NCBI GenBank assembly: GCA_965223705.1
Contig: OZ245015.1
Location: 4,478,234 to 4,542,233, forward strand
Reading direction: 5' to 3'
Origin: Myxococcota bacterium
GTDB taxonomy: Bacteria; Myxococcota_A; UBA9160; UBA6930
Length of the DNA stretch: 64,000 nucleotides
Under the pieces are notes generated by a model. That model saw nothing but the letters and a program-made list of their open reading frames with translations. It did no database searches and had not been told where the DNA came from. This document shows positions 1-64,000 of this stretch, piece by piece. Each line of letters begins with the position of its first letter. Positions within the stretch are counted from its first letter, which is position 1. The position numbers were made by a program, and so were the translations under genes.

Positions 1-324
1 TTCGAAAAGCGGACCATGTCCGCGATGGGCGCACCGGGCCTCGCGGACTGGATCGATCATCTGAAGCTACGCCACGCCATCGTGGCGGGCATCGAGACCC
101 ATGCGTGCATCAACCAGACCACGCACGAGCTGCTCGCCGCGGGTTATCGCGTGCACCTGCCGGTCGACACCCTGTCGTCGCGGCAACCGTTCGAACACGA
201 GCAAGGCCTCGCGAAGATGCGAGGCGCAGGCGCCCTGATGACAAGCGTCGAACAGTGCCTCCTCGAGTGCGTGCGGAGCGCCGATCATCCCGAGTTCAAG
301 ACCGTTCAACAACTGATCAAGTAG
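1..324 (+). CDS. Isochorismatase-family cysteine hydrolase (5' truncated)
   Basis: Frame open from base 1: [10 protein letters not shown]...[28 protein letters not shown], typical YcaC/ISOC-like motifs. Confidence 0.85.
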
Positions 325-424
325 CCGTCCGAAAACGCTCGCAACGGGCACCGGTGTCGGGTTAGGCTGCTCGCCAGCCCGGGCAGGGCTTTGTTGCGTT
401 CATTTTCTCGAGGGAGAACTGTTC

Positions 425-823
425 ATGTCCATGATGTCCGAATTCAAAGACTTCGCGATGCGGGGGAATGTCGTCGACATGGCTGTCGGCATTATCATCG
501 GCGGGGCGTTCGGAAAAATCGTCAGCTCGTTCGTGAACGACGTGTTGATGCCGCCGATCGGCTTGTTGTTGGGGGGCGTTGACTTCTCGAACCTGGCGAT
601 GACGCTTCAGGAAGCGGCCGGAGAAGCGGAAGCGGTGACGCTGAACTACGGCATGTTCATCCAGACTGTGGTCGATTTCCTCATCATCGCGTTTGCGATC
701 TTCATGGTGATCAAAGCCATGAACGCAGCAAAGACCAAGGAAGAGGAAGCCCCGGAGGCTCCGCCCGAGCCCTCGAAAGAAGAGGTCCTCCTCACGGAAA
801 TCCGGGACGCGTTGCGCCGGTAG
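425..823 (+). CDS. mscL: Large-conductance mechanosensitive channel
   Basis: [30 protein letters not shown]...LLTEIRDAL signature. Confidence 0.97.
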
Positions 824-856
824 TCAAGCGTTTCTCGAACCGATGGGCGCGGTGCG

Positions 857-1423
857 CTACGGCGCGCCGCGCCCTGCTCGGTTTTCAAGGCCACGCTCGA
901 GAGCGGAGACGAGCTGCGCCGGATCCCGGTAATCGTAGAAATACCGAAAGCGCGAGGGTGCGGCGGCGACGTCTTGAATTTCGCCGCTCGACGTGAGGAG
1001 CAGAGTGCGCGGCAGGTAGTCTCCATCGGGCGCGAGCAACCGACTCGTGGCGGGTTCTCGATCCTGATTCACGCGAACCATCACGTACGACTCCGTTTTC
1101 TCTAAGACGGACGCCTCGTAAAAATTGCGACCGTACTGCTTGCAGTGGTGACACCAGTCGGCGTACACGACAGCCAAGATGGGCTTTCCCTCTGCCGCCG
1201 CGACCTCGAGCCCTGCGTCATAGCGCAGCCACTCGACGCTGTCGTCGTTCCAATCGAGCTTGGTCGGGAGGGCGTGCCGCGCGTCGCGTGGTTTCTCTTC
1301 GCGAGGCGCGGCGGCGGTCGTTTTCGGCTTCTCGATCGGAAGCGATGGCTCGGGGGCCGGCTCGCTACAACCGAGCAGCAGCGCCGTGGCGCCGATCAAG
1401 CCCCATCGATAGGCGCGTTCCAA
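857..1423 (-). CDS. Thioredoxin-fold lipoprotein
   Basis: Lipobox LLGC; YADWCHHCK CxxC; YLPRTLLL cis-Pro loop. Confidence 0.8.
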   Translation of the reverse strand: MERAYRWGLIGATALLLGCSEPAPEPSLPIEKPKTTAAAPREEKPRDARHALPTKLDWNDDSVEWLRYDAGLEVAAAEGKPILAVVYADWCHHCKQYGRNFYEASVLEKTESYVMVRVNQDREPATSRLLAPDGDYLPRTLLLTSSGEIQDVAAAPSRFRYFYDYRDPAQLVSALERGLENRAGRGAP

Positions 1424-1471
1424 CCGATCTGCCCTCCCCCGCTTCCGAGGGCAATCTCGCTCCGGAGACGC

Positions 1472-2644
1472 TCAGGGAAGCCCCGGCGTGAGCAACGATC
1501 CGATCCGTCGGAGCGTGCCCCGCTGCCCGCTTTTCGCGATCGCTTTACGATACGCGTTGATGAGCCTAGCGGTTTCAGCCGGCCAGCTGGAACGCAGTGC
1601 GGTTTTGCGCGCCTGGCGCGCGAAATGCTCCCGCATCGTCTCGCGGTCGAGGACTTCGCGAACGCCCGCAATAGCACCGTCCAGATGCTCGGGATCGAAC
1701 AGCATCCCGTTTTCCCCATGAGCGACGATATCGGGCAGCCCACCCGAGTCTGCAGCGACCACGGGTAACCCGGAAGCCATCGCTTCGAGCGCGACAAAAC
1801 CCAGTGTCTCGGTCGTCGATGGCATGAAGAACACGTCGGCGCTGGCATAGGCTGCTGCGAGTTCTTCTCCGCGCAAGAAGCCCATGAACGTCGTCCGTTG
1901 CGGATTCAGGGTTTGCTCGAGCGGTTCGCGGTCCGGGCCGTCTCCGACGAGAGCGAGCCTTGCGTCCGGAAGTGCCCGCATCACACGCCGCAGACAAGCG
2001 AGATTCTTCTCCGGCGCCAAGCGCCCGACGTAGAGAATCACGGGGCCGTCGGGGCGTCCCCCGGCGAGTCGTTCGCGCATGGCGAGCGACCGCCGCGACG
2101 GATGGAATCGCTCGGTGTCGACGCCGCCGCGCCAAATTTCGACGCTCGCGAAGCCGTGCTCCTGCAGCTCCGTCCGGGTCTGCCGCGACGGCGTCAGGTT
2201 GAGATCCGCGGCGTTGTGAATCGAACGGAGAACCGGCCACAGCGCCGGTGACACCGCGCCCCAACCGTACCGGCGCAGATAACCCGGGAAGTCCGTGTGA
2301 TACGACGCGATGGTCGGCAACCCGAGCAGCTTGGCCGAGAGCAACCCCCAGATTCCGAGACAGGCCGGACCCACCAGGTGAACGACGTTCGGCTCGAACT
2401 GGCGCATGGCCCAGACGATTCGCGGATCCGGTGCGCTCATGCGCACGCCGGGATACATCGGAAACGGTGCGCCCGGCACGCGCACGACTTTAGCGCCGCA
2501 CACTTCCGGATCGGCATCCTCTGGACCGAACAGCAAGACTTCGTGACCGAAGTGCTCTTGCAGACAAGAAATGGTGTGTCGGAGTCGATTCGTAATCCCG
2601 TCGATTTTCGGCGGCGTAACTTCTGAGACGATCGCAATCTTCAT
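1472..2644 (-). CDS. GT4 glycosyltransferase, SqdX/SQD2/MgtA-like glycolipid synthase
   Basis: MKIAIVSEVTPPKIDG, SYHTDF, YVGRLAPEKN, PSTTETLGFVALEAMASGLPVV. Confidence 0.88.
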   Translation of the reverse strand: MKIAIVSEVTPPKIDGITNRLRHTISCLQEHFGHEVLLFGPEDADPEVCGAKVVRVPGAPFPMYPGVRMSAPDPRIVWAMRQFEPNVVHLVGPACLGIWGLLSAKLLGLPTIASYHTDFPGYLRRYGWGAVSPALWPVLRSIHNAADLNLTPSRQTRTELQEHGFASVEIWRGGVDTERFHPSRRSLAMRERLAGGRPDGPVILYVGRLAPEKNLACLRRVMRALPDARLALVGDGPDREPLEQTLNPQRTTFMGFLRGEELAAAYASADVFFMPSTTETLGFVALEAMASGLPVVAADSGGLPDIVAHGENGMLFDPEHLDGAIAGVREVLDRETMREHFARQARKTALRSSWPAETARLINAYRKAIAKSGQRGTLRRIGSLLTPGLP

Positions 2645-2785
2645 AGGCAACTCCCGATAGTGTCGAGGGCCGGACCGCATGGGGACGCGCAGACCCTAGG
2701 TACCGATCGGTGAAACGCGGTGACTCGCCCGGGACAAGGAAGCGAAGAAGACGTGACGAAACGGCGTCGGAAGGAACGGACGCGT

Positions 2786-3553
2786 CTAGAACCGGCTCGC
2801 CCGGCTCCAGCCGATGGTCTGGAGCTTTCGGTACAGGTTCGGAGCGAAGGCGAATACCAACTTGAGTGCCCGAAACGACAGGGGCTCATCGAACGTCCCA
2901 ACCCAATCGTCGCCTTCCGCCCAGGTCGCGATGCGCTGCGCTACGTCCGTAGCCGCGGTTGCGTTATCGCAGCGCTTCTTGCGGATCTTGCGTCCCCGCT
3001 CGTTCAGTCGCAGCGCGGGCGCCCACGCCAAGGGACCTCGAATTGCACCGGGGCGATAGAGGCGGAGACGCAGGGTCGGGTTCGCGCTTTGCGCGATCGG
3101 ACTCACGCCCGTGACGAAATGATGCATCGCGATTTTCGAGGCGTGGTACAGCGGACCAAAACAGGAGGGAGAACCGTCGGCGATCGATCCGATGACGATG
3201 ATGTCGAGACCGTCTTTCCACTGTCGTTCCGCGGCTTCGATGCACACCGTGGCCGGAAAGACGTAGTTGATGTTTTGTAGCTCTGACAATGCGTCAACGG
3301 TCGGCATACCGCCGGCCCCGACCTCGCGCTCGATTTGCCCGGCGTTCAGATAGACAAGGTTCGGCTCGAGATCGAGCAAGGCCCGTGCGTCGGCTCGAGT
3401 CTCCTGGGTGTTCGCAGACGTGCTGTGACACTCGGGCGCGTCGGGGAGTACGTCGCGGCTCACTCCGACAACCTCCCACCCTCGGGACCGGTACTGCGCT
3501 GCCAACGCGCGGCCAAGGGTTCCCGTCACGCCGGTGATCACGACCCGTTTCAC
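2786..3553 (-). CDS. Short-chain dehydrogenase/reductase
   Basis: VITGVTGTLG Rossmann motif, NAG, YHASK catalytic motif; GTG start overlaps upstream TGA. Confidence 0.8.
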   Translation of the reverse strand: MKRVVITGVTGTLGRALAAQYRSRGWEVVGVSRDVLPDAPECHSTSANTQETRADARALLDLEPNLVYLNAGQIEREVGAGGMPTVDALSELQNINYVFPATVCIEAAERQWKDGLDIIVIGSIADGSPSCFGPLYHASKIAMHHFVTGVSPIAQSANPTLRLRLYRPGAIRGPLAWAPALRLNERGRKIRKKRCDNATAATDVAQRIATWAEGDDWVGTFDEPLSFRALKLVFAFAPNLYRKLQTIGWSRASRF

Positions 3554-4980
3554 GCGGCCTCCGACACGATGGCGTCGGCGACGCGCAACGCGTTCGCGGC
3601 GATGGTCAGGGCGGGCCCTACGCCCAGCGAAGTCGGCATGAAACTCCCATCGGCAACCCAGACGTTCTCCGTACCGTGCACCCGGCAGTCGGGTCCGAGA
3701 ACTGCCACCTGCGGATCCCGCCCGAACCGGCACGTCCCGACTTGATGTGCGAGATGGCGGTGCGACCGGTGCGCGGTCCACCGGAAACGGAGACTTCCAG
3801 CACCTCGAAAACTACCGGCGAGAAGCCTCCGCGCGATCCGGGCACGGGCGAGATCGTACCGGTGAAAACGACGACGAAGCGTCACACTCCCTCGGACGAG
3901 CGACACACGGTTAAGACGCGACGGCAAATCTTCGATCGACAGTGCGACAAGGGCCGAGCGCTTCGCAAGCCCGCGCAGCGCCTTCGGGAGCGCTTCCTCG
4001 GGTACTGGGATCTGTTGGGCGTAGCCCAGCTTGTGGCCTTCGGGCGAGACATAGTGGTCCGAGAAACCGATCTGTTTCGCGAACCGCTCGGCGCCCCCCG
4101 TGGGCCTCGCGAATACAATCGCTGCGAGCACCCCGAGATGGCACATATGGAAGCGTCCGAGCGCCGGGTGATCCGCGGCCAGCTCCGACGACTCGAGGAG
4201 GGTCGGCGTCCCCAAAGCGCCCGCTGCCAAAACGACGTGACGACACGTGACGCGCTCGAGCGAGTTCTTGTGCACGACCTCCACGGCGCGAGCGATGCCG
4301 CGAACGTGATCGATTCTTCGAACGTCCGCGCCTCTCCACAGGTCGGGAGCAACCGCGTCCTTTGCGGCGACGAGACTCGTCGCACGCGCCCCGGTCGGAC
4401 AGGTGCGACCGGGACACGCGGGGCACTGAGCACAGCGCTCCCAGTCGATGGCCAAGGGGAGTCGCCGCGACCTGACCCCGTTTCGATCGAGGATCGATGC
4501 GAGAGTTCGCGCCAAAGGCTCGAGCCCGGGGAGCACCGCTGGGTACGCTTCGTTCCGCCGACCCAGAAAAGGCCACGGTTCGCGGTGCTCGCCGGACACG
4601 CGAAACAGTCGTTCCGCGCGGTCGTAATACGGTTCGAGGGCCTCGTAGTCGATCGGCCAATCCCACAACGATTTCGGAAGCCAGCGTGAGTAGAAGCGGC
4701 CCGGCGAAAAATCGAGAGGCGATGGGCGAAGCATCACGCCTCCGTAGAAAGCGGTGCTTCCGCCCGGCCCGGCACCGACCAGCGGGGCCGCACGCCGTCC
4801 GTTGAGTCGGATGGTCGGTGCGACGGCTTTCTCGAGAAGTCCCGGTGCGCGGGCCTCCTGCACGTCGCCCCGCTCGAGCGCGAGAACGCGCAGCCCGCGG
4901 CGGGCGAGTTCTCCCGCGAGCACACCGCCGCCCGCTCCCGCACCCACCACGACAACGTCGAAGTCCGGCGCGTCAGACAA
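3550..4980 (-). CDS. GMC-family FAD oxidoreductase
   Basis: VVVVGAGAGG, GGSTAFYGG, CAQCPACPGRTC, HQVGTCRFG, VADGSFMPTSLGVGPALTIAANA; start approximate (TTG). Confidence 0.88.
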   Translation of the reverse strand: MSDAPDFDVVVVGAGAGGGVLAGELARRGLRVLALERGDVQEARAPGLLEKAVAPTIRLNGRRAAPLVGAGPGGSTAFYGGVMLRPSPLDFSPGRFYSRWLPKSLWDWPIDYEALEPYYDRAERLFRVSGEHREPWPFLGRRNEAYPAVLPGLEPLARTLASILDRNGVRSRRLPLAIDWERCAQCPACPGRTCPTGARATSLVAAKDAVAPDLWRGADVRRIDHVRGIARAVEVVHKNSLERVTCRHVVLAAGALGTPTLLESSELAADHPALGRFHMCHLGVLAAIVFARPTGGAERFAKQIGFSDHYVSPEGHKLGYAQQIPVPEEALPKALRGLAKRSALVALSIEDLPSRLNRVSLVRGSVTLRRRFHRYDLARARIARRLLAGSFRGAGSLRFRWTAHRSHRHLAHQVGTCRFGRDPQVAVLGPDCRVHGTENVWVADGSFMPTSLGVGPALTIAANALRVADAIVSEAA

Positions 4981-5638
4981 GAAGGCACGAAACGACGAGT
5001 GCGAAGGTCGCCGCGTTTCCGATGATGACGAGCACGTGAAAGAGCTCGTGGTAGGAGAAAAAGGGAGGCCATAGCACGGGTCGACGGATTGCGAACAGAA
5101 ACGCGCCAACGCCCGATGCTGCCGCCGCGAGGAAGGCCAACGACACTTCGGCGGCGGGAAATCGGTGGACGATTGCCGGGAGCGTCAGCAAGCCGAGTGC
5201 GGCGATCACCGAGTAGGCCGGAATTCCAGCCCGAGCGCAGACCCGCCGCGCGAGGAGTTTTCTCGCGACACCCAGGGCGGCCACGGTTGCGATCGAAAGG
5301 ACCAACCAGCCGTCCGCCGCATACCCGCCGAGTTCCGCCAGTGCGCAGGCCGTCGCGGCGATGTGCAGATAGATGGTCACGTGATCCGCCCGCTGCAGCG
5401 CGCGCTTCCAAAACGGAGCCCAAGGCAGGGAGTGGTACGTCGCGCTCACGAAGAACAACGCGCAAAGCGTCAGACCGTAGAGATGAATGGCCAGCGCGCC
5501 CTGCGCGGCGTTCGTCCAAACGACGGTGGCTGCGGGAACGGCCAGGCCGAAACCCACGAGGTCGATCAGGCCCCGCGCCGGGCTACAGAACGGCCCGATG
5601 CGGAACCCGGCGGGTCCTCCCGACAGAGCGCGGTCCAT
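4973..5638 (-). CDS. Hemolysin III / PAQR family membrane protein
   Basis: SATYH, RADHVTIY, YHELFHVLV motifs; hydrophobic helices. Confidence 0.85.
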   Translation of the reverse strand: MDRALSGGPAGFRIGPFCSPARGLIDLVGFGLAVPAATVVWTNAAQGALAIHLYGLTLCALFFVSATYHSLPWAPFWKRALQRADHVTIYLHIAATACALAELGGYAADGWLVLSIATVAALGVARKLLARRVCARAGIPAYSVIAALGLLTLPAIVHRFPAAEVSLAFLAAAASGVGAFLFAIRRPVLWPPFFSYHELFHVLVIIGNAATFALVVSCLLV

Positions 5639-5715
5639 GCGCGCAACATCGGATCCTTCGGTGAAGCACCGGTGACAGCAGTTCTACGTTTTGGCCGCAC
5701 CTGGCGGTCAGCGGG

Positions 5716-6174
5716 CTACGCCGCGGATTTTTTCGCCGCGTCGTGGGCTTGCTGGACCCGGCGGAGCTCCTCCCAGCCCAGATAGCTCGTGAACCCCTCG
5801 TCATCGAAGAAGAGCACGGGGCCGTCGCACAAGAAGATGTACTCGGTGTCTTCGAGAGCCGTGGTCGCGCCGTGAATCATGCCGTTGCGCTCGTAGACGT
5901 AGTCGCCCGCCTCGAGAATCCCGTCGCGAACCTGCAGCTTGCCCTTGATCACGAACGTATGCGCCGCGCTCAAGTGCTTGTGCTGCGGAGCGACGAAGCC
6001 CTTCAGCCAGCGAAACAGCACCGCCCAGCGCCCACTCTCGGGACACGTAAAGAGGATCTTCATGAAGCCGCGATCGGGGTCCGGCTGCTGGGGAATCCAG
6101 TCCATGTCGCCGGTCTTCATCAGCGTGTCCATGAGCTCGGGATTGATCGGAGCGATTTCTTGCGGAAGGGCCAT
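5716..6174 (-). CDS. Cupin protein (2,4'-dihydroxyacetophenone dioxygenase/ChrR-like)
   Basis: PQHKH...AGDYVYERNGMIH cupin metal motif. Confidence 0.8.
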   Translation of the reverse strand: MALPQEIAPINPELMDTLMKTGDMDWIPQQPDPDRGFMKILFTCPESGRWAVLFRWLKGFVAPQHKHLSAAHTFVIKGKLQVRDGILEAGDYVYERNGMIHGATTALEDTEYIFLCDGPVLFFDDEGFTSYLGWEELRRVQQAHDAAKKSAA

Positions 6175-6197
6175 CGGGTTCTCCTATGGGTTGCTGG

Positions 6198-6503
6198 TTA
6201 GCCGAGCAGTTTGTCGACCTGGCTCACGTCGTAGCGGTTGACTTTGATTTCCTTGACGTCGAATCCGCCCATCGCTTGTTGAAACGTCGCCATGTGGGGG
6301 GCTTTGAAATGAGCGTCGAGGGCCGCCTGGGATTCCCATTCTTCGAAGATGTGGAACAGCCCGGGCTCCCCGAGATCCCTCGAGAACGTGTAGGAAATAC
6401 AACCGGCTTCCTGCCGCGTCGCCTCCATCACGGTCTGCGCCGCCGCGACTGCGGCGTCGACTTTGTCGGGGTTCATCCTGACGTAACCGGCAACTACGAG
6501 CAT
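6198..6503 (-). CDS. ABM-domain putative quinol monooxygenase
   Basis: TRQEAGCISYTF...FEEWESQAALDAHFKAPH. Confidence 0.88.
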   Translation of the reverse strand: MLVVAGYVRMNPDKVDAAVAAAQTVMEATRQEAGCISYTFSRDLGEPGLFHIFEEWESQAALDAHFKAPHMATFQQAMGGFDVKEIKVNRYDVSQVDKLLG

Positions 6504-6657
6504 GGGGCCTCCATGGGAAAAGCCTAGCGCGTGCACGCGAAAGCCCGGACGAAGGGGTCGGGAGAAAACGCCAAAGTCTCTGAAAACACTCGCAAATTCT
6601 CGAGCGGCGCAAGCTGCTGTCCGATGCGGTGGAGATCTCAGGAAGCGAGGTCTCCCC

Positions 6658-7857
6658 GTGGAAAAAAAGAACGGCCCGATTCATATTCTTCGCGAATTCT
6701 CGATCCCGCTCATCGCCGGAGTCGCCTGCGCTGTCGGGTTCGCAAACCTCGCGCCCGAAACCTACGAACACTGGCTTCATGCGTCGCCGTTCGGTGCGGG
6801 CAGTCACTTCAATTTCCACTTCATCGTGAACGACATCTTCATGGTGTTCTTCTTCGGAATCGCCGCGAAGGAAATCGCTGAGAGCGTGTTGCCGGGCGGC
6901 GATCTCTACCCCATCAAGCGAGCCATCAACCCGATCTTTGGAACGATCGGCGGCGTCCTCGGCCCGATCGCCGTCTACCTCGCGTGGGCTTCGTTCGCGG
7001 GCGATCCCGCCCTCTCGCGCGGCTGGGCCATTCCGACGGCCACGGACATCGCGCTGGCATGGCTCGTTGCGCGCATCGCTTTCGGGAGCGGTCATCCGGC
7101 TGTGAGCTTTCTGCTGCTCCTGGCGATTGTCGACGACGGAATCGGTCTGGGAATCATCGCGATCTTCTACCCGGACCCGCATCACCCCGTGGCGCCCGCT
7201 TGGCTCGCACTGGCCGGCGCGGGCATGGCTCTGGCCTACGGCTTGCGCAAGCGAGGCGTCGAACGGGTCCTGGTATACCTCGTTGGGCCGGGACTCTTGT
7301 CCTGGTTCGGGTTCTTTTTCGCACATCTGCATCCGGCCCTCGCACTCGTGCCGATCATTCCGTTCTTGCCGGGCCCGAGAGCGGACGCGGGACTCTATGA
7401 AGAAGAGAGCGACGGACGACCGCACCCCGATGCGCTGAATCGCTTTGAGCACAACGCGAAACCGTGGGTCGACTTCGGCTTGTTCGCGTTCGGCCTCGCG
7501 AATGCGGGTGTCGCGTTCTCCGCGGTGGGCGACGCCACGTGGTCGGTTCTGGCCGGTCTCATCCTCGGCAAGACCTTGGGTATCTTCGGGTTCTCGATGC
7601 TCGCCGTGCGACTCGGCTTCCCGCTACCGCCGGGGCTCTCTCCCTCCTCGCTCCTCCTCGTCGGTCTGACAGCGGGTCTCGGTCTCACCGTCGCGCTCTT
7701 TGTCGCGGGCGTTGCGTTTACCGATCCGGCCCTCCAGAGCGGAGCGAAGATGGGCGCGTTGCTTTCGGGACTGGTCGCGCCGGTCGTGATCGGCCTGGCG
7801 AAATTCGGCCGTATGGTCGACCGGGGCGTCGCCGAGGGAGCCCGCTCGAAAGCCTGA
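6658..7857 (+). CDS. nhaA: Na+/H+ antiporter NhaA family
   Basis: VNDIFMVFFF, GWAIPTATDIA, LAIVDD, GLILGKTLGI. Confidence 0.92.
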   Translation: MEKKNGPIHILREFSIPLIAGVACAVGFANLAPETYEHWLHASPFGAGSHFNFHFIVNDIFMVFFFGIAAKEIAESVLPGGDLYPIKRAINPIFGTIGGVLGPIAVYLAWASFAGDPALSRGWAIPTATDIALAWLVARIAFGSGHPAVSFLLLLAIVDDGIGLGIIAIFYPDPHHPVAPAWLALAGAGMALAYGLRKRGVERVLVYLVGPGLLSWFGFFFAHLHPALALVPIIPFLPGPRADAGLYEEESDGRPHPDALNRFEHNAKPWVDFGLFAFGLANAGVAFSAVGDATWSVLAGLILGKTLGIFGFSMLAVRLGFPLPPGLSPSSLLLVGLTAGLGLTVALFVAGVAFTDPALQSGAKMGALLSGLVAPVVIGLAKFGRMVDRGVAEGARSKA

Positions 7858-7900
7858 CGCACGTCGGGCACACTCGGGAGATGAAGCCCGCACGACTCCG

Positions 7901-9061
7901 GTGGTGAGCGTGCTTCCGACGGAAGCACAGCGAGCCTTTCAGTCCGCGGCGCGGCGGTTCGCCACGGAGAAGATCGTGCCGCACGTCGGCGCGTGGGAGC
8001 GCGATGGGACCGGCGCTCCCGAGGCGCTCCTCCGGGAGATGGGGACGGTCGGATTCTTCGGGATGTTGATTCCGGAGGCGTTCGGAGGCGCAGGGCTCGA
8101 TTTCGTGTCCTACGCCTTGGCGACCGAGGAGCTGGCGGCGGCCGATTGCGGTTTGTGCAATCTGGTGAACGTCTCGAACTCCCCCGTCGCTGCGGCACTG
8201 CGCGACTACGGCACCCCTTCTCAGCGCGAGCGTTGGCTTCCGCTTCTGGCGGCCGGAGACCTCCGCGGCTGTTTCCTCCTCACGGAAGCCGCGGCGGGCT
8301 CCGACGCGGCGGCCATCGAGACGACCGCTTCTCGCGAGGGCGACCGCTTTGAGATCACCGGTGCGAAGCACTTCGTGACCGCAGGTGTGAGTGGCCACTT
8401 GGCGCTCGTGGTGGCGCGAGCGCCGGGGAGCCGCGGAAAAGACGGGATCTCGACGTTTCTCGTGCCGACCGAGTCCCCCGGCTACCGCGTGGTGCGGATC
8501 GAAGACAAACTCGGCCATCGAAACTGCGACACTGCACAGATCGCGCTCGACGGCGTCGTCGTGGACACAGAACATCGCCTCGGTCCTGAAGGTGCCGGCT
8601 ACAAGATCGCGCTCGCGTACTTGAACGGCGGTCGTATCGGGGTCGCCGCCCAGGGTGTGGGTGTCGCCCGCGCCGCGCTCGAATGCGCACTCGCCTATGC
8701 ACAGGAGCGCAAGACCTTCGGGAAACCGATCTTCGAACACCAAGCGGTGGCGTTTCAGCTCGCGGAAATGGCGACCCAAGTGAGCGCTGCCCGCGCCCTC
8801 ACCCTGCAAGCGGCCGCTCTCGAGGATGCCGGCCAGCCGGCGGTCGCGGAAGCCTCGATGGCGAAGCAGTTCGCCTCGCGCACAGCCGAGTTCGTCGCTT
8901 CCGAGGCGATTCAAATTTTGGGGGGCTACGGATACCTCCGCGATTTTCCGGTTGAGAAGTACTATCGCGATGCCCGCGTTTTGCGCATTTACGAGGGCAC
9001 GAACGAGATCCAGAAGTTGGTCATCGCGCGGCAGCTCGCCGCCGGATGGTCGGCGGGTTGA
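7901..9061 (+). CDS. Acyl-CoA dehydrogenase
   Basis: LTEAAAGSD, GRIGVAAQ, ILGGYGY, RIYEGTNEIQK. Confidence 0.95.
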   Translation: MVSVLPTEAQRAFQSAARRFATEKIVPHVGAWERDGTGAPEALLREMGTVGFFGMLIPEAFGGAGLDFVSYALATEELAAADCGLCNLVNVSNSPVAAALRDYGTPSQRERWLPLLAAGDLRGCFLLTEAAAGSDAAAIETTASREGDRFEITGAKHFVTAGVSGHLALVVARAPGSRGKDGISTFLVPTESPGYRVVRIEDKLGHRNCDTAQIALDGVVVDTEHRLGPEGAGYKIALAYLNGGRIGVAAQGVGVARAALECALAYAQERKTFGKPIFEHQAVAFQLAEMATQVSAARALTLQAAALEDAGQPAVAEASMAKQFASRTAEFVASEAIQILGGYGYLRDFPVEKYYRDARVLRIYEGTNEIQKLVIARQLAAGWSAG

Positions 9062-9076
9062 GACACGAGGAACTCT

Positions 9077-9841
9077 ATGAACGATCGAGCCGAATTGGTA
9101 ACGAGCCTGCGCGACTCGCGTCGCGCGGGCGGCGCCCCGAAGATGGACGGACCGGCCCTAGCGAGCGTCGACGACGCACTCGCGCTTCAACTCGACGTCC
9201 TCGATGCACTGCTCGCGTCGGGCGAAACCTTGGCCGGCTGGAAAGTCGGGCTGACCTCGGAGCGGGTGCGCAAACAACTCGGTCGCGAAGATCGACCGTT
9301 CGGCTACCTGCTCGGGTCGGGGGTTCATGACTCGGGAGCGGAAGTCCGCCTCGGGAGCGTCGTTCCCCAGGCCGGCGTCGAACCGGAGCTCTGTTTCGAG
9401 ATCGGGGAAACCCTTCCCGCATCGGACGTCACCCCCGAGCAAGCCCGTGCTGCGGTCGCGAAGATCAGCGCGGGTATGGAGATCAACGCGTTTCGCACCG
9501 ACGGCGCGTCCTTCGAGTGGCTCGTCGCCGATGATCTCGCGCAGTGGGGCATCGTGGTGGGATCCGGTATCGCTCCCTCGAGCGGTTTCGCTTCGGAAGA
9601 CGTCGGCGCCGTCATGACCTGCGACGGTCGGGAAGAAGCGAACGTCGCCGGCCCCGATGTTATCGACGACCACTTCCTGTCCCTCGCAATCCTCGCGAAC
9701 ACCCTGGGGCGATTCGGACGACGGCTCGAAGCGGGACAACGCGTCATCACCGGTTCTTTCAGTGCGCACCGGGTGAAGGCGCCCGGTCACTGGCACGCCG
9801 TGTTCTCCGGCGTCGGCGAAGTATCGATCCGCTTCATTTAG
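9077..9841 (+). CDS. 2-keto-4-pentenoate hydratase-like (FAA hydrolase superfamily)
   Basis: GWKVGLTS, VEPEL, LEAGQRVITGS. Confidence 0.82.
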   Translation: MNDRAELVTSLRDSRRAGGAPKMDGPALASVDDALALQLDVLDALLASGETLAGWKVGLTSERVRKQLGREDRPFGYLLGSGVHDSGAEVRLGSVVPQAGVEPELCFEIGETLPASDVTPEQARAAVAKISAGMEINAFRTDGASFEWLVADDLAQWGIVVGSGIAPSSGFASEDVGAVMTCDGREEANVAGPDVIDDHFLSLAILANTLGRFGRRLEAGQRVITGSFSAHRVKAPGHWHAVFSGVGEVSIRFI

Positions 9842-9863
9842 GCGACCGAGTTACAATGGCTGC

Positions 9864-10784
9864 ATGAAGATCGCAGTCGTCGGCGTCGGTGCGATGGGAT
9901 CGGTCTACGCAGCCCTCCTCGCCGAAGCGGGGCACGAGGTATGGGCGGTCGACGTCTGGTCCGAGCACGTCGACGCCATCCGGAGCGAAGGTCTACGCCT
10001 CGAAGGCGCCAGTGGCGACCGGCGCGTCCCGCTTGCGGCGACGACGGATCCCGCGGAGGCCGGCCCCTGCGACTTGATCATCCTGGCGACCAAGGCCGGC
10101 GGCGTAGCGGCCGCGGCTCGCTCACTGGGTCCGCTCCTCGGACCCGACACGCCGATCTTGACGATTCAAAACGGCCTCGGAGCCGCCGAGCGACTCGAGC
10201 AGCACGTTCCACCCGAACGCATCTTGATCGGCGTCGCGGGCGGGTTTGCCGCATCGATGCGCGGCCCGGGGCACGCGCATCACCACGGGATGGAGCTCGT
10301 TCGGCTCGGCGAACGCGCCGGCGGTATGACGGCGCGCCTGGAGCACGTCAGGGAACTCTGGGAGAAGGCCGGGTTCCGGGTCAAAGCGTACGAAGACATC
10401 GATCAGCTCGTCTGGGAGAAATTCATCGTGAACGTGACGTTCAACGGGCCGTGCACCGCGTTCCTGCGCAGCGCGAAGGAAGTGGTTGCCGATCCCGTCA
10501 CGTGGCAAGTCGCGATGGGTTGCGGTCGCGAGGCGTTTCTCGCCGGACGCGCGAAGGGCGTGCACTTTTCCTTCGACGATCCCGAGGACTACATCCAGCG
10601 CTTTCGCGAGCGCGTCCCCGACGCCAGACCTTCGATGCTTCAGGATCACGAAGCCGGTCGCCGCTCTGAAATCGATGCGATCAACGGCATGGTTCCCATC
10701 GTCGCCCGCGAGGTCGGTACCGAGGCGCCTTACAACGAAGTCATCACCGCTGTCGTCAAGGCCCGCGAAGCGACGTTCTCCTAG
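9864..10784 (+). CDS. Ketopantoate reductase family (PanE/ApbA)
   Basis: GVGAMG, IQNGLG, WEKFIVN, SMLQD..GRRSEIDAING. Confidence 0.9.
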   Translation: MKIAVVGVGAMGSVYAALLAEAGHEVWAVDVWSEHVDAIRSEGLRLEGASGDRRVPLAATTDPAEAGPCDLIILATKAGGVAAAARSLGPLLGPDTPILTIQNGLGAAERLEQHVPPERILIGVAGGFAASMRGPGHAHHHGMELVRLGERAGGMTARLEHVRELWEKAGFRVKAYEDIDQLVWEKFIVNVTFNGPCTAFLRSAKEVVADPVTWQVAMGCGREAFLAGRAKGVHFSFDDPEDYIQRFRERVPDARPSMLQDHEAGRRSEIDAINGMVPIVAREVGTEAPYNEVITAVVKAREATFS

Positions 10785-10795
10785 GAGGAAGTGAG

Positions 10796-11905
10796 TTGCG
10801 CAACGGAATTCGCGTCGTCGACACCGACACCCATCAGATGGAACCGAACTCCATCTGGACCGACTATATCGATCCGGAATTTCGCGACCGTGCGCCGCGG
10901 CGCGAGAAATTCGATGGCAACATGACGATCGTCGTCGAAGGCGAAAGCATCGTCTCCGAAGGCAAATACCCGATGTCGCCTCCCGAGTTCCTCGCGGCGG
11001 TCGATCGCGCGATGGAGCGCTTCAAACGCGCACAAGAGCACAAATACAGTCCCGATACGCGAATCTGGGACATGGACGACCTCGGCGTCGACGTCCAAAT
11101 CATCTACCCGACGCGCGGCGGACAGATTCTCGGGAAACCGTTTCGCGATCCCGAACTTCTCGCTGCCTGCTGCCGGGCCTACAACGATTGGACCCGCGAG
11201 TTCTGCAGCACTTACCCCGAGCGTTTGCGCTGGGCTGCCATGCTCCCCCTCCAGGACCCCGCTCTCTCCATCGAAGAAGCGAAACGCGCGGCCGCGAACG
11301 GGTGCGTCTCGTTTTATGTGCGGCCGAACCCTACGGAGGGACGCAACCTGTACCACGCGGACTACGATCCGCTGTGGTCGGCGATCGAAGATCTGGGCCT
11401 GCCGATTTGTCTTCACGACTCCGGCTCACCGAAACTTCCCTCCTACGGGGACCGGATGGAGAGCCATGTGACCGGTCACATCATCGCGCATCCTTTCGAA
11501 GCGATGGTCGCGATGATGAGCCTCATCTGGTACGGCGTGCTCGAGCGACACCCGCGCTTGAAAGTCGTTCACGTCGAGGCGGATGCCGGTTGGTTGCCGT
11601 ATTGGTTGCAGCGCATGGAGCAACACTGGGATTTCTCCGGCAATGCCGAACATCCCGAAATGAAGATCCGACCGACGGAGTACTTCAAGCGACAAGTGTG
11701 GGTCGCGGCCCGAGGCGACGAGATGACCCTGCCGGCAGCGGTCGAGCTCGTCGGCGACAAGAACATCCTGTTCAACACGGACTATCCCCACCCCGACGGC
11801 ACGTTTCCGTGGGGCTTCGACAAGTTCGACGATCAACCGCTCACAGACGAGACGAAGCGCAAGATCCTGTGGGACAACGCCGCCGACGCGTTCTCGCTCG
11901 ACTAG
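10796..11905 (+). CDS. Amidohydrolase family 2 protein
   Basis: VDTDTH, RAYNDW, GWLPYW, FNTDYPHPD, ILWDNA. Confidence 0.9.
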   Translation: MRNGIRVVDTDTHQMEPNSIWTDYIDPEFRDRAPRREKFDGNMTIVVEGESIVSEGKYPMSPPEFLAAVDRAMERFKRAQEHKYSPDTRIWDMDDLGVDVQIIYPTRGGQILGKPFRDPELLAACCRAYNDWTREFCSTYPERLRWAAMLPLQDPALSIEEAKRAAANGCVSFYVRPNPTEGRNLYHADYDPLWSAIEDLGLPICLHDSGSPKLPSYGDRMESHVTGHIIAHPFEAMVAMMSLIWYGVLERHPRLKVVHVEADAGWLPYWLQRMEQHWDFSGNAEHPEMKIRPTEYFKRQVWVAARGDEMTLPAAVELVGDKNILFNTDYPHPDGTFPWGFDKFDDQPLTDETKRKILWDNAADAFSLD

Positions 11906-12783
11906 GGCTCGAGCCCGCCTCCGAGCGACGCGCGTCGGGCGAACAGCTCTTGCGAGAGCGTGCGCGCCGCTCCGTGAATGCGTGGAAGTCGCCGCGCGTC
12001 TTCGTGGATCAGGACCCACATGTCCCGTTCGCCGGAGCGCAAGGAGCCGGGGTACCGGACGAGTCCCTCGACGGGATCCCCGATACAGCACGCCATCGCG
12101 ACGAACCCGCAGCCCTTCGCGGCGAAGCTGAGTGCCACGGTGTGGTTCGGGACCTGCAAGGCTTCCGGAACGCCTGCCCAGAACGCGTCTCCCGAACGAT
12201 CCCAGACATACGATTCGCCGGGCCAGCTGATCCAAGTCGCCGGCTCGACATCATCGACGGCTCGCGCGACGCGCTCGGGGCTTCCGTAGACCGCCGTCGA
12301 CAGCGGGCCGATACGACGCCCGACAGCCGAGAGAGGCGGATCACGGGTGATTCGAATCGCGATGTCGGTCTCGTGGTCGGCGATGTTGCGCTCGTCGTCC
12401 GAAGTCTCGACGCGAAAGACGAGATCCTCGTGGCGAGCCATCGCCGTACGTAGCGCGGGTGCGATAACGCCCGCGAAGCCGTCGCCGGGCAGAGAGATCT
12501 CCACCCAATCGCGGGTGCGCTCCGCGAGTCGCAGGGCCACGGCCTCCGTCTCGCGCTCCATGCGCTCGCTTAGCGCCAGGAGCTCCTCTCCCGCCGGGGT
12601 TATGGAATAACCGTGGCTGCGGCGTTCGAACAGCAGGACATCGAGCTCGTCCTCCAGCTCCCGGATGGCTCGGTAGATCGTGGCTGCGTGGACACCCAGC
12701 GTCTTCGCCGCTTCTCGAGCAGACCCGGCCCTGTGAACGGCCAAGAGAACCTTCAAACTCGACCAATCGAATTGTCCCGCCAC
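11902..12783 (-). CDS. LysR-family transcriptional regulator
   Basis: N-terminal HTH GSAREAAKTLGV..TIYRAIRELEDEL..LLFERR. Confidence 0.9.
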   Translation of the reverse strand: MAGQFDWSSLKVLLAVHRAGSAREAAKTLGVHAATIYRAIRELEDELDVLLFERRSHGYSITPAGEELLALSERMERETEAVALRLAERTRDWVEISLPGDGFAGVIAPALRTAMARHEDLVFRVETSDDERNIADHETDIAIRITRDPPLSAVGRRIGPLSTAVYGSPERVARAVDDVEPATWISWPGESYVWDRSGDAFWAGVPEALQVPNHTVALSFAAKGCGFVAMACCIGDPVEGLVRYPGSLRSGERDMWVLIHEDARRLPRIHGAARTLSQELFARRASLGGGLEP

Positions 12784-12931
12784 CGAAGCCTCGCGTGTCG
12801 CGTTTTCGCGCGATGTGGGGAGAGACTATGCATTTTTGCACGCGCCCACTGCAAAGAACCGTATTCACCCGCCGCGACAACCCCTGCACACTGAAGTCTC
12901 TGGATGGGGATTCACCCCTGGGAGCCGGACT

Positions 12932-13630
12932 GTGCACCTGTCTCGAATCGCTTTTGTTTTCAGTAGTTTATGGATCTTCGGCGGAGCCGCGTGGGCGGTC
13001 CAAGTCACGAGTTTTGAGGTCAACGGCGCGGCGGCGGAGCCGATCTTCTCGGGCGTCGCGCTGCTACCGGAGAGTCAGCTGCCCCCGCTCCCCCCTGGCG
13101 TCGACCCGGCCAGCGCCCAGTCGAGCGGCCCGATCAGCGGTTTCGCCATTCCGTTCCCCGACGGGAGCAACGCTCTGTTCGTGAGTGCAGGAGGCTTCGC
13201 GGCGATCGGAGCGCCGGATTTCATCGCCGCGAGCGACGGTGGCATCTGGAACGTCGCGTTTCCCAGCGAGCTGTCCTTCGCGAACCCCGTCAGCGAGGTC
13301 AGCTTCTCGTTCACGGCGATTCTCGGAGGCATGACTCCCGGAGACGTCACCGCGGAAGCCTTCGATAGCAACGGGGTCTCCCAAGGCAGTACGGGCCCCG
13401 GAACGCTTACGCTGGATGGCATGGGCGTCGGTCCCGAGGGCTTCGTCAGCCTGACCGGGTCGATCTCGAGTGTGGTCTTCATGCCAAACGTCCAGCCGGC
13501 GCCCGGCGAGGGTTGGGCGATCGATTTCGTGTCAGCCGAAACCGCGATGCCCATCCCAGAGCCCGGCGCCGCGCTCCTCTTCGGGATCGGCACCTGGTGG
13601 GTGGCGGGCCGGCGCCGCAACCGGCGCTAA
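12932..13630 (+). CDS. PEP-CTERM sorting-domain secreted protein
   Basis: Signal peptide ending AAWA; C-terminal IPEPGAALLFGIGTWWVAGRRRNRR. Confidence 0.85.
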   Translation: MHLSRIAFVFSSLWIFGGAAWAVQVTSFEVNGAAAEPIFSGVALLPESQLPPLPPGVDPASAQSSGPISGFAIPFPDGSNALFVSAGGFAAIGAPDFIAASDGGIWNVAFPSELSFANPVSEVSFSFTAILGGMTPGDVTAEAFDSNGVSQGSTGPGTLTLDGMGVGPEGFVSLTGSISSVVFMPNVQPAPGEGWAIDFVSAETAMPIPEPGAALLFGIGTWWVAGRRRNRR

Positions 13631-13676
13631 CCCGTGTGAAACGGCGGTCCGTCGGGATCGCCGTTTCTTCGATCCA

Positions 13677-13700
13677 ATATATAAGTTATTGTTTATATAT
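13677..13700. promoter_or_regulatory. AT-rich inverted repeat, probable ArsR autoregulatory operator
   Basis: ATATATAA-N8-TTATATAT overlapping the ArsR start codon in a GC-rich background. Confidence 0.7.
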
Positions 13701-14007
13701 GTCGACGATGGGCGCCATCGCAGAACCGATGAGGCGCGAAATCCTTCGCCTCGTATGGGACCGCGAGCGATCCGTGAGCGAGCTGGTCGACGCCTTCGAC
13801 GTCACGCAACCGGCGATCTCGTTTCATCTGCGGGTCTTGCGCGACGAAGGGCTCGTCCGCGTCCGCCGGGAGGGCCGCCGGCGGTACTACCGCGCCGAAC
13901 CCGAGGCGCTCGGCGACCTCGCCGCCTACCTGGAGAATTTCTGGAACGATCGGCTGAACCGTCTCAGCGACATGCTGTTGCTGAAGGCGCGCCGCCAAGG
14001 GCGCTGA
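13699..14007 (+). CDS. ArsR/SmtB-family regulator
   Basis: AEPMRREIL..SVSELV...QPAISFHLRVLRDEGLV..RREGRRRYY. Confidence 0.92.
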   Translation: MSTMGAIAEPMRREILRLVWDRERSVSELVDAFDVTQPAISFHLRVLRDEGLVRVRREGRRRYYRAEPEALGDLAAYLENFWNDRLNRLSDMLLLKARRQGR

Positions 14008-14032
14008 AGACCGCGCCACGAAGGAGAAGACG

Positions 14033-14740
14033 ATGCAATCCCCTCGAGTTGTTTCCCACGAGCAGTGGATCGAAGCCCGAAGAGAACTTCTCGCGAAGGA
14101 GAAGGAGTACTCGCGCTTGCGCGATGAACTCACGGCGAAGCGGCAGGAGCTCCCGTGGGAGAAGGTCGAAAAAGATTACACCTTCGACAGCGCCGCCGGC
14201 CCCGTCGGGCTGGGCGACCTCTTCGAGGGGCGCAGCCAGCTCATCGTCTACCACTTTATGTTCGGTCCCGATTGGGAAGAGGGCTGCAAGATCTGTTCGA
14301 TGTGCGCGGACCACTACGCGCCGCTCGACGTTCATCTCAGGCATCGCGACGTCACCATGGTGACCGTCTCTCGGGCCCCTTTGGCATCCATCGAGGCCTA
14401 TAAGAAACGCATGGGTTGGGACTTCAACTGGGTGTCGTCGTTGGGAAGCGACTTCAACTGGGACTACTTCGTCTCGTTTACACCGGAGCAACAAGAGCAG
14501 AGCGCGATGTATTACAACTACCGGCAAGGGAGCTTCCCGAGTACCGAGGCCCCCGGAATCAGCGCTTTCGCGAAAGACGAAGCCGGTGACGTCTTCCACA
14601 CCTACTCCTCCTATGCGCGGGGATTGGAGTGGTTCCTCGGCATCTACAACTTGCTCGACATCGTTCCCAAGGGTCGTGACGAAGCCGACCTCCCGTACCC
14701 GATGGAGTGGGTTCGCCACCGCGATCGCTACGATCCGTAG
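14033..14740 (+). CDS. DUF899 thioredoxin-like protein
   Basis: LLAKEKE, LFEGRSQLIVYHFMFGPDW..GCKICS, YNLLDIVPKGRDE. Confidence 0.9.
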   Translation: MQSPRVVSHEQWIEARRELLAKEKEYSRLRDELTAKRQELPWEKVEKDYTFDSAAGPVGLGDLFEGRSQLIVYHFMFGPDWEEGCKICSMCADHYAPLDVHLRHRDVTMVTVSRAPLASIEAYKKRMGWDFNWVSSLGSDFNWDYFVSFTPEQQEQSAMYYNYRQGSFPSTEAPGISAFAKDEAGDVFHTYSSYARGLEWFLGIYNLLDIVPKGRDEADLPYPMEWVRHRDRYDP

Positions 14741-14776
14741 TTCTGTGCGGTAGCCTCGGTCCGAGGAGGCCGCCGC

Positions 14777-15946
14777 ATGCAACTCTCGGAAGAAACCCAG
14801 ATGCTCCAGGAGCTCGTCGAGAAGTTCGTGGAGAACGAGTTGATGCCGCTCGAGCCCCGTGTGCTCGAACGCGAAGCGCGGGGAGAGCGCCCCCTCATAA
14901 GCGCCGCAGAAACCGAGGCGCTTCACAGCCGCTGCAAAGAAATCGGCCTGTTCGGCCTCGATGTTCCGGAAGAGCTCGGCGGTGCCAACCTCGGGCCGGT
15001 GTCGAAAGTCGCGGTGGGCGAAGTCCTGCGCCGCTGCGTCGTGCCGTTCGTGTTCCCACCGGACTCTCCGAATCTCCACATGATGCTCGCCACGGTGAAC
15101 GAAGCGCAGCGAGAGCGGTACTTGGATCCTTACGCACGAGGCGAGACGACTTCGGCGATCGCCATCTCGGAACCCGGCGCCGGAGCCGACCCCGCAAGTA
15201 TGACGACCCGCGCCGTTCGCGACGGGGACGACTGGGTGATCAACGGTCGAAAAATCTGGGTCAGTCGAATCGCCAACGCGGATTTCTCCATCGTCATGGC
15301 GTTGACCGATCCCGAAAAACGGGCGCGGGGCGGGATTACGGCGTTTCTGATCGATCGCGACACGCCTGGAATGAAGATCAGCGAGCCGTACTTGATGCTC
15401 GGAGGCCACACGACCTTCGAAGTCGTCTTCGACGATTGCCGTGTCCCCGACTCCCAGGTGCTCGGCGAGATCGGCGGCGGTTTCGGGCCGATGCAGCTGC
15501 GCCTCACCGTGCGAAGGCTCGAAATGGGCGCTTCTTGTGTCGGAATCGCCGAGCGCGCCCTCGCGATGATGACCGCTCATGCGAACGAGCGGGTGACGTT
15601 TGGGACTCCGTTGTCCGACCGCCAAGCCGTCCAGTGGTGGATCGCCGACGCCGCGACGCGTATCCACGCAACCCGCCTGATGGTCTACGACGCCGCCGAG
15701 AAAGTCGAGCGCGGAGAGGAGGTGCGCGTGGAGGCCTCGATGATCAAAGTGTTCGCCACCGAGATGGCGACCGAAGTCGTCGACCACGCCATGCAGGCGT
15801 TTGGGGCGATGGGCATCACGAAGGAACACCCTCTTCAACTGTTCGCCCAACAAGTCCGTGCCATGCGCGTATACGAAGGGCCGACCGAGGTTCACCGCTG
15901 GGTCATCGCGCGGCGCTTGCTTCGCGACGCCCCGAAGCCTCGCTAG
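14777..15946 (+). CDS. Acyl-CoA dehydrogenase
   Basis: AISEPGAGAD, INGRKIW, AFGAMG, RVYEGPTEVHR. Confidence 0.95.
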   Translation: MQLSEETQMLQELVEKFVENELMPLEPRVLEREARGERPLISAAETEALHSRCKEIGLFGLDVPEELGGANLGPVSKVAVGEVLRRCVVPFVFPPDSPNLHMMLATVNEAQRERYLDPYARGETTSAIAISEPGAGADPASMTTRAVRDGDDWVINGRKIWVSRIANADFSIVMALTDPEKRARGGITAFLIDRDTPGMKISEPYLMLGGHTTFEVVFDDCRVPDSQVLGEIGGGFGPMQLRLTVRRLEMGASCVGIAERALAMMTAHANERVTFGTPLSDRQAVQWWIADAATRIHATRLMVYDAAEKVERGEEVRVEASMIKVFATEMATEVVDHAMQAFGAMGITKEHPLQLFAQQVRAMRVYEGPTEVHRWVIARRLLRDAPKPR

Positions 15947-15989
15947 GCCATCACCGTGATAGGCTTGAGCTCTGGACACAGGGGGCCGC

Positions 15990-17498
15990 ATGGCCGAACA
16001 GCACGCGAATGGCGTTTGTGAGCTGACAATTGCCGAGATTCATCGCCGATTCGCCGCGGGTGAGCTCTCCGCGGAAGGCCTGACCGACGCGTACCTCCGG
16101 AGGATCGCGGCCTACGATCAACAGGGCGCCATGCTGAACGCGGTCGTGACGTTGAATCCCGCCGCGCGAGATGATGCGCGTCGCCTCGATGCGACTCGTT
16201 CGCAGTCCGGCGAACTGTCGGGCTCCCTCCACGGGATCCCGATTCTCGTCAAAGACAACATCGAGACGGGAGGTATCGCCACGAGCTTCGGCAGTGCGGC
16301 CTTCGCTGAGTACATCCCCCAACAGGATGCGACGGCGATCCGGAAGCTTCGCGATGCCGGCGCGATCATCTTGGGTAAGACCGCCATGCCCGACTTCGCG
16401 ACGTCGTGGTGGGGCTATTCATCGCGCGCCGGTGAGACGCGCAACCCCTACGATCTCGCACACGACCCGGGTGGATCGAGCTCCGGCACCGGCGCTTCCA
16501 TCGCGGCGAACTTCGCAACGGTGGGACTCGGGACAGATTGTGGCGGATCGATCCGCTTGCCGTCGTCGTTCGACAATTTGGTCGGCGTGCGCTGCACGCC
16601 GGGCTTGATCAGTCGAACGGGCCTCGCCCAGCTGGTCTATCAGCAAGACACCATCGGCCCGATGGCGCGCTGTGTCGAAGACGCCGCGCGCGTCTTCGAT
16701 GTGCTGGTCGGGTTTGATCCGACCGACGATCTCACGACGACCTATCTGACCGCACGAGCACCGGACAGCTACCTCGGCGCCCTCAAGAGCGGAAGCTTAC
16801 GCGGGGCGCGGTTGGGCCTGGTCGGGAACGTCATGGGATCGCCCCACGACGAGGGCGCGGCGGTCAATGCGGTGATTCGCGAGTCCCTCGACGCAGCGGA
16901 AAAAGAGGGTGCGACTGTCGTCGAAATCGAGCTCGCGAATCTCGAGCAACACATTCTCGCGACGTCGCTCTACCAGAATTGTTCGAAGCACGACATCAAC
17001 GCTTTCCTCGCGTCCCGACCCGACGCGCCCATGCGATCCCTCCAACAGATCTACGACGCCAAGGCCTACCACCCGATGCTCGACCTTTTGGAGGGTTGTG
17101 TATTCGGTCCGGAGCTGCCGGAACACGACCCCATGTATCACCGGCGTCTCGCCGCGCGGGAAGAGTTCGCGCGCAGCGTGCTCCTGCAGATGGGAGCACT
17201 CGAACTCGATGCGCTGGTGTACCCCACCGTACGGGTCCCATCGCCCTCGCGCGAGGAGCTCAACGCCAAGCGGTGGACGACGCTCGAGTTTCCGACGAAC
17301 ACGCTCATCGCGGCGCAGACGTGGATGCCCGCAATGAGCGTGCCGGTGGGCTTTACCGAAAACGGACTTCCGGTGGGCCTCGAGATCGTGGCGAAACCCT
17401 ACGCCGAGGAGCAGCTGTTCGCGTTGGGCTACGGGATCGAGCAAGCCACCTGCGCCAGGCGCACTCCGCAAGCGACGCCCGAGCTCCCGGACGCCTAG
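15990..17498 (+). CDS. Amidase signature family protein
   Basis: GIPILVKDN, PGGSSSGTG, GTDCGGSIRLP. Confidence 0.93.
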   Translation: MAEQHANGVCELTIAEIHRRFAAGELSAEGLTDAYLRRIAAYDQQGAMLNAVVTLNPAARDDARRLDATRSQSGELSGSLHGIPILVKDNIETGGIATSFGSAAFAEYIPQQDATAIRKLRDAGAIILGKTAMPDFATSWWGYSSRAGETRNPYDLAHDPGGSSSGTGASIAANFATVGLGTDCGGSIRLPSSFDNLVGVRCTPGLISRTGLAQLVYQQDTIGPMARCVEDAARVFDVLVGFDPTDDLTTTYLTARAPDSYLGALKSGSLRGARLGLVGNVMGSPHDEGAAVNAVIRESLDAAEKEGATVVEIELANLEQHILATSLYQNCSKHDINAFLASRPDAPMRSLQQIYDAKAYHPMLDLLEGCVFGPELPEHDPMYHRRLAAREEFARSVLLQMGALELDALVYPTVRVPSPSREELNAKRWTTLEFPTNTLIAAQTWMPAMSVPVGFTENGLPVGLEIVAKPYAEEQLFALGYGIEQATCARRTPQATPELPDA

Positions 17499-18946
17499 TC
17501 TTCCCGCGCGAGCAGCTCCCGGACGCGTTCGATGTACGGCTCTTTGTCGTAAAGCGAAAAGTACGCAGACGCCATGCGCTCCGGGGGCCCGAAGAAGAAG
17601 CGCTCATACAAGGCTTGACGGTTGCCGAAGCCCGAGACCGCCACGTCCTGGGCGAGGCGAAACAGAGCGACGCGATCTCGGGACTCGAGATGCGCGAGCT
17701 GGAAGTAGCGCTCGACGTCTTCGGCGATGGGTCCCTCGAAATCGCGCTCACAAGGCGTCGCCATCAACGAACTCGAACCCAAGAGCTGCACGAGCTCGAC
17801 GAGCCTGGGGTACATCTGCGGAAAGACGTTTCGAGCCGTATCGAGCGGCCGCCGAAGCGGCGTCATCGTTCCCCACTCATCGGGCGCCGCGTCGACTTCG
17901 GCCACTCGTAGGAACGCGCGCATGCTCTCTGCGATCCACATGGCCTCTGCGACCAACCCTTGCACGCGGGGATCCTGGTCGCGTTCACTCGCGCGCACCA
18001 TGGCGCAGAGGAGCCCGACGATGAACTCCGCCTTCGCGAGGTTCTTGCACACGACCTGATGCATCATGTGAACGACGGCGCTGGTCTTTGCGTAGGCCTC
18101 GTTGCAGAGCAACGGATCGTCGTACAGGAAAACCCGCTCCCAAGGGACGAGAACGTCGTCGAAGATGACGACGGAATCCATTTCCTCGAACCGCGAGGAC
18201 AGGGGGGCGTCGAAGACCGATCGGCCCGTGTCGTAGCTGTCGCGGCAGATGTAGCGCATGCCTTCCGTCGCGTTGGGGAGGGCGAAGGCCAAGGCGTAAG
18301 GTTTCGATTCGGGCGCCGCTTTGAGGATGGTCGAAGGAAAGACCGCTATTTCGTCCGACAGGGGGCCCAACGTCGCGAGGAGTCGCGCACCGCGCACGAT
18401 CAATCCGGCGTCGGTTTCTCGGACCACCCGCAGCGCGACGTCTTCGCTCGGGTGGCCGTCGGCCGTCAATCGACGATTGACCTGAGGATTTACAAGTGTG
18501 TGCGTGAGCACGAGGTCGTTGTCACGGATGTACTCGTAGTAGCGGACGACGTTGTCGCCGAATCCCTCCCGACATCGATCGAAGAGTTTCGAGGCCGACG
18601 CAAACGCCGTGAACGAAGCGTTCAAATAATCCGGGGTACGCCCGAACATGCCGTGGCTGTAGCGAGCCCATTCTCCGTAGGCGGCTCCGCGCCGCGCGAC
18701 GTCGTCGGTGGTCGCCGGCTGCAGGAAAGACATCGCGAAACGCTCGCCGGAACGGCCGGGCCCCTCGTACGTCAAGACGTCGCGCAGCGCTTCGTCGTGT
18801 TGCCGATCGAGCAAGCGCGCGAGCGATTCGGCGCCGCGGCGAAGCCTCGGATCTCGCGTGACGTCATCGACGCGCTCTCCTTCGATCCAAACCTCGCGTC
18901 CGTCGCGAAGGCCTTTGAGATACGCCGCCCCGGTTCTCACGCCCAC
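17495..18946 (-). CDS. hpaB: 4-hydroxyphenylacetate 3-monooxygenase oxygenase component
   Basis: GRTPDYLN, HTLVNPQVNR, SRFEEMD, RQALYERFFFG; hpa context. Confidence 0.92.
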   Translation of the reverse strand: MGVRTGAAYLKGLRDGREVWIEGERVDDVTRDPRLRRGAESLARLLDRQHDEALRDVLTYEGPGRSGERFAMSFLQPATTDDVARRGAAYGEWARYSHGMFGRTPDYLNASFTAFASASKLFDRCREGFGDNVVRYYEYIRDNDLVLTHTLVNPQVNRRLTADGHPSEDVALRVVRETDAGLIVRGARLLATLGPLSDEIAVFPSTILKAAPESKPYALAFALPNATEGMRYICRDSYDTGRSVFDAPLSSRFEEMDSVVIFDDVLVPWERVFLYDDPLLCNEAYAKTSAVVHMMHQVVCKNLAKAEFIVGLLCAMVRASERDQDPRVQGLVAEAMWIAESMRAFLRVAEVDAAPDEWGTMTPLRRPLDTARNVFPQMYPRLVELVQLLGSSSLMATPCERDFEGPIAEDVERYFQLAHLESRDRVALFRLAQDVAVSGFGNRQALYERFFFGPPERMASAYFSLYDKEPYIERVRELLARED

Positions 18947-18955
18947 TTGCGCCTC

Positions 18956-19807
18956 CTATCCAGCATCCGGAAGGGCGAAATCGACATTGCACTGCCCCGT
19001 TCCGCTGCTTCCGAAATAGTCGCCGACGAGCTCTCCGCGCCCGCGGTAAGCGTCCCAACCGAGAGCGCCGAAGAGTGTCGCGGTATCCGCCATCCCCACT
19101 TCGCCGAAGCACCGCTCGGCGTATTCCGGCAACATCGCGATGAAAGCGCCGTGATCACCGGCTTCCCACAATTCTAAGACCCGGAGGTCCACCTGCCGGT
19201 TGAACTCCGTGTTGACCGTGTTGAGGCCTCCGGCGGACTCTCGGTTGGGCCAGAACTGGTGAGACAACGACCCCGACGCGAGCAGAGCCACGCGACGCTC
19301 GGAACGGTCGCAAGCCGCGCGAAGCGACTCCCCAAAGGTTCGGTGCTCCTCGATGGAGGCGTAGGCGTTCGCCGCCACGCACAACACGCGGGCGCGCGCC
19401 TCGGGGTTCATATGGCGCATCGGAATCAGCGTGCCGTATTCGAAACCCAGGCCCGGGTCGCGGTGGGCGATCGCTCGCAGCCCCCGCTCTTCCGCGGCGG
19501 CCACGGCGTCGTCCGCGAGCTCGGGATCACCCGCGTAGCGGTACTCGAGACCCGAGAGCATGTGGGGCAGTTCGGGGCTCGTAAAGACACCCGCGTTTTC
19601 GGCGTTCGCGTTCGCGTGAAAACCCTGATTCACCACCCAGTGGACGTCGACGACGACGAACGTTTCTACCCGGCGCCGTGACGCTCGTTGCCCGAGCTCC
19701 CGGAGTCCGGCAATCGCTCCGTCGCGAATTCCGCGATGCTCCGGAGCGTGCTCGGACAGCCAGATCGACGGCACGTGGGTCACCTTCGACGCCATCACCA
19801 ACGGCAT
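18956..19807 (-). CDS. hpaD: 3,4-dihydroxyphenylacetate 2,3-dioxygenase
   Basis: KVTHVPSIWLSE, EYGTLIPMRHMN, ASGSLSHQF, SSGTGQCN. Confidence 0.93.
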   Translation of the reverse strand: MPLVMASKVTHVPSIWLSEHAPEHRGIRDGAIAGLRELGQRASRRRVETFVVVDVHWVVNQGFHANANAENAGVFTSPELPHMLSGLEYRYAGDPELADDAVAAAEERGLRAIAHRDPGLGFEYGTLIPMRHMNPEARARVLCVAANAYASIEEHRTFGESLRAACDRSERRVALLASGSLSHQFWPNRESAGGLNTVNTEFNRQVDLRVLELWEAGDHGAFIAMLPEYAERCFGEVGMADTATLFGALGWDAYRGRGELVGDYFGSSGTGQCNVDFALPDAG

Positions 19808-21321
19808 CAAGTCGCTCCCAGGGTCGGGACGCGATGGTCCCCCAGTGCGACACAGACGTTCTTGGTCTCCGTGTAAAAATCGAAGCTGTAGTCTCCGCCG
19901 TCTCGGCCGATACCCGAAGCTTTCATCCCGCCAAAGGGTGAGGGAAGGTGGCGATTGTTTTCAGAGTTGAGCCACACCATTCCGACGTCGAGATCTCGCG
20001 CGATGCGGTGCGCGCGCTCGAGATCGCGCGTCCAGACGTAGCCGGCGAGCCCGTAGCGAGAGGCATTCGCGATCCGCAGCGCTTCGGCTTCGTCGTCGAA
20101 GGGAATGACCGTGAGCACCGGTCCGAAGATCTCTTCTTGAGCGATTCGCATGTCCGACTGCGCGTCGAGCAGCACGGTGGGACGGACATAGAGTTCGCCC
20201 GGTGCCGTTCCGGATGCCGTGTAGACGCGCGCACCTTCCTCTTCGGCGAGTTCTAGGTAGCTCCGCACTTTGCTGCAGTGCTCGCGATGAATCAAAGGGC
20301 CGACTTCCGTCGCTGGATCGAGTGGGTGGCCCACGCGGATGTTGTCGATGCGCGACGCGAGCGCGCGCGTAAATTTCTCGTGCACGGAACGCTCGATCAA
20401 CAAGCGGCTGCTCGAGGTACAGCGCTCGCCGTTGAGGCTGAAGATCATGAAGATCACGGCGTCGAGCGCGCGCTCGAAGTCCGCGTCCTCGAACACCACG
20501 ACCGGATTCTTTCCCCCGAGTTCGAAGTGGACGCGTTTTAGCGTTTTGCTCCCCTGTGCCATGATCGCGCTTCCGGTGGCGGACTCTCCGACAAACGCGA
20601 TCGCTTGGATCGCGGGGTCTTCCGTCAGCGCCTTTCCCGCTTCTTCACCCAACCCGTGAACAGTATTCAGGACACCCGCCGGCAGCCCTGCCTCATGAGC
20701 GATCTCCGCCAACAAGACGGCAGAGAGCGGACTCCATTCAGCGGGCTTGTGCACGACGGTGCAGCCGGCGGCGAGGGCGGGCGCGATCTTCCATGTCGAT
20801 AACATGAACGGGGTGTTCCACGGCGTGATCACGGCCACGGGACCGATTGGCTGACGGAGCGTGTAATTCAGATGTTGGGCAGCGGGCAGTGCCTGCCCGT
20901 CGCGCACTTGCTCGGCGCGCGCGGCAAAGAAGCGGAAGTTGTCGGCGCTTCGCGCGGCCGCCTTGCTCATAAACCGGAGCGGTTGACCCGTATCGCTCGA
21001 TTCCACAAGTGCGATCTCTTCCGCGCGGGTTTCGATCGCGTCGGCGATCGCCTCGAGGACTCCGCGCCTTTCTGCGGGCGGCCGTCGAGACCAATCGACA
21101 AAAGCCGCTTCTGCTGCGGCCGACGCCCGTGCGACGAGAGTCGAATCGGCCAGGGGCACCTGACCGAGATCGCTACCGTCGATCGGCGACGTATTGGCAA
21201 CGGTTCCCGACGTGATTCGCTCCGCCTCACCTGCGATGATGTGGGGCAGGGTTCCGCCGCGGAAACGGGCCAGCACCTGCTCCGCCAGAGCCCGGTTTTC
21301 TTCGAATGTTTTCGCGCTCAT
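19807..21321 (-). CDS. hpaE: 5-carboxymethyl-2-hydroxymuconate semialdehyde dehydrogenase
   Basis: ITPWNTPFMLSTWK, FELGGKNP, SLNGERCT, EEIFGPV. Confidence 0.93.
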   Translation of the reverse strand: MSAKTFEENRALAEQVLARFRGGTLPHIIAGEAERITSGTVANTSPIDGSDLGQVPLADSTLVARASAAAEAAFVDWSRRPPAERRGVLEAIADAIETRAEEIALVESSDTGQPLRFMSKAAARSADNFRFFAARAEQVRDGQALPAAQHLNYTLRQPIGPVAVITPWNTPFMLSTWKIAPALAAGCTVVHKPAEWSPLSAVLLAEIAHEAGLPAGVLNTVHGLGEEAGKALTEDPAIQAIAFVGESATGSAIMAQGSKTLKRVHFELGGKNPVVVFEDADFERALDAVIFMIFSLNGERCTSSSRLLIERSVHEKFTRALASRIDNIRVGHPLDPATEVGPLIHREHCSKVRSYLELAEEEGARVYTASGTAPGELYVRPTVLLDAQSDMRIAQEEIFGPVLTVIPFDDEAEALRIANASRYGLAGYVWTRDLERAHRIARDLDVGMVWLNSENNRHLPSPFGGMKASGIGRDGGDYSFDFYTETKNVCVALGDHRVPTLGAT

Positions 21322-21716
21322 GACGAGCCCGCGCGCGCGGCTACGGCGTGGTGGAGCGGGTTCGCCTTCCATGAGAACTCGCCGTCGATCTCCTGAACCT
21401 CGAGGGAGATCGCTGTCTCCTGGGCGACGCCTTCTCCTTCCAGAACGGACCTCACAGCGGCGAGGAGCGTTTCTCCGACGCCTGTTTTCGTCGTGTCATC
21501 CCGCCCCCGGCCGATGCGGACGACCACGTCGACGAAACCGTTTCCGGGATGTTCGTCCGCCACGGCGTAGTCGTCGCAACGGATCGCTCGGGTCCGCGTG
21601 CCACCTTTTGGGAAGACGCCGGTCGAAAGCGCGGCCTTGTGCAGGCGCTTCACCAGATCGCCGCGTCGTAGCGCGTCGTGCAGGTTGGCGGAGTACTGAA
21701 CCACGAGGTGCGGCAT
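21318..21716 (-). CDS. hpaF: 5-carboxymethyl-2-hydroxymuconate delta-isomerase
   Basis: MPHLVVQYSANL (catalytic Pro), FPKGGTRTRA, IGRGR. Confidence 0.9.
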   Translation of the reverse strand: MPHLVVQYSANLHDALRRGDLVKRLHKAALSTGVFPKGGTRTRAIRCDDYAVADEHPGNGFVDVVVRIGRGRDDTTKTGVGETLLAAVRSVLEGEGVAQETAISLEVQEIDGEFSWKANPLHHAVAARAGSS

Positions 21717-21772
21717 GAGGTGAGCGCGTTTCTCCAGTGGCTATCATGGTACCAAGAGGTGCGAACCCAGCC

Positions 21773-22633
21773 ATGCGAATCGTGAGCTTCAACGTTGCAG
21801 GTCGAGATGCGTTCGGTGTGCTTCGCGGTGAAGAGGTCATCGATGCCGGCGCGCGCTTCGCGGCCGACGTGCCGAGTGTTGTCGACCTCGTCACGAAGTC
21901 GAGCGACCCACACTTTCGAGATCGGTTCGCCAACGCGTCATGCGACTTCCGTCTCGACGAGGTCCGCCTGCGAAAACCGATTCCCCTGCCGGGGAAGTTC
22001 CTTTGCGTCGGCGTGAACTATGCGGATCGCAATGCCGAGTACCGCGACGGTGCGGAGCGGCCGCGCTATCCGAGCTTGTTCATGCGTACGCCCGATTCGT
22101 TGGTCGCGCACGGCGAGCCCATACTCAGGCCGCCCGAATCTGAGCAGCTCGACTACGAGGGGGAGATCGGTCTCGTCATCGGCACCGCGGGGCGTCGCAT
22201 TCCAGAAAGCGAGGCCATGCGTCACGTCGCCGGTGCGACATGCGTCAACGAAGGCAGCGTTCGCGACTGGATACGCCACGGGAAATTCAACGTCACCCAG
22301 GGGAAGAACTTCGATCGTTCCGGAGCGGTCGGCCCATGGATCGTGACGGCTGACGAACTCGACTTGACGGCCCCACTGACGCTGGAAACGAGGGTCAACG
22401 GCGCGCGGCGTCAATTCGACACGACGTCGCGCCTCTCCTTTCCGTTCGCGCGTCTCGTGTCGTACATCTCCACCTTCACCACGCTCCACCCGGGAGACAT
22501 GATCGCTACGGGAACCCCAACGGGCGCCGGCGTTCGCCTTTCCCCTCCGCAGTTTCTCGTGCCGGGCGATGTCGTGGAAATCGAAGTGTCGGGGATCGGC
22601 GTGTTGCGCAACGAGGTTGCCGACGAGAGCTAG
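21773..22633 (+). CDS. Fumarylacetoacetate hydrolase family protein (HpaG-like)
   Basis: CVGVNY, LDYEGE, NEGSVRD, GKNF, PGDMIATGTP. Confidence 0.9.
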   Translation: MRIVSFNVAGRDAFGVLRGEEVIDAGARFAADVPSVVDLVTKSSDPHFRDRFANASCDFRLDEVRLRKPIPLPGKFLCVGVNYADRNAEYRDGAERPRYPSLFMRTPDSLVAHGEPILRPPESEQLDYEGEIGLVIGTAGRRIPESEAMRHVAGATCVNEGSVRDWIRHGKFNVTQGKNFDRSGAVGPWIVTADELDLTAPLTLETRVNGARRQFDTTSRLSFPFARLVSYISTFTTLHPGDMIATGTPTGAGVRLSPPQFLVPGDVVEIEVSGIGVLRNEVADES

Positions 22634-22687
22634 TCCGTTTGCGAAGGGCGCCGTGATACGAAAAGCTGCCGCCACCAAGGAGGCTTC

Positions 22688-23065
22688 ATGATCGGTTATG
22701 TAACGCTCGGGACCAACGACTTCGAGAAGGCGGCAGCCTTCTACGACGCTCTGCTCGGTGACATCGGCGCCAAGCGAGCCATGGAAAACGAACGCATCGT
22801 GCTGTGGGCGAAAGCGCCGGGAACCCCGATGCTGGCGGTCTGCAAGCCGTTCGACGGCGGTGCCGCGACTTCCGGGAACGGCACCATGGTGGGCCTCGCT
22901 GCGGAATCGAAGGAACAAGTCGACCAGATCTACGCGAAGGCGATCGAACTCGGAGGGACCGACGAAGGTCCCCCCGGCCCCCGCGGCGATGACGGTAGCT
23001 TCTACGGTGGCTACTTCCGTGACCTCGACGGGAACAAATTCGTCGCGTTCATCTTCGGCGGCTAG
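22688..23065 (+). CDS. VOC/glyoxalase family protein
   Basis: IGYVTLGTND, GNGTMV, DEGPPGPR, YFRDLDGNK. Confidence 0.92.
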   Translation: MIGYVTLGTNDFEKAAAFYDALLGDIGAKRAMENERIVLWAKAPGTPMLAVCKPFDGGAATSGNGTMVGLAAESKEQVDQIYAKAIELGGTDEGPPGPRGDDGSFYGGYFRDLDGNKFVAFIFGG

Positions 23066-23070
23066 TGCAT

Positions 23071-23102
23071 GATGGCCAGCCGGGGACTACCGGCTGGCCA
23101 TC
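23071..23102. terminator. 13-bp perfect hairpin between convergent genes
   Basis: GATGGCCAGCCGG-GGACTA-CCGGCTGGCCATC between the VOC stop (23065) and the MerB-like stop (23103); no clear U-tract. Confidence 0.6.
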
Positions 23103-23816
23103 TCACCCCTCGAGGACCTCGAGCAAGTTGCCGAAGAATGCGTGACAGGCGCGCGCACTCTGCTCGAAATCGATGACAAAGCCCCGGTCTCCTGGGTTCT
23201 GAGTGCGCCACAACCGTCCGTGCTCTTCGCTACAGAAGAAATGCACGCGTTGTCACAAACCATCGAGCATGTGCGGTTTCGCGCGATCTTCCGCGGTGGC
23301 AATCGGATCGAACTCCCGCAAGGTCCGGGTCGCAGGGTGTTCGCTCTCAGCGCTATCCGCGGTCACTCGAAAATTGAATTCGATGGGTTCGTGGCACTGA
23401 GAGCAGCGCGACCACACGTTCGCTTCGGTTCCAACCCCGTACACGACGGGGACGGCAATCGTGCCTCCCGCTCACATTCCGTCGAGCCGCGCGCCGCGAA
23501 CCTCGACTTGGTGGTTGCACGGAACGGCCGAGAAGGGATAGAGCGCGAGGATCCGCTCGCCGCTCGGATCGAGTTTGAGGGCATCGCGGCGATTGAGTCT
23601 GTCGAGCACGTCCCGGACCTCGGTCGGCGCGAGATCCGTTGCGTCCTGTATCGATTCGGCGCTGGGAACCGCACCGCGACCGAGCTCTTCGATCGCCGCG
23701 CGACAGCAAGCTCGCTCTCCCGGGGTCATGTTCTCGAGGAAGCGGATGCGAGCGTCCAACAGCGGCTGGAAGTGCGCGGCAAAACCACGCGGATAGTCGT
23801 CCGGATCCATGCGCAT
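23103..23816 (-). CDS. MerB-like organometallic lyase, probable selenoprotein with two Sec (UGA at 23472-23474 and 23253-23255)
   Basis: One 237-aa frame if two TGA are read through: YPFSAVPCNHQVEV..RLDGM*AGGTIAVP..SRCSQCHEPI..DGL*QRVHFFCSEEHGRLW, aligning by eye to MerB RLYAWCALD..SHCAATGAPV..SFCCHVHFFAS; GGAG RBS; hairpin after each UGA. Confidence 0.82.
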
Positions 23817-23913
23817 CGTGGTCTCCCTGCGCTGGGCGCGCGCAATGCGTTGCTCGCTCAGCTCGTCTCAAGATACGATACCGTTCCAATCCCCCGAACT
23901 GGAGACTCCGCAG

Positions 23914-24204
23914 ATGCCCGCTTATTTCGTCGCGATTTCGAAAGTGAAAGACCAGGAAAAGCTGCAGGAATACGCCGCCCAGGCCGGTCCGACGTTGGGC
24001 GCACACGGCGCCAAGGTCTTGGCGCGCGGTGGCATCGCCGAGGCGTTGGTGGGCACCAAGTCTGGGGACGCCGTGCTCGTCGCGGAGTTCCCGAGCGCCG
24101 ACGCGATTCGCACTTGGTACAACTCGCCGGAGTACCAGGCGGCGATCCCCACCCGCGAGAAAGCGATGGACGCGAACTTCCTGATCGTGGAGCCGCCGGC
24201 CTAG
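23914..24204 (+). CDS. DUF1330 domain protein
   Basis: MPAYFV..GAKVLARGG..EFPS..WYNSPEYQ. Confidence 0.9.
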   Translation: MPAYFVAISKVKDQEKLQEYAAQAGPTLGAHGAKVLARGGIAEALVGTKSGDAVLVAEFPSADAIRTWYNSPEYQAAIPTREKAMDANFLIVEPPA

Positions 24205-24211
24205 CGGTCAC

Positions 24212-24297
24212 GGCGTCGGCTCAGCCGACGCCACCCCCTTCGCTCGCCTTCGGCTCACTGCGCGCTCCTTTCGCGCTTCGCGCGAAACTCGCTTGCG
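24212..24297 (+). repeat. Structured intergenic repeat, copy A
   Basis: Hairpin GGCGTCGGC-TCA-GCCGACGCC, ACCCC, CGCTCGC, CTGCGCGCTC, hairpin with TTC loop, CTCGCTTGCG; related copy at 59989-60085 minus. Confidence 0.65.
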
Positions 24298-24349
24298 ATT
24301 CCCGGAGATTCGCGCGAATTCGCTCGCGCTCTGCCCGGGTTCGCGCGCG

Positions 24350-25057
24350 CTAGCCGTACTGGAATTCGGGGTAGAGCAGGTTGACGGCCTGCACGAAGCC
24401 GACGTCCCAGATTGCGCCGATAAGTTGCCAGGCGATCAAGATCCCGACGATCGCGATCGTCGGGTTCCGCATCCATTCCCGGTAGTGCGTCATCCACGCC
24501 TCGGGCAAGACCAACGGCAGTGCGCCGCTTCCGTCGAGCGGCGGCAGGGGAATCAGGTTGAGCAGTAGCAGCAAGAGGTTCATCGAAAAGAAGACGCTGA
24601 GAACAAACGCCGCACTGGCCGCGAACCCCGCGTCGCGAGCGGCTACGACTCGGTCGAAGACGACCGAGTCGGGTGCGTAAAACGCATCACCGGCGACGCC
24701 GACGCGAATCGCAACACCCATCGCGATGAGCAGCAACAAGTTCGCTCCGGGCCCGGCCAGCGACATCCACGCGGCGCGTTTTGGATAACGTTCTGCCCAC
24801 ACGGGATCATAGGGGGCGCTTGCGAAACCGAGCGGCCAGCCGGAAACGATCACGGAAAGAATCGGCAGAATCACCATGCCGAAGGGCTCGCGGCGGATGT
24901 GCGGCATCGGATCGATCGACACCTGGCCGCCGCGGTACGCGGTGAGATCTCCGCCGCGTTTCGCGGCCCAGGCGTGCGCGGCCTCATGCAACGTCGCGGA
25001 AAAGAGGAACGCGACGTAGTAGACGATTGCCGAGAGGATGTCGGTTGAGGCGATCAG
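24350..25057 (-). CDS. Site-2 protease (peptidase M50)
   Basis: LHEAAH, SLAGPGAN, LNLIPLPPLDG; frame open to CTG at 25057 behind GGAG. Confidence 0.9.
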   Translation of the reverse strand: MIASTDILSAIVYYVAFLFSATLHEAAHAWAAKRGGDLTAYRGGQVSIDPMPHIRREPFGMVILPILSVIVSGWPLGFASAPYDPVWAERYPKRAAWMSLAGPGANLLLLIAMGVAIRVGVAGDAFYAPDSVVFDRVVAARDAGFAASAAFVLSVFFSMNLLLLLLNLIPLPPLDGSGALPLVLPEAWMTHYREWMRNPTIAIVGILIAWQLIGAIWDVGFVQAVNLLYPEFQYG

Positions 25058-25124
25058 TGGGTTCGCTCCGGCGCGTCAAGCTAACCGCCTTGCCTCCGCT
25101 CGTCGAAGACCCGAAAATCTCGGA

Positions 25125-26324
25125 ATGCCCTCACCGGTGGTCGACCTGTCCGATCCGGCATCTTTCCGCGACGGATTCCCTCACGAATCGTTCGTCTGGC
25201 TGCGCCGCGAAGCCCCGCTTTTTTGGCACGAACCGACCGAGAAAACGCCCGACGGCGAAGGCTTCTGGGTGTTCAGCCGGTACGAGGACGTCCGTGAGAT
25301 CTTCCTGGATCCGAAACGGTTCTCGTCCGAAACCGGTGGTCACCGCGAGCTCGGCGGCACGCAGATCAAGGATGACCGCGGTGCGGGTGTGATGGTGAAC
25401 AACACCGACGACCCGCGGCATCGCCACATGCGGAGTCTCGTCAACACGGGCTTCACGCCCCGCATGATCGGTCGCATGGAAGGCGAGCTGCGCGAGCGCA
25501 TCCGCCGCATTCTCTCGAACATCCCCGAAGGCGAGCCGTTCGACTTCCTCGAACGCGTGGCCCGAGAACTACCGCTGCAAGCGATCTGCTCCATTCTCGG
25601 TGTTCCGCAGTCGGACAGAACGATGCTTTGCGACTGGGTCGACGAGGGCATCGAAGCCGACACCGGGGAAGTCATCGCCGCCTCGGCCCATCGAAAACTC
25701 GGGAGCTACGTGCGGACACTCATCGATCAAAAGCGCGCGGCGCCGAGCGACGACATCCTGTCGGTCATCGTTCACGCGGAAATCGACGGCGAACGGCTCT
25801 CCGATCGCCAGCTTCGCGCGTTTTTCAGTCTGCTCTTCCCCGCCGGCGCCGAGACGACGCGAAGCGCCATCGCCGGGGGACTCCTCGCGCTGATCGAGCA
25901 CCCGGAGGCGTGGGATCGACTCAAGAATCAACCGGATGTGCTCTCAACGGCCATCGAGGAAATCATTCGCTGGACGACCCCCTCGACCTACAAGCGTCGA
26001 ACCGCGACCGAGAACGTCGAGAAGTACGGCGAGAAGATTCGCGTTGGGGACAAAGTGACGATCTGGGAGGCGTCCGCGAACCGCGACGAAAGCGTGTTCC
26101 CCGATCCCTTCCGCTTCGACGTCACCCGTACGCCGAACCACCACGTGGGCTTCGGGCACGGCGTCCATTTCTGTCTCGGCGCACACCTCGCACGCTTGGA
26201 GCTCCGCATCACGTTGGAAGAAATCTTGGCCCGCTACGAGCGCTTCGAGCTCGCCGGCGCGCCGGTCTACCGCCCCAACAATCGACTGGTCGGCCTCAAG
26301 GCACTTCCGGTACGCGCGCTGTAA
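25125..26324 (+). CDS. Cytochrome P450
   Basis: AGAETT I-helix, EEIIR, FGHGVHFCLG heme ligand. Confidence 0.96.
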   Translation: MPSPVVDLSDPASFRDGFPHESFVWLRREAPLFWHEPTEKTPDGEGFWVFSRYEDVREIFLDPKRFSSETGGHRELGGTQIKDDRGAGVMVNNTDDPRHRHMRSLVNTGFTPRMIGRMEGELRERIRRILSNIPEGEPFDFLERVARELPLQAICSILGVPQSDRTMLCDWVDEGIEADTGEVIAASAHRKLGSYVRTLIDQKRAAPSDDILSVIVHAEIDGERLSDRQLRAFFSLLFPAGAETTRSAIAGGLLALIEHPEAWDRLKNQPDVLSTAIEEIIRWTTPSTYKRRTATENVEKYGEKIRVGDKVTIWEASANRDESVFPDPFRFDVTRTPNHHVGFGHGVHFCLGAHLARLELRITLEEILARYERFELAGAPVYRPNNRLVGLKALPVRAL

Positions 26325-27486
26325 GTCGCGCGGACCGTCGCATCCGGGCCATCAGAAGAATCGCGAAGACCGAAGCCGACGCGGCGATACCGAACATCGT
26401 CGGGTAACCGAAGCCCGACGCCACCGGGCCCATCCCGACGCTTCCGATGGTGAAACCGACGTTGAAAGCGCCATTGTAGAGTGCCATCACGGTCGCCCGA
26501 ACCTGGGAAGAACTCCATTCGACCGCCAGCGCGTTGAGGGCCGGATAGTAGAGTCCCTGCGCGGAGCCGAGCAAAACACCCGGGAGAATGAGTCCGACCC
26601 GACCGATCTCCATCACGAGGAGCGGCGCCAGCCCGTAGACCGACATCGCGCCGATCGCCACGGCGAGTCGTCCGACGCGATCCGCCAATCCTCCGGCCAC
26701 CAGGCGGATACCGGCGGAAGCGCAGGCGTAGGAAATGAAGAACAGACCGACGTTTTCGAATCCGGAATCGATCGCCCAGGGCGACGCGAACGTGATGCAC
26801 GCACCGAACAGCAACCCTGCCAGCGCCGATACCAACCACACGGGCCGAAGCTTGGCGATGCGCAGAACATCGCGGAACGGCGACGCCACGGTTTCCGCGC
26901 GGTGGGTCGGAGCCGCGAGTCGCGTACCGACCACGGCGGCACCGGCCGCGAAGGCCGCCGTCCCCCAAAAGACAGCCTCCCAGCCGTAGCGGACTGCGAG
27001 GGGTTCGGCGATTGCGGGCGAAATCGCGTTGGTGGCGACCATGGTCGCGCCAAACCAACCGATGGCTTGCGACAGACGGGACGGAGGCGCGAGATCCGTC
27101 GCGAGTGTCGACGCCGCGACGAAGAAGAAGCTGAACCCGAAGCCTTGGAGAATTCGCGCTCCAAAGAGCAGTGGGCCGACGTCGTCGGCGATCGTGAACA
27201 ATACGCAGCCGACGATCATCGCCACGGCGCCGCTGAAGAGGAAACGCCGGCGCCCGAGCCGATCGATCAGTGTTCCGGTCACGGGCACGCACAACACACT
27301 CGTGGTCCAGGCGATGCCGGATACCCAGCCGATCGTCGTCGGGTCCGCACCCAGCTCCGTCTGCAAATACTTCGGGAGTAGGAAGTACGTCGAAAACGAG
27401 AGGCCGAAGAGCGCCTGCGCTGTCAGCAACATCACGAAGCGCGGTGACAGCACCCGCTCCTGCGTATCGCCGGTGGTGTTTTCCAT
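26296..27486 (-). CDS. MFS transporter
   Basis: GTLIDRLGRR and GGLADRVGR motif A; about 12 hydrophobic segments. Confidence 0.92.
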   Translation of the reverse strand: MENTTGDTQERVLSPRFVMLLTAQALFGLSFSTYFLLPKYLQTELGADPTTIGWVSGIAWTTSVLCVPVTGTLIDRLGRRRFLFSGAVAMIVGCVLFTIADDVGPLLFGARILQGFGFSFFFVAASTLATDLAPPSRLSQAIGWFGATMVATNAISPAIAEPLAVRYGWEAVFWGTAAFAAGAAVVGTRLAAPTHRAETVASPFRDVLRIAKLRPVWLVSALAGLLFGACITFASPWAIDSGFENVGLFFISYACASAGIRLVAGGLADRVGRLAVAIGAMSVYGLAPLLVMEIGRVGLILPGVLLGSAQGLYYPALNALAVEWSSSQVRATVMALYNGAFNVGFTIGSVGMGPVASGFGYPTMFGIAASASVFAILLMARMRRSARLTARVPEVP

Positions 27487-27632
27487 GGAGAACCCTCGTC
27501 TCGGGCCTCGAAACAACACGTTCCGGCCGCTGGCGCGCCTGTCGAAGTAGCACACAGCGCGCCTGGGCCAAGGCAGCGCCCGGATTCAAGCGGCCGGCGC
27601 GAGCGGTCGAAACCTCCTCGGGGAGGATCCAC

Positions 27633-28049
27633 ATGGGTCTGTTCTGGCGCCGCAGTGCTCGCTCTGCGGCCAAAGCGCATCGGAACCCTCGGGACAACAC
27701 GCGTGTGCAGCCCGCTCGAGGTGCACCGGTCGCCGTTCACGTGTTGGGGCGCGATTCCCTCGACATCCTATCCGCGCGCGACATCAGCCAGACAGGTATC
27801 GGCGTTTTCGTGCCGCACCGATTCGAGGGTTGCGATATCGCGAGCGAGGTCGAGCTCGTCGTGAAGCTCCCCGGCCACCGGACCTTCCTGGCGCGGGGCC
27901 AGGTCAAGCACCAGAACGAAGAGGCCGAGGCGTCGCCCTTCTTCGGTGTCGAGTTTACAGACGTCCCCACCGAGGGCCGGAAGCGACTCCAGTCCTACAT
28001 CGCGAGCCGCCTCGACGAAGCGCGCGAACAACGCAAGGCGGCGGGCTGA
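27633..28049 (+). CDS. PilZ domain protein
   Basis: RDNTRV (RxxxR), DISQTGIG, FGVEF. Confidence 0.8.
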   Translation: MGLFWRRSARSAAKAHRNPRDNTRVQPARGAPVAVHVLGRDSLDILSARDISQTGIGVFVPHRFEGCDIASEVELVVKLPGHRTFLARGQVKHQNEEAEASPFFGVEFTDVPTEGRKRLQSYIASRLDEAREQRKAAG

Positions 28050-28055
28050 CGCGAC

Positions 28056-29315
28056 CTAGGCGGGGGCTGCCACAGCGCGACCCCGCGAACGCCCTCGCGA
28101 CTTCGAACGGCGGCGATGATCCGGGCGGTTCTTGGGGAGCGGATCTTTCGAAGCGGCCACGCGCGGCGCCGCTTCTCGTGCAATCTCCCTGCGGATCAGC
28201 CGCTCGATGCCGGCCAGCGCGGAACGTTCATCTCGGGCGCATAGCGTCAAGGCGATTCCGCTGGCTCCAGCGCGCCCTGTGCGACCGATGCGATGGACGT
28301 ATGTCTCCGGCTCGGTGGGCAAGTCGTAGTTCACGACCGTATCGATGTTCTCGACGTGGATACCGCGCGCCGCGACGTCCGTCGCGACGAGCACCGGGGT
28401 CCCGCCGGTTCGGAAATCTTCCAGCGTCCGCACCCGTGTCGTCTGCGCTTTGTCTCCGTGGATCGCCGCGGCCTTGAAGCCCTGGCGCGTGAGACTCTTC
28501 GCGAGACGATCCGCTCGGCGTTTCGTGCGTGTGAAGACCAGGGTGCGAGCCGATGTCGCGTCGCTGAGCAATTTGACCAGCACGCCGAGTTTGTAGGGCC
28601 CTTCGACAAAGAGCGCTTTTTGCTCGATCGGCTCGACCGTCGACGCGATGGGATCCACCGCGATCTCGATGGGCTTGTACAAAAGACGAGCTGCGAGCTG
28701 TCGAATCTCTCGCGGTTGCGTCGCCGAGAACAGCAGCGTTTGCCGCTTTTTCGGAAGCGCTTCGGTGACGCGACGAACGTCGGGCAGGAAACCCATGTCG
28801 AGCATGCGGTCCGCCTCATCGAGGACGTACATCTCAACGTGGGAGAGATCTACGACACCGTCCTGCATCAAGTCGAGTAGGCGCCCCGGTGTCGCGACCA
28901 AGACGTCGATACCGCGCTTGAGCGCATCGACCTGGGGGCGCTTGCCGACGCCCCCGAACACAACCGCACAGCGGATGCGATCGCCCGGGTAGTAACTGTT
29001 GAAGCTCTCGGCGACTTGCGCGGCCAGCTCTCGAGTCGGTGTCAACACGAGCGCGCGGATCGGTCGATTCCGCTCGGGTTCGATGCACAGGAGCTCGTCC
29101 AAGATGGGCAGCGCAAAAGCCGCGGTCTTTCCGGTGCCGGTTTGCGCCGAGGCCAAGAGGTCGCGCGCCTCGAGGGCGTGCGGAATGGCCGCGCGTTGGA
29201 TCGGGGTGGGCTCCGTGAAGCCCAGTTGTTTCAGGTTGGAAAGCAATTCGGGGTCGAGGTCCAGGTCCTCGAACCCTCGCCCTGTCGGGGCGTTTGGGGT
29301 TGTCTCGATGGTCAA
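28056..29315 (-). CDS. DEAD-box RNA helicase (RhlE-like)
   Basis: AQTGTGKT, PTRELA, DEAD, SAT, HRIGRTGR. Confidence 0.96.
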   Translation of the reverse strand: MTIETTPNAPTGRGFEDLDLDPELLSNLKQLGFTEPTPIQRAAIPHALEARDLLASAQTGTGKTAAFALPILDELLCIEPERNRPIRALVLTPTRELAAQVAESFNSYYPGDRIRCAVVFGGVGKRPQVDALKRGIDVLVATPGRLLDLMQDGVVDLSHVEMYVLDEADRMLDMGFLPDVRRVTEALPKKRQTLLFSATQPREIRQLAARLLYKPIEIAVDPIASTVEPIEQKALFVEGPYKLGVLVKLLSDATSARTLVFTRTKRRADRLAKSLTRQGFKAAAIHGDKAQTTRVRTLEDFRTGGTPVLVATDVAARGIHVENIDTVVNYDLPTEPETYVHRIGRTGRAGASGIALTLCARDERSALAGIERLIRREIAREAAPRVAASKDPLPKNRPDHRRRSKSRGRSRGRAVAAPA

Positions 29316-29482
29316 ATTGAGTGTCCTGTTGGTACGTGCCGCTGGCGGGAGAGAAAGGCCCGCTCTCGGAGGGCGGCGGGTAATCCGCTCGGGCGGTGAT
29401 GCCCGGCGAGGCGGCTCCTCATCGAAGCCGCCGGGAACATACGCAACATCGGCCCGTCGCGCCTTCGACCTGAGTCCGACCC

Positions 29483-29971
29483 CTAGTTGACCGCTTCTTC
29501 GGGGCGCCGTTGCTCGGACTCATACAGCGCTTCCAGGCGGGCCGCCGTGTCGGGATCCAGCGGATTGAAGCGCACACCCATCCCCGGCGTGCCCGCTTCC
29601 CCGTCGTCGAGGTTCACGTGGTTCGCGACCACGACGCCCTCCACGGAGAGGGGTTCCTTTTCATCGACCAGGAGCAGCTTCAACGCCACCGTCGACCCCA
29701 CGGGGAGGGGTGCCAGGGTTCGGATGAACACGCCGCCTTTCGAGAGATTCGTCACCACGGACGACGCGGAGCCGCTTTGTCCGACTACCGAGCAGACGAG
29801 GTGCGTGGGGACCCGAAGCGATGCGCGACGGTCGGGCTTCTGCCCCGTCATCCGGTCGAGAGCGTCTTTGTAGTGCGCCCAGCGCTCGAGGTCCGGTACC
29901 GACAGGCCGCCGTTCTTTCGGCGCTTTTCGAGATTCGTGAACAGACGCAGTAAGTTGAGAGCATTGGCCAT
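29483..29971 (-). CDS. PilZ domain protein
   Basis: RRASLRVP, TNLSKGGVFI, GMGVRF. Confidence 0.85.
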   Translation of the reverse strand: MANALNLLRLFTNLEKRRKNGGLSVPDLERWAHYKDALDRMTGQKPDRRASLRVPTHLVCSVVGQSGSASSVVTNLSKGGVFIRTLAPLPVGSTVALKLLLVDEKEPLSVEGVVVANHVNLDDGEAGTPGMGVRFNPLDPDTAARLEALYESEQRRPEEAVN

Positions 29972-30175
29972 CGTGGGCACTCCTTTCGACAGCCGTTCGA
30001 CCCGCCCGGGTGAGGGTTAGGGCACTGGCTTTGCGTCACCGCGTTCCCACGGTTTTGCCGTTTCGGTGGAGCGCGACTGGGCCACGCTCTGCAAGAGGCT
30101 TTATCGTCCGACCCGCGCCTTGGATGAGGGTAAAATGACCCATATCACACTTTTTCCGATGCGCGCAGGACCCTC

Positions 30176-31303
30176 ATGAGCGACGGAACCCCGAAAGGCG
30201 CTTGCTGGCCGGACCGGCAGGACGCCCAGCTGCTTCGGGCTTGCTTGCTGCCCGACGGCCGAGGTGCCGAGGCCTACCGCCGCTGGCGGGCGTCGGTGGA
30301 TCTCAAGACCATGCGCCATCCGTGGCTGCGGCTGATGCCGCTGCTACAACACAACCTCGGCCGGCTGGGCATCGCGGACGCGGAGCAGGATCTTCTGCGT
30401 GGAGTCTTGCGCCAATCGTGGTTTACAGGCCAGGTCGCGACGGCTCGTGCCGCACCGATCCTGCAGCGGATGGACGCGAACGGGATACCCACCATGGTTC
30501 TCAAGGGTGCGGCTCTGGCCGAGCTCTACTACGAGAACCCCGCGTTGCGTCCCATGGAGGACTTGGACGTGTGCGTGCCGGTCGCGCGGGCGCCCGAGGC
30601 ATTCGCGCTGATGCAATCGGCGGGCTACCGGCCAGGCGATTACGGCTTTGAACCGACGTTTCCGACCTGTCAGCTCCGTTCCCATGCCTGGGGTTTTCGC
30701 GCGGAGAACGACCACGAGTTGGATTTGCACTGGCATGTCTTGCCCGCCGCCCGGTGGGACGACGCCGACCGAGGGTTCTGGGCCGACAGCCGGCCCTTCG
30801 AGCTGGGCTCCGTCGCCACGCGCACGCTATCGGCGGAAGACCATGTCCTGCACGCGTGCGTCCATGGAACGACTTGGAATCAAGGCCACATCCTCCACTG
30901 GATTGCCGACGTGGCGACGATTGTGCGGCGCGTGGGAGACCGCTTCGACCCTCGCGTGCTGATCGATCGAGCGCGGCAACTGGGCGTCGTGTCGCACCTG
31001 AAAGCCGGCCTGTCTTACGTGCACGGACTTCTCGACGTTTTGCCGCAACACGTGGTCGCGGCACTCCGACGCGTCCGTCCACAACTGAGCGATCGCGTGA
31101 GCTTCTTCTACCGTCGCAACGAACGCAGTTCGTCGGCAGGCGCGATGGCGTTGCAGCTCTTGTTCTGGCATCGCGAACGACACGCCCGTGCGAAAGACCG
31201 TTGGCTCTCCTTTCCGGCCTACCTTCGCGAGTATTGGCGGTGCGATTCCAACTGGTCCATGGCCCGCCGCGCGTTGCGTGCGATGAGCGGGAAGAGCGCA
31301 TGA
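30176..31303 (+). CDS. Nucleotidyltransferase family protein (NTP_transf_5-like)
   Basis: MVLKGAALA..Y..LRPMEDLDV, ELDLHW, HACVHG, WIADV. Confidence 0.85.
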   Translation: MSDGTPKGACWPDRQDAQLLRACLLPDGRGAEAYRRWRASVDLKTMRHPWLRLMPLLQHNLGRLGIADAEQDLLRGVLRQSWFTGQVATARAAPILQRMDANGIPTMVLKGAALAELYYENPALRPMEDLDVCVPVARAPEAFALMQSAGYRPGDYGFEPTFPTCQLRSHAWGFRAENDHELDLHWHVLPAARWDDADRGFWADSRPFELGSVATRTLSAEDHVLHACVHGTTWNQGHILHWIADVATIVRRVGDRFDPRVLIDRARQLGVVSHLKAGLSYVHGLLDVLPQHVVAALRRVRPQLSDRVSFFYRRNERSSSAGAMALQLLFWHRERHARAKDRWLSFPAYLREYWRCDSNWSMARRALRAMSGKSA

Positions 31304-31980
31304 AAACTCGAGCCGACGCCGCAATCAGTGTGATCATCCCGGTCCACAACCGCGAGGCCTTGCTCCCCGAGACCCTGGCGTCGGTTTGGGCTCAGACGCT
31401 CGCGCCGGCCGAAGTCATCGTGGTCGACGACGGCTCGACCGACAACTCCGTGCGGGTGGCGAAGCGCTGGCGCCCTCACGTCCGAGTCGCGTCGCAGTCG
31501 CAACAGGGACCGGGCGCGGCCCGCAACGCGGGCATCGCCTTGGCGTCCGGTGATCTGCTGGCCTTTGTCGACTCCGACGATCTATGGCCCGAAGATAAAC
31601 TCGAGAAGCAGGCCGCTGTCCTTGCAGAGCGACCCGAACTGGACATGGTCTTCGGTGCCGTTGAACAGTTTGCCGACCCCGACGTGACGGAGCGCGGGGG
31701 AGCTTTCGATCCGACGGCGGCGTCGATGGCTCCGCATGTCGGTACCTTGGTCGCCCGGCGCCACTGTTTCGAACGCGCCGGTTCGTTCAATCCAAAGTGG
31801 AAAAACGGCGAATTCATCGACTGGTTCGGTCGCGCCCAAGATGCCGGGTTACGCCACGAGGTGTTGCCATGCCGCCTGCTGCGCCGCCGTATTCACGCCG
31901 GCAATTTGATGCGTCAGACCGGAGACGAACTCGACTACGCCCGCATCCTGAAAGCCGCAATCGATCGACGCAGGGGCTGA
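31300..31980 (+). CDS. GT2 glycosyltransferase
   Basis: SVIIPVHN, VVDDGSTD, AARNAG, FVDSDD. Confidence 0.92.
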   Translation: MKTRADAAISVIIPVHNREALLPETLASVWAQTLAPAEVIVVDDGSTDNSVRVAKRWRPHVRVASQSQQGPGAARNAGIALASGDLLAFVDSDDLWPEDKLEKQAAVLAERPELDMVFGAVEQFADPDVTERGGAFDPTAASMAPHVGTLVARRHCFERAGSFNPKWKNGEFIDWFGRAQDAGLRHEVLPCRLLRRRIHAGNLMRQTGDELDYARILKAAIDRRRG

Positions 31981-32017
31981 GCACCTGCCCGCGTTTTGTG
32001 GCATAAACGAGGGTCTT

Positions 32018-32512
32018 ATGCCGCGTTTCCTTCGCCCCGCCGGCCCACACATCTCGGTGTCCATCCTCGACGGCGAGCTCGTCGCTATCGACCTGGCATC
32101 CGGTAGCTACTACCACGCGGGGGTCGTCGGCGCCCAGATCTGGGAGCTCGCTTCGACGCAGGTAGAAGCGCAGGACATCGCGACCCGACTGGCGGACCGC
32201 TATCCCGGCGTCGACCAGGTGATCGATCACGTAGGTGCGTTTCTGGATCAACTGATCGAGAGCGGCCTGGTGAGCGAACACGAGACACCCGGGCCGGTCG
32301 ACGGGCCACCGTCGCAACCCGCCGAACCGCCGGCAGGCTCGGGCGCCTATGAGCCGCCCAATCTCGGTCGCTTCGACGACATGCAGCAACTGCTCCTGTT
32401 GGACCCGATCCACGATGTCGATCAGTCCGGGTGGCCTGTAAGCCATGAGAATGCCCCGACCGCCGACACGACGAAGGTTGCGGCGAAGGGCTCCTCCTCC
32501 GGAGCTTCGTGA
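32018..32512 (+). CDS. PqqD/RRE-domain protein with C-terminal leader-like tail
   Basis: LDGELVAIDLASGSYY..VGAQIWEL..FLDQLIESGLV RRE pattern, Pro-rich linker, then YEPPNLGRFDDMQQLLLLDPIHDVDQSGWP. Confidence 0.8.
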   Translation: MPRFLRPAGPHISVSILDGELVAIDLASGSYYHAGVVGAQIWELASTQVEAQDIATRLADRYPGVDQVIDHVGAFLDQLIESGLVSEHETPGPVDGPPSQPAEPPAGSGAYEPPNLGRFDDMQQLLLLDPIHDVDQSGWPVSHENAPTADTTKVAAKGSSSGAS

Positions 32513-33609
32513 CGCACAACCCGCCGGGTCCGGAATACCGCGCGTTTGTCGCTTCCCTGGTGGCACGTGCACGAGCCGCAATCGACAGCCACGCCGCGAA
32601 ACCCCGTACCTGCGAACCGGTGCAGCTGAGGCTGGACGACGATCGACTGGTCGTCCGCTGCGCTGGCGCAAGCGTCTCCGAGCGATTGCTCCCCGCCTTC
32701 GCAGGCCTCCTCTCTCCGCACCGAGAAGCAGGCGGCGAAACCGACGCGATACCTGCGGTGCCCGAAATTCTCGCGTTCGACACCGCGTCGAGCGGCATCC
32801 AACCGCCGCCCCCTCCTTTCCCGTTGCAGGCCATCCGCGAGCGCGGCGTCGTCGAAGCAGGGGATGGCTTGACCATGGCCTTCCAGGTGGGCGCCGACAC
32901 CTTGAGCGTCTGGGATGAAGGGCAGCAACGGGGTGTCTTCTGGACCCGGGATGCCGAAGCGTTGCCCTACTACGAGACGGGGGCTCCGCTGCGCCATCTG
33001 CTCCAGTGGTGGGGCGCCGGCCGCGGGTGGCAACTGGTACACGCTGCCGCGGTCGGCACGCGAGCCGGCGCCGCGCTACTCGTCGGCCCCGGGGGTTCGG
33101 GGAAATCCACCTGCGCACTGCGATGCCTGGGGTCGCGCCTTTCGTATCTGGCGGATGACTACTGCATGGTCCGGCGCGAACCGACCGCTCGGGTGCACGC
33201 CCTGTACACCACCGCCAAGGTCAAGAACGATTACACCACGCACGCTGCATCCCTTGCGAAAAGCCTCAGCTCGACCGCGCACATTCGGGCGGAAAAGCGG
33301 TTGTACTTCCTGCATCCTCAGCACGAGGAGCAACTGCTCGCGGCCGCTCCTCTCGCGATGATTCTGGTGCCGACCATCCGGACGCAAGGCGAACTGCGCA
33401 CCGAGCCTTTTCCGCGGGCGATGGCGCTCGCCGCATTGGCGCCGTCATCGATCTTCCAGGTCGCCGGCGCAGGTTCTTCTAGTTTTCGCTTTTTGACGAT
33501 GCTCGTCGCGGACCTTCCGTGTCGGCGTTTGTTGCTGGGCCCCGACATGGCTCACCTCTCCGAAGTCATCGAAGGCGCGCTCGCCGAAGCCTCGGAGGGT
33601 GGCTCATGA
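32509..33609 (+). CDS. HPr kinase-related P-loop kinase
   Basis: LVHAAAV, GPGGSGKST, YLADDY. Confidence 0.85.
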   Translation: MTHNPPGPEYRAFVASLVARARAAIDSHAAKPRTCEPVQLRLDDDRLVVRCAGASVSERLLPAFAGLLSPHREAGGETDAIPAVPEILAFDTASSGIQPPPPPFPLQAIRERGVVEAGDGLTMAFQVGADTLSVWDEGQQRGVFWTRDAEALPYYETGAPLRHLLQWWGAGRGWQLVHAAAVGTRAGAALLVGPGGSGKSTCALRCLGSRLSYLADDYCMVRREPTARVHALYTTAKVKNDYTTHAASLAKSLSSTAHIRAEKRLYFLHPQHEEQLLAAAPLAMILVPTIRTQGELRTEPFPRAMALAALAPSSIFQVAGAGSSSFRFLTMLVADLPCRRLLLGPDMAHLSEVIEGALAEASEGGS

Positions 33610-34331
33610 AACCGATCGTGTCCGTCATTATCCCGGCGTACAACGCAGCCGCGACCTTGCAGCGGAGCGTCGATTCCGTGCTGAGCCAGGATGTCGACAA
33701 GATGGAAATTCTGGTCGTTGACGACGGCTCGACTGACGACACACCGAAGGTAGCGACACAACCAGCGCTGCGGCTTTTCAGCCAGAGCAATCGCGGACCC
33801 GCCGCCGCGCGGAATCGCGGCATTGCGGAAAGTCGCGCGGATCTCGTTGCGTTCCTCGACGCAGACGACACATGGCCCGCCGGCGCGCTGCGACACCAGC
33901 TCGCGATGATGCAACGCGACGAGAGCGTCGACGTGCTCTTGGGTCACACCGATCACGCTCCACTGGCGGGCGGCACGCCCGGTCGCTTTTTGACGTTTCT
34001 GATCGGTGCCGCGTTGTTCCGCCGCACGGTCTTTGATCGCGTAGGAATGTTCAACGAGGAGCTCCGCCGCGGCGAAGACGTCGATTGGTTCATGCGCGCG
34101 CGCGAAGTACCGATCAACTTGCGTATCAGCGAGCGCACAACACTCACGTATTGCCACGATACGCGCCGGCCGGATAGTCCGGCGCAAGCCGGGCCCGAGG
34201 TGCTTGCCGCGATGCTGAAACGTTCTCTCGATCGAAGGAAGAGCGTCGGCGAGGCGACGGACTTGCCCCCGATGGACGCCGCGCGGCCCCTCCCGCGCAA
34301 GGCCCGCGAACCGGGCAGCCGCGATGGATGA
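33606..34331 (+). CDS. GT2 glycosyltransferase
   Basis: SVIIPAYN, VVDDGSTD, FLDADD, GEDVDW. Confidence 0.92.
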   Translation: MKPIVSVIIPAYNAAATLQRSVDSVLSQDVDKMEILVVDDGSTDDTPKVATQPALRLFSQSNRGPAAARNRGIAESRADLVAFLDADDTWPAGALRHQLAMMQRDESVDVLLGHTDHAPLAGGTPGRFLTFLIGAALFRRTVFDRVGMFNEELRRGEDVDWFMRAREVPINLRISERTTLTYCHDTRRPDSPAQAGPEVLAAMLKRSLDRRKSVGEATDLPPMDAARPLPRKAREPGSRDG

Positions 34332-35010
34332 AGTCGTCCCTGTAAGCTTGGTCGTCGCGGTTCGCAACGGCGAGGATTTCATCGCCGAAGCGCTCGAGAG
34401 CGCGACTCGCGGGCCATGCGTTCCTGCGGAGATTCTGGTCGTAGACGGGCATTCCCGGGACAACACACGCGCCATTGCCGAAAGCTTCCCGCGCGTACGG
34501 TCGGTTGTGCAGCGCGGAAATGGGATCTCCGACGCCTACAACCAGGGCATTCGAGAAGCTCGTTGCGACCTGATCGCGTTCTTATCCCACGACGACAAGT
34601 GGGCCCCTGACAAACTGGCGACGCAACTCCGCCACCTCCGGGAGTCGCCGACGACGGACGCGGTCGTCGGGCGCGCCCGCCATTTCCTGCAGCCGGGGCA
34701 CGCCCTCCCGGCGGGCTTTCGGCCCGAGCTGCTGCGCCAAGACGTGGACGCGTTCATCATGGAGACATTGCTGGCTCCCCGATCGACGTTTGACCGTGTG
34801 GGTCCCTTCGACACGACGCTTCACACGGCACACGATGTGGACTGGTTCTCACGGGCGCGGGACATGGGCCTTCGAATCGACGTCGTGGCATCGGCGCTCG
34901 TACACAAACGCGTCCACGGTGCGAACAGTTCGTTGAGCGCGCAAGACAACACCGCTCAACTGATGCGCGTGGCGCACGCCGCCATCCGGCGCAAGCGCGA
35001 CGGCGGCTAG
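34324..35010 (+). CDS. GT2 glycosyltransferase
   Basis: VVAVRNGE, VVDGHSRD, FLSHDD, HDVDWF. Confidence 0.88.
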   Translation: MDEVVPVSLVVAVRNGEDFIAEALESATRGPCVPAEILVVDGHSRDNTRAIAESFPRVRSVVQRGNGISDAYNQGIREARCDLIAFLSHDDKWAPDKLATQLRHLRESPTTDAVVGRARHFLQPGHALPAGFRPELLRQDVDAFIMETLLAPRSTFDRVGPFDTTLHTAHDVDWFSRARDMGLRIDVVASALVHKRVHGANSSLSAQDNTAQLMRVAHAAIRRKRDGG

Positions 35011-35020
35011 GGCTGTGGGC

Positions 35021-36316
35021 TCACGCCTTGGGGAGGTCTTGAATTTCTGATTGCAGCCACAGCTTGCAGGCGATCAGAGCCCGGAAGCTGTGGTAGCTCG
35101 ACTTCCACGGAAAACTCATCCAACCACACGGCTCTCCGTACACGCCGCGGATCAGCGGTCGACCGCGCGAATCGACGTTGTAGTACCACTCTCCCAATCG
35201 AGGATGACGCTGCTTGGTGTCTAGCCACTCGAGCACCCGGTCAAACATGGTGAGGAACTCGGGCTCGCTCGACAATCGGTAGGCGACCATCAAACCGTTG
35301 AGCGCTTCAAACTGGGTCCAGATGTTTGCCGTCTTTTTTCGAGGGCGCCCCGTGAGCGGCGCTCCCGAGTAATACCACTTGCCCAAGCGCCGATCGAAGG
35401 CCCGCCGACTGGTGCTTCGGGCCAGGGCGAGAAGAGGCTCGGTGATCTGCTCGTCGTCTTGCCACCCGAGACGAGAAGCGGATTGCCAGAGCAAATAAAC
35501 GACCTCGATGTCATGTCCGTACTCGACCTCGTGATGGTCGATCAGCGTCCAATCTTCTCGGTACGCCTTCGAGCAGAACGTTTCTCCGGACATGTGTACG
35601 ATGGCCTTCTGACCGATCAGCTCCACCTGTCTCTCGAAGACCCGCTGGGACGGCGCCAGGCCCGGGTGGGCGTTCTGCTGATTCGCCTCGAACAACTCCC
35701 CGACGGCCTCTAGGAGGTGCATCTGCGTGTTGATCTCTTTGGGCTCTCTGGACCAGCCTCCCGGGTAGCGCGTCTCGTCGAAACCATTTTCAGGGTCCCA
35801 AGATTCTCGGACCACTTTTTCAAAGACGCGATTGACCAGTTCCAAAGCTTCCGAACCCGACTCTCGACCCGAGAAGGCGGTCGCAAAGTTCGAGAGACCG
35901 AAGATGCAAAAAGCTACGGGGTAGTGGTGTACTTGACCCTGCCCCGGTTCACCCTCGGCCGAAACCCTGCGGTGGAACCAGTTCGATGCCGGATCGTAAA
36001 AACAGTCGCGGACGAAACGGAACTGCTGATGGCAGATTCGAGCAATGGATTCTGAGCTCTCGATGAAGCGAAAGATCTGGGAGAACGACCACAGATGCCT
36101 GACTTGCTGAATCAAGTCCTTGTCGGCGCCCGGTACGGGTCGACCTTCCAGATCGACTAAGCCGTAGAAACCCCCGTTCGCCTCATCCACCCGCGCCCGC
36201 CAAAAAGAGAGGCTTTCCCGGAGCATCCGGGAGAGAAGTCGGTGGCGGGATTCCAGGAAGTGGCGGTCGAGCGCGGTCGGGGCGTGACGCCGCTTGAGCC
36301 CGAGCCGGGAAGCCAC
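35021..36316 (-). CDS. AGE-family epimerase/isomerase (cellobiose 2-epimerase-like)
   Basis: NGGFYG, QQVRHLWSFS, NTQMHLLEA, YGHDIE, WKSSYH. Confidence 0.88.
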   Translation of the reverse strand: MASRLGLKRRHAPTALDRHFLESRHRLLSRMLRESLSFWRARVDEANGGFYGLVDLEGRPVPGADKDLIQQVRHLWSFSQIFRFIESSESIARICHQQFRFVRDCFYDPASNWFHRRVSAEGEPGQGQVHHYPVAFCIFGLSNFATAFSGRESGSEALELVNRVFEKVVRESWDPENGFDETRYPGGWSREPKEINTQMHLLEAVGELFEANQQNAHPGLAPSQRVFERQVELIGQKAIVHMSGETFCSKAYREDWTLIDHHEVEYGHDIEVVYLLWQSASRLGWQDDEQITEPLLALARSTSRRAFDRRLGKWYYSGAPLTGRPRKKTANIWTQFEALNGLMVAYRLSSEPEFLTMFDRVLEWLDTKQRHPRLGEWYYNVDSRGRPLIRGVYGEPCGWMSFPWKSSYHSFRALIACKLWLQSEIQDLPKA

Positions 36317-36336
36317 GCGGGAGAGAAGGGGGGGCG

Positions 36337-36768
36337 TCAGTCAGCCAACTCGGCGGCAAGTTCGGTCACAGTGACGCAACCGCAGACCTGCCCATCATCA
36401 TCGAGAAATTCGACGAGCGTGTCATCCACCCCGCGAAAACTCGCGTAGGCCATTGCACCATTGGGAAAGAACTCTTCGTGTTCGTCGTTTGCGGGCTGGT
36501 AGTAGTAGTCCCCGGGTTTGTACACGCAATCCAGGGTGAGGTTGTGGACCTCGCCCTCGAGCACAAGCGCGTGGGATTCGCAGCGATGGCGATGCAGACC
36601 GGAGCGGTAACCCGGAGCGAGCTTGAAGATCAGCTCGGCGAAATGTCGCTCTACGTCCACGGCGAGTACCTTGATCGCGACACCCTCGGCGGCCTCACAC
36701 CAGCCGGCGTCGCGGGTCGGGCCCTTCGCGATTTGTAGGGTCTGCGGAAATGATGCGGCGGCACTCAT
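36337..36768 (-). CDS. Cupin protein (2,4'-dihydroxyacetophenone dioxygenase/ChrR-like)
   Basis: GLHRH..PGDYYYQPANDEH. Confidence 0.78.
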   Translation of the reverse strand: MSAAASFPQTLQIAKGPTRDAGWCEAAEGVAIKVLAVDVERHFAELIFKLAPGYRSGLHRHRCESHALVLEGEVHNLTLDCVYKPGDYYYQPANDEHEEFFPNGAMAYASFRGVDDTLVEFLDDDGQVCGCVTVTELAAELAD

Positions 36769-36840
36769 CGATCGTCCTTCCTTCGAGCGGGTCTCTGCAG
36801 TATCTCCGAAACGGTGGGCGAGATCCACACGCGCACGGCT

Positions 36841-36856
36841 CGGCATGACTCTTGCT
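36841..36856 (+). promoter_or_regulatory. Sigma-54 promoter (-24/-12)
   Basis: CGGCAT-GACTC-TTGCT just upstream of ATG 36869. Confidence 0.7.
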
Positions 36857-36868
36857 GACAATCGACGT

Positions 36869-38458
36869 ATGGAGCCGATCCCGCGAACCATCGAGGCGCT
36901 TCCGGATGGGCTGGTTGCGGCTCTCGATACGATCGGGAGCCCCGTCGAGCGCATCGAGACGCACATCTCCCACCTGGCCCTCACCGAAGGCCGTGTCTAC
37001 AAGCTCAGGAAAGCCGTCGCCTTCGATTTCGTGGATTTCGGTCGACGTGAGACACGGATGCGAGATTGCTGGAACGAAGTCCTTCTCAACCGCCGCTTGG
37101 CGCCGCGTGTCTACCTCGGAGTCGCTCCGTTCGAGCCGTACGAGAACGGCTTCCGCGTTGGAGAGATCGTCGACCCGGCGAGGATGCCCGTCGAAACAGC
37201 CGAGCGAGATTGTGAATGGGTCGTTGTGATGCGGCGTCTTCCGACGGGTCGGGACGCCGAATCGCTCTGGCACCGCGGCGATCTCGCGGAGGAACATGTC
37301 GACCGGCTCGCAGAGCACCTCGCGAGGTTCCACCGGGACTCGCGATCGGATCGTGGCTCGGGCGACCCCACAGATACCGTTCGCACCGTACTCCGATCGA
37401 TTCGCTCCCTCGAGGGCGCCGCTCGCTCGGACGCGAGTGCACGACTCGCCTGGTTGGTCCGGGAGTTCGAGATGCTCCACGGAAAGCTCTTTGCGGAGCG
37501 TCGCGCAGAAGGACGCTGGGTCGACGGCCACGGCGATCTGCGCCTCGAGCACGTGTGGTTCGATGATGCCAAAGAACCCGAAATCATCGACTGCGTCGAA
37601 TTCTCTGAAGATCTCCGCCTTGTCGACGCCGCGAACGAAGTTGCTTTCCTTTCGATGGATCTGCGCTTTCGCGGCGCCCATGCCCTCGCGGAACGCTTTC
37701 TTGCAAGCTACGCCGCCGCGGCCGACGACTTCGGGATCTATTCGGTCCTGCGCTACTACGAGGCCTACCGCGCGGCCGTGCGCGCCAAAGTGAGCGCGTT
37801 GCGTAACGAGGGCACACCCGAAGCGGAACGTCAGAGAGATCGCTATTTGGGCCTTGCGACACGCCTTCTCTCCGCACCCGGCCAAGGTCTGGTCATCGCG
37901 ACGACGGGGCACATCGGGTCCGGTAAGAGCAGCATCGCAGCGGAGCTCGCCCGCCGACTCCCCGCCGTCGTGATCCGTTCCGATGTCGTTCGCAAGCAGC
38001 TAGCGGGTGTCGAGCCGACGACCTCGCTTGCGACTTCATGGGGAGAGGGCAACTACAGCCTCGATCAGCGATCGAAGATCTACGACGCTCTTTTCGCTCG
38101 TGCGGAAGCCCCTCTGAATTCCGGACGTCACGTGATCCTCGACGCGTCCTTTGGTCGCCGCTCATGGCGCGACGCGCTCGCCGCCTGGGCCGCGTCTCAC
38201 CGCTTCACGGCCTGGATCGTCCACGCGGAGTGTCCACCTTCGGTGGTGCGGCAGCGACTCATCTTGCGAAGTCGCGAAGGGCGCTCGGCATCCGACGCGG
38301 GCCCTGAGCTCCTCGACCCGAGCCGTGCGGCGTACGAGGCGCCCACCGAGTGGCGCTCCGACCGACTCCGGTCCGTCGACACGGGCCGATCCGACTGGCG
38401 CGGGGCAGGGGTCGCGTCGCTCGCCGCCGATCTACTCGCCGCGCGCCTGTGCTCCTGA
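36869..38458 (+). CDS. Aminoglycoside phosphotransferase-like / AAA kinase fusion (Rv2004c-like)
   Basis: IETHIS, YKLRKAV, NRRLAP, DGHGDLRLEH, IIDCVEF, GHIGSGKS, VILDASF. Confidence 0.9.
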   Translation: MEPIPRTIEALPDGLVAALDTIGSPVERIETHISHLALTEGRVYKLRKAVAFDFVDFGRRETRMRDCWNEVLLNRRLAPRVYLGVAPFEPYENGFRVGEIVDPARMPVETAERDCEWVVVMRRLPTGRDAESLWHRGDLAEEHVDRLAEHLARFHRDSRSDRGSGDPTDTVRTVLRSIRSLEGAARSDASARLAWLVREFEMLHGKLFAERRAEGRWVDGHGDLRLEHVWFDDAKEPEIIDCVEFSEDLRLVDAANEVAFLSMDLRFRGAHALAERFLASYAAAADDFGIYSVLRYYEAYRAAVRAKVSALRNEGTPEAERQRDRYLGLATRLLSAPGQGLVIATTGHIGSGKSSIAAELARRLPAVVIRSDVVRKQLAGVEPTTSLATSWGEGNYSLDQRSKIYDALFARAEAPLNSGRHVILDASFGRRSWRDALAAWAASHRFTAWIVHAECPPSVVRQRLILRSREGRSASDAGPELLDPSRAAYEAPTEWRSDRLRSVDTGRSDWRGAGVASLAADLLAARLCS

Positions 38459-38932
38459 TCCGAAGTGGTCCTCGATGACCGACATAAGGTCCAACGCCGA
38501 CACGACGCCGCACAATCGGCCGTTGTGCTCGACCCAGACGCGATGCACTTTGCTTTCGCGCAAGCGCTTCGCGACTTCTGCGACCGGCGCGTCCCGTTCC
38601 ACCGTGAGCACTTGCTTGGTCATCACCTCGGAGACTTTCCGTTCCGAGAGGCGGTCCTGGAAATCGACGAGTTCTCCGGGCCAATCCGGCGCCGAGAACT
38701 CGAGCAGGTCGCGGAAGTAGTTGTTCGCGGCGAGCGCCGTCCCGTGTTCGTCGTCCTGCGCCCGCATCAGGTCCATCGTCGTGATGACGCCTTCGATCCG
38801 ACCCTCCTCCGAGATGACGGGCGCTCCGTGAATTCCTTCCTCGACGAATAGACGAAGTGCGTCTAGGAGAGAAATCTCGGGACTTACAGACACGATCGAT
38901 GCCGTCATCACATGACGGGCGGTGACTTCCAT
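38432..38932 (-). CDS. CBS domain protein
   Basis: ARHVMT..IHGAPV..GVITTMDL; VSEVMT..VHRVWV..GVVSALDL. Confidence 0.92.
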   Translation of the reverse strand: MEVTARHVMTASIVSVSPEISLLDALRLFVEEGIHGAPVISEEGRIEGVITTMDLMRAQDDEHGTALAANNYFRDLLEFSAPDWPGELVDFQDRLSERKVSEVMTKQVLTVERDAPVAEVAKRLRESKVHRVWVEHNGRLCGVVSALDLMSVIEDHFGSGAQARGE

Positions 38933-38957
38933 GCGTCGTCCTCCTCCGAAAACTGGC

Positions 38958-38973
38958 TGCACATCACGTGCCA
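38958..38973 (-). promoter_or_regulatory. Sigma-54 promoter
   Basis: TGGCAC-GTGAT-GTGCA upstream of 38932. Confidence 0.7.
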
Positions 38974-39000
38974 GCCTCGGAGCCGTGACTCCGGCGAAAC

Positions 39001-39038
39001 CGAGGCGACTCGCCTCAGGGTTGCGACTTCTTTTCACA
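39001..39038. promoter_or_regulatory. Tandem 17-bp palindromic boxes
   Basis: CGAGGC-GACTC-GCCTCA and TGCGAC-TTCTT-TTCACA. Confidence 0.55.
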
Positions 39039-39062
39039 CCCCGAACCGTGCCGAAACGAAGC

Positions 39063-39078
39063 TGGCATCGATTTTGAA
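39063..39078 (+). promoter_or_regulatory. Sigma-54 promoter (GA variant at -12)
   Basis: TGGCAT-CGATT-TTGAA upstream of 39126. Confidence 0.55.
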
Positions 39079-39125
39079 TCCAGCTCTTCTGCGTTTCGAG
39101 TTTGCGTAAAAGGGAGTGCACCAGA

Positions 39126-39821
39126 ATGGACGAGAAGAATTTCGAGCTGGATCTCGACACGGCGGGTTCGCAACCGGTCGCACGCGTCATGATGGTCGAA
39201 GCATCGGGCTTCACGCGAAGCGGCGTACCCACCGTGACCGTCGATTGCGAGAAGCCGCGGGACTTCGCGCGCGAGATCGATCGCTTGAAGAGCGAGCTTG
39301 ACGCGATCGCGGATCGAGCGGTAGCTGCTCTCGGCGAGGCGAATGCCGCGCGTTCGACATCGACCCCGCGAGCCCCGGAGCCCGCCGAAGAGAAGCCCCG
39401 AATCGACTCAGAGCTCACCGTATCGCAAGTGATGACTCGAGATGTCCGCACGGTGGAGCGGAACGACGTGATCGCCGTGGCGGACGAACTGATGCGCGTC
39501 GGGAGCTTTCGACATGTCGTCGTTCTCAACGAAGATCGCAGCGTGGCCGGCGTCGTGAGCCACCGAGACATCGTCTACGGCGCGCTCGCCTGGACCCTTG
39601 GACAGGGGCGGGACGCACATGACAAAGCACTCCGCGCCTATCCGGTAAAGAACGTCATGGCGGCGAATGTCGTAACGGTCGATTCCGATACACCGCTTCG
39701 CGAAGCGGGGAACCTGATGCTCGAGAAGAAGCTCGGGTGCTTGCCCGTAGTCGACGGAGGCGAGCTTGTCGGCATCCTCACCGAGGGTGACTTTTTGTAT
39801 CTACTCGCGGGGCGGGAGTAG
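39126..39821 (+). CDS. CBS domain protein with N-terminal extension
   Basis: VSQVMTRDV..FRHVVV; VKNVMA..LGCLPVV..GILTEGD. Confidence 0.9.
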   Translation: MDEKNFELDLDTAGSQPVARVMMVEASGFTRSGVPTVTVDCEKPRDFAREIDRLKSELDAIADRAVAALGEANAARSTSTPRAPEPAEEKPRIDSELTVSQVMTRDVRTVERNDVIAVADELMRVGSFRHVVVLNEDRSVAGVVSHRDIVYGALAWTLGQGRDAHDKALRAYPVKNVMAANVVTVDSDTPLREAGNLMLEKKLGCLPVVDGGELVGILTEGDFLYLLAGRE

Positions 39822-40970
39822 TTGCCGGAGCTCCCGGAGACGGCGCCTCTCTCTCTCCGGCAGCGCGACTTCGGCGTGAGCCCCGAAGCCCGCGGTGACG
39901 AGTTCTTCGAGCCGCCAGTAAGCGTTCCAACCGACCCGTTCGTTTCCGGGCGATCGAACAGCCGCCTCGAGGTAACTCTCGGTCTGGCCCGACCAGAAGG
40001 ACTGCGTCAGGCGGTCTTCGAGTCTGGCGAGGAGAAAATAGGCCTCGGAGAGTTGCGCGCGCAGGGTTTCGCTCTCCCTCGCAGCGTCGATCATTCTCAA
40101 CAAGATGCCTGAAGCCATGAGATCGTAGACGAGCCCCTCGCGCGAATCCTGAAACAGCGTGACGCTCGCGCCCCGCGCGGATAGCTGCCTCGCAGCTTCG
40201 AGCGTTTGCTCCGGAGGTGCGGCTTCGAGCGCCTTGAGAGCCTCGATCCAGATCGACAAGCGATTCCGCAGGTAGGACGGGACATCGTCCCGCGCACGGA
40301 ATTGTTCGAGCGCCCCGCGAGCCCGCGCGGGGTTCTGACGGACGCGGAGCGCAACCCGCAAGTACTCGAAGGGTTGGCCCGCCAGATCGAGTTCGACCGG
40401 AGAAGATCGCGGGTTCTGAAAGATTCCCTCCCAGGTTTGTAGCGATTTGTCGAAGCTACGACTCACGACCTGGAGACGCGCCTGCTCCATCTCCGAGAGT
40501 TTCTCGACCTGGAGTTCCCCGACCAGGCGTGCGGCGAAAGGAAAATCCGCCCCCGACGGGAAGCGCGTATGACAATCGATGCAGTTCTGCACAAGCATAT
40601 ACACGAAGGCCCGCGCATCTTCGTAGTTCCGCTCGCGAAAGAAGCGCGCCGCTTGCTCGGAATCTTCGAGCAACAGCTCGCTGAGCTCTTGAAATCCTCC
40701 GTCCCGCCGTTGCCCGTGCGATTCGATCTTGGCAGCGGCGGAGGAGAGCACGCGGAACTGCTTCTCGATCTCCTCGCGGTGCTGAGGGTCGGAGAAGCGC
40801 TTCTCGTCGAGACTCACGGGGAAGAGCTGGCTCAGCGCGGAGAAAGCCTCTCGCATGGCCGTGTTCGGCTCGGCCGACTCCGCCCCCGCCGGCGACGCGC
40901 ACCATTGGAGCGCGAGCGCGACCGCCCACACCAGATACACGAAACGGACCGGGGCCGTTGTTGTTCTCAC
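39801..40970 (-). CDS. Secreted monoheme cytochrome c, helical (paralog 1)
   Basis: Signal peptide; QNCIDCHTR; similar to 46434 and 49339 ORFs. Confidence 0.78.
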   Translation of the reverse strand: MRTTTAPVRFVYLVWAVALALQWCASPAGAESAEPNTAMREAFSALSQLFPVSLDEKRFSDPQHREEIEKQFRVLSSAAAKIESHGQRRDGGFQELSELLLEDSEQAARFFRERNYEDARAFVYMLVQNCIDCHTRFPSGADFPFAARLVGELQVEKLSEMEQARLQVVSRSFDKSLQTWEGIFQNPRSSPVELDLAGQPFEYLRVALRVRQNPARARGALEQFRARDDVPSYLRNRLSIWIEALKALEAAPPEQTLEAARQLSARGASVTLFQDSREGLVYDLMASGILLRMIDAARESETLRAQLSEAYFLLARLEDRLTQSFWSGQTESYLEAAVRSPGNERVGWNAYWRLEELVTAGFGAHAEVALPERERRRLRELRQLLPPRE

Positions 40971-41467
40971 GGGACGCTCTCCTTGCTCGTGACAAGAGGG
41001 TCGTTGTTCCCGACCCGGGTCGGATCCATCGGTTCAAGTCGCGCAGCGCTCCAACCCTTCGGGATCTCCCACGGATACGCTCGCGTCGGCAGGACTACCG
41101 TGCCGTATCGGTTCGGTTCCGCTTCGAGCAGGTACCAACCGAAAGCGACCAGTAGCCCGTCCTCGAAGATCGCCGGGATGAGCGTCTCGCGTCCTTCTGC
41201 GCCGGGCGGGTAGCGAACGAACACGATGCGTACGTAGCCGCCGTAGGGAGCTCTGCCGCACATCCAACCGGCGAGGTCGACGAGACGCGGGCCACCCCCC
41301 GCGATGGAAGCCTCGAGGAGGATGCTCTGCATCGCGGGGTTGTACGCAGAGCACGCCATCTCAACGAGACGGCTCTCCGAGACCGTGCGATGGCGGGCCG
41401 GCGTCGAACACGCCAGGTACATCGTCACCGCGGACCCGAGAAACACGATTGCGGCAGTGCGCCACAA
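40967..41467 (-). CDS. Putative lipoprotein (DUF3192-like C-terminal motif)
   Basis: Hydrophobic N-terminus with YLAC lipobox; PAIFEDGLLVAFGW; start uncertain. Confidence 0.5.
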   Translation of the reverse strand: MWRTAAIVFLGSAVTMYLACSTPARHRTVSESRLVEMACSAYNPAMQSILLEASIAGGGPRLVDLAGWMCGRAPYGGYVRIVFVRYPPGAEGRETLIPAIFEDGLLVAFGWYLLEAEPNRYGTVVLPTRAYPWEIPKGWSAARLEPMDPTRVGNNDPLVTSKESVP

Positions 41468-41483
41468 GATGGGGCGTTTCGGC

Positions 41484-41747
41484 TCAGTGCAGGCTTTTGC
41501 GAATGTGGCGATAGCCGTCGCGGATTTCTTCGAGGAGTAGTTTCGTGGCTTCCCGAACATCCTCCCCCTCCTCGGCCGCGACACGCCCCACCTCCGCAGC
41601 ACCGCGCTCGAAGGCGTGCCATTTGTTTTCCAGCGTGTCGAAAAGGTCCCGAAGCTCGGCTCCGCCGAGATGAATCTGGAGTTTCAGCTCATCTCGCATA
41701 TTGCGTAGCTTCAGCAATTCACCTTCGAACAGTCGGTCTGCACTCAC
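41484..41747 (-). CDS. Small coiled-coil hypothetical protein
   Basis: GGAGG RBS; RDELKLQIHLGGAE..W..EEIRDGY. Confidence 0.7.
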   Translation of the reverse strand: MSADRLFEGELLKLRNMRDELKLQIHLGGAELRDLFDTLENKWHAFERGAAEVGRVAAEEGEDVREATKLLLEEIRDGYRHIRKSLH

Positions 41748-41780
41748 GCGAGTTCCTCCCGGTTGTGTGTTCGTGAGTGG

Positions 41781-41796
41781 TGCAGATTGCGTGCCG
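41781..41796 (-). promoter_or_regulatory. Sigma-54 promoter
   Basis: CGGCAC-GCAAT-CTGCA upstream of 41747. Confidence 0.7.
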
Positions 41797-41816
41797 AAGT
41801 CGATTAGACTCCGGAC

Positions 41817-42818
41817 ATGATCGACCATCGCCTGCTGAGCGGACTCGCCATGCTGGTGACCCTCACCGTCGCTGGCACCGCCGGGTTCATGTTCATCGAG
41901 GGGATGGGGCTGCTCGACGCGCTCTACATGACGGTCATCACGCTGTCGACCGTCGGTTATCGAGAAGTCGGCCCCCTGACGGACGCCGGTCGCTGGTTCA
42001 CGATCGGACTGATCGTGCTGGGGATCGGAGGCGTGTTCTACACGGCCGGAGCGCTCGCGGGGTTCGTGATAGAAGGTCGCTTGAATGACGTACTCGGGAG
42101 GCGTGGAATGCAGCGCGCGATCGATCGGCTCGAAAATCACGTGATTGTCTGTGGCCTCGGTCGCTTGGGGCGCGCGGTCTGCGATCGACTCGACGCTTCG
42201 ACGGTCGTCGTCGTCGACACGGACCCCGGGCGCCAATCAGAATGCGATGATGCCGGCTATCTCTTCCTGTGCGGTTCCGCACTCGAGGAGAGCGTACTAT
42301 CGGCCGCGGGGATCGAGCGCGCGCGGGCTCTGGTCGCGGCCACGCCGAGCGATTCGGACAACGTGTTCATCGCGTTGTCCGCGCGAGAACTCAATCCACA
42401 AGCCAAGATCCACGCGAGCGCGGAAACTTCCGTCGGAGTGAGGCGCCTCGGCTTGCTGGGCGCGACACAGGTTATTTCTCCGCATCATCTCGCTGGAGAG
42501 AGAATTGCGAACGCCCTGGTGCGACCCGGCGTCGTCGAGTTCCTGGAGCTATCCGACGCCGGTCGGGGAGCGGCCGTCGACCTCGAGGAAGTCGTCGTCT
42601 CCGCCTCGAGTCAGATCGAGGGCGTGTCGCTCGGTGCGCTGCGAGAGCGCGGACTTCACGTTTCCGTGATCGGGCTCAAACGCGGCGACCAACCGATCGA
42701 ACTCCACCCACCGCTCGATGCCGTCCTTTCCACCGACGATCACATCGTGGCGGTGGGTGACCGCTCGAATCTCGTTCGCCTCGCTGAATTGGCGAGTGGC
42801 GACGAACCCGCGGCGTAA
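41817..42818 (+). CDS. Potassium channel protein (pore + RCK/TrkA domains)
   Basis: ALYMTVITLSTVGY, HVIVCGLGRLG, TrkA-C end. Confidence 0.92.
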   Translation: MIDHRLLSGLAMLVTLTVAGTAGFMFIEGMGLLDALYMTVITLSTVGYREVGPLTDAGRWFTIGLIVLGIGGVFYTAGALAGFVIEGRLNDVLGRRGMQRAIDRLENHVIVCGLGRLGRAVCDRLDASTVVVVDTDPGRQSECDDAGYLFLCGSALEESVLSAAGIERARALVAATPSDSDNVFIALSARELNPQAKIHASAETSVGVRRLGLLGATQVISPHHLAGERIANALVRPGVVEFLELSDAGRGAAVDLEEVVVSASSQIEGVSLGALRERGLHVSVIGLKRGDQPIELHPPLDAVLSTDDHIVAVGDRSNLVRLAELASGDEPAA

Positions 42819-42829
42819 GGGACGATCTC

Positions 42830-43975
42830 CTAGGCGGCATCCCGCATGTCGAGCGGCTTGGTTTCGATCTCTCGAAGCGCGGGTAGCACTTCTTTCGCGA
42901 ACAAGCGCATGCTCTTTTCCGCGGCCTCGATCGGCATCGAGCCGTACTTGAAGATGAAGGTCACTTCTTCGGCGCCGAACTCATGCGCGAGCTCCGTCGC
43001 GCGTGCGATCGTCTTCTCCGGCGTGCCCCAGGGATGTTCGTTGTAGAACCCGCGCAAGAACGGCGAAGGATCGTTCGCCAACATTTTTTGCACCTCGCCA
43101 TAGGACTCGTAGCCCTTGATGTGACCGAGGTGATCCCCGCGCAGCTCGTAGTGCCGGAGCGCGGAGTCCGCGTACTCGACCATGTAACGCTCGGCGTTCT
43201 CCTGCGCCTCCGACTCCGTCTCGGCGACGTAAGTCCAGACGGCGAGCTTGTTCCGAATCGGCTCGAAGCCCGCGGCTTGATGGAGCTTCGCGTACTTTTT
43301 GGCGGTTTCTAACGAGAGTCCGAGGCTCTGGGTCGGAATGACCAACGGATGAACGTTTTGCCGAGCGATGATCTCGACCGTCTCGTCCGTACCGCCGGCG
43401 CACCAGAGGTTCGAGCTCAAATCGTGGCTCGGCTGGGGGCGAATCCGAAGGCCTTGGATGTCGTAATGCTCGCCTTTGAAATCGCAACAACCGGTCGCGA
43501 GCAACTGCTGCAGGACCTGAATCGATTCGTCAAAGCGCGCTCGCGCTTCGGCCTGGTCGATGCCCAAGCCCTCGTACTCACGGCGCCCCAGCCCGCGGCC
43601 CACTCCGCAGATGATTTCGCGATCCGGCCCCAGAAACGTGTCGAGCATGCTGACGTCTTCGGCGACGCGCACGGGGTTGTGCCACGGCAGCACGACGACC
43701 ATGGTCGCGAGATCGATCCGCTCCGTGATCCCTGCGATGTAGCTCAAGTACTGGAGGGGATTGGTGACCATGGTGTAGGGCGTGAAGTGGTGCTCGATCG
43801 TCCACAGGGTGTCGAATCCTGTCTGGTCCGCGATTCGCGCGATATTGATCTCTTCGAGGAAGACTTCCTGATCGGACTTCTCGGGATGCCTGGCAACGGA
43901 TTCGCCGCGCTCTTCGGCCTCGTATCGATCCCAATCGGAATAGTTCTGGTTGAACAACGTGGCACCTATTCGCAT
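42830..43975 (-). CDS. LLM-class flavin-dependent oxidoreductase
   Basis: GFDTLWTIEHHF, PWHNPVRVAED, GVGRG, SMRLFAKEVLP. Confidence 0.92.
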   Translation of the reverse strand: MRIGATLFNQNYSDWDRYEAEERGESVARHPEKSDQEVFLEEINIARIADQTGFDTLWTIEHHFTPYTMVTNPLQYLSYIAGITERIDLATMVVVLPWHNPVRVAEDVSMLDTFLGPDREIICGVGRGLGRREYEGLGIDQAEARARFDESIQVLQQLLATGCCDFKGEHYDIQGLRIRPQPSHDLSSNLWCAGGTDETVEIIARQNVHPLVIPTQSLGLSLETAKKYAKLHQAAGFEPIRNKLAVWTYVAETESEAQENAERYMVEYADSALRHYELRGDHLGHIKGYESYGEVQKMLANDPSPFLRGFYNEHPWGTPEKTIARATELAHEFGAEEVTFIFKYGSMPIEAAEKSMRLFAKEVLPALREIETKPLDMRDAA

Positions 43976-44130
43976 GGCTATACACTCCTCGAGAAGTTGA
44001 TCGCGGACCAGCGCCGCTTCGAAAACCCATCCTAAACGCGCGGCGGGCGGGTGTCTATGACCCCCGTCATACCTCGTCCGATCGCTCTGCCGATACCTTG
44101 ACGCGACCTTCGCCAAAGAGGTCGAAAAAG

Positions 44131-44250
44131 ATGGCACGAGCCTACACGCCCGAGCAACTTGCGGCGCGCGTATTCTGGGTTTCAATGGGGTTCATCGGAG
44201 CCGTGATGTTGGCGATTGGTGCGATCCTCTTGACTGGAGTTGACCCGTAA
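44131..44250 (+). CDS. 39-aa single-pass membrane peptide (absent from ORF track)
   Basis: MARAYTPEQLAARVFWVSMGFIGAVMLAIGAILLTGVDP; AGAGG RBS; TAATG coupling to next gene. Confidence 0.62.
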   Translation: MARAYTPEQLAARVFWVSMGFIGAVMLAIGAILLTGVDP

Positions 44251-44465
44251 TGACCGAAGGTGCGCTCGTGCAAGGGCTGTTTGAATCGCTCGTCGAGGAG
44301 GCCTCGCGGGAGGGGATTCCCGACGATGTCCTCGGGCGGCTTCTCATCGATCAAGTCGTCCGCCTCTGGAGCCGCAAAAGAAGCTTCGACGACATTCGCT
44401 CGGAGCTGCTGTTTGTCGCCGAAAATGTCGATCCCGATACCGATCACGAGTTCATGCGACCCTAA
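44250..44465 (+). CDS. Small hypothetical protein
   Basis: 71 aa ending ENVDPDTDHEFMRP; translationally coupled. Confidence 0.7.
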   Translation: MTEGALVQGLFESLVEEASREGIPDDVLGRLLIDQVVRLWSRKRSFDDIRSELLFVAENVDPDTDHEFMRP

Positions 44466-45124
44466 CCTTCGGGAAGCCCTTCCGCGATCGCGGCGAGTTT
44501 CGGGGCGTCGATGATATGAATCGCACCTACCTGTCCCCGCACCAAGCCCTCTCTCTCGAACCGGCGCATGATGCGAATCGTGGTCTCCACGGTCGTTCCG
44601 CTGTCCTCGGCCAAGATGCGGCGCGTGACCCGAGCGGCGTCGCCGTCCGCCGCCCGCAACAACGCACGGGCGAGGCGTGCGGGGACGCCGTCGTGTGCGA
44701 AAGAGTGGAGCCGCTCGTGCGCGTCGCGCAACCGGTCTGCGATGATCTGGACCATTTCCTGAGCGAGAACGGGTTGGTCCTCGATCAAGCGCTCAATTTC
44801 GGTTTTCTCGAGGCGCCAAACCCGCCCCTCGCTGATTCCTTCTGCATGGGCGGCGTAGGACTCATCGACAGCGACCGACCAGAGTCCGAACATTTGCCCC
44901 GGCCCCAACGTCTCGAGCGTCGTCACTTGACCCTTCGCGTTGATCTCAAACAGCCGAACACTGCCGCGCTCGATGGCCCAGAAGTGCGAAGCGGGCTCCC
45001 CCTTCGAGAACAGGCGTCGCTTGGGGTAGAAGAGCCGGCTCTGCGCTCGCTCGCGAGCCCATCGCCTACCCTTGGCCGAGAGCGAACGGATAAACTCGGC
45101 GTCTTCAAAAGCGGCGACGCTCAT
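44462..45124 (-). CDS. Crp/Fnr-family regulator
   Basis: LFSKGEP, GPGQMFG, RLARALL, GTTVETTIR HTH; no FNR cysteines. Confidence 0.9.
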   Translation of the reverse strand: MSVAAFEDAEFIRSLSAKGRRWARERAQSRLFYPKRRLFSKGEPASHFWAIERGSVRLFEINAKGQVTTLETLGPGQMFGLWSVAVDESYAAHAEGISEGRVWRLEKTEIERLIEDQPVLAQEMVQIIADRLRDAHERLHSFAHDGVPARLARALLRAADGDAARVTRRILAEDSGTTVETTIRIMRRFEREGLVRGQVGAIHIIDAPKLAAIAEGLPEG

Positions 45125-45156
45125 CGGCGCGCCGCCACAGGTACACGGCCGAAATC

Positions 45157-45582
45157 ATGAGCGAACAAGAATCTTTCGAATCGCGCGTCGTCGAGGAACA
45201 CCGCCAGCTCGGACCGCTGTTCGCCGGAGTCGCCGAGGCCTTGGAGAGCGGGACTTCTCAATCGGTTCGCGAGGCGATCGGGCACCTTCGCTCTGTTTTG
45301 GAAGCCCATTTGGCACAAGAAGACCAGATCTACTACCCCGCGCTCAGTCGCCTCTATCCGTGGACCGGTGCTTCTCTGGCCCGATTCAGTGAGTTTCATC
45401 GCCGCTTTCTCGACGAGTTCGAAGCATGGCAGAGAACGGTTGAAAATGAAGCCTCGACGAGCGCATCGGAGGAGTTTCGCAGCTTCCGCGAGAACTTCGC
45501 GCGCCATGAAGTTCACGAGGAAGAGTTCCTGCGACAGGTCACGTCAGCAGCGGGCGGGAGCCATAAGGCGCCGTTCCTGTGA
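45157..45582 (+). CDS. Hemerythrin-like (HHE) domain protein
   Basis: EEH, HLAQEDQIYYP, FH, HEVHEE. Confidence 0.8.
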   Translation: MSEQESFESRVVEEHRQLGPLFAGVAEALESGTSQSVREAIGHLRSVLEAHLAQEDQIYYPALSRLYPWTGASLARFSEFHRRFLDEFEAWQRTVENEASTSASEEFRSFRENFARHEVHEEEFLRQVTSAAGGSHKAPFL

Positions 45583-45614
45583 CATTTCGCCTCGAATCGT
45601 GTCGCTGAGCCACA
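45578..45614. promoter_or_regulatory. Tandem 17-bp palindromic boxes between convergent genes
   Basis: TGTGAC-ATTTC-GCCTCG and CGTGTC-GCTGA-GCCACA. Confidence 0.5.
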
Positions 45615-45615
45615 A

Positions 45616-46422
45616 CTACTTCGGCGAAGGACTGGCGTCGGATGACACCCGTTTGGTCAAAACGGGGCACGGAGCCCGACGCAGCACGGTTTCGGCGACG
45701 CTCCCGAGCACGGCACGGCGAAGACCGCTCCGGCCGTGGGTCCCAGCGGCAATCAGGTCGACGCCGTGTTTCTCGGCTACCGACAAAATGAACTCTGCTG
45801 GTGGTTTGCGTGCGATTTCCACTTCGACGTCAATGCCGGACTCCGTCGCGTTCGCGACCCACTGGCGCGGGTCGAACGGCGCCGCGTCGGGGATCCTCGC
45901 CTCGTCCGTCGCGTACGCGACGATCAGCCTTCGCGTTCCGAGCTTGGGGCTCAGGCGAACCACTTCGCCGAGGGCTGCGTAAGCCGGGGGAGATCCGTCC
46001 GCCGCCACGAGAATGGTTTCTATCTTCCCGGGGATCGCGGCCGTCAAGTTCACCGATACCACCGGTCCTCGAGCCCCGCGTAATGCCCGCTCGGTGAAAC
46101 TCCCCCGCACCGTGCGCGCGATCCCGCTACGTCCACTCGTCCCCATCACGAGCATTCGGACATCGGCGCTTGCCGCTTCGTCGAGGATCCTCGTGTTCGG
46201 CATGAACTCTGCCATCGAGAAGTTGCACTCCAGATCTTCGTTTCGAACGGAGTCCACAATGCGCTGGAGGGACTCCCTCGCTTTCGTCCATGACTCGTCT
46301 TGTGCATCGATTACGTGAAAAAGACGAATCGGGAGATCCAGCGCGCGCGCGAACACGCAACCGACGCGAACCGCGCGATCGGATTCCTCGGAGAAGTCTG
46401 TCGTGATGAGGATCGCTTGCAT
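45616..46422 (-). CDS. Universal stress protein (tandem domains)
   Basis: ILITTDFS, GTSGRSG..GSFTE, GTHGRSG..LGSVAE..APCPVL. Confidence 0.92.
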   Translation of the reverse strand: MQAILITTDFSEESDRAVRVGCVFARALDLPIRLFHVIDAQDESWTKARESLQRIVDSVRNEDLECNFSMAEFMPNTRILDEAASADVRMLVMGTSGRSGIARTVRGSFTERALRGARGPVVSVNLTAAIPGKIETILVAADGSPPAYAALGEVVRLSPKLGTRRLIVAYATDEARIPDAAPFDPRQWVANATESGIDVEVEIARKPPAEFILSVAEKHGVDLIAAGTHGRSGLRRAVLGSVAETVLRRAPCPVLTKRVSSDASPSPK

Positions 46423-46433
46423 GGCGTTCTCCC

Positions 46434-47582
46434 CTAGCCGTCCACCTTCGTACCCTCGGCCACGCGGCGGAGCGTTTCGATTCGCTCCCGTACGGAGTCC
46501 GGCAGCGATTCGCGATCCGCGGGAGCCCAATAGGCTACGAGCTCGATTTCGAGCACCCGCAAGGCTTCTCGAGCGATCTCGGTTCCGGGCGCGCGTTGAA
46601 TGGCGATTTCCAGGTAGTCGTCCCAGCGTTCATTCCACAAGGGGCGGCGAATACGCGACTCGGCCGCGCCGAGCAAGTAGTACGCGAGGGCGACCTCGCG
46701 CTCCGAGAGGCCGTCGGGATTCTCGAGCAGCCGGTACAGCACTCCGGAGCCGGCGATGTCGTAGACCAGACTCACACCGTCCGCTGGGAACAGACGAAGC
46801 TGGTCCCCGCGCTCGAGATAAGCGCGCGCCCGGTCGAGTGGGGCCGCTTCGGTAGCGACGAGCGGGACCTGTTTCAGCGTTCGGATCCAGTATTCGACTT
46901 CGCTGCTCAGGTACTTTCCGACGTCCTCGCGGTCGATGAGCGTCTCGAGAAAGAGCCGTGGCCGGTTCAAATCACCCCGGACCCGAATGTTCAAGACGAG
47001 GTAGTCCACGAGCAGCCCGTGAAGACTGACACCCGGGCTTTCGGCGTCGACGTTCTCGGCCAAGGCGAATTCGAGATCCCGTGCCGCGTCGTCGAATTGC
47101 CGGCTCGCCAACCGGACACGAAGCCGATCCGAGCGGGAGAGCGCGTCCATGTCGACCTTGGAAACGAGCTGATTGCCGATCGAGGAAGAGCCTCCGGCGG
47201 GAAGCCGGCTGTGGCACGAGACGCAACTGTCCAACAGGGGCCCCACCATGAACAAGGCGCCGTCGTCATTCTTCTCGCGAAGGAAGGTGCGCATTTGCGC
47301 AGCGTCCGCCGTGAGCGCATGCGCCGCCAATTCAAACGATTTCCCCTTCTCTTCTCCGTGGCGGGCGAGTGCGTCGGATTCGCGAACCAGCGCTTCGAGA
47401 GAGTGTCTCAACTTTTCGTAGAAACCGAGTTGGTCGCGCTGTCGACTGTCCGCCCAGAGAGGCAGGATGTCCTCCATGTGCGCAGCGATTCGTTTCATGT
47501 GGTTGCGCGTTTCTCGCTCTCCGGCGGCGGCGGAAACCGACATCCAACACAAGGCGACGATCAACCAGCCAATCTTCCACAT
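46434..47582 (-). CDS. Secreted monoheme cytochrome c, helical (paralog 2)
   Basis: Signal peptide; DSCVSCHSRLP. Confidence 0.8.
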   Translation of the reverse strand: MWKIGWLIVALCWMSVSAAAGERETRNHMKRIAAHMEDILPLWADSRQRDQLGFYEKLRHSLEALVRESDALARHGEEKGKSFELAAHALTADAAQMRTFLREKNDDGALFMVGPLLDSCVSCHSRLPAGGSSSIGNQLVSKVDMDALSRSDRLRVRLASRQFDDAARDLEFALAENVDAESPGVSLHGLLVDYLVLNIRVRGDLNRPRLFLETLIDREDVGKYLSSEVEYWIRTLKQVPLVATEAAPLDRARAYLERGDQLRLFPADGVSLVYDIAGSGVLYRLLENPDGLSEREVALAYYLLGAAESRIRRPLWNERWDDYLEIAIQRAPGTEIAREALRVLEIELVAYWAPADRESLPDSVRERIETLRRVAEGTKVDG

Positions 47583-47614
47583 CGGCACTTCTCCTTTGGC
47601 TAGCCCCCGATGGG

Positions 47615-47630
47615 TGCAACCGCCGTGCCG
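47615..47630 (-). promoter_or_regulatory. Sigma-54 promoter
   Basis: CGGCAC-GGCGG-TTGCA upstream of 47582. Confidence 0.75.
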
Positions 47631-47691
47631 TGGCGGACGCGTCCGTCGTGGCGCGCTGCCAACAACGGTGACTCGGCGCCACACGGGGCGT

Positions 47692-47707
47692 AGGCACGAC
47701 GATTGCA
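47692..47707 (+). promoter_or_regulatory. Sigma-54 promoter
   Basis: AGGCAC-GACGA-TTGCA upstream of hsp20. Confidence 0.72.
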
Positions 47708-47761
47708 ATTCCGCGTAGTGCCTTGCGCTCGAGGCGAATTCATTGAAGGAGATGATCCAGC

Positions 47762-48211
47762 ATGGAAAAAGAAAACCGCTCGCCGACGCCTTGGAGCCCG
47801 TTGTCCGAGCTCGACCCGTTCGTCGGCTGGCCTTTCCGAGGCAGGCCTTCTCTCTTGCGAGAGGATTTCTGGGGTCCGGGGAGAACCTTTGCGCCGGCGG
47901 TCGACGTCACAGAAGACGAGAGCCACTACGTCGTCACGGCGGAACTACCGGGAGCAGCGAAAGAAGACGTGACGGTTGAACTACACGAGGGGGTCCTGAC
48001 GATACGGGGGGAAAAGCGGAGTAGCCACGACGAAGAGAACGAGCAACGCCGGCATACAGAGCGCGTGTTCGGAACGTTCAGCCGCGCCTTCTCACTTCCT
48101 CCCGACGCAGACGGTGAACACATCCATGCGTCGTTCGAGCACGGCGTGCTGACCGTCAGGATCCCGAAGACCCAGGAAGCGAAGCCCCGTACGGTGGACA
48201 TCAAGGGGTAG
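47762..48211 (+). CDS. Hsp20/alpha-crystallin small heat shock protein
   Basis: PAVDV, AELPG, LTIRGEK, ERVFGTFSRAFSLP, GVLTVRIPK. Confidence 0.96.
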   Translation: MEKENRSPTPWSPLSELDPFVGWPFRGRPSLLREDFWGPGRTFAPAVDVTEDESHYVVTAELPGAAKEDVTVELHEGVLTIRGEKRSSHDEENEQRRHTERVFGTFSRAFSLPPDADGEHIHASFEHGVLTVRIPKTQEAKPRTVDIKG

Positions 48212-48271
48212 TACGAGAGGATCGGCCCGGAGGCGCGCGACGTCGCTCGCCGGGACGGGCCGAGCCTCGTC

Positions 48272-49171
48272 TCACTCCTCGGAGCTGTCCGCCTTCACAA
48301 CAATCACCGGACAGAGCGCTTTTCTGACGGTGCGCTCCGTCGTGCTTCCGAGCGTCCACCTCGCGAGACCCGAGCGGCCGTGGGATCCCATCACCATGAG
48401 ATCCGCACCGATGCGTTCGCTCTCCTCGAGGATCGCTCTCGCGGCGGGCCCGCGAACAAGGCGCGCCTGCGCTTCTTCCGGTAGCCCGACCACCCCCTCC
48501 CGAAGCGCCTCCAACTGTTCCTGGGCACGAAGTTCGATGTTGGTCTGAAGCTCGGAGGCCTCCGGTGGGAAATAGGGCGTGTATCCGGGGGCGAAATCGA
48601 TCGCGTGGAAGACTTCCAACCGCGCGCCGAAGGCGATTGCGAGTTCGGTCGCGACGGCTACGGCCACTTTCGAGTGCTCGGAAAAATCGACGGGTACAAA
48701 GATCTGACGTACTTGGGGCGTCCAACTCTTGGGCTCTTCCTTCACCACCATCACGGGACATGGCACGCGTTGGAGAATCCTCTCGGTCACGCTTCCGAGC
48801 ACTGCGTGTTTTAGCCCGCTGTAGCCGTGCGTTCCGACGACGACAAGATCCGCCCGGTGCCGCTCGACAGCGTTCACGGTCTCTCCGAGCGGGTCATTCG
48901 AACCGGCTACGTTCGTCGTGACCGGCGCGATCCCACCCGCAGAAGCTTCCTCTCGGAACTCGTCCATTCGCTCGTTTGTCGCGCGCCTCACGGCCTCCCA
49001 CACCGAGCTGGGAATCGTGACTCCATACGGTGACGCGACCGCGGGGAACGTCTCCGCGTGAACGAGATGGAGAGCTGCGCCGTCGAGCCCTGCCATGCGC
49101 ATGGCCCAGTGGAGGGCCGCGCGAGACGGCGCCGAAAAGTCCGTCGGGACAACGACGTTGCGGATCGACAT
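48272..49171 (-). CDS. Universal stress protein (tandem domains)
   Basis: VVVPTDFS, GTHG..LGSVTE, GSHGRSG..LGSTTE. Confidence 0.94.
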   Translation of the reverse strand: MSIRNVVVPTDFSAPSRAALHWAMRMAGLDGAALHLVHAETFPAVASPYGVTIPSSVWEAVRRATNERMDEFREEASAGGIAPVTTNVAGSNDPLGETVNAVERHRADLVVVGTHGYSGLKHAVLGSVTERILQRVPCPVMVVKEEPKSWTPQVRQIFVPVDFSEHSKVAVAVATELAIAFGARLEVFHAIDFAPGYTPYFPPEASELQTNIELRAQEQLEALREGVVGLPEEAQARLVRGPAARAILEESERIGADLMVMGSHGRSGLARWTLGSTTERTVRKALCPVIVVKADSSEE

Positions 49172-49213
49172 GGGGAGACCTCCTCGAAAGGCCCTCAAGT
49201 GTGACGTGTTGAG

Positions 49214-49229
49214 AGCAAGACCTGTGCCG
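49214..49229 (-). promoter_or_regulatory. Sigma-54 promoter
   Basis: CGGCAC-AGGTC-TTGCT upstream of 49171. Confidence 0.75.
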
Positions 49230-49240
49230 CGCACCCGCCA

Positions 49241-49276
49241 CGAGGCGCAATGCCCCATCTGTGGCGTGTTGTCTCG
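49241..49276. promoter_or_regulatory. Tandem 17-bp palindromic boxes
   Basis: CGAGGC-GCAAT-GCCCCA and TGTGGC-GTGTT-GTCTCG. Confidence 0.6.
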
Positions 49277-49293
49277 CGAACGATAGCGGTGCG

Positions 49294-49309
49294 TGGCACG
49301 TCGGTTGCA
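49294..49309 (+). promoter_or_regulatory. Sigma-54 promoter
   Basis: TGGCAC-GTCGG-TTGCA, consensus match, upstream of 49339. Confidence 0.82.
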
Positions 49310-49338
49310 CCGGTTCCGGTGAGAAACGGAGGGCCTTG

Positions 49339-50499
49339 ATGCCGAAGCTACCCGCTTGGTTCGTCGCGTTGTTGGTCTGCAGCATTCCGGCCCTCGCACA
49401 TAGCGAAGATCCGGAGACGCGTTCCCACATGAGAGGGATTGCGTCGGACCTACAGCGCATTCTGCCCTTCTGGCTCGAGGACGATCCGTTTCCCGACACC
49501 CAGTCCCGCGAGACCTTCCGCCAGAGCGCGACATCCCTGGCCTCGCGCGCGGATCAGCTCGAATCGCACGGCACGAAACGAGGCGAAGCGTTCGAGCTCT
49601 TTGCGAGGTCTCTCCGGAACGACGCCATGTCGCTCCGGCAACACGTAGAAGCCGGGGAGTTCGGCTCCGCGCAAGCGCAAATCGGGCCGCTGCTGGAGAA
49701 CTGCATCGGTTGCCACGCCCGGCTGCCGTCCGTGGGCGAGTCACCGCTCAGTGCCCAGCTCGTCGCGTCCGTCCGCCAGGATTCATTGACACCTGCGAAC
49801 CGCTTGCGTCTGCGCATGGCCACTCGGCAGTTCGATCTCGCCATCGCCGAGCTCGAAACCATGCTGACGCAAGAAGTGGAAGATCGCGCCGACGGTGCTC
49901 CGCTCAAGTTGAGCCTACACGGCGGCTTGGTCGACTACCTGATCCTCAATGTTCGCGTCCGAAACAACCTCGAACGCCCGCGCGCATTCTTGACAGCATT
50001 CGCGGCTCGGGGCGGCGTGAGCGACTATTTGAAGAGCGACGTGGAACAGTGGGTCGCGAGCCTACACCGGATTCCAGAAGTAACGAACGCTGTCGCAAGC
50101 CCGCTCGCCAAAGCCAAGCGGCTACTCGAACGCGGTGAGGAGCTCCGAGCGTTTCCCGCCGATTCCTCCGGGCTTGCGTACGACATCGTCGCATCGGGCT
50201 GGATCTACCGACTGCTCGAAACAAGCGATCGCAACATCACGGACGCGGAACTCGCCGAGGCCTACTACATCCTCGGTGCGACGGAGTCGCGCATTCTCCG
50301 CCCGTCGTGGAATGACCGCTGGGACGACTACCTCGAGATGGCGATCCGCAAGGCGCCGGGCAGCGAGATCGCATGGCGCGCTTACCGATTGCTCGAGAAT
50401 GAAACGCTGGCGTACTGGACGCCCTCTTGGACTTCCACGCTTCCCACTTCGGTTCGAACGCGGCTCAACGAACTCCGCGTCTTGGCCGAGGGGCAATAG
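49339..50499 (+). CDS. Secreted monoheme cytochrome c, helical (paralog 3)
   Basis: Signal peptide; ENCIGCHARLP. Confidence 0.8.
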   Translation: MPKLPAWFVALLVCSIPALAHSEDPETRSHMRGIASDLQRILPFWLEDDPFPDTQSRETFRQSATSLASRADQLESHGTKRGEAFELFARSLRNDAMSLRQHVEAGEFGSAQAQIGPLLENCIGCHARLPSVGESPLSAQLVASVRQDSLTPANRLRLRMATRQFDLAIAELETMLTQEVEDRADGAPLKLSLHGGLVDYLILNVRVRNNLERPRAFLTAFAARGGVSDYLKSDVEQWVASLHRIPEVTNAVASPLAKAKRLLERGEELRAFPADSSGLAYDIVASGWIYRLLETSDRNITDAELAEAYYILGATESRILRPSWNDRWDDYLEMAIRKAPGSEIAWRAYRLLENETLAYWTPSWTSTLPTSVRTRLNELRVLAEGQ

Positions 50500-50510
50500 G
50501 AGAAGACTCA

Positions 50511-50975
50511 ATGGAAACCCGAACGAAATCCGACGTCGTCATGGAAGGCTTTGTCGCAGGGCTGCTGGGGGCGGCTTCGGTGATGGTGGTGTACTGGGCG
50601 ACGGATATTGTGTTCGCGAAGCCCTTTTACACGCCCGCTTCGTTGCAAGCACTCCTCTTTGAAGGTCCGGACGCGGTCCCCGGCGCCACGCTCGGCGTTG
50701 CGGAAACCATGGGCTTCACCCTGCTCCACTTCATCGCATGGATCGCTGCTGGTTGTGTCGCATCGCTCTTGGTTTCCGCTACCGACGCCACTCGCGGGTC
50801 CTGGTACTTCGTCACCATCGGTGTGACCGCGGCGTTCTGCGCCTTTATCTGGGCAACCGGCGTTTGGCGAATCGACGGTTTCGATTCGAATCACTTGTGG
50901 GTCGGCGCCCTGATCGGAAGCGGCGTCATGGCGGGGTTTTTCGCCTGGAAGCATCCGCAGGTGATCACGCGTTAG
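50511..50975 (+). CDS. Hypothetical membrane protein (about 4 TM)
   Basis: AGGAG RBS; hydrophobic segments; PFYTPASL. Confidence 0.7.
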   Translation: METRTKSDVVMEGFVAGLLGAASVMVVYWATDIVFAKPFYTPASLQALLFEGPDAVPGATLGVAETMGFTLLHFIAWIAAGCVASLLVSATDATRGSWYFVTIGVTAAFCAFIWATGVWRIDGFDSNHLWVGALIGSGVMAGFFAWKHPQVITR

Positions 50976-51007
50976 CGAGGCGTCTGCGCCGCACGTCGGG
51001 CGTTGGG

Positions 51008-51892
51008 TTAGGCGTCTGCCCCGCACGTCAGTACGGGGCAGTGCGCATACCGAGCGACCCGCGTTGCTACACTCCCGAGCAGGAGCTTGCGGAATCGCGT
51101 CCGTCCACGGGTACCCATCACAATCAAACCCGATGCGTTGGATTCGGCGCGCTCCACGATCTCCCGGGCCGCGTTGCCAACGGTGACTTGGAACGACGTC
51201 TTGACACCCTGCTCCTCCAGCGACTTCATCTCGTTGTGGATCTCTTGACGAGCGGCCTCGCGGATTTTCTCGCGGTCGTGGTTTGGAATCGGAATATCGA
51301 GAAACGCCGGCGGCACGTGTTCATAGACGTGGAGCAACTCGACTTCGGCGCCGTAGGCCCGCGCGAGCTTGCCCGCGACTGCAACGGCTTGGCGAGATTC
51401 ACCAGAGAAATCCGTCGGTACCAGGATCTGTTGAAGCGAGTCCCCTAGTGCGTGATCCGCTTTCACCGTGAGCACGGGGATCGACGCGATCCCGACGATC
51501 TTCTCCGTCGTGCTTCCGAGGAGCCCAACTTCAAGCCCCGAGTACCCATGAGAACCCATGACGATGACCGAGGCGTCCCAGCGCGACGCGGAATCCGCAA
51601 TCGCTTCCGCAACGACCGATCCATCTTCGACCAGTTCCGACGAGGCTTGAATCCGATGATCGGACACTTCGCGGACGGCCTTCTCGAGCAAGCCCCTCGC
51701 TTTCGACGACCACTCGTCGGACCATTCTTCCGAAACCGAGAGTTCGAGCCCGGCGGGAAACGCCTGGGGCGGCGGCGCGACGTGGAGTATCCGAACTTCG
51801 CCGCCCACCGCTGCAGCGAGACTGCGCGCCGACGCAAGTGCCGCATCGGAGTGAGGCGAGAAATCGTGAGGAACGAGAATTCTTGAAAACAC
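51008..51892 (-). CDS. Universal stress protein (tandem domains)
   Basis: ILVPHDFS, GSHG..LGSTTE, GTRG..LGSVA. Confidence 0.94.
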   Translation of the reverse strand: MFSRILVPHDFSPHSDAALASARSLAAAVGGEVRILHVAPPPQAFPAGLELSVSEEWSDEWSSKARGLLEKAVREVSDHRIQASSELVEDGSVVAEAIADSASRWDASVIVMGSHGYSGLEVGLLGSTTEKIVGIASIPVLTVKADHALGDSLQQILVPTDFSGESRQAVAVAGKLARAYGAEVELLHVYEHVPPAFLDIPIPNHDREKIREAARQEIHNEMKSLEEQGVKTSFQVTVGNAAREIVERAESNASGLIVMGTRGRTRFRKLLLGSVATRVARYAHCPVLTCGADA

Positions 51893-51937
51893 GGGATCAC
51901 TCCTGGTTGGTCCGCCTGCGCGGTGGCCCCAGTGCAC

Positions 51938-51993
51938 TGCATGCCCCGTGCCAGAAGGCTTGAGACGAAATGACACACGGCACGAGTCTTGCT
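51938..51993. promoter_or_regulatory. Back-to-back sigma-54 promoters flanking one 17-bp palindrome
   Basis: minus TGGCAC-GGGGC-ATGCA (51938-51953); TGAGAC-GAAAT-GACACA (51961-51977); plus CGGCAC-GAGTC-TTGCT (51978-51993). Confidence 0.72.
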
Positions 51994-52020
51994 CGTGAGA
52001 AGCGTAACGGAGGAAGGCGC

Positions 52021-52488
52021 ATGCTCTGTTACTTGGTCGCGACCGACTTCTCCCCAGAAGCGGATCACGTGATTCGATGCGTGCTGGATCTCGCCAGGAA
52101 GCACCCGGTCAAGGTCATCCTCATCCACTCGACCGATCCTCTGGGATCGCTGTCTCCGCCCGTCGATGCGTGGAGCACGGCGATTCAACGCGCGCGGCGT
52201 TCGCTGTCGCGGTGGCGTCGTGCGATCGAGGCCGAAGGGCACGCCTGCGACACGGTCCTCTCCGCCCGAGCCCCGGCCGAGGCGATCGCGCGTTGTGCGG
52301 ACGAGTGGACCGCAGAGCTCATTGCGATTTCGTCGCGTAGTTCTCGCGGAGATCCCAACGAACTGGGCCACGTGACGAAACGCGTACTGGAGCTCGCGAG
52401 ATGCCCGGTGATGGTGGTCCCGGCAGAGAACGAGGGGAATCTACCGGGCCGCCAGGCGAGCGACTTCGCCGAGCAGCGCTTCGTTTGA
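52021..52488 (+). CDS. Universal stress protein (single domain)
   Basis: LVATDFS..LGHVTKRVLELARCPVMVV. Confidence 0.85.
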   Translation: MLCYLVATDFSPEADHVIRCVLDLARKHPVKVILIHSTDPLGSLSPPVDAWSTAIQRARRSLSRWRRAIEAEGHACDTVLSARAPAEAIARCADEWTAELIAISSRSSRGDPNELGHVTKRVLELARCPVMVVPAENEGNLPGRQASDFAEQRFV

Positions 52489-54333
52489 GAATGGCTTCGC
52501 CAGCAGCGGAAAACCGGAGTCGATGGCGCCTCGCGCCTCGAGTGCGCGATTCGGATAGCCCGACATGAGGAGGATGGGAAGACTCGGCAGAACACCGCGC
52601 AAGCGGCGCGCGAGTTCGACGCCGGTCATACCGGGCATCACGACGTCGGAAAGCAAGAGATCGATTTCGGATGGCCTCGAGGCGGCGCGGTCGAGGGCTT
52701 CTTCGGGTGTCGTCGCGACCCACACCGTGTGGCCGGCGCCCTCGAGAACTTCTCGCGCAAGATCTCGAACGAGCGCGTCGTCCTCGACGAGGAGAATCGT
52801 TGCGCGTCGATCGTCCCGCTGCGGTGACGGGCCGATACCCCCTCGCTCGGCAAGCGGTGAAGCTGCCAAGGGAATCACCACGTCAAAACGACTTCCCTCG
52901 CCCTCTCGGGTCGTAACGTCGAGACCCCAACCGCTCTGCTTCACGATTCCGTGGACGGTCGACAAGCCCAGACCGGTTCCTTTGCCCACTTCTTTCGTCG
53001 TGAAGAAAGGCTCGAAGATGCGCTCCACGATTTCCGGGGGCATCCCCACCCCGTTGTCGGAAATCGAGAGCTTGGCGGAAGGGCCGGGGGCCATCTCCAA
53101 GCGGCTCGCATCGTCGGCCTCGACGTTTACAAGCCCGGTCTCGATGCGAAGCGTCCCCCCATCGGGCAGCGCGTCTCCCGCGTTCACGATCAGGTTCATC
53201 GTGACTTGATCGAGGAGCGTCGGATCCGCGCGAATGGGCAGCGGTTCGGGGTGCAACGACGTTTCGACTTCGATGTCTTCACCGATAATTCGCTCCGTCA
53301 GATCGATGACCTGCAAGACAGAGCGATTCATGTCGAGCGATTCGGGTTGCGTGACGTGGCGCCGCCCGAACGCCAGCAGCTGTTGGGTAAGCGCGGCACC
53401 ACGCTCCGCCGCCTGTGTGATGCGGCGGACGGCGCGCTGCGATCGGTCGTCCGCCGCGAGCCGGCCGGCGATGAGATCCGCCGACCCGTGGATCGACGTC
53501 AAGAGATTGTTGAAGTCGTGCGCGACGCCACCGGCGAGCTGGCCGACCGCTTCCATCCGTTGTGCCTGAATCACTTGCCGCTGGAGTTCGCGCCGCTCGC
53601 TGACATCGAGAATCAACGCCACGAACTCATGCGCGCTCGCGTCGTGGTGGAGATGGACCTCCACATCGTAGTCGGATCCGTCTTTTCGCCGATGCGTCGT
53701 TTCGAAGGTGAGTGCGGACTTGCCGCCGCTCTTCACCGGCTCGATCAACTCTCGGAAGGCCGCATCATCGAATTTCGGCTTGATGTCGACCGGCGTCATC
53801 TCCCGCAGCTCATCGATTCGGTAGCCCAGATTTTCCCGCGCTCTTCGATTGGCTTGGAGAAAGCGGAGGGTTTCGTCATCGAAGACGAAAATCTCATTGA
53901 GTGCGTCTTCGACGATGCGGCCGAGGCGTATCGCCTCGTTGTCCCGAGTCCGCGTTTCCGTCAGATCGCGGAGAATTCCGGTAAACAAACGGCGGTCGCC
54001 GATCTGGCTCTCACCGACCGCCAGATGTGCGGGAAACACCGTGCCGTCTTTTCGTCTCGCTTCGACGTCGCGGCCGATTCCGATGATGTGGGCTCTGCCG
54101 GTCTTCGCGTAGGTTTCGAGATAGCTGTCGTGCCGGTCGGCGATGTCCGAGGGCATCAGGATCGATACGTTCTTCCCGACCAGCTCACTCGCCTCGTACC
54201 CGAAGAGCGTCCTGGTCGCGCGATTCACCTGCTCGATGGTTCCTCGCTCATCGATTGTGATGACGGCGTCAATCGCGGTGTCGAGGACCGCCTCGGCGCG
54301 CGCGAGCCGCTCGCGGAGCGAATCGTTTTCCAC
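52441..54333 (-). CDS. Hybrid sensor histidine kinase with FixL-like heme-PAS, second PAS and receiver
   Basis: GKNVSILMP..RHDSYL..TG..HIIGIGR..RKDG; VAHDFNN; NAGDA, DNGVG, GTGLGL; LLSDVVMP. Confidence 0.92.
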   Translation of the reverse strand: MENDSLRERLARAEAVLDTAIDAVITIDERGTIEQVNRATRTLFGYEASELVGKNVSILMPSDIADRHDSYLETYAKTGRAHIIGIGRDVEARRKDGTVFPAHLAVGESQIGDRRLFTGILRDLTETRTRDNEAIRLGRIVEDALNEIFVFDDETLRFLQANRRARENLGYRIDELREMTPVDIKPKFDDAAFRELIEPVKSGGKSALTFETTHRRKDGSDYDVEVHLHHDASAHEFVALILDVSERRELQRQVIQAQRMEAVGQLAGGVAHDFNNLLTSIHGSADLIAGRLAADDRSQRAVRRITQAAERGAALTQQLLAFGRRHVTQPESLDMNRSVLQVIDLTERIIGEDIEVETSLHPEPLPIRADPTLLDQVTMNLIVNAGDALPDGGTLRIETGLVNVEADDASRLEMAPGPSAKLSISDNGVGMPPEIVERIFEPFFTTKEVGKGTGLGLSTVHGIVKQSGWGLDVTTREGEGSRFDVVIPLAASPLAERGGIGPSPQRDDRRATILLVEDDALVRDLAREVLEGAGHTVWVATTPEEALDRAASRPSEIDLLLSDVVMPGMTGVELARRLRGVLPSLPILLMSGYPNRALEARGAIDSGFPLLAKPFSNEALLGEVARLAAR

Positions 54334-54374
54334 CCCTCGACCATACCCCACGCGCCGTTCTGGCGACGCTGTGT

Positions 54375-55268
54375 CTAGGGATTGACGGTCAACACGGAGC
54401 AAGGCGCCGTGCGAACGACACGCTCGGCGACGCTCCCGAGAAGCACGTGTTTGATTCCCGTGTGACCGTGCGTCCCCATGACGACGAGGTCGGCACCGAT
54501 CGCTTTTGCGCGCTCGTTGATGATCCCCGGCGCCCAACCTTCCTGTACGTACGTATCGATCGACACTTTCTCGCGGGTTAGGGATTCCTCGAGCTCTTTC
54601 ACGCGCTTTTGCGCAGCCTGGCGAACCGCCATGAGGTACTCGGTCGACAACGGGACACCGTAGGGCGCCGCAGTGGTCGTCGGCGACTGGGTCACATGGA
54701 CGATTTCCACGGAGGCGCCGTGATCTTCCGCGAGATCCATCGCGAACGACGCGGCGAAGGCGGCGGGTTCGGAGAAATCCGTCGCGACAATCATCTTCTT
54801 GATGGGTTCGCGCTGTTTTTCCTCACTTCCCTTCACGCAAAACACCGGAGCGTGAATGGTGCGCAGCGTCTTTTCCGTAACGCTCCCGAGCATCAAATGC
54901 TTGATCCCGGAATACCCGTGCGTCCCCATGACGATCATGTCGCCTTCTTTCGCCTGGTACGTGGTTTCGATGGCGTCGATCGGTGCGTCTTCGACCACCG
55001 TCTCCGTCACGTGAAGGCCGGCTCCGCGCGCTCGATTGGCCGCGACGGCGAGGTCGGTTTCGGCGTTTTCTCGCATGCGCTCCCATGCCCCGTCCGCCAT
55101 CGAACTCGAGAATTCGTGCCGGAAGCCGCTCATATCGAGGGGGAGGATCGCGTGGACCAGGTGGAGCCAGGCATTCGCGCGCTCGCCAATCGCGATCGCA
55201 CGGGTGAGCGCAGCCTCCGAGACGTCGGAAAAATCAAGAGGGACGACGATGTTCGAGATTTGCGACAT
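54375..55268 (-). CDS. Universal stress protein (tandem domains)
   Basis: VVPLDFS, GTHG..LGSVTE, GTHG..LGSVAE..APCSVL. Confidence 0.94.
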   Translation of the reverse strand: MSQISNIVVPLDFSDVSEAALTRAIAIGERANAWLHLVHAILPLDMSGFRHEFSSSMADGAWERMRENAETDLAVAANRARGAGLHVTETVVEDAPIDAIETTYQAKEGDMIVMGTHGYSGIKHLMLGSVTEKTLRTIHAPVFCVKGSEEKQREPIKKMIVATDFSEPAAFAASFAMDLAEDHGASVEIVHVTQSPTTTAAPYGVPLSTEYLMAVRQAAQKRVKELEESLTREKVSIDTYVQEGWAPGIINERAKAIGADLVVMGTHGHTGIKHVLLGSVAERVVRTAPCSVLTVNP

Positions 55269-55294
55269 GGGAAACTCCTTCGATTTCCTGAAAG

Positions 55295-55353
55295 AGCAAG
55301 TCGTGTGCCAATTGGCGCCTCACCGCCGGCCGGCGGTGAGGCGTTTTGTCCCA
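55295..55353 (-). promoter_or_regulatory. Sigma-54 promoter plus upstream 17-bp palindrome
   Basis: TGGCAC-ACGAC-TTGCT (55295-55310 minus); TGAGGC-GTTTT-GTCCCA (55337-55353). Confidence 0.78.
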
Positions 55354-55371
55354 TCGGCGCAGCGAAGAGAG

Positions 55372-56739
55372 CTAGGAACGTGACGCATTGCACTCGCCAG
55401 CCCGCTCTTCGCGCCGGTAGAGTGTTCGCCGGTTGACCCCCAGGATCCGGGCAGCCTCGGACTTGCTTCCCCCGACCTCTTCGAGAACCCGCTCTGTGTA
55501 GCGATCCGTGAGTTCGTGGAGGGTCCAGCGCGAACGCGCCGCTTCACTCAAGAGCTCTTGCTCGAAGTCTCTAGATACCTCCCGGGTCGAAAGCGCGAGG
55601 TCTTTCGGGGTGATCTCATCCCCTCGGGCGAGCACCAAGGCGCGCTCGATGGCGTTCTCGAGTTCCCGGGCGTTGCCTTCCCACGGGCAGTCGAGCAGCG
55701 CCTGCTCCGCTTCGGCGGAGAGGCGCGGCAACGGTTCCGTATCGTGTTTTCGAAGGAACGCTTCAGCGAGAAGGGGAATGTCCTCCGGCCGTTCGCGAAG
55801 CGGCGGAATCTCGATGGGGATGACATTCAATCGATAGTAGAGGTCCTGCCGAAAACGCCCGTCCTCGATGTCTCGACGGAGATTGCGGTTGGTCGCTGCA
55901 ATGATCCGGACGTCGACTTTCGTCGCCTTCGTGCTGCCGACCGGTCGAATCTCTCGATCCTGTAAGACGCGAAGGATCTTCGCCTGAAGGGCGGGGGGCA
56001 TGTCGCCGATCTCGTCGAGGAAGAGCGTGCCACCGCTCGCTTCTTCGAAAAGGCCGGTTTTGTTCGTGTGCGCTCCCGTGAAGGACCCCTTCACATGACC
56101 GAAGAGTTCGCTCTCGAGAAGACCCTCGGGCATGGCCGTGCAGTTGATCGGAACGAAGGGCTTTTCGGAGCGATTGCCCGCAAAGTGGATCGTGCGCGCG
56201 ACCACCTCTTTCCCGGTGCCGCTCTCGCCGGTGATGAGGACGTTGCTCGCACTGATGGCGACGCGCTCGATCAAGCCGTAGATCTCTTGCATCGCGCGGC
56301 TCTTGCCGATGAGATCGCCGTAGGCAGAAACGTCCGACACAGCCCGCCGCAAAGCGCGATTCTCGCGCTCCAACGTTCGAAACGTGAAAGCGCGTTCCAG
56401 AGAGACCAACAGCTCGTCATTCCGGAACGGTTTCGTGATGTAGTCGAACGCTCCTTCGCGCATGGCGCGCACGGCGGAATCGATGCTGGCAAACCCCGTC
56501 ATGAGAATGACGGGCGTGTATGGCCGCAGCTCTCGGAGCTCGGGAAGGAGTTCCATCCCGTCTTTCCCCGGCATGCGGATGTCAGAGAGCACCAAGCCGA
56601 ACTCTCGGTCAGAGACGGCCAGCAGAGCGGCTTCGGCGCTCTCGACCAGACTCACTTCAAACCCGTTGTCGCTGAGGAGATCTTCCAGCGTCTCGCGGAC
56701 GAGGGGGTCATCATCAACGACGAGCACGGTGCGGGACAT
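55372..56739 (-). CDS. Sigma-54-dependent response regulator (NtrC/AtoC family)
   Basis: Receiver (VVDDD, SDIRMP), GESGTGKE, ESELFGH..GSFTGA, FLDEIG, Fis HTH. Confidence 0.96.
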   Translation of the reverse strand: MSRTVLVVDDDPLVRETLEDLLSDNGFEVSLVESAEAALLAVSDREFGLVLSDIRMPGKDGMELLPELRELRPYTPVILMTGFASIDSAVRAMREGAFDYITKPFRNDELLVSLERAFTFRTLERENRALRRAVSDVSAYGDLIGKSRAMQEIYGLIERVAISASNVLITGESGTGKEVVARTIHFAGNRSEKPFVPINCTAMPEGLLESELFGHVKGSFTGAHTNKTGLFEEASGGTLFLDEIGDMPPALQAKILRVLQDREIRPVGSTKATKVDVRIIAATNRNLRRDIEDGRFRQDLYYRLNVIPIEIPPLRERPEDIPLLAEAFLRKHDTEPLPRLSAEAEQALLDCPWEGNARELENAIERALVLARGDEITPKDLALSTREVSRDFEQELLSEAARSRWTLHELTDRYTERVLEEVGGSKSEAARILGVNRRTLYRREERAGECNASRS

Positions 56740-56776
56740 AGATTCCTCCCTCGAACGGGGTCCAGGCTCACGAAAG

Positions 56777-56868
56777 AGCAGAAAACGTGCCGACCGCTAG
56801 CGCGATGAGGGCGTCCTAGACTGACCCAAATGTGTCAAAGCGTCACATTATTGAGGCTAAATGCCACA
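56777..56868 (-). promoter_or_regulatory. Sigma-54 promoter and tandem 17-bp palindromes upstream of the activator gene
   Basis: CGGCAC-GTTTT-CTGCT (56777-56792 minus); TGTGTC-AAAGC-GTCACA (56831-56847); TGAGGC-TAAAT-GCCACA (56852-56868). Confidence 0.75.
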
Positions 56869-58095
56869 AATGCTCCTTCCCCAAACCCACAATTCGCGGG
56901 CTAGGAGTGCGGCACACAGCCAAGCGCCCGCGTAGGGAACCCAGTTCGGCGCGCGCACGGCCGGCTCGGCCCCGCCCTTGGCGCGCACCCGGATCAAGGC
57001 CCAATCGATGAGGCCGAAGAGTGCCAGCGTGATCCACGAGGTCGTGCGCGCCAGGCGCTCGAGCGGAAACGATGTCGCCAGTACGAGAACGAGGACGGTC
57101 AACAACACGGTGGCGCGCAGCGGCGTCCGGGTGCGGGGGTGCAAATGCCGAAGAGCTCCCGGGACGCCCCCTTCCCGAGCGAGCCCGTAGACGAGGCGGG
57201 AGCCCATGATCAGCTGGATCAGGATCCCGTTCAGCATGCCGGCCGCCGCGATCGCGCTGATGACGACAGCCCCCTCGCGCCCGGTGCGTTCGAACACCAG
57301 AGTGAGCGGAGCTGCGCTCCGAGCGAGCTCAGCGGCGGGCACGGTCAAAACCGCGGCAAGGGACGCCATTGCGTACAGCGCCGCGGTCACCACGAGCGTG
57401 ATCGCGATTGCCCGCGGGACCGTGCGGCGCGCGTCCCGCACCTCCTCGGCGACGTTGACCATGTCTTCGAAACCGAGGAAAGCGTAAAAGCCCAAGACCG
57501 CGCCCGAGAGCACGCCCCAGAACGGAAATGCCGGAACGCCACCCGCGGGAATCGCGTCGGTCCCCGTGCCGCCGAGCAGATACGCAAAGGCTGCGCCGGC
57601 GACCCAGACGATCCCGCCGATCTCGAGCACCGTGAGGAAAGAAGCCAAGGCGACCGAGCCCCGAACTTTCCAACTCGCCGCCGCGCCTGTGGCGAGGACA
57701 ACGAGAAGAAGAGAAGGGAGGTATGGAATTTCGACGACCTCACGGAGGTACCCGATGCACGCGCGAGACAAGGTCGCCGCCGAGGTCACAGCGGCCAACG
57801 CGACCAGGAGGCCTCCGAAATGGGCTGCTCGTTCGAACCCGAAACCCGCCTTCAAGTAGACGGCCTCGCCCGCACAGCGCGGATAGCGCGAAGCCAGCTC
57901 TCCAAAGGAGAGCGCTGTCAGGGCGGCGAGCCCGGCTGCGACCAGGAAAGACGCGGGCGCCCAGACGCCTGCCGCGCCCGCGATTTTCCCTGTGAGGGCA
58001 TAGATCCCGGCACCGACTGTGGTGCCGAGTCCATAGAGCACCAGCATCCGCAGCGAGAGCGTTCTGTCGAGCGATGCGACTTCAGGCGGACTCAC
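56857..58095 (-). CDS. APC-family amino acid permease
   Basis: GTTVGAGIY, ELASRYP..AGE, FYAFLGFED..AEEV, SRLVYGLAR. Confidence 0.92.
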   Translation of the reverse strand: MSPPEVASLDRTLSLRMLVLYGLGTTVGAGIYALTGKIAGAAGVWAPASFLVAAGLAALTALSFGELASRYPRCAGEAVYLKAGFGFERAAHFGGLLVALAAVTSAATLSRACIGYLREVVEIPYLPSLLLVVLATGAAASWKVRGSVALASFLTVLEIGGIVWVAGAAFAYLLGGTGTDAIPAGGVPAFPFWGVLSGAVLGFYAFLGFEDMVNVAEEVRDARRTVPRAIAITLVVTAALYAMASLAAVLTVPAAELARSAAPLTLVFERTGREGAVVISAIAAAGMLNGILIQLIMGSRLVYGLAREGGVPGALRHLHPRTRTPLRATVLLTVLVLVLATSFPLERLARTTSWITLALFGLIDWALIRVRAKGGAEPAVRAPNWVPYAGAWLCAALLARELWVWGRSICGI

Positions 58096-58549
58096 GTACC
58101 GAGGTTTCCGCGGGCTCCGGCTGTTTTCCGACGACGAGGACGGGGCACTCCGCGCGGCGCAGGGTTCGTTCCGCGACGCTTCCCAGTACGAAATAGTCGA
58201 GCCCCGTCGTTCCGCGGGTCCCCATCACGATCATGTCCGCCGAAAGCTCCTTCGCGCGAGTCAGGATGACGTCTGCAGGACGTCCGTCGCGAACTTCGGC
58301 AGTCACCTCGGGGATCGAGTTTGCGACTTGATCCCGAAGGTCTTGCAGCCGCTTGTCGGCTTCGTCGCGGGCGCGCTCAATCATTTCGAGCGGGTAAGTC
58401 CACTTGTCCACAAACGTGTCCGGAAGGGAAAAGGCGTGCAGCAAGTGAAGTCGAGAGTCGAACGCCCGGGCGAAGAACTTCGCTTCTTCGAGCGCTCTCG
58501 CCGCGTCGGTCGAAAAATCGGTCGCTACGAGAAGAAGATCGAGCTTCAT
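58082..58549 (-). CDS. Universal stress protein (single domain)
   Basis: LLVATDFS, GTRG..LGSVAE..AECPVL. Confidence 0.93.
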   Translation of the reverse strand: MKLDLLLVATDFSTDAARALEEAKFFARAFDSRLHLLHAFSLPDTFVDKWTYPLEMIERARDEADKRLQDLRDQVANSIPEVTAEVRDGRPADVILTRAKELSADMIVMGTRGTTGLDYFVLGSVAERTLRRAECPVLVVGKQPEPAETSVRESA

Positions 58550-58552
58550 CGT

Positions 58553-59002
58553 CTACTCCGGCTCGGGGATCACAATGGGATCGTCGCGCAGAAGATTCTC
58601 GGACAGCACCGAAGCCTCTTCTTCTTCCATATCGTTTTGAAGGAGCTTCACGAAGCCGAGCGAGAGCAACGCCAAGGTGTTCTGATCGACCCGCGAGGCG
58701 TCGCCGATCAACGAATCCAGCATGCTGCGCTGGCGAACGTGTTCGTCCTGAAAGCGTCGAACGCGCTCCGGCCCCCATGCGTCGACTTGCTCGAGGACCG
58801 GCACCAAACGCGCTTCCTCGAAGTCCATGTGGCGGTGGAGGTGTGCGACGAAGCGGCGCAGGTCAGCCGCCAACACCTCGCCATGTACATTTTCTCGAAG
58901 GGTCTCGAGCGCTTCCCGCTCGATCGACAAGAGCTCTTTGCGAAGCTGCTGGTGTTGCTCGAGGATGACCGCGCGCGTCTCACCGGGGCTCAACTCTTCC
59001 AT
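58553..59002 (-). CDS. Hemerythrin-like (HHE) domain protein
   Basis: EQH, HMDFEEARLVP, DEH, DMEEEE. Confidence 0.75.
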   Translation of the reverse strand: MEELSPGETRAVILEQHQQLRKELLSIEREALETLRENVHGEVLAADLRRFVAHLHRHMDFEEARLVPVLEQVDAWGPERVRRFQDEHVRQRSMLDSLIGDASRVDQNTLALLSLGFVKLLQNDMEEEEASVLSENLLRDDPIVIPEPE

Positions 59003-59005
59003 CGA

Positions 59006-59248
59006 CTAACCCTTCCCCGCCGGCGGACCGTTGTCCCGGAGGTGCCAGAGGTTCCACACCACCATTCCGAAGCCGACCACCAGCAAGGTCGTTGGCATCC
59101 AGTAGAACGCGAGGATGTTGCCCAGATCGTGAGCCCATCCCCGTCCGAGGCCGGGATCGGTCCGCAGGGTGCCGACGAACCAGAGCATTCCCATCACGAT
59201 CGCGACCACACCGCCGGCCGCGTTCCACACTCGATCGACGTTCCACAT
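59006..59248 (-). CDS. Small two-TM hypothetical protein
   Basis: GAGGAG RBS; two hydrophobic segments; first gene after sigma-54 motif. Confidence 0.6.
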   Translation of the reverse strand: MWNVDRVWNAAGGVVAIVMGMLWFVGTLRTDPGLGRGWAHDLGNILAFYWMPTTLLVVGFGMVVWNLWHLRDNGPPAGKG

Positions 59249-59288
59249 CGGGCTCTCCTCTCGATCTGTGTCGCTGGAAGCTCAAAAC

Positions 59289-59366
59289 AGCAAAGTTCAT
59301 GCCGTGGTGACCGGTGTGACGAAATGCCTCAGCCTGCGCGCCCACCCGGATGGCCCGAAACTTGCT
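59289..59366. promoter_or_regulatory. Divergent sigma-54 promoters with central 17-bp palindrome
   Basis: minus CGGCAT-GAACT-TTGCT (59289-59304); TGTGAC-GAAAT-GCCTCA (59315-59331); plus TGGCCC-GAAAC-TTGCT (59351-59366). Confidence 0.72.
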
Positions 59367-59398
59367 CCCGGAACGGACAGAGCGGAAGGGACCCCGAC

Positions 59399-59845
59399 GT
59401 GCAGAATTTTCTTTCCTACCGGGTGAAGGACTTCATGGTGTCGCGGCCGCGCACCTTGACCGTCGATTCCACCCTGGCGCAGGCCCAGGATCTCTTCGAG
59501 ACCTACGGTTTCAACGCGATTCCCATCGTGGATCCCAACGGACGTCTCGACGGCCTCCTGAGCCAATTCGACGTCTTGAAGGCCTTCCGGATCAGCGACC
59601 CGGTTCGGTGTCCGTCCTATGAGGAGATCGCGACCCAACCCGTGGCCGCGTTCATGTCGAAAGATGTCGAGACCCTCGATCCCGAAGAGCGGGTCGCGCG
59701 CGCGCTCGACAGGATGATCGAGCTCAAGCGCAACAGCTTGCCGGTCGCCGAGGGCGGCAACCTGATCGGCATGCTCAGTCGTCAGGACGTCGTATACGCC
59801 TTGCGGCTCGCGGCGGGCATCGAAGACCCCCGCCATCCGGACTAG
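59399..59845 (+). CDS. CBS domain protein
   Basis: VKDFMVS..FNAIPIV..GLLSQFD; NSLPV..GMLSRQD. Confidence 0.9.
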   Translation: MQNFLSYRVKDFMVSRPRTLTVDSTLAQAQDLFETYGFNAIPIVDPNGRLDGLLSQFDVLKAFRISDPVRCPSYEEIATQPVAAFMSKDVETLDPEERVARALDRMIELKRNSLPVAEGGNLIGMLSRQDVVYALRLAAGIEDPRHPD

Positions 59846-59857
59846 ACCCGGAGTTCC

Positions 59858-59934
59858 TGGCGCGCCCGACACGACTCGAACGTGTGACCTTCAGGTCCGC
59901 AACCTGACGCTCTATCCAACTGAGCTACGGGCGC
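59858..59934 (-). tRNA. tRNA-Arg (anticodon GCG)
   Basis: GCGCCCG acceptor, D-arm GCTC-AGTTGGATA-GAGC, anticodon arm TCAGG-TTGCGGA-CCTGA, TTCGAGT loop, encoded CCA. Confidence 0.93.
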
Positions 59935-59988
59935 CTGGAATCCGCCGATCCTAGCGCATGCCCAGCCCTCGCCCACCGCGCCAACGCC

Positions 59989-60085
59989 CGCAAGCGAGCG
60001 AGTGCGAAGCACAAGCGAGCGCGCAGCGAGCGGGACGCGAGCGGGGACGCGAGCGGAGCGGGGTGGACTCGGCTCCGCCGAGCCC
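59989..60085 (-). repeat. Structured intergenic repeat, copy B (tRNA spacer)
   Basis: GGGCTCGGC-GGA-GCCGAGTCC, ACCCC, CGCTCGC, CTGCGCGCTC, GTGC-TTC-GCAC, CTCGCTTGCG. Confidence 0.65.
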
Positions 60086-60097
60086 GGGCCCACCATG

Positions 60098-60188
<91 letters not shown>

Positions 60189-60259
60189 GCGGTCGTCAAC
60201 CATAGCGATCCCAACCCTTTCAGTCGGCTATTCCCGCGGCGACTGCCGATACGACGGTG

Positions 60260-61411
60260 ATGAAGAAAAAGGTCCTCCTCGTCCATCACACCCTTCAGCC
60301 GCCGGGTGGGGGAGGCGCCGTCGCTGCGTGGACGGTGGAGGCGCTCCGGGACGACTTTGAGCTCACGGTCCTCACCTGGGGCGAAGTCGAGCTGGAGGCT
60401 ACGAATCGCATCTTCGGCACGAGCCTCCGGCGAGACGATTGCCGGTGGCATTCGGTCCACCCCGCCCTCGTGAGGGCGCTCGACGCGCTGCCGATTCCGC
60501 TCGCGCTGCTGACGATGCATATCGTCTTCCGGAGAGTGGCGGGGTTGCGCCGCGAAGAGCACTTCGACGCAATTGTCAGCACGATGAATGAGTGCGACGT
60601 CGGCACGAGAGCCATCCAGTATGTGCACTATCCCTGGGCTCGCTTTCCGCGCCCGGACTCCGATTATCGCTGGTACCACCTCGAGTCGGTCCTCCACGCT
60701 TATCGGTGGGGCTGTGCGAAGGTCTCGGGCTTTCGGGACGCGAACGTCCGAGACAACGTCACTCTCGTGAACTCCGACTGGACCGGAAAGGTCTTCGAGG
60801 AGCGCTATGGCGCCGCAGCGCTGACTGTCTATCCACCGGTACCCGGTGGTTTTCCCGACGTCCCCTTCGAGCGGCGCGACAACAGCTTTGTGTGCGTCGG
60901 GCGGATCGCCAGGGAAAAAGAACTCGAGAAACTGATCGAGATCCTGGCGGGTGTCCGAAAGCGCGGTCACGACATCGGCTTTCATATTGTCGGTCAGATC
61001 GGAGGGCGTGCCTACGCGAGGAAGATCCGGGCCGCCGCCGCGCCCCACGCGTCCTGGATCCGATTCCACCACGACGTTCCGAGAGACGAGATGACCTCGC
61101 TCATGGCGAACAGCCGCTACGGAATCCACGGGATGGTGGGGGAGCACTTTGGAATCGGCCCCGCCGAGCTACAACGCGCCGGCTGCATCACTTTCGTTCC
61201 GGACGAGGGTGGCCCGGTGGAAATCGTCGACCGCGACGAACGTGTGACCTACGGCTCGGTCGATGACGCCGTGGACAAGATCGATCGAATCCTCGGCGAC
61301 ACGGAAGTCCGGCATTCGGTGCTGCGCGACCTACAAAGGCGCAAAGACAATTTTTCCGAGAATCGCTTCATGGAAGAAATACGAAGCGTCGTCGACGCGT
61401 TCGTCCGGTGA
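60260..61411 (+). CDS. GT4 glycosyltransferase, ALG11-like
   Basis: GGGG, YVHYP, VNSDWT, VYPPV, EHFGI. Confidence 0.85.
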   Translation: MKKKVLLVHHTLQPPGGGGAVAAWTVEALRDDFELTVLTWGEVELEATNRIFGTSLRRDDCRWHSVHPALVRALDALPIPLALLTMHIVFRRVAGLRREEHFDAIVSTMNECDVGTRAIQYVHYPWARFPRPDSDYRWYHLESVLHAYRWGCAKVSGFRDANVRDNVTLVNSDWTGKVFEERYGAAALTVYPPVPGGFPDVPFERRDNSFVCVGRIAREKELEKLIEILAGVRKRGHDIGFHIVGQIGGRAYARKIRAAAAPHASWIRFHHDVPRDEMTSLMANSRYGIHGMVGEHFGIGPAELQRAGCITFVPDEGGPVEIVDRDERVTYGSVDDAVDKIDRILGDTEVRHSVLRDLQRRKDNFSENRFMEEIRSVVDAFVR

Positions 61412-61414
61412 CGC

Positions 61415-63295
61415 TCAGTGCAGCGAGTCGACCTCGGCGTCGTCGACGAGTCCGGCGATCTCGCGGAATCCCCGGTTCCGACCCGCGAGTTCCTCGAAGG
61501 TCCCGCTGTCGGCCACTTTCCCATCGCGAAGCAGGATAAGCCGCGTACACCGGCGGACTGTGCTCATCCGATGTGCCACGACCACGAGGGTCTTGTCGCC
61601 TCCCGCTTCTCGCAGCGCGTCGGAAACCGCTCGTTCCGTGGCTCCATCGAGGGCGGAGGTCGCCTCATCGAAGACGAGAACGTCCGGGTCGCGGTAGAGC
61701 GCACGGGCGATGGCGAGCCGTTGACGCTCGCCGCCCGAAAGGCGCACTCCGGATTCTCCGATCATCGTATCGAGACCGTCGATCAGACCTCCGACAAAGT
61801 CGGAAAGCGCAGCTTGCCGGAGCGCTTCCCAGACGCGAGGGTCGTCGGCTTCCCCCTCGTCCGAGCCGAGCGCGATGTTGCGTCGTATGGTGTCGTCGAT
61901 GAAGAACGCGTGTTGCGAGACGTACCCGATGCGCGACTGCCAGCGCGAGAGCACGCTTTGCAAATCCGCCGCGTCGACTCGGATCTGGCCCCGCGTCGGC
62001 GCGTGAAGCCCGAGGAGGAGGTCCAACAACGTCGATTTCCCCGCGCCCGAAGCTCCGACGATCCCGATGAATTCGCCTCGCCCGATGGTCACATCAATCC
62101 CCTGAAGGGCGTCGTCCGTGGCTCCGGGGTAGCGGTAGTCGACACCCTCGAAGCGCACCGCATCCTCGAAGCGAAACGCTGCCGGGGTCCGTTCCGACGC
62201 GCCGGAACCCGGACGCTCGAGTCGGGGTCCGGCGTGCCAATCGCTGTGAAGCTGATCGACGGCTGCCTCTCCGAAGCGACAATTGTTCAGGTGATAGACG
62301 ACGAGATGGAGCGAAGGGAGAAGACGCATCAGGGCGTAGGCCACCAGCCCGAGGAACGTCAAAAGCCGGCCGGTTTCGACCTCGAGGCGTGTGGCGAGAA
62401 CGATGACTGCGACAACACTGATCACGAAGAACGTTTCGACGGCCAGACGCGGGACGACGCGCAGAGAATCCGTCCGACGCTGTATGGAAGCGATCCGTGC
62501 CCGTGGACTCCGATACGATTCCACGAACTTCGGTTCGACGGCCAGGATCTTGATTTCCTTGATACCTCGAAACGACTCCTGCAATCGACGAAGAATCGTC
62601 GCGTTCATCTCGTGCACCGCCTGTCCCCAACCGGCGTAGCTCGACTGCATCGCGCGCAATAGCGGAATCGTTGCCGCGACCCCGAAAGCGCAGGCCCCGA
62701 GCGTCGCAGCCGGCGCCGCGGCGATCAGCACGGCGATGACGCCGACCACCACCAGGCACTCGGACAACGCTGCGGTCGCCGAGATGAGGACGCTGCGGGT
62801 GACCTGGTTGACCGAGTCGGAAGTGTTGCGGATGAGGAGCGCCGAATCGTGCGCGAGGTGAAAGGAGTAGGGAGCTCGCAGATAACGAGAGAGAATCCTC
62901 GTCGACATCGCGACAGCGGTGTTGTTCGCTACGCGATTCTGGGCGTAGTTCTCGACGAAGCGAAAGACATTCTTCAACAGAAAGAAGATCGCGACGATCA
63001 CCGCGTATGCGGACACGAAGCCCCGGTCCCCGACGTTGGGAGCGAGCGCTCGCAGCTCCCCGAGACCGCGCATGTTGGAGACGGCTTCGGGATCGCTCAT
63101 CAGGCCGATGAGACCGAAGATCAGCAATGCACCGACTCCCTCGAGTACGGCTGCGATCGCAGCGAGGGGCACGAGCGCGATCCAAGAACGTCGCTCAGCG
63201 TCTTGCAACAACGCAAAAGCGCGCATCGCGGTTCCGATCACCGGAAATCCGGCGACGGGGGAACGGGTCAATCCTACGCGCTGGCTCGAGCTCAT
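61415..63295 (-). CDS. ABC exporter, fused permease/ATPase (PglK/MsbA-like)
   Basis: GIKEIK, GASGAGKST, LSGGERQR, FDEATSALD, VAHR. Confidence 0.93.
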   Translation of the reverse strand: MSSSQRVGLTRSPVAGFPVIGTAMRAFALLQDAERRSWIALVPLAAIAAVLEGVGALLIFGLIGLMSDPEAVSNMRGLGELRALAPNVGDRGFVSAYAVIVAIFFLLKNVFRFVENYAQNRVANNTAVAMSTRILSRYLRAPYSFHLAHDSALLIRNTSDSVNQVTRSVLISATAALSECLVVVGVIAVLIAAAPAATLGACAFGVAATIPLLRAMQSSYAGWGQAVHEMNATILRRLQESFRGIKEIKILAVEPKFVESYRSPRARIASIQRRTDSLRVVPRLAVETFFVISVVAVIVLATRLEVETGRLLTFLGLVAYALMRLLPSLHLVVYHLNNCRFGEAAVDQLHSDWHAGPRLERPGSGASERTPAAFRFEDAVRFEGVDYRYPGATDDALQGIDVTIGRGEFIGIVGASGAGKSTLLDLLLGLHAPTRGQIRVDAADLQSVLSRWQSRIGYVSQHAFFIDDTIRRNIALGSDEGEADDPRVWEALRQAALSDFVGGLIDGLDTMIGESGVRLSGGERQRLAIARALYRDPDVLVFDEATSALDGATERAVSDALREAGGDKTLVVVAHRMSTVRRCTRLILLRDGKVADSGTFEELAGRNRGFREIAGLVDDAEVDSLH

Positions 63296-64000
63296 CGTTC
63301 CAACAGGACGGGCGCGGCGACGCGCTGCCAGGCGGTCGGCCAATCGGGGCCTCGATTCGCGGCGACGTTCATAGCGAGCTCCGCGAGGCGTCCTCCGGGC
63401 GGAGGGAAGCCCGCGAGCAGGCTCGTCAACTGTTCCGCCAAATCCTGCGCGTCTCGAAACAAAACACCTGTCCCTCCCGGATCGAGCTTCTCGCGCAAGC
63501 AAGGCCCGTAGTCGAGTGCGCAGGCCGGCAGCCCGGCGCCTCGCATATCCGCGAGCTTCATCGGCAAATCGACGCCCGAGGTCGACCGGTGCAGACACAC
63601 GCCGAGGTCGGCTGCCGCCAGACACGCCGGATACTCGGCCGCCGGAAGCCACGCCGGTTGCACATGGACCCGCTCGAGTTGCAGTGCCTCCGCCTCGCGC
63701 AGGAACGCGTCGAGCCCGGGACCTCTCCCCGTAGCGAGAATCACGATCGGCGGCAGAACGCCCGGTGGGGCGGCATCGAGAATTTTCGCGGCGTCGAGGA
63801 GCAGCGCGTGATCTTCGTCCAACGTGAAGCTCGAAGGACAGACCACGAGTGCGGGGTCGGAGCGAAAGGGCGTCGGGAGCTCGAGCGAATCGAAGAGCTT
63901 CGCTCGGGCCGCGAGGCGATCCTCCGGTGCCAGAGGCGCAAATCGGGAGTGAGGTTCGTCGTAGAGAACCCGTGCGCCATCGATACGGCGTTCGGTTGCG
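63292..64000 (-). CDS. ALG1-like (GT33) beta-mannosyltransferase, 5' end outside the window
   Basis: VLYDEP, SSFTLDED, TGRGP, WL..EYP..ADLGVCLHRSTSGVDLPMKLADM..GLP; frame open to window edge. Confidence 0.85.
   Translation of the reverse strand, partial: ATERRIDGARVLYDEPHSRFAPLAPEDRLAARAKLFDSLELPTPFRSDPALVVCPSSFTLDEDHALLLDAAKILDAAPPGVLPPIVILATGRGPGLDAFLREAEALQLERVHVQPAWLPAAEYPACLAAADLGVCLHRSTSGVDLPMKLADMRGAGLPACALDYGPCLREKLDPGGTGVLFRDAQDLAEQLTSLLAGFPPPGGRLAELAMNVAANRGPDWPTAWQRVAAPVLLER

Follow-up and report, generated by a model that had tools for sequence, protein, structure and literature searches.

What is made by an operon that joins RiPP recognition parts to three glycosyltransferases? 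In the window, which is the whole 64,000-nt stretch of DNA that was analysed, six closely spaced ORFs lie on the + strand at positions 30176-35010. The first encodes a nucleotidyltransferase of the PsmN/LppN family (30176..31303; PF14907, NTP_transf_5, 147 bits) with an intact DxD motif (D129/D131), which is followed by GT2a (31300..31980), a member of the universal GT2 clade, the RRE protein (32018..32512), an HprK/PEPCK-fold kinase (32509..33609), GT2b (33606..34331), and GT2c (34324..35010), which represents a third distinct GT2 clade. Four of the five gene junctions overlap (ATGA, GTGA, ATGA, and 8 bp), and the remaining one is a 37-bp gap. An initial annotation of this DNA had described a packed set of nucleotidyltransferase, GT2, PqqD/RRE protein, kinase, and two further GT2s, which is confirmed by ORF calls and by recurrence of the set elsewhere. 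The operon is free of cyclase, B2, and radical SAM genes and encodes no precursor, and a scan for promoters and terminators returned signal at chance level.

Spread and neighbours of the cassette

Among 41 long loci with the RRE protein, the window included, the kinase is present in 39, the nucleotidyltransferase in 36, and the GT2a clade in all 41. Sixteen long metagenome loci repeat this pattern (kinase in 15, GT2a in 15, NT5 in 13), and in most of 80 loci from GTDB the same families are again found beside the RRE, which indicates that the gene grouping is not due to chance. The PF14907 family was found in 63/81 loci. A profile of the proposed carrier, the RRE protein, recovered 1,516 clusters (50% identity) at E<=1e-30, and the cassette is carried by at least a dozen phylum-level groups. 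We conclude that the cassette is a common, widespread bacterial unit that is conserved as a whole. One copy resides on a cyanobacterial plasmid, and cultured carriers include Crinalium epipsammum PCC 9333 (plasmid pCRI9333.04) and Mesorhizobium sp. WSM4976. Viral contigs contained no relative. When a sample of the phylum was searched with a short-tail query, 7/301 genomes matched, including the genome of origin, and the other six matched the RRE body only. Matches to the RRE protein in the ESM Atlas are unnamed PqqD clusters only, NCBI labels it 'PqqD family protein' and nothing finer, and no NCBIfam model spans its tail.

Glycan enzymes surround the cassette as accessory neighbours: GT4, a sulfotransferase, the AGE epimerase, and the MsbA-type ABC. 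The MsbA-type ABC exporter is encoded in 25/41 long loci and is absent within 10 kb of the copy described here. Nine tests of accessory-gene pairs in the long loci gave no co-occurrence signal bar one, that of a fatty-acid hydroxylase with the ABC exporter (p 0.03, uncorrected for the nine tests). In this copy, a gene for an AGE/cellobiose-2-epimerase-like enzyme (35021..36316, - strand; PF07221) is convergent with the operon. It is the only PF07221 match in the genome and scores 92 bits against the cellobiose 2-epimerase model NF041848, below the cut-off of 800. The AGE family recurs in 14/81 loci, with 8/15 ORFs co-oriented with the cassette, and the protein carries the epimerase His/Glu motifs. 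The AGE-family epimerase is likely a seventh cassette gene. The earlier six-gene description had overlooked it.

Relation to lasso and LPP systems

The RRE protein comprises a PqqD/lasso-B1-type domain (PF05402, residues 20-85 of 164), a linker, an internal leader of lasso/LPP type (Y111-x-x-P114-x-L116; 32348..32377), and a conserved tail (residues 121-140; 32378..32437). Its fold is closest to lasso B1 proteins (TbiB1, E 1.6e-4, TM 0.84 by target), and leader residues 111-120 are ordered on the RRE in the structure model (pLDDT 95), with a strand at 117-119, which bears out the RRE-leader fusion that the initial annotation had proposed. The RRE is predicted to hold its own YxxPxL leader, so that the groove would be filled in cis. 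Among the features of a lasso system, the B1-type RRE with a [Y/W]xxPxL leader is present as modelled, whereas the cyclase, B2, and a separate precursor with a ring Asp/Glu are missing. Furthermore, the internal leader has Leu in the region where the lasso leader has Thr(-2).

The genome, which is 95% complete, has 0 matches to PF13471 (B2), and its six matches to the cyclase family PF00733 are all at least 0.47 Mb from the operon; no cyclase family recurs in the 81 loci. Among 40 carrier genomes, B2 scores above cut-off somewhere in 15. In 1 of the 40 it is less than 10 kb away from the RRE, and there it belongs to a second cassette that includes another RRE and another kinase. Of the other three PqqD matches in the genome described here, one is in a PQQ operon, one in an M50-protease fusion, and one in a radical-SAM cassette that brings its own precursor. 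The genome has a second RRE/kinase/PF14907 cassette, which is served by an RRE, a kinase, a PF14907 enzyme, and a precursor of its own. These findings agree with the earlier claims that cognate lasso genes are absent elsewhere in the genome and that the operon is a stand-alone lasso-type tailoring arm.

The linear polyphosphorylated peptide (LPP) system of Bacillota (lppA-K-B-S-D-N; PMC13381572) shares with the cassette an RRE, a TIGR04352-like HprK kinase, a PF14907 enzyme of the NTP transferase type, and often an MsbA-like exporter, as well as a YxxP leader, the lack of a cyclase, a neighbourhood of glycan genes, a patchy distribution, and, 18 residues past the Tyr, a candidate residue that is conserved. 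However, LPP has a discrete RRE and a separate YxxPxVLxHQxIxFETxxS precursor, whereas the leader of the cassette is fused behind the RRE and diverges from this consensus past PxL. The SpI/SipW-like leader peptidase of LPP is missing, as is an exporter near this copy, and Asp-Pro replaces the LPP Ser within a tail that is invariant in the cassette and variable in LPP. For the polyphosphorylation of a core Ser that marks LPP, the cassette offers no conserved Ser. The cassette is also found in many phyla, and three dedicated GT2 clades are core to it, whereas the LPP co-occurrence table counts GT2 19 times. Searches with the signal peptidase models TIGR02228/PF00717 in 40 genomes found no match within 10 kb, the nearest being 25 kb away. 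A divergent S24-like ORF escapes both models and therefore served as the positive control of an additional motif scan, which found no credible peptidase in 170 loci. No peptidase travels with the cassette, which makes a released RiPP unlikely. A scan of 170 loci also revealed no recurring small leader-bearing ORF, and the same scan recovered the precursor of a control cassette. Taken together, the cassette belongs to neither the lasso nor the LPP class.

The pseudomycoidin and paeninodin systems (PsmB1/K/N, PadeK, ThcoK; PMC6993621, PMC9266682) likewise share a lasso-B1-type RRE fold, an H-K-D-D kinase motif, a PF14907 enzyme with DxD, and the logic of phosphate followed by hexose. They differ in that the cassette is devoid of a cyclase, B2, separate precursor, or conserved C-terminal Ser, and its kinase is only distantly related to the paeninodin-type kinases (45 bits). 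The models for HPr-rel-A, HprK-related kinase B, and SynChlorMet (TIGR04352, TIGR04353, TIGR04355, TIGR04248, TIGR04249) describe a PqqD-like protein that adjoins an HprK-related kinase, as in the cassette, but all matches to them are weak and far below cut-offs. A literature search, outside of which most subscription journals lie, found no published account of the cassette, its tail motifs, or the chemistry proposed below. The searched passages of PMC7470986, PMC12710340, and PMC10352776 describe RRE-GT fusions or unrelated clusters only and no such cassette, and neither tail motif is present in the searched part of the supplements to the LPP paper (PMC13381572).

The conserved tail and the kinase

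Anchored tails fall into two subfamilies that are 29% identical and have in common an Asp-Pro 18 residues past the leader Tyr, which in this copy is Asp129-Pro130 (32402..32407). Counted from the leader Tyr/Phe, position +18 is Asp in 183/184 tails of the subfamily to which this copy belongs and 119/119 of the sister subfamily (302/303 overall), counts that are partly circular because the search queries contained the tail. In LppA, Y-16 and the phospho-Ser3 are likewise in a +18 register (PMC13381572), which puts Asp129, a candidate phospho-acceptor, in the register of the phospho-Ser of LPP precursors. This register is drawn from a single family, LPP; the target of paeninodin-type kinases is a Ser at the C-terminus (PMC9266682), at +39 in the paeninodin-type precursor examined here. 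D121 of the tail is as conserved as Asp129. Phosphorylation of Ser as in paeninodin and pseudomycoidin, the precedents named in the initial annotation, is not supported by the tail, where Ser/Thr occurs in 0/184 sequences at +16..+22. No conserved Ser/Thr position was found in the tail; Ser/Thr is present at +9 in 151/184 tails, where this copy has Asp, and anywhere in +12..+31 in 136/184. His132 was rejected as acceptor, as that His is invariant in its own subfamily (184/184) and occurs in 3/119 tails of the sister subfamily.

The genome encodes no second tail carrier, the next best match having an E-value of 1.5. Certain proteins feature repeated RRE-leader units that have no tail (P0070-P0072, P0077-P0081), with one tail per protein, which indicates that docking and the tail are separable. 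In RRE-kinase fusions, the tail is internal (P0073, P0074, P0076, P0082).

In the kinase, the H178-K199-D216-D217 motif, as taken from PMC9266682, is intact, and these residues are invariant across 46 kinase sequences. The tail Asp is therefore not needed as a base. The best NCBIfam match is TIGR04352 (E 1e-9, below cut-off), and the model of the small-molecule kinase FomB is matched weakly (E 0.006). The kinase structure model aligns with the two-domain PEPCK fold along its whole length (Z 16.8, rmsd 5.0, 308 aligned) and with HprK (Z 14.5), and as modelled the kinase combines the His, P-loop Lys, Asp-Asp motif, and fold that define the HprK/PEPCK group. LppK, which is annotated with the same TIGR04352, is Ser-specific and refuses Thr and Tyr (PMC13381572). 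The Ser specificity of the characterised kinase relatives speaks against an Asp acceptor.

We also modelled the complex of the RRE protein and kinase, which scored 0.83 versus 0.02 for the best control; the mark used for this score is reached by 116/157 solved and 2/215 mismatched pairs and serves as a rough guide, as own alignments and ligands were used. At least 87% of contacts are shared between runs, with partner pLDDT of at least 80. In the model, helices 302-334 of the kinase receive the RRE sheet, whereas the tail, which is disordered when modelled alone, crosses kinase residues 311-317, the P-loop edge at 194-195, and the N-domain. The confident contacts include none of H178, K199, D216, D217, and K263, and the model therefore does not place Asp129 in the catalytic site. 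Conservation of the kinase interface is no higher than elsewhere (0.48 vs 0.49), and a structure search turned up no solved RRE-kinase complex.

Candidate chemistry and competing explanations

The ED-motif Asp of GT2 enzymes is the presumed catalytic base. GT2a, a 226-aa protein in which a GT2 domain alone was detected, has an intact DxD and Phe172 at the usual position of this Asp, which is present in 2/79 members of its clade versus 67/67 and 48/49 in the other two GT2 clades; the ED motif of GT2b and the base-position Asp of GT2c are intact. The clade of GT2b is fused to the kinase in relatives, and all 17 kinase-fused GT2 domains belong to it. Dolichyl-phosphate mannose synthase (DPMS), which has the GT2 fold and DxD, needs no base for its phosphate acceptor (PMC5526996), and by analogy we infer that GT2a may use a phosphate acceptor without a catalytic base. 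GT2a differs from DPMS in being a single GT2 domain, and the comparison showed no specific sequence kinship between them. PsmN adds hexose to phospho-Ser (PMC6993621). The cassette offers a way into the reaction of PF14907 enzymes; among the published systems, deletion of lppN showed no effect.

Our best reading, with a probability of about 0.4, is that the RRE protein is a tethered, uncleaved carrier that is phosphorylated on Asp129 and then glycosylated. As modelled, the RRE would grip the internal YxxPxL of its own chain and dock on the kinase, with the tail over the P-loop edge and N-domain. The kinase would then use ATP to convert Asp129 to an acyl-phosphate, to which the register and invariance of this residue point, and the first sugar could be added to the phosphate by GT2a, which lacks the base, by the PsmN-like enzyme, or by both, in analogy with DPMS and PsmN. 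GT2b and GT2c would lengthen the sugar chain, and the labile link would permit the glycan to be released or passed on and the carrier reused. More speculatively, the AGE enzyme might epimerise the free reducing end, and the MsbA-type exporter of relatives, absent here, might export the product. Chemically, an acyl-phosphate is a labile anchor for a sugar chain, which counts against the Asp129 carrier. Between the options raised in the initial annotation, i.e., a carrier in a protein-primed system or an activated phospho-substituent, we lean slightly toward a carrier with Asp rather than Ser as the acceptor. It is somewhat unlikely that the entire scheme applies, in which glycan synthesis is primed on aspartyl-phosphate, a RiPP precursor fused behind the RRE has become a recyclable carrier, the HprK/PEPCK-fold kinase now targets the carboxylate of an Asp instead of Ser, and the three GT2s and the PF14907 enzyme build and release a defined phospho-oligosaccharide. 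Should the tail Asp prove to be the acceptor, the cassette would add a new reaction to the HprK family and provide a route to glycans by way of a protein carrier.

The main rival to the Asp129 carrier, a tentative but real possibility, is that the RRE protein stays unmodified and acts as an obligate activating subunit, its former leader having become fixed as the lid that a PEPCK-like kinase needs to be complete. This kinase would act on a small molecule or growing glycan, the nucleotidyltransferase would make an NDP-activated unit, and the GT2s would assemble a surface or storage glycan. The full-length PEPCK match, the weak FomB match, and the lack of catalytic residues among the confident contacts are consistent with such a subunit, as are the glycan enzymes nearby, the internal tail of the RRE-kinase fusions, and a tail far more invariant than the highly variable LPP C-termini (PMC13381572). 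However, the characterised RRE, HprK, and PF14907 sets that were compared all act on an RRE-presented peptide (PMC13381572, PMC6993621, PMC9266682), both subfamilies place their Asp at the LPP acceptor register, and the tail-less RRE-leader repeats argue for a tail that is separable from docking. A tail that is an activator only would mean that RiPP recognition parts have taken on a new role as a subunit of an enzyme.

Conventional linear RiPP synthesis or protein glycosylation is unlikely. Here, the kinase would modify a Ser, Thr, or His of the tail or of a separate protein, sugars would be added, and a housekeeping protease would free the peptide. The enzyme set does equal that of LPP minus the peptidase, many loci encode an ABC exporter, the tail His is invariant in its own subfamily, and most of its tails have Ser/Thr at +9. 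However, this copy has Asp there, no Ser/Thr position is conserved, and the sister subfamily lacks the His; the RRE groove is predicted to be occupied in cis, no peptidase co-occurs, and neither a second tail carrier nor a recurring small leader ORF was found in the genome and the 170 loci, respectively. Finally, it is very improbable that the cassette is what remains of the tailoring genes after decay of a lasso cluster, or that it assists lasso or radical-SAM genes at another site in the genome, as the lasso B1-like fold, the second RRE/kinase/PF14907 cassette, and B2 somewhere in 15/40 carrier genomes might suggest, given that the catalytic motifs are intact, the unit is kept across many phyla, the genome has no B2 match, and its second cassette is self-sufficient.

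Composition and spread of the cassette

The window encodes, on the forward strand, a PF14907 nucleotidyltransferase identified by domain match (30176-31303), the glycosyltransferase GT2a (31300-31980), a 164-aa PqqD/RRE protein (32018-32512), an HprK-related kinase (32509-33609), GT2b (33606-34331) and GT2c (34324-35010). All six ORFs described in the initial annotation were recovered. It had stated that most of them overlap, and four of the five junctions do. The GC content of the operon is in line with that of its flanks. A divergent PilZ gene lies upstream, and an AGE-family (PF07221) gene is convergent with GT2c, with a stop-to-stop spacing of 10 bp. At 36623-38458 on the reverse strand, a long ORF was judged by eye to encode a putative fusion of an aminoglycoside-phosphotransferase-like domain and a P-loop kinase.

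A profile built from 66 relatives of the RRE protein matched 1,516 clusters (50% identity) at E<=1e-30. Among GTDB genomes, 272 stretches with a match were confirmed, and the titles of the best 80, which were analysed, cover at least 12 phylum-level groups. Clustering of the genes in 80 loci and the window revealed GT2 proteins in 78/81, the kinase in 75/81, PF14907 in 63/81, an MsbA-type ABC exporter in 42/81 and AGE in 14/81. When the count was confined to the 41 loci of at least 18 kb, leaving out 40 shorter ones, GT2a was present in 41/41, the kinase in 39/41, PF14907 in 36/41, GT2b in 30/41, GT2c and ABC in 25/41 each and AGE in 6/41. Metagenomes yielded similar lists: the 16 of 80 sampled loci that reached 13 kb contained the kinase (15), GT2a (15), GT2b (13), PF14907 (13), GT2c (10), ABC (9) and AGE (3). 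Gene order varies among loci, which indicates that the gene set rather than its order is conserved, and we conclude that the cassette is a real, conserved unit. A match in only 1/60 related genomes, together with a copy on a Crinalium plasmid, points to horizontal spread. This copy from Crinalium epipsammum (NC_019735.1:5896-17248; L106) also features an FkbM methyltransferase, a TPR protein and a second nucleotidyltransferase, and adjoins a group II intron.

The AGE gene beside GT2c is the only PF07221 match in its own genome, and its product is 22-29% identical to the AGE proteins of other loci. Of the 29 PF07221 match rows listed for 40 genomes, 6 represent five genes that are no more than 10 kb away from the RRE of their locus, and one further match adjoins a second RRE copy. 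Linkage of AGE to the cassette is above chance.

The RRE protein, its tail and the kinase

Residues 1-88 of the RRE protein match the lasso B1-type fold (TbiB1, E 1.6e-4), and a leader, Y111-x-x-P114-x-L116, sits behind a variable linker. AlphaFold2 predicts an ordered leader (pLDDT 95), places a strand at residues 117-119 and gives pLDDT <=60 from residue 121 on, which suggests that the internal leader docks on the RRE. Some relatives (P0070-P0083, P0091, P0095) contain two or three tandem copies of the RRE-leader unit and keep a single tail. In relatives of 780-850 aa, RRE, leader and tail are N-terminal to a fused kinase, which places the tail internally; fusions of this length with three RREs occur among the relatives that repeat the unit.

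A sister subfamily (P0214-P0333; best 120 of 480 matches at E<=1e-8) has a shorter, His-free, Pro-rich tail and is found in the same cassette at loci L188 (G019:C14) and L189 (G067:C9). One Rokubacteria genome, G067, holds five cassette copies with both tail types (L010, L189-L192). Alignment anchored on the leader included 184/196 proteins of the window subfamily and 119/120 of the sister subfamily. Counted from the leader Tyr/Phe, Asp occupies +18 (Asp129 of the window protein) in 183/184 and 119/119, and Pro occupies +19 in all anchored proteins, an invariance that is partly built in within each subfamily because the queries included the tails, and less so between them because it was a match ending at profile position 130 that led to the sister set. 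The tail His is present in 184/184 versus 3/119, and Ser/Thr at +16 to +22 in 0/184 versus 14/119. The two subfamilies are 29% identical and have D121, M122, L125, L126, L128, D129 and P130 in common.

In linear polyphosphorylated peptides (LPP), the accessible text of PMC13381572 describes a LppA leader with Y-16, P-13 and V-11 and phosphorylation at Ser3 alone, 18 residues past the Tyr, which is the position of Asp129. According to its authors, the C-terminal part of that leader makes no contact with the RRE and could be a binding site for the modifying enzymes. The annotation of LppK is TIGR04352, which is also the best match of the window kinase, but under the cut-off. Paeninodin-type kinases use a C-terminal acceptor, at +39 in one precursor, so the +18 register is not universal; because of this, and because LppK did not accept Thr or Tyr (PMC13381572, same text), we infer rather than observe that Asp129 is the phospho-acceptor.

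The kinase retains H178, K199, D216 and D217, the His-Lys-Asp-Asp motif reported for lasso kinases in the accessible part of PMC9266682. Its model (pLDDT 91) aligns with both domains of PEPCK (Z 16.8; 308 residues aligned at rmsd 5.0), whereas the match to HprK (Z 14.5) covers the C-domain. A complex of the kinase, RRE protein residues 1-143, ATP and Mg scored 0.83, whereas the best control scored 0.02; the score mark is reached by 116/157 solved and 2/215 mismatched pairs, counts that apply only approximately to this model. Contact agreement between runs was at least 87%, with partner pLDDT of at least 80. A PDB sequence search with the kinase returned only HprK proteins as relatives, which makes it unlikely that the score was reached by reproducing a complex already solved. 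The model supports binding of the RRE protein to the kinase, with the RRE sheet (10-35) against kinase helices 302-334 and an interface that comprises 119-129, 131 and 134-142 on the tail side and includes 311-317, 194-195 and 92-147 on the kinase side. None of the kinase catalytic residues is among the confident contacts named for the complex, and conservation of the kinase interface is not unusual (0.48 versus 0.49 elsewhere), both of which count against the carrier reading favored below.

Peptidase and precursor searches

The initial annotation had reported no lasso cyclase, B2 peptidase, radical SAM enzyme or separate precursor here. The genome, which is 95% complete, contains no match to the lasso leader peptidase B2 (PF13471), and its PF00733 matches all lie far from the cassette, which extends the absence of cognate B2/C genes beyond the window. 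B2 exceeded the cut-off in 15/40 carrier genomes; in 1/40 it was 10 kb or less from the RRE, as part of a second cassette. At L064:4874-8201, an RRE-B2-kinase-PF14907 cassette lies immediately upstream of a copy of the six-gene type. In none of the 40 carrier genomes did a SipW-type or S24 peptidase match come as close as 10 kb to the RRE. Because these models miss a divergent S24-like ORF in a radical-SAM cassette of the genome that contains the window, we scanned 170 loci for motifs, using that cassette as the positive control. The scan found the control's peptidase motif and precursor, and no credible or recurrent peptidase or precursor in the 170 loci, in agreement with the earlier claim that a separate precursor is lacking. 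Neither a peptidase nor a separate precursor was found near the cassette.

The radical-SAM cassette is in a GT4-rich locus (G000:C1 about 1529800-1533950; L093:9788-13949) and encodes a PF14907 enzyme, PqqD, a radical SAM/SPASM protein, an HprK-like kinase, an S24/S26-like ORF that has no Pfam or NCBIfam match, and a 61-aa, Cys-containing precursor (L093:12431-12616) whose leader is of the YxxPxI type and which carries a C-terminal Ser. The other PqqD matches of this genome are a PqqC-PqqD fusion within the PQQ operon (L094:7381-8320; G000:C1 about 547400) and a protein that joins a PqqD-like domain to an M50/HExxH protease and an HlyD-like adaptor region (L095:7081-9534; G000:C1 about 1655000).

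Glycosyltransferases and possible mechanisms

In a tree of 204 GT2 domains, 195 fell into three clades with about one copy per locus, each holding one window protein: GT2a (79 domains, 75 loci, support 0.68), GT2b (67 domains, 53 loci, support 0.94) and GT2c (49 domains, 45 loci, support 0.97). All 17 kinase-fused GT2 domains belong to GT2b. Metal-binding aspartates are kept in every clade, and the ED-motif Asp, which we take to be the general base, is present in GT2b (67/67) and GT2c (48/49) and in 2/79 GT2a domains; the motif aligns with GGED of chondroitin synthase, within a weak stretch of the alignment. According to the accessible text of PMC5526996, DPMS can do without a catalytic base since it transfers to a phosphate. 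PsmN, the pseudomycoidin PF14907 enzyme, is required for hexose addition to phospho-Ser and has an essential DxD pair (PMC6993621, accessible part), which the window enzyme keeps as D129/D131.

These data establish the cassette genes, their linkage and their motifs. We favor, with a probability of about 0.4, a reading in which the RRE protein is a tethered carrier: the kinase would phosphorylate Asp129 of the tail, a first sugar would be placed on that phosphate, the chain would be extended and the glycan released. It would explain why the tail is invariant and can be internal, why a peptidase is missing and why an epimerase is present. Possibly, the RRE protein instead stays unmodified and activates the kinase; this would cover most of these observations with no need for unusual chemistry, but leaves the +18 register unexplained. 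Modification of a conventional RiPP or of a substrate in trans fits poorly and is unlikely, and a lasso remnant, also a poor fit, is highly improbable. The cassette works like the tailoring arm of LPP and pseudomycoidin, but does not qualify as a member of either family. We found no description of it in the literature searched, including the accessible portions of PMC7470986, PMC12710340 and PMC10352776, and we consider it doubtful that it represents categorically new carrier chemistry.

A fatty-acid-hydroxylase/OlsE-like gene occurs in 8/81 loci (L003, L015, L030, L033, L046, L048, L051, L073), with the ABC exporter also present in all seven long loci that carry it, possibly an indication that certain lineages make a lipid-linked product.

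Follow-up and report, generated by a model that had tools for sequence, protein, structure and literature searches.

The 64,000-bp window analysed here derives from an uncultured, myxobacteria-like Myxococcota (GCA_965223705.1, contig OZ245015.1; genome G000 and contig C1 below) and carries a 23-kb block whose content resembles that of low-oxygen survival loci: six Usp genes, three CBS genes, two hemerythrin genes, and genes for Hsp20, a FixL-type heme-PAS kinase and an NtrC-like activator. Its features are as follows, with the strand in brackets where one applies.

36841–36856 (+), 15.0-bit sigma-54 motif lacking an enhancer within 90 bp; ATG 13 nt on (near-leaderless if real)
36869–38458 (+), APH-like phosphotransferase/AAA_33 kinase fusion (Pfam); homolog in 10/31 relative loci
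38432–38932 (−), CBS-pair protein
38958–38973 (−), sigma-54 motif, 18.3 bits
39001–39038, tandem palindromes 21 bp apart, 39001 (12.3 bits) and 39022 (5.7 bits, weak)
39063–39078 (+), GG-N10-GA variant, uncertain, 8.9 bits
39126–39821 (+), CBS-pair protein with N-terminal extension
39801–40940 (−), paralog a of the exported CxxCH proteins, without a Pfam match
41450–41486, tandem palindromes 20 bp apart, 13.4 and 16.1 bits
41484–41747 (−), 87-aa protein without assigned function; homolog in 14/31 relative loci
41781–41796 (−), 15.2-bit sigma-54 motif, likewise lacking an enhancer within 90 bp
41817–42818 (+), TrkA-type K+ channel; own motif absent; in 0/31 relative loci
42830–43975 (−), luciferase-like monooxygenase; sigma-70-like site at 44057–44029
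44462–45124 (−), Crp/Fnr-family regulator, cysteine-free; in 0/31 relative loci
45157–45582 (+), hemerythrin
45578–45614, tandem palindromes between convergent genes, 16.0 and 10.9 bits
45616–46422 (−), tandem Usp
46434–47582 (−), exported CxxCH protein, paralog b
47615–47707, two divergent sigma-54 motifs (16.8 and 14.6 bits); 47667 is a weak candidate palindrome (2.4 bits)
47762–48211 (+), Hsp20/alpha-crystallin
48272–49171 (−), tandem Usp
49214–49309, two divergent sigma-54 motifs (16.5 and 19.0 bits); tandem palindromes 49241 (15.0 bits) and 49260 (13.2 bits) between
49339–50499 (+), paralog c of the exported CxxCH proteins; predicted four-helix bundle with CxxCH at its end, then helical repeats
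50511–50975 (+), membrane protein; no Pfam
51008–51892 (−), tandem Usp
51938–51993, back-to-back sigma-54 pair, −24 boxes 24 nt apart
51961–51977, single palindrome, 18.2 bits; gaps 7 and 0 to the back-to-back pair
52021–52488 (+), single Usp
52441–54333 (−), hybrid kinase PAS-PAS-HisKA-HATPase-REC; PAS1 FixL heme-PAS-like
54375–55268 (−), tandem Usp, 41 nt upstream of the kinase gene
55295–55353 (−), 20.8-bit sigma-54 motif; 18.4-bit palindrome 55337 at gap 26
55372–56739 (−), NtrC-like activator REC-AAA+-HTH_8; GSFTGA loop
56777–56868 (−), sigma-54 motif of the activator gene itself, 14.8 bits, plus palindromes 56831 (gap 38) and 56852 (gap 59)
56857–58095 (−), APC amino-acid permease
58082–58549 (−), single Usp
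58553–59002 (−), hemerythrin
59006–59248 (−), 80-aa membrane protein of no family
59289–59366, two divergent sigma-54 motifs (13.7 and 13.8 bits) flanking a single 18.9-bit palindrome, 59315 (gaps 10 and 19)
59399–59845 (+), CBS-pair protein
59858–60188, tRNA-Arg and tRNA-Ser, after the CBS gene

A 505-aa ORF called at 58328–59845 on the plus strand is spurious; the region instead holds the minus-strand Usp, hemerythrin and 80-aa protein genes and the CBS gene from 59399. The luciferase-like gene is probably an interloper in the block. Paralog c of the CxxCH proteins may have a class II cytochrome c-like fold: its model has a pLDDT of 91, C122 and H126 are invariant, and comparison with cytochrome c', b562 and Kusta0087/88 gives Z scores of 10–11, below the ~13 advised for bundles, while a Foldseek search returned no match at E ≤ 0.001. 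A recent foreign origin of the block, despite the two tRNAs at its right end, is unsupported by GC content (62–64% vs 64.7%).

Sigma-54 motifs and an associated palindrome

All fourteen sigma-54 motifs reported by the first-pass annotation lie where it placed them (its minus-strand numbers mark the low end of the 16-mer), and all are oriented before a start codon located 13–55 nt after the −12 element. Thirteen are GG-N10-GC motifs; the fourteenth, 39063+, is the weak GG-N10-GA variant, and since 3.5 sites of its strength (8.9 bits) are expected per 22.8 kb, it is not significant alone. The proposed scan against the genome background was carried out with a matrix trained on 76 intergenic sites, all outside the window. 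It scored the thirteen at 13.7–20.8 bits against an expectation of 0.61 sites in 22.8 kb, a 21-fold enrichment; 300 Markov-1 controls had a mean of 0.39 sites and a maximum of four. Contig C1 has 121 sites of at least 13 bits, and at that threshold the block is the genome's top window; at 11 bits or more a block at 3.65 Mb on C1 ranks first (19 vs 13), with blocks at 1.82 and 3.34 Mb next, the sites of these three being partly in the training set. The motif density of the block is thus not unique, and other sigma-54 islands are present. The genome encodes an RpoN-box protein at C1 1925582.

Other parts of the initial description needed adjustment. The five divergent pairs (−24 to −24 spacings of 89, 61, 64, 24, and 46 nt) hold if the GA site is counted, and motifs precede most transcription units, with the TrkA channel, luciferase-like, Crp/Fnr and 45157+ hemerythrin genes having none of their own. 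Comparable motifs had not been noticed before genes in the first 36 kb, but that part holds intergenic 30020+ (12.1 bits) and 17345− (14.7 bits), which sits inside a gene in antisense. In the loci of relatives carrying the activator, 110 sites occur in 558 kb, vs 4 in 159 kb of flanks. That the motifs are chance matches or silent sigma-54 binding sites is extremely improbable given the 21-fold enrichment, the consistent orientation before starts, and their retention in relatives.

A 17-bp palindrome, TGnGGCA-N3-TGCCnCA, was learned de novo from 110 upstream regions of relatives with the window sequence excluded, replacing an earlier matrix that was circular, having been built from nine hand-picked window sites. 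Under the relatives-only model, candidates 47667 and 39022 reach only 2.4 and 5.7 bits. At 10 bits or more, the palindrome accompanies nine of the 13 window promoters (6/9 intergenic regions), leaving four with no strong copy within 90 bp, and it recurs at 5/8 promoters of a second island (C1 3.34–3.37 Mb). Outside both islands it marks only 2/158 promoters, both lone (0/22 at 3.65 Mb, 0/10 at 1.82 Mb, 0/7 flagellar, and 2/119 others), so that the genome's other sigma-54 islands lack it. The clustering of an RpoN regulon, as first suggested, is therefore supported, but its confinement to the block is refuted by these palindrome-marked promoters elsewhere: the regulon is split over the genome.

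Tandem palindromes are spaced 19–21 bp start to start. At two strong tandem sites no sigma-54 promoter is close by, there being no motif of at least 5 bits in 41250–41500 (site 41450) or 45100–45640 (site 45578). In the block the palindrome lies 0–30 bp from the −24 box, unusually close, the usual enhancer range being 70–150 bp from the promoter (PMC3844500). Gaps of 0–11 bp would crowd the polymerase, which we count against the reading preferred below. Matches to the IHF consensus occur inside genes only.

Were the Crp/Fnr-family factor (44462–45124) to bind it and modulate or repress the sigma-54 promoters, sites abutting the −24 box would be explained; its gene is in the block, and the palindrome half-sites resemble CRP's TGTGA. 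The motif of the lxa locus, TGA-N6-TCA, is likewise Anr/Fnr-like (PMC3721108). However, the palindrome is 17 bp, one more than CRP's 16, with tandems 19–21 bp apart, and throughout the order it occurs together with the activator gene, whereas the Crp/Fnr gene is found at 0/31 relative loci and has no other blastp match in G000; we consider its involvement very improbable. With some 20 sigma-54 activators encoded in the genome, the palindrome could also belong to another of them.

The activator and its proposed heme sensor across the order

Orthologs of the activator were found in 30 of 40 relatives (at least 520 bits, 57–65% identity), which are not independent samples. At 31 ortholog loci the neighbours include Usp (27), CBS (21), hemerythrin (11), APH-AAA33 (10) and CxxCH (10) proteins. 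Of 29 scorable loci, 24 have a sigma-54 motif upstream of the activator gene, in line with the autoregulation first proposed from the block, and 19 of these 24 also have a palindrome at a gap of 35–42 or 56–61 bp, so that the spacing of the block activator's palindromes (38 and 59) is kept in relatives. Positive feedback of the activator on its own gene may be read from this arrangement. In quick trees the block activator branches outside the other orthologs.

A heme-type sensor domain also lies beside the activator across the order. The heme kinase at the 31 loci has a protoglobin in 21 cases and a FixL-type PAS in one; at two a contig end truncates the core and at seven there is none. In the window, PAS1 matches FixL structures (E 6e-32; PDB 8js5, 1dp6, 1d06), retains both the proximal His and the distal Arg when aligned to 8js5 and 2cmn, and is the sole FixL-type PAS in G000. 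The full-length kinase scores 194.6 bits against FixL (cut-off 850), its best match being CckA-like. As a context query it retrieved only loci with generic hybrid kinases (32–47% identity), and this search was set aside.

G000, 95% complete, has no protoglobin, and the relatives' kinase core is absent from it (best 38%). The ortholog-bearing genomes without protoglobin are G000, G019 and G028, and all three have a FixL-type PAS, a domain found in 11/41 genomes. It sits on a globin-kinase-type core in G028, G025, G012 and G019 (51–55% to the globin-kinase core in the last three). In the explanation we favour, the order's usual sensor is a protoglobin kinase that signals directly to the activator; in some genomes a FixL-type PAS takes the place of the protoglobin, in G028 on that kinase core and here on a different, CckA-like one.

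Because the phospho-accepting helix of the window kinase differs (HDFNN vs HEIGTPM in relatives' kinases) and the protein carries its own C-terminal receiver, the case for its pairing with the activator is their adjacency and a transcript that they likely share. These two features, together with the outlying branch of the window activator, would also fit a kinase that is merely an output of the regulon, the activator being phosphorylated by another kinase and its cognate lost or moved. We find this quite unlikely, since the kinase is the genome's only FixL-type PAS protein, lies within the island at the position of the relatives' heme kinase, and no protoglobin is available in G000.

Taken together, the block is likely a set of survival genes turned on by their own activator once a heme sensor detects low oxygen. 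We consider it probable that it forms the core of a sigma-54 regulon in which the heme-PAS kinase would phosphorylate the adjoining NtrC-like activator, which in turn would bind the tandem 17-bp palindromes beside the −24/−12 boxes, open the promoters of the Usp, CBS, hemerythrin, Hsp20 and heme-c genes, and switch on its own. We infer oxygen as the signal, and induction as it falls; the first-pass annotation had named neither an enhancer, a heme sensor nor a low-oxygen theme.

The same regulon and enhancer could respond instead to exposure to oxygen (or NO/CO), as the ancestral sensor is a protoglobin kinase without an inverter. Hemerythrins and a cytochrome c'-like fold can serve oxygen or NO protection. 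The protoglobin kinase AfGcHK/NmpU is active and autophosphorylates with oxygen bound (PMC6211767), and NmpS is needed to invert its signal (PMC6211767, PMC11841059). An extra, NmpS/NmpT-like receiver gene is absent from 29/31 relative loci and present in two. FixL, however, is active in the absence of oxygen, and in G028, G025, G012 and G019 the FixL-type PAS shares the kinase core. In addition, hypoxia induces the Usp/CBS/Hsp20 set of both the lxa locus and the DosR regulon (PMC3721108, PMC5309233), and we regard activation by oxygen as unlikely.

Comparison with known systems

The block is likely a differently wired counterpart of the Nmp pathway of Myxococcus xanthus. NmpRSTU similarly combines sigma-54 promoters, an autoregulated NtrC-like activator, tandem palindromic enhancers, a heme oxygen-sensor kinase (protoglobin, as in most relatives here), and CBS, Usp and hemerythrin targets (PMC11841059, PMC6211767); the autoregulation and targets recur here at the motif level. 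The Nmp enhancer, however, is GCGCA-N5-TGCGC with 14–15 nt between sites (PMC11841059). With up to two mismatches it occurs at 3/13 window and 19/110 relative promoters vs 16/36 at Nmp-type loci, where our palindrome is found at only 1/36. The recognition helices also differ (GINRRTLYRR vs GISxRKIQYK/R at Nmp-type loci), and the relay of NmpT (REC-REC) and NmpS (REC-kinase) is absent from the window, whereas an extra receiver is present at several Nmp-type loci. The block has a FixL-type PAS and no protoglobin, with many more Usp genes, and, in contrast to the NmpR regulon, G000 has no heme-copper oxidase matching a relative's CcoN. In quick trees, with the NmpR clade set by synteny and motif and MXAN_4240 itself left out, the two activators form separate clades, a sister grouping not being rejected (p-AU 0.078).

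The lxa locus of Burkholderia cenocepacia resembles the block as a single cluster with six Usp genes, Hsp20, and a motif that recurs in many of its intergenic regions and at a few outlying loci, but the motif is the Anr/Fnr-like one and the accessible text describes no sigma-54 activator (PMC3721108). Near-matches to TTGAT-N4-ATCAA or TGA-N6-TCA (up to two mismatches) in the block are mostly inside genes, one overlapping the −12 end of 36841+. In mycobacteria, DosS/T are GAF-heme sensors and DosR a LuxR-type regulator; we take Rv2626c to be a CBS protein and Rv2004c an APH-AAA33 protein. The DosR regulon shares with the block several Usp, HspX, Rv2626c and Rv2004c, and is unlike it in using the DosS/T-DosR pair, not sigma-54 (PMC5309233). 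The block suggests that the survival kit of Usp, CBS, Hsp20 and hemerythrin has come under the control of one more regulator. Our literature search, covering mainly open-access main texts, found nothing on this activator, motif or a FixL-PAS/sigma-54/Usp system. For an uncultured order of Myxococcota, the locus provides an activator, a predicted binding motif, and a gene list for what is likely its low-oxygen programme.

A bolder reading, which we hold to be doubtful, is an order-wide, hitherto undescribed sigma-54 dormancy switch, built independently of NmpR, with a globin/FixL-swappable kinase and compacted promoters with little or no loop. If true, block promoters would be compacted by whole helical turns, the activator would work 0–30 bp from the −24 box, and one palindrome would serve two back-to-back polymerases. 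Enhancers this close probe the minimum loop length for sigma-54 activation. The natural globin-to-FixL swap on one core raises the question of how an oxygen-activated globin type could drive a low-oxygen regulon without an inverter.

Rhizobial FixL-FixJ shares the heme-PAS with proximal His and distal Arg, but here the domain sits on a CckA-like hybrid kinase that probably acts on a sigma-54 activator instead of a FixJ. ZraSR has a single nearby 17-bp binding site. This E. coli system is also an autoregulated pair with a divergent RpoN spacer (zraP/zraSR), but responds to an envelope/zinc signal and comprises two transcription units (PMC8743547). For ZraR the window activator scores 406 bits, far short of the cut-off of 760.

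Sigma-54 promoters in the window and elsewhere in the genome

All 14 sigma-54 motifs that the first-pass annotation had named between 36841 and 59366 were found, each pointing at a start codon 13-55 nt past the -12 element. To avoid circularity, the scoring matrix was learned from 76 consensus matches in intergenic DNA of the genome outside the window; with it, 13 of the sites score 13.7-20.8 bits. Contig C1 carries 121 sites of at least 13 bits (0.61 per 22.8 kb), and relative to this background the block shows ~21-fold enrichment, which puts it in first place at that threshold; Markov-1 controls (n = 300) reach a maximum of 4 sites. The block is well supported as the core of a real sigma-54 regulon. 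The remaining site, a GA variant at 39063+, fits by position but scores 8.9 bits, a value that background reaches 3.5 times per 22.8 kb, and its position is the sole argument in its favor. The first 36 kb, where comparable motifs before genes had not been noticed, holds one intragenic site and a plausible one at 30020+, which precedes a gene run (30020-35010) encoding nucleotidyltransferase (NTP_transf_5), PqqD, kinase-like and glycosyltransferase-like proteins.

Further dense sigma-54 blocks lie at 3.65, 1.82 and 3.34 Mb of C1. At a threshold of at least 11 bits the 3.65 Mb block outdoes that of the window (19 sites versus 13), its sites being partly within the matrix training set. It forms a general-stress island with its own activator (C1:3646000-3687000). 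A third island (C1:1823700-1833900), with catalase and CsbD-, PRC- and BON-like proteins identified by eye, looks like a partial duplicate of it; C1:1844024-1849839, also judged by eye, resembles an operon for a soluble diiron monooxygenase that includes a GroEL-like gene.

A palindrome beside the promoters

A 17-bp palindrome, a putative enhancer first spotted by eye in the window, was remodeled by palindromic EM on 110 upstream regions from relatives only, giving TGnGGCAnnnTGCCnCA. We then scored 179 promoters of this genome (at least 12 bits), counting palindromes of at least 10 bits within 90 bp. It occurs at 9/13 window promoters (6/9 intergenic regions, since divergent pairs have sites in common) and 5/8 at 3.34 Mb, and at 0/22 at 3.65 Mb, 0/10 at 1.82 Mb, 0/7 flagellar promoters and 2/119 of the rest. 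This distribution argues for a single regulator that the window shares with the 3.34 Mb block, with the other islands presumably separate. The putative second part of the regulon comprises two loci:

C1:3338260-3351455 (L189)
C1:3365796-3366722 (L190)

Together they encode two Usp proteins, a formate/nitrite channel, an amino-acid (carbamate-type) kinase, an ABC exporter, small c-type cytochromes, a LysM L,D-transpeptidase and an Lpp-like lipoprotein.

The palindromes are frequently tandem, 19-21 bp apart. No strong copy lies within 90 bp of 36841+, 41796- or the 47630-/47692+ pair, and two strong tandems adjoin no sigma-54 promoter; these are candidate distal enhancers or rearrangement remnants:

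41450-41486, copies at 41450/41470
45578-45614, copies at 45578/45598

In relatives, a set in-sample for the motif but not for position, the gap from palindrome to -24 box is 36-41 bp in 34/71 cases and under 36 bp in 2/71. Among gaps below 70 bp in this genome, scored at slightly looser thresholds, 16/24 are under 36 bp. These short gaps keep helical phase with 38, with modest support (p = 0.003 at 10.5 bp, the pairs not being independent). At 51938-51993 a single 18-bit palindrome occupies the whole 24 bp between two -24 boxes. Enhancers are described as typically 70-150 bp upstream (PMC3844500); a gap of 38 centers the palindrome near -73, and gaps of 0-28 at about -35 to -63. For the nearest palindromes, activation in one direction could go together with blocking in the other.

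Conservation, gene content and predicted heme sensor kinases

The block encodes an activator and a kinase:

55372..56739 (-), NtrC-like REC-AAA+-HTH activator
52441..54333 (-), PAS-PAS-HisKA-HATPase-REC kinase

Activator orthologs (at least 520 bits) are present in 30 of 40 relatives, at 31 loci. A sigma-54 motif precedes the activator gene at 24 of the 29 loci scored, the other two being too short, and 19 of these 24 have a palindrome at a gap of 35-42 or 56-61 bp; the window activator's own gaps are 38 and 59 bp. The ortholog loci hold 110 sigma-54 sites over 558 kb, whereas the DNA flanking them has 4 over 159 kb. Neighbors across the 31 loci include Usp (27), CBS (21), an 87-aa protein (14), hemerythrin (11), APH-AAA33 (10), a CxxCH protein (10) and Hsp20 (3); Crp/Fnr, TrkA and luciferase-like genes occur at none. 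Seven relatives with small genomes (2.1-3.2 Mb; G001, G002, G004, G007, G011, G016 and G034), several incomplete and including both of the same genus, have no match to the activator ortholog, protoglobin or FixL-PAS. The names of homologs place the organism in Myxococcota, as does the presence of its relatives in a phylum-wide sample taken around a Myxococcales record.

Besides the activator and the kinase, Pfam identifies six Usp, three CBS-pair and two hemerythrin proteins in the window, together with Hsp20 and single genes for an APH+AAA_33 fusion, APC permease, TrkA channel, Crp/Fnr factor and luciferase-like enzyme. Three exported single-CxxCH paralogs of ~385 aa, 29-46% identical, match no Pfam family and have 86 homologs:

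39801-40940, CxxCH paralog
46434-47582, CxxCH paralog
49339-50499, CxxCH paralog

The predicted structure (pLDDT 91) has an N-terminal four-helix bundle, with CxxCH at the bundle end, fused to helical repeats. The bundle aligns with cytochromes c' and b562 (Z 10-11), which is no more than suggestive of a class II cytochrome c-like fold; Met31 is near-invariant and His77 invariant in the family. The DNA between tRNA-Arg and tRNA-Ser (59935-60098) contains short repeats rich in GCGAGCG as well as a hairpin-like segment.

PAS1 of the window kinase is the sole FixL-type PAS in this genome; its match to FixL structures reaches E 6e-32, and it retains both the proximal His and the distal Arg. In relatives, a protoglobin-HisKA-HATPase kinase lies near the activator at 21/31 loci (tblastn on all, Pfam on three). 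No protoglobin was found in the genome studied here, which with G019 and G028 makes up the ortholog-bearing genomes lacking a protoglobin match; all three have a FixL-type PAS, a domain found in 11/41 genomes. The G028 kinase combines GAF with a FixL-type PAS on a core 52% identical to that of a globin kinase, with an identical H-box. That two unrelated heme folds occupy the same position is the best evidence for a heme-binding gas as the signal. The weak link is the pairing of window kinase and activator, which we infer from position because the kinase has a CckA-like core and a receiver of its own. On polarity the precedents point opposite ways: FixL is active in the deoxy state, whereas the globin kinase is oxygen-active, with no inverter here. 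Away from the activator, at L193 (G025), L194 (G012) and L195 (G019), a FixL-PAS is likewise joined to the globin-kinase core (51-55%); at L194 and L195 a sigma-54 motif and a solitary receiver gene lie downstream of the kinase gene.

Relationship to NmpRSTU and other regulons

The closest system is NmpRSTU of Myxococcus xanthus, reported to combine a protoglobin kinase, an autoregulated NtrC-like activator, CBS, Usp, hemerythrin and hypoxic induction (PMC11841059, PMC6211767). For comparison we used 20 protoglobin loci from other Myxococcota (L159-L178), where Usp is found in 13/20 and CBS in 10/20. The motif at these Nmp-type loci is GCGCA-N5-TGCGC, in one case as a tandem with the published 14-nt spacing. 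Some of the loci have the NmpS/T arrangement; at several, globin kinase and activator form a direct pair, so part of this group lacks NmpS/T as well. Their activators form their own clade (SH-aLRT 99), apart from that of the window activator (SH-aLRT 100 with one paralog), and differ from it in the recognition helix, although a sister relation of the two clades is not rejected (p-AU 0.078). The new palindrome is found at 56/110 promoters of relatives (in-sample) versus 1/36 Nmp-type promoters. Because motifs and clades separate, we regard the window system as Nmp-like in working and do not class it as Nmp: it is a known kind of regulon in a new form.

As a physical island the block resembles the Burkholderia lxa locus, described as having 50 genes, six Usp and a motif at 17 intergenic points (PMC3721108), and in gene content it resembles the DosR regulon (PMC5309233). 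Sigma-54 motifs ahead of Usp genes are also reported in Planctomycetia (PMC12316311; for other general background see PMC7175178, PMC6710252, PMC8743547).
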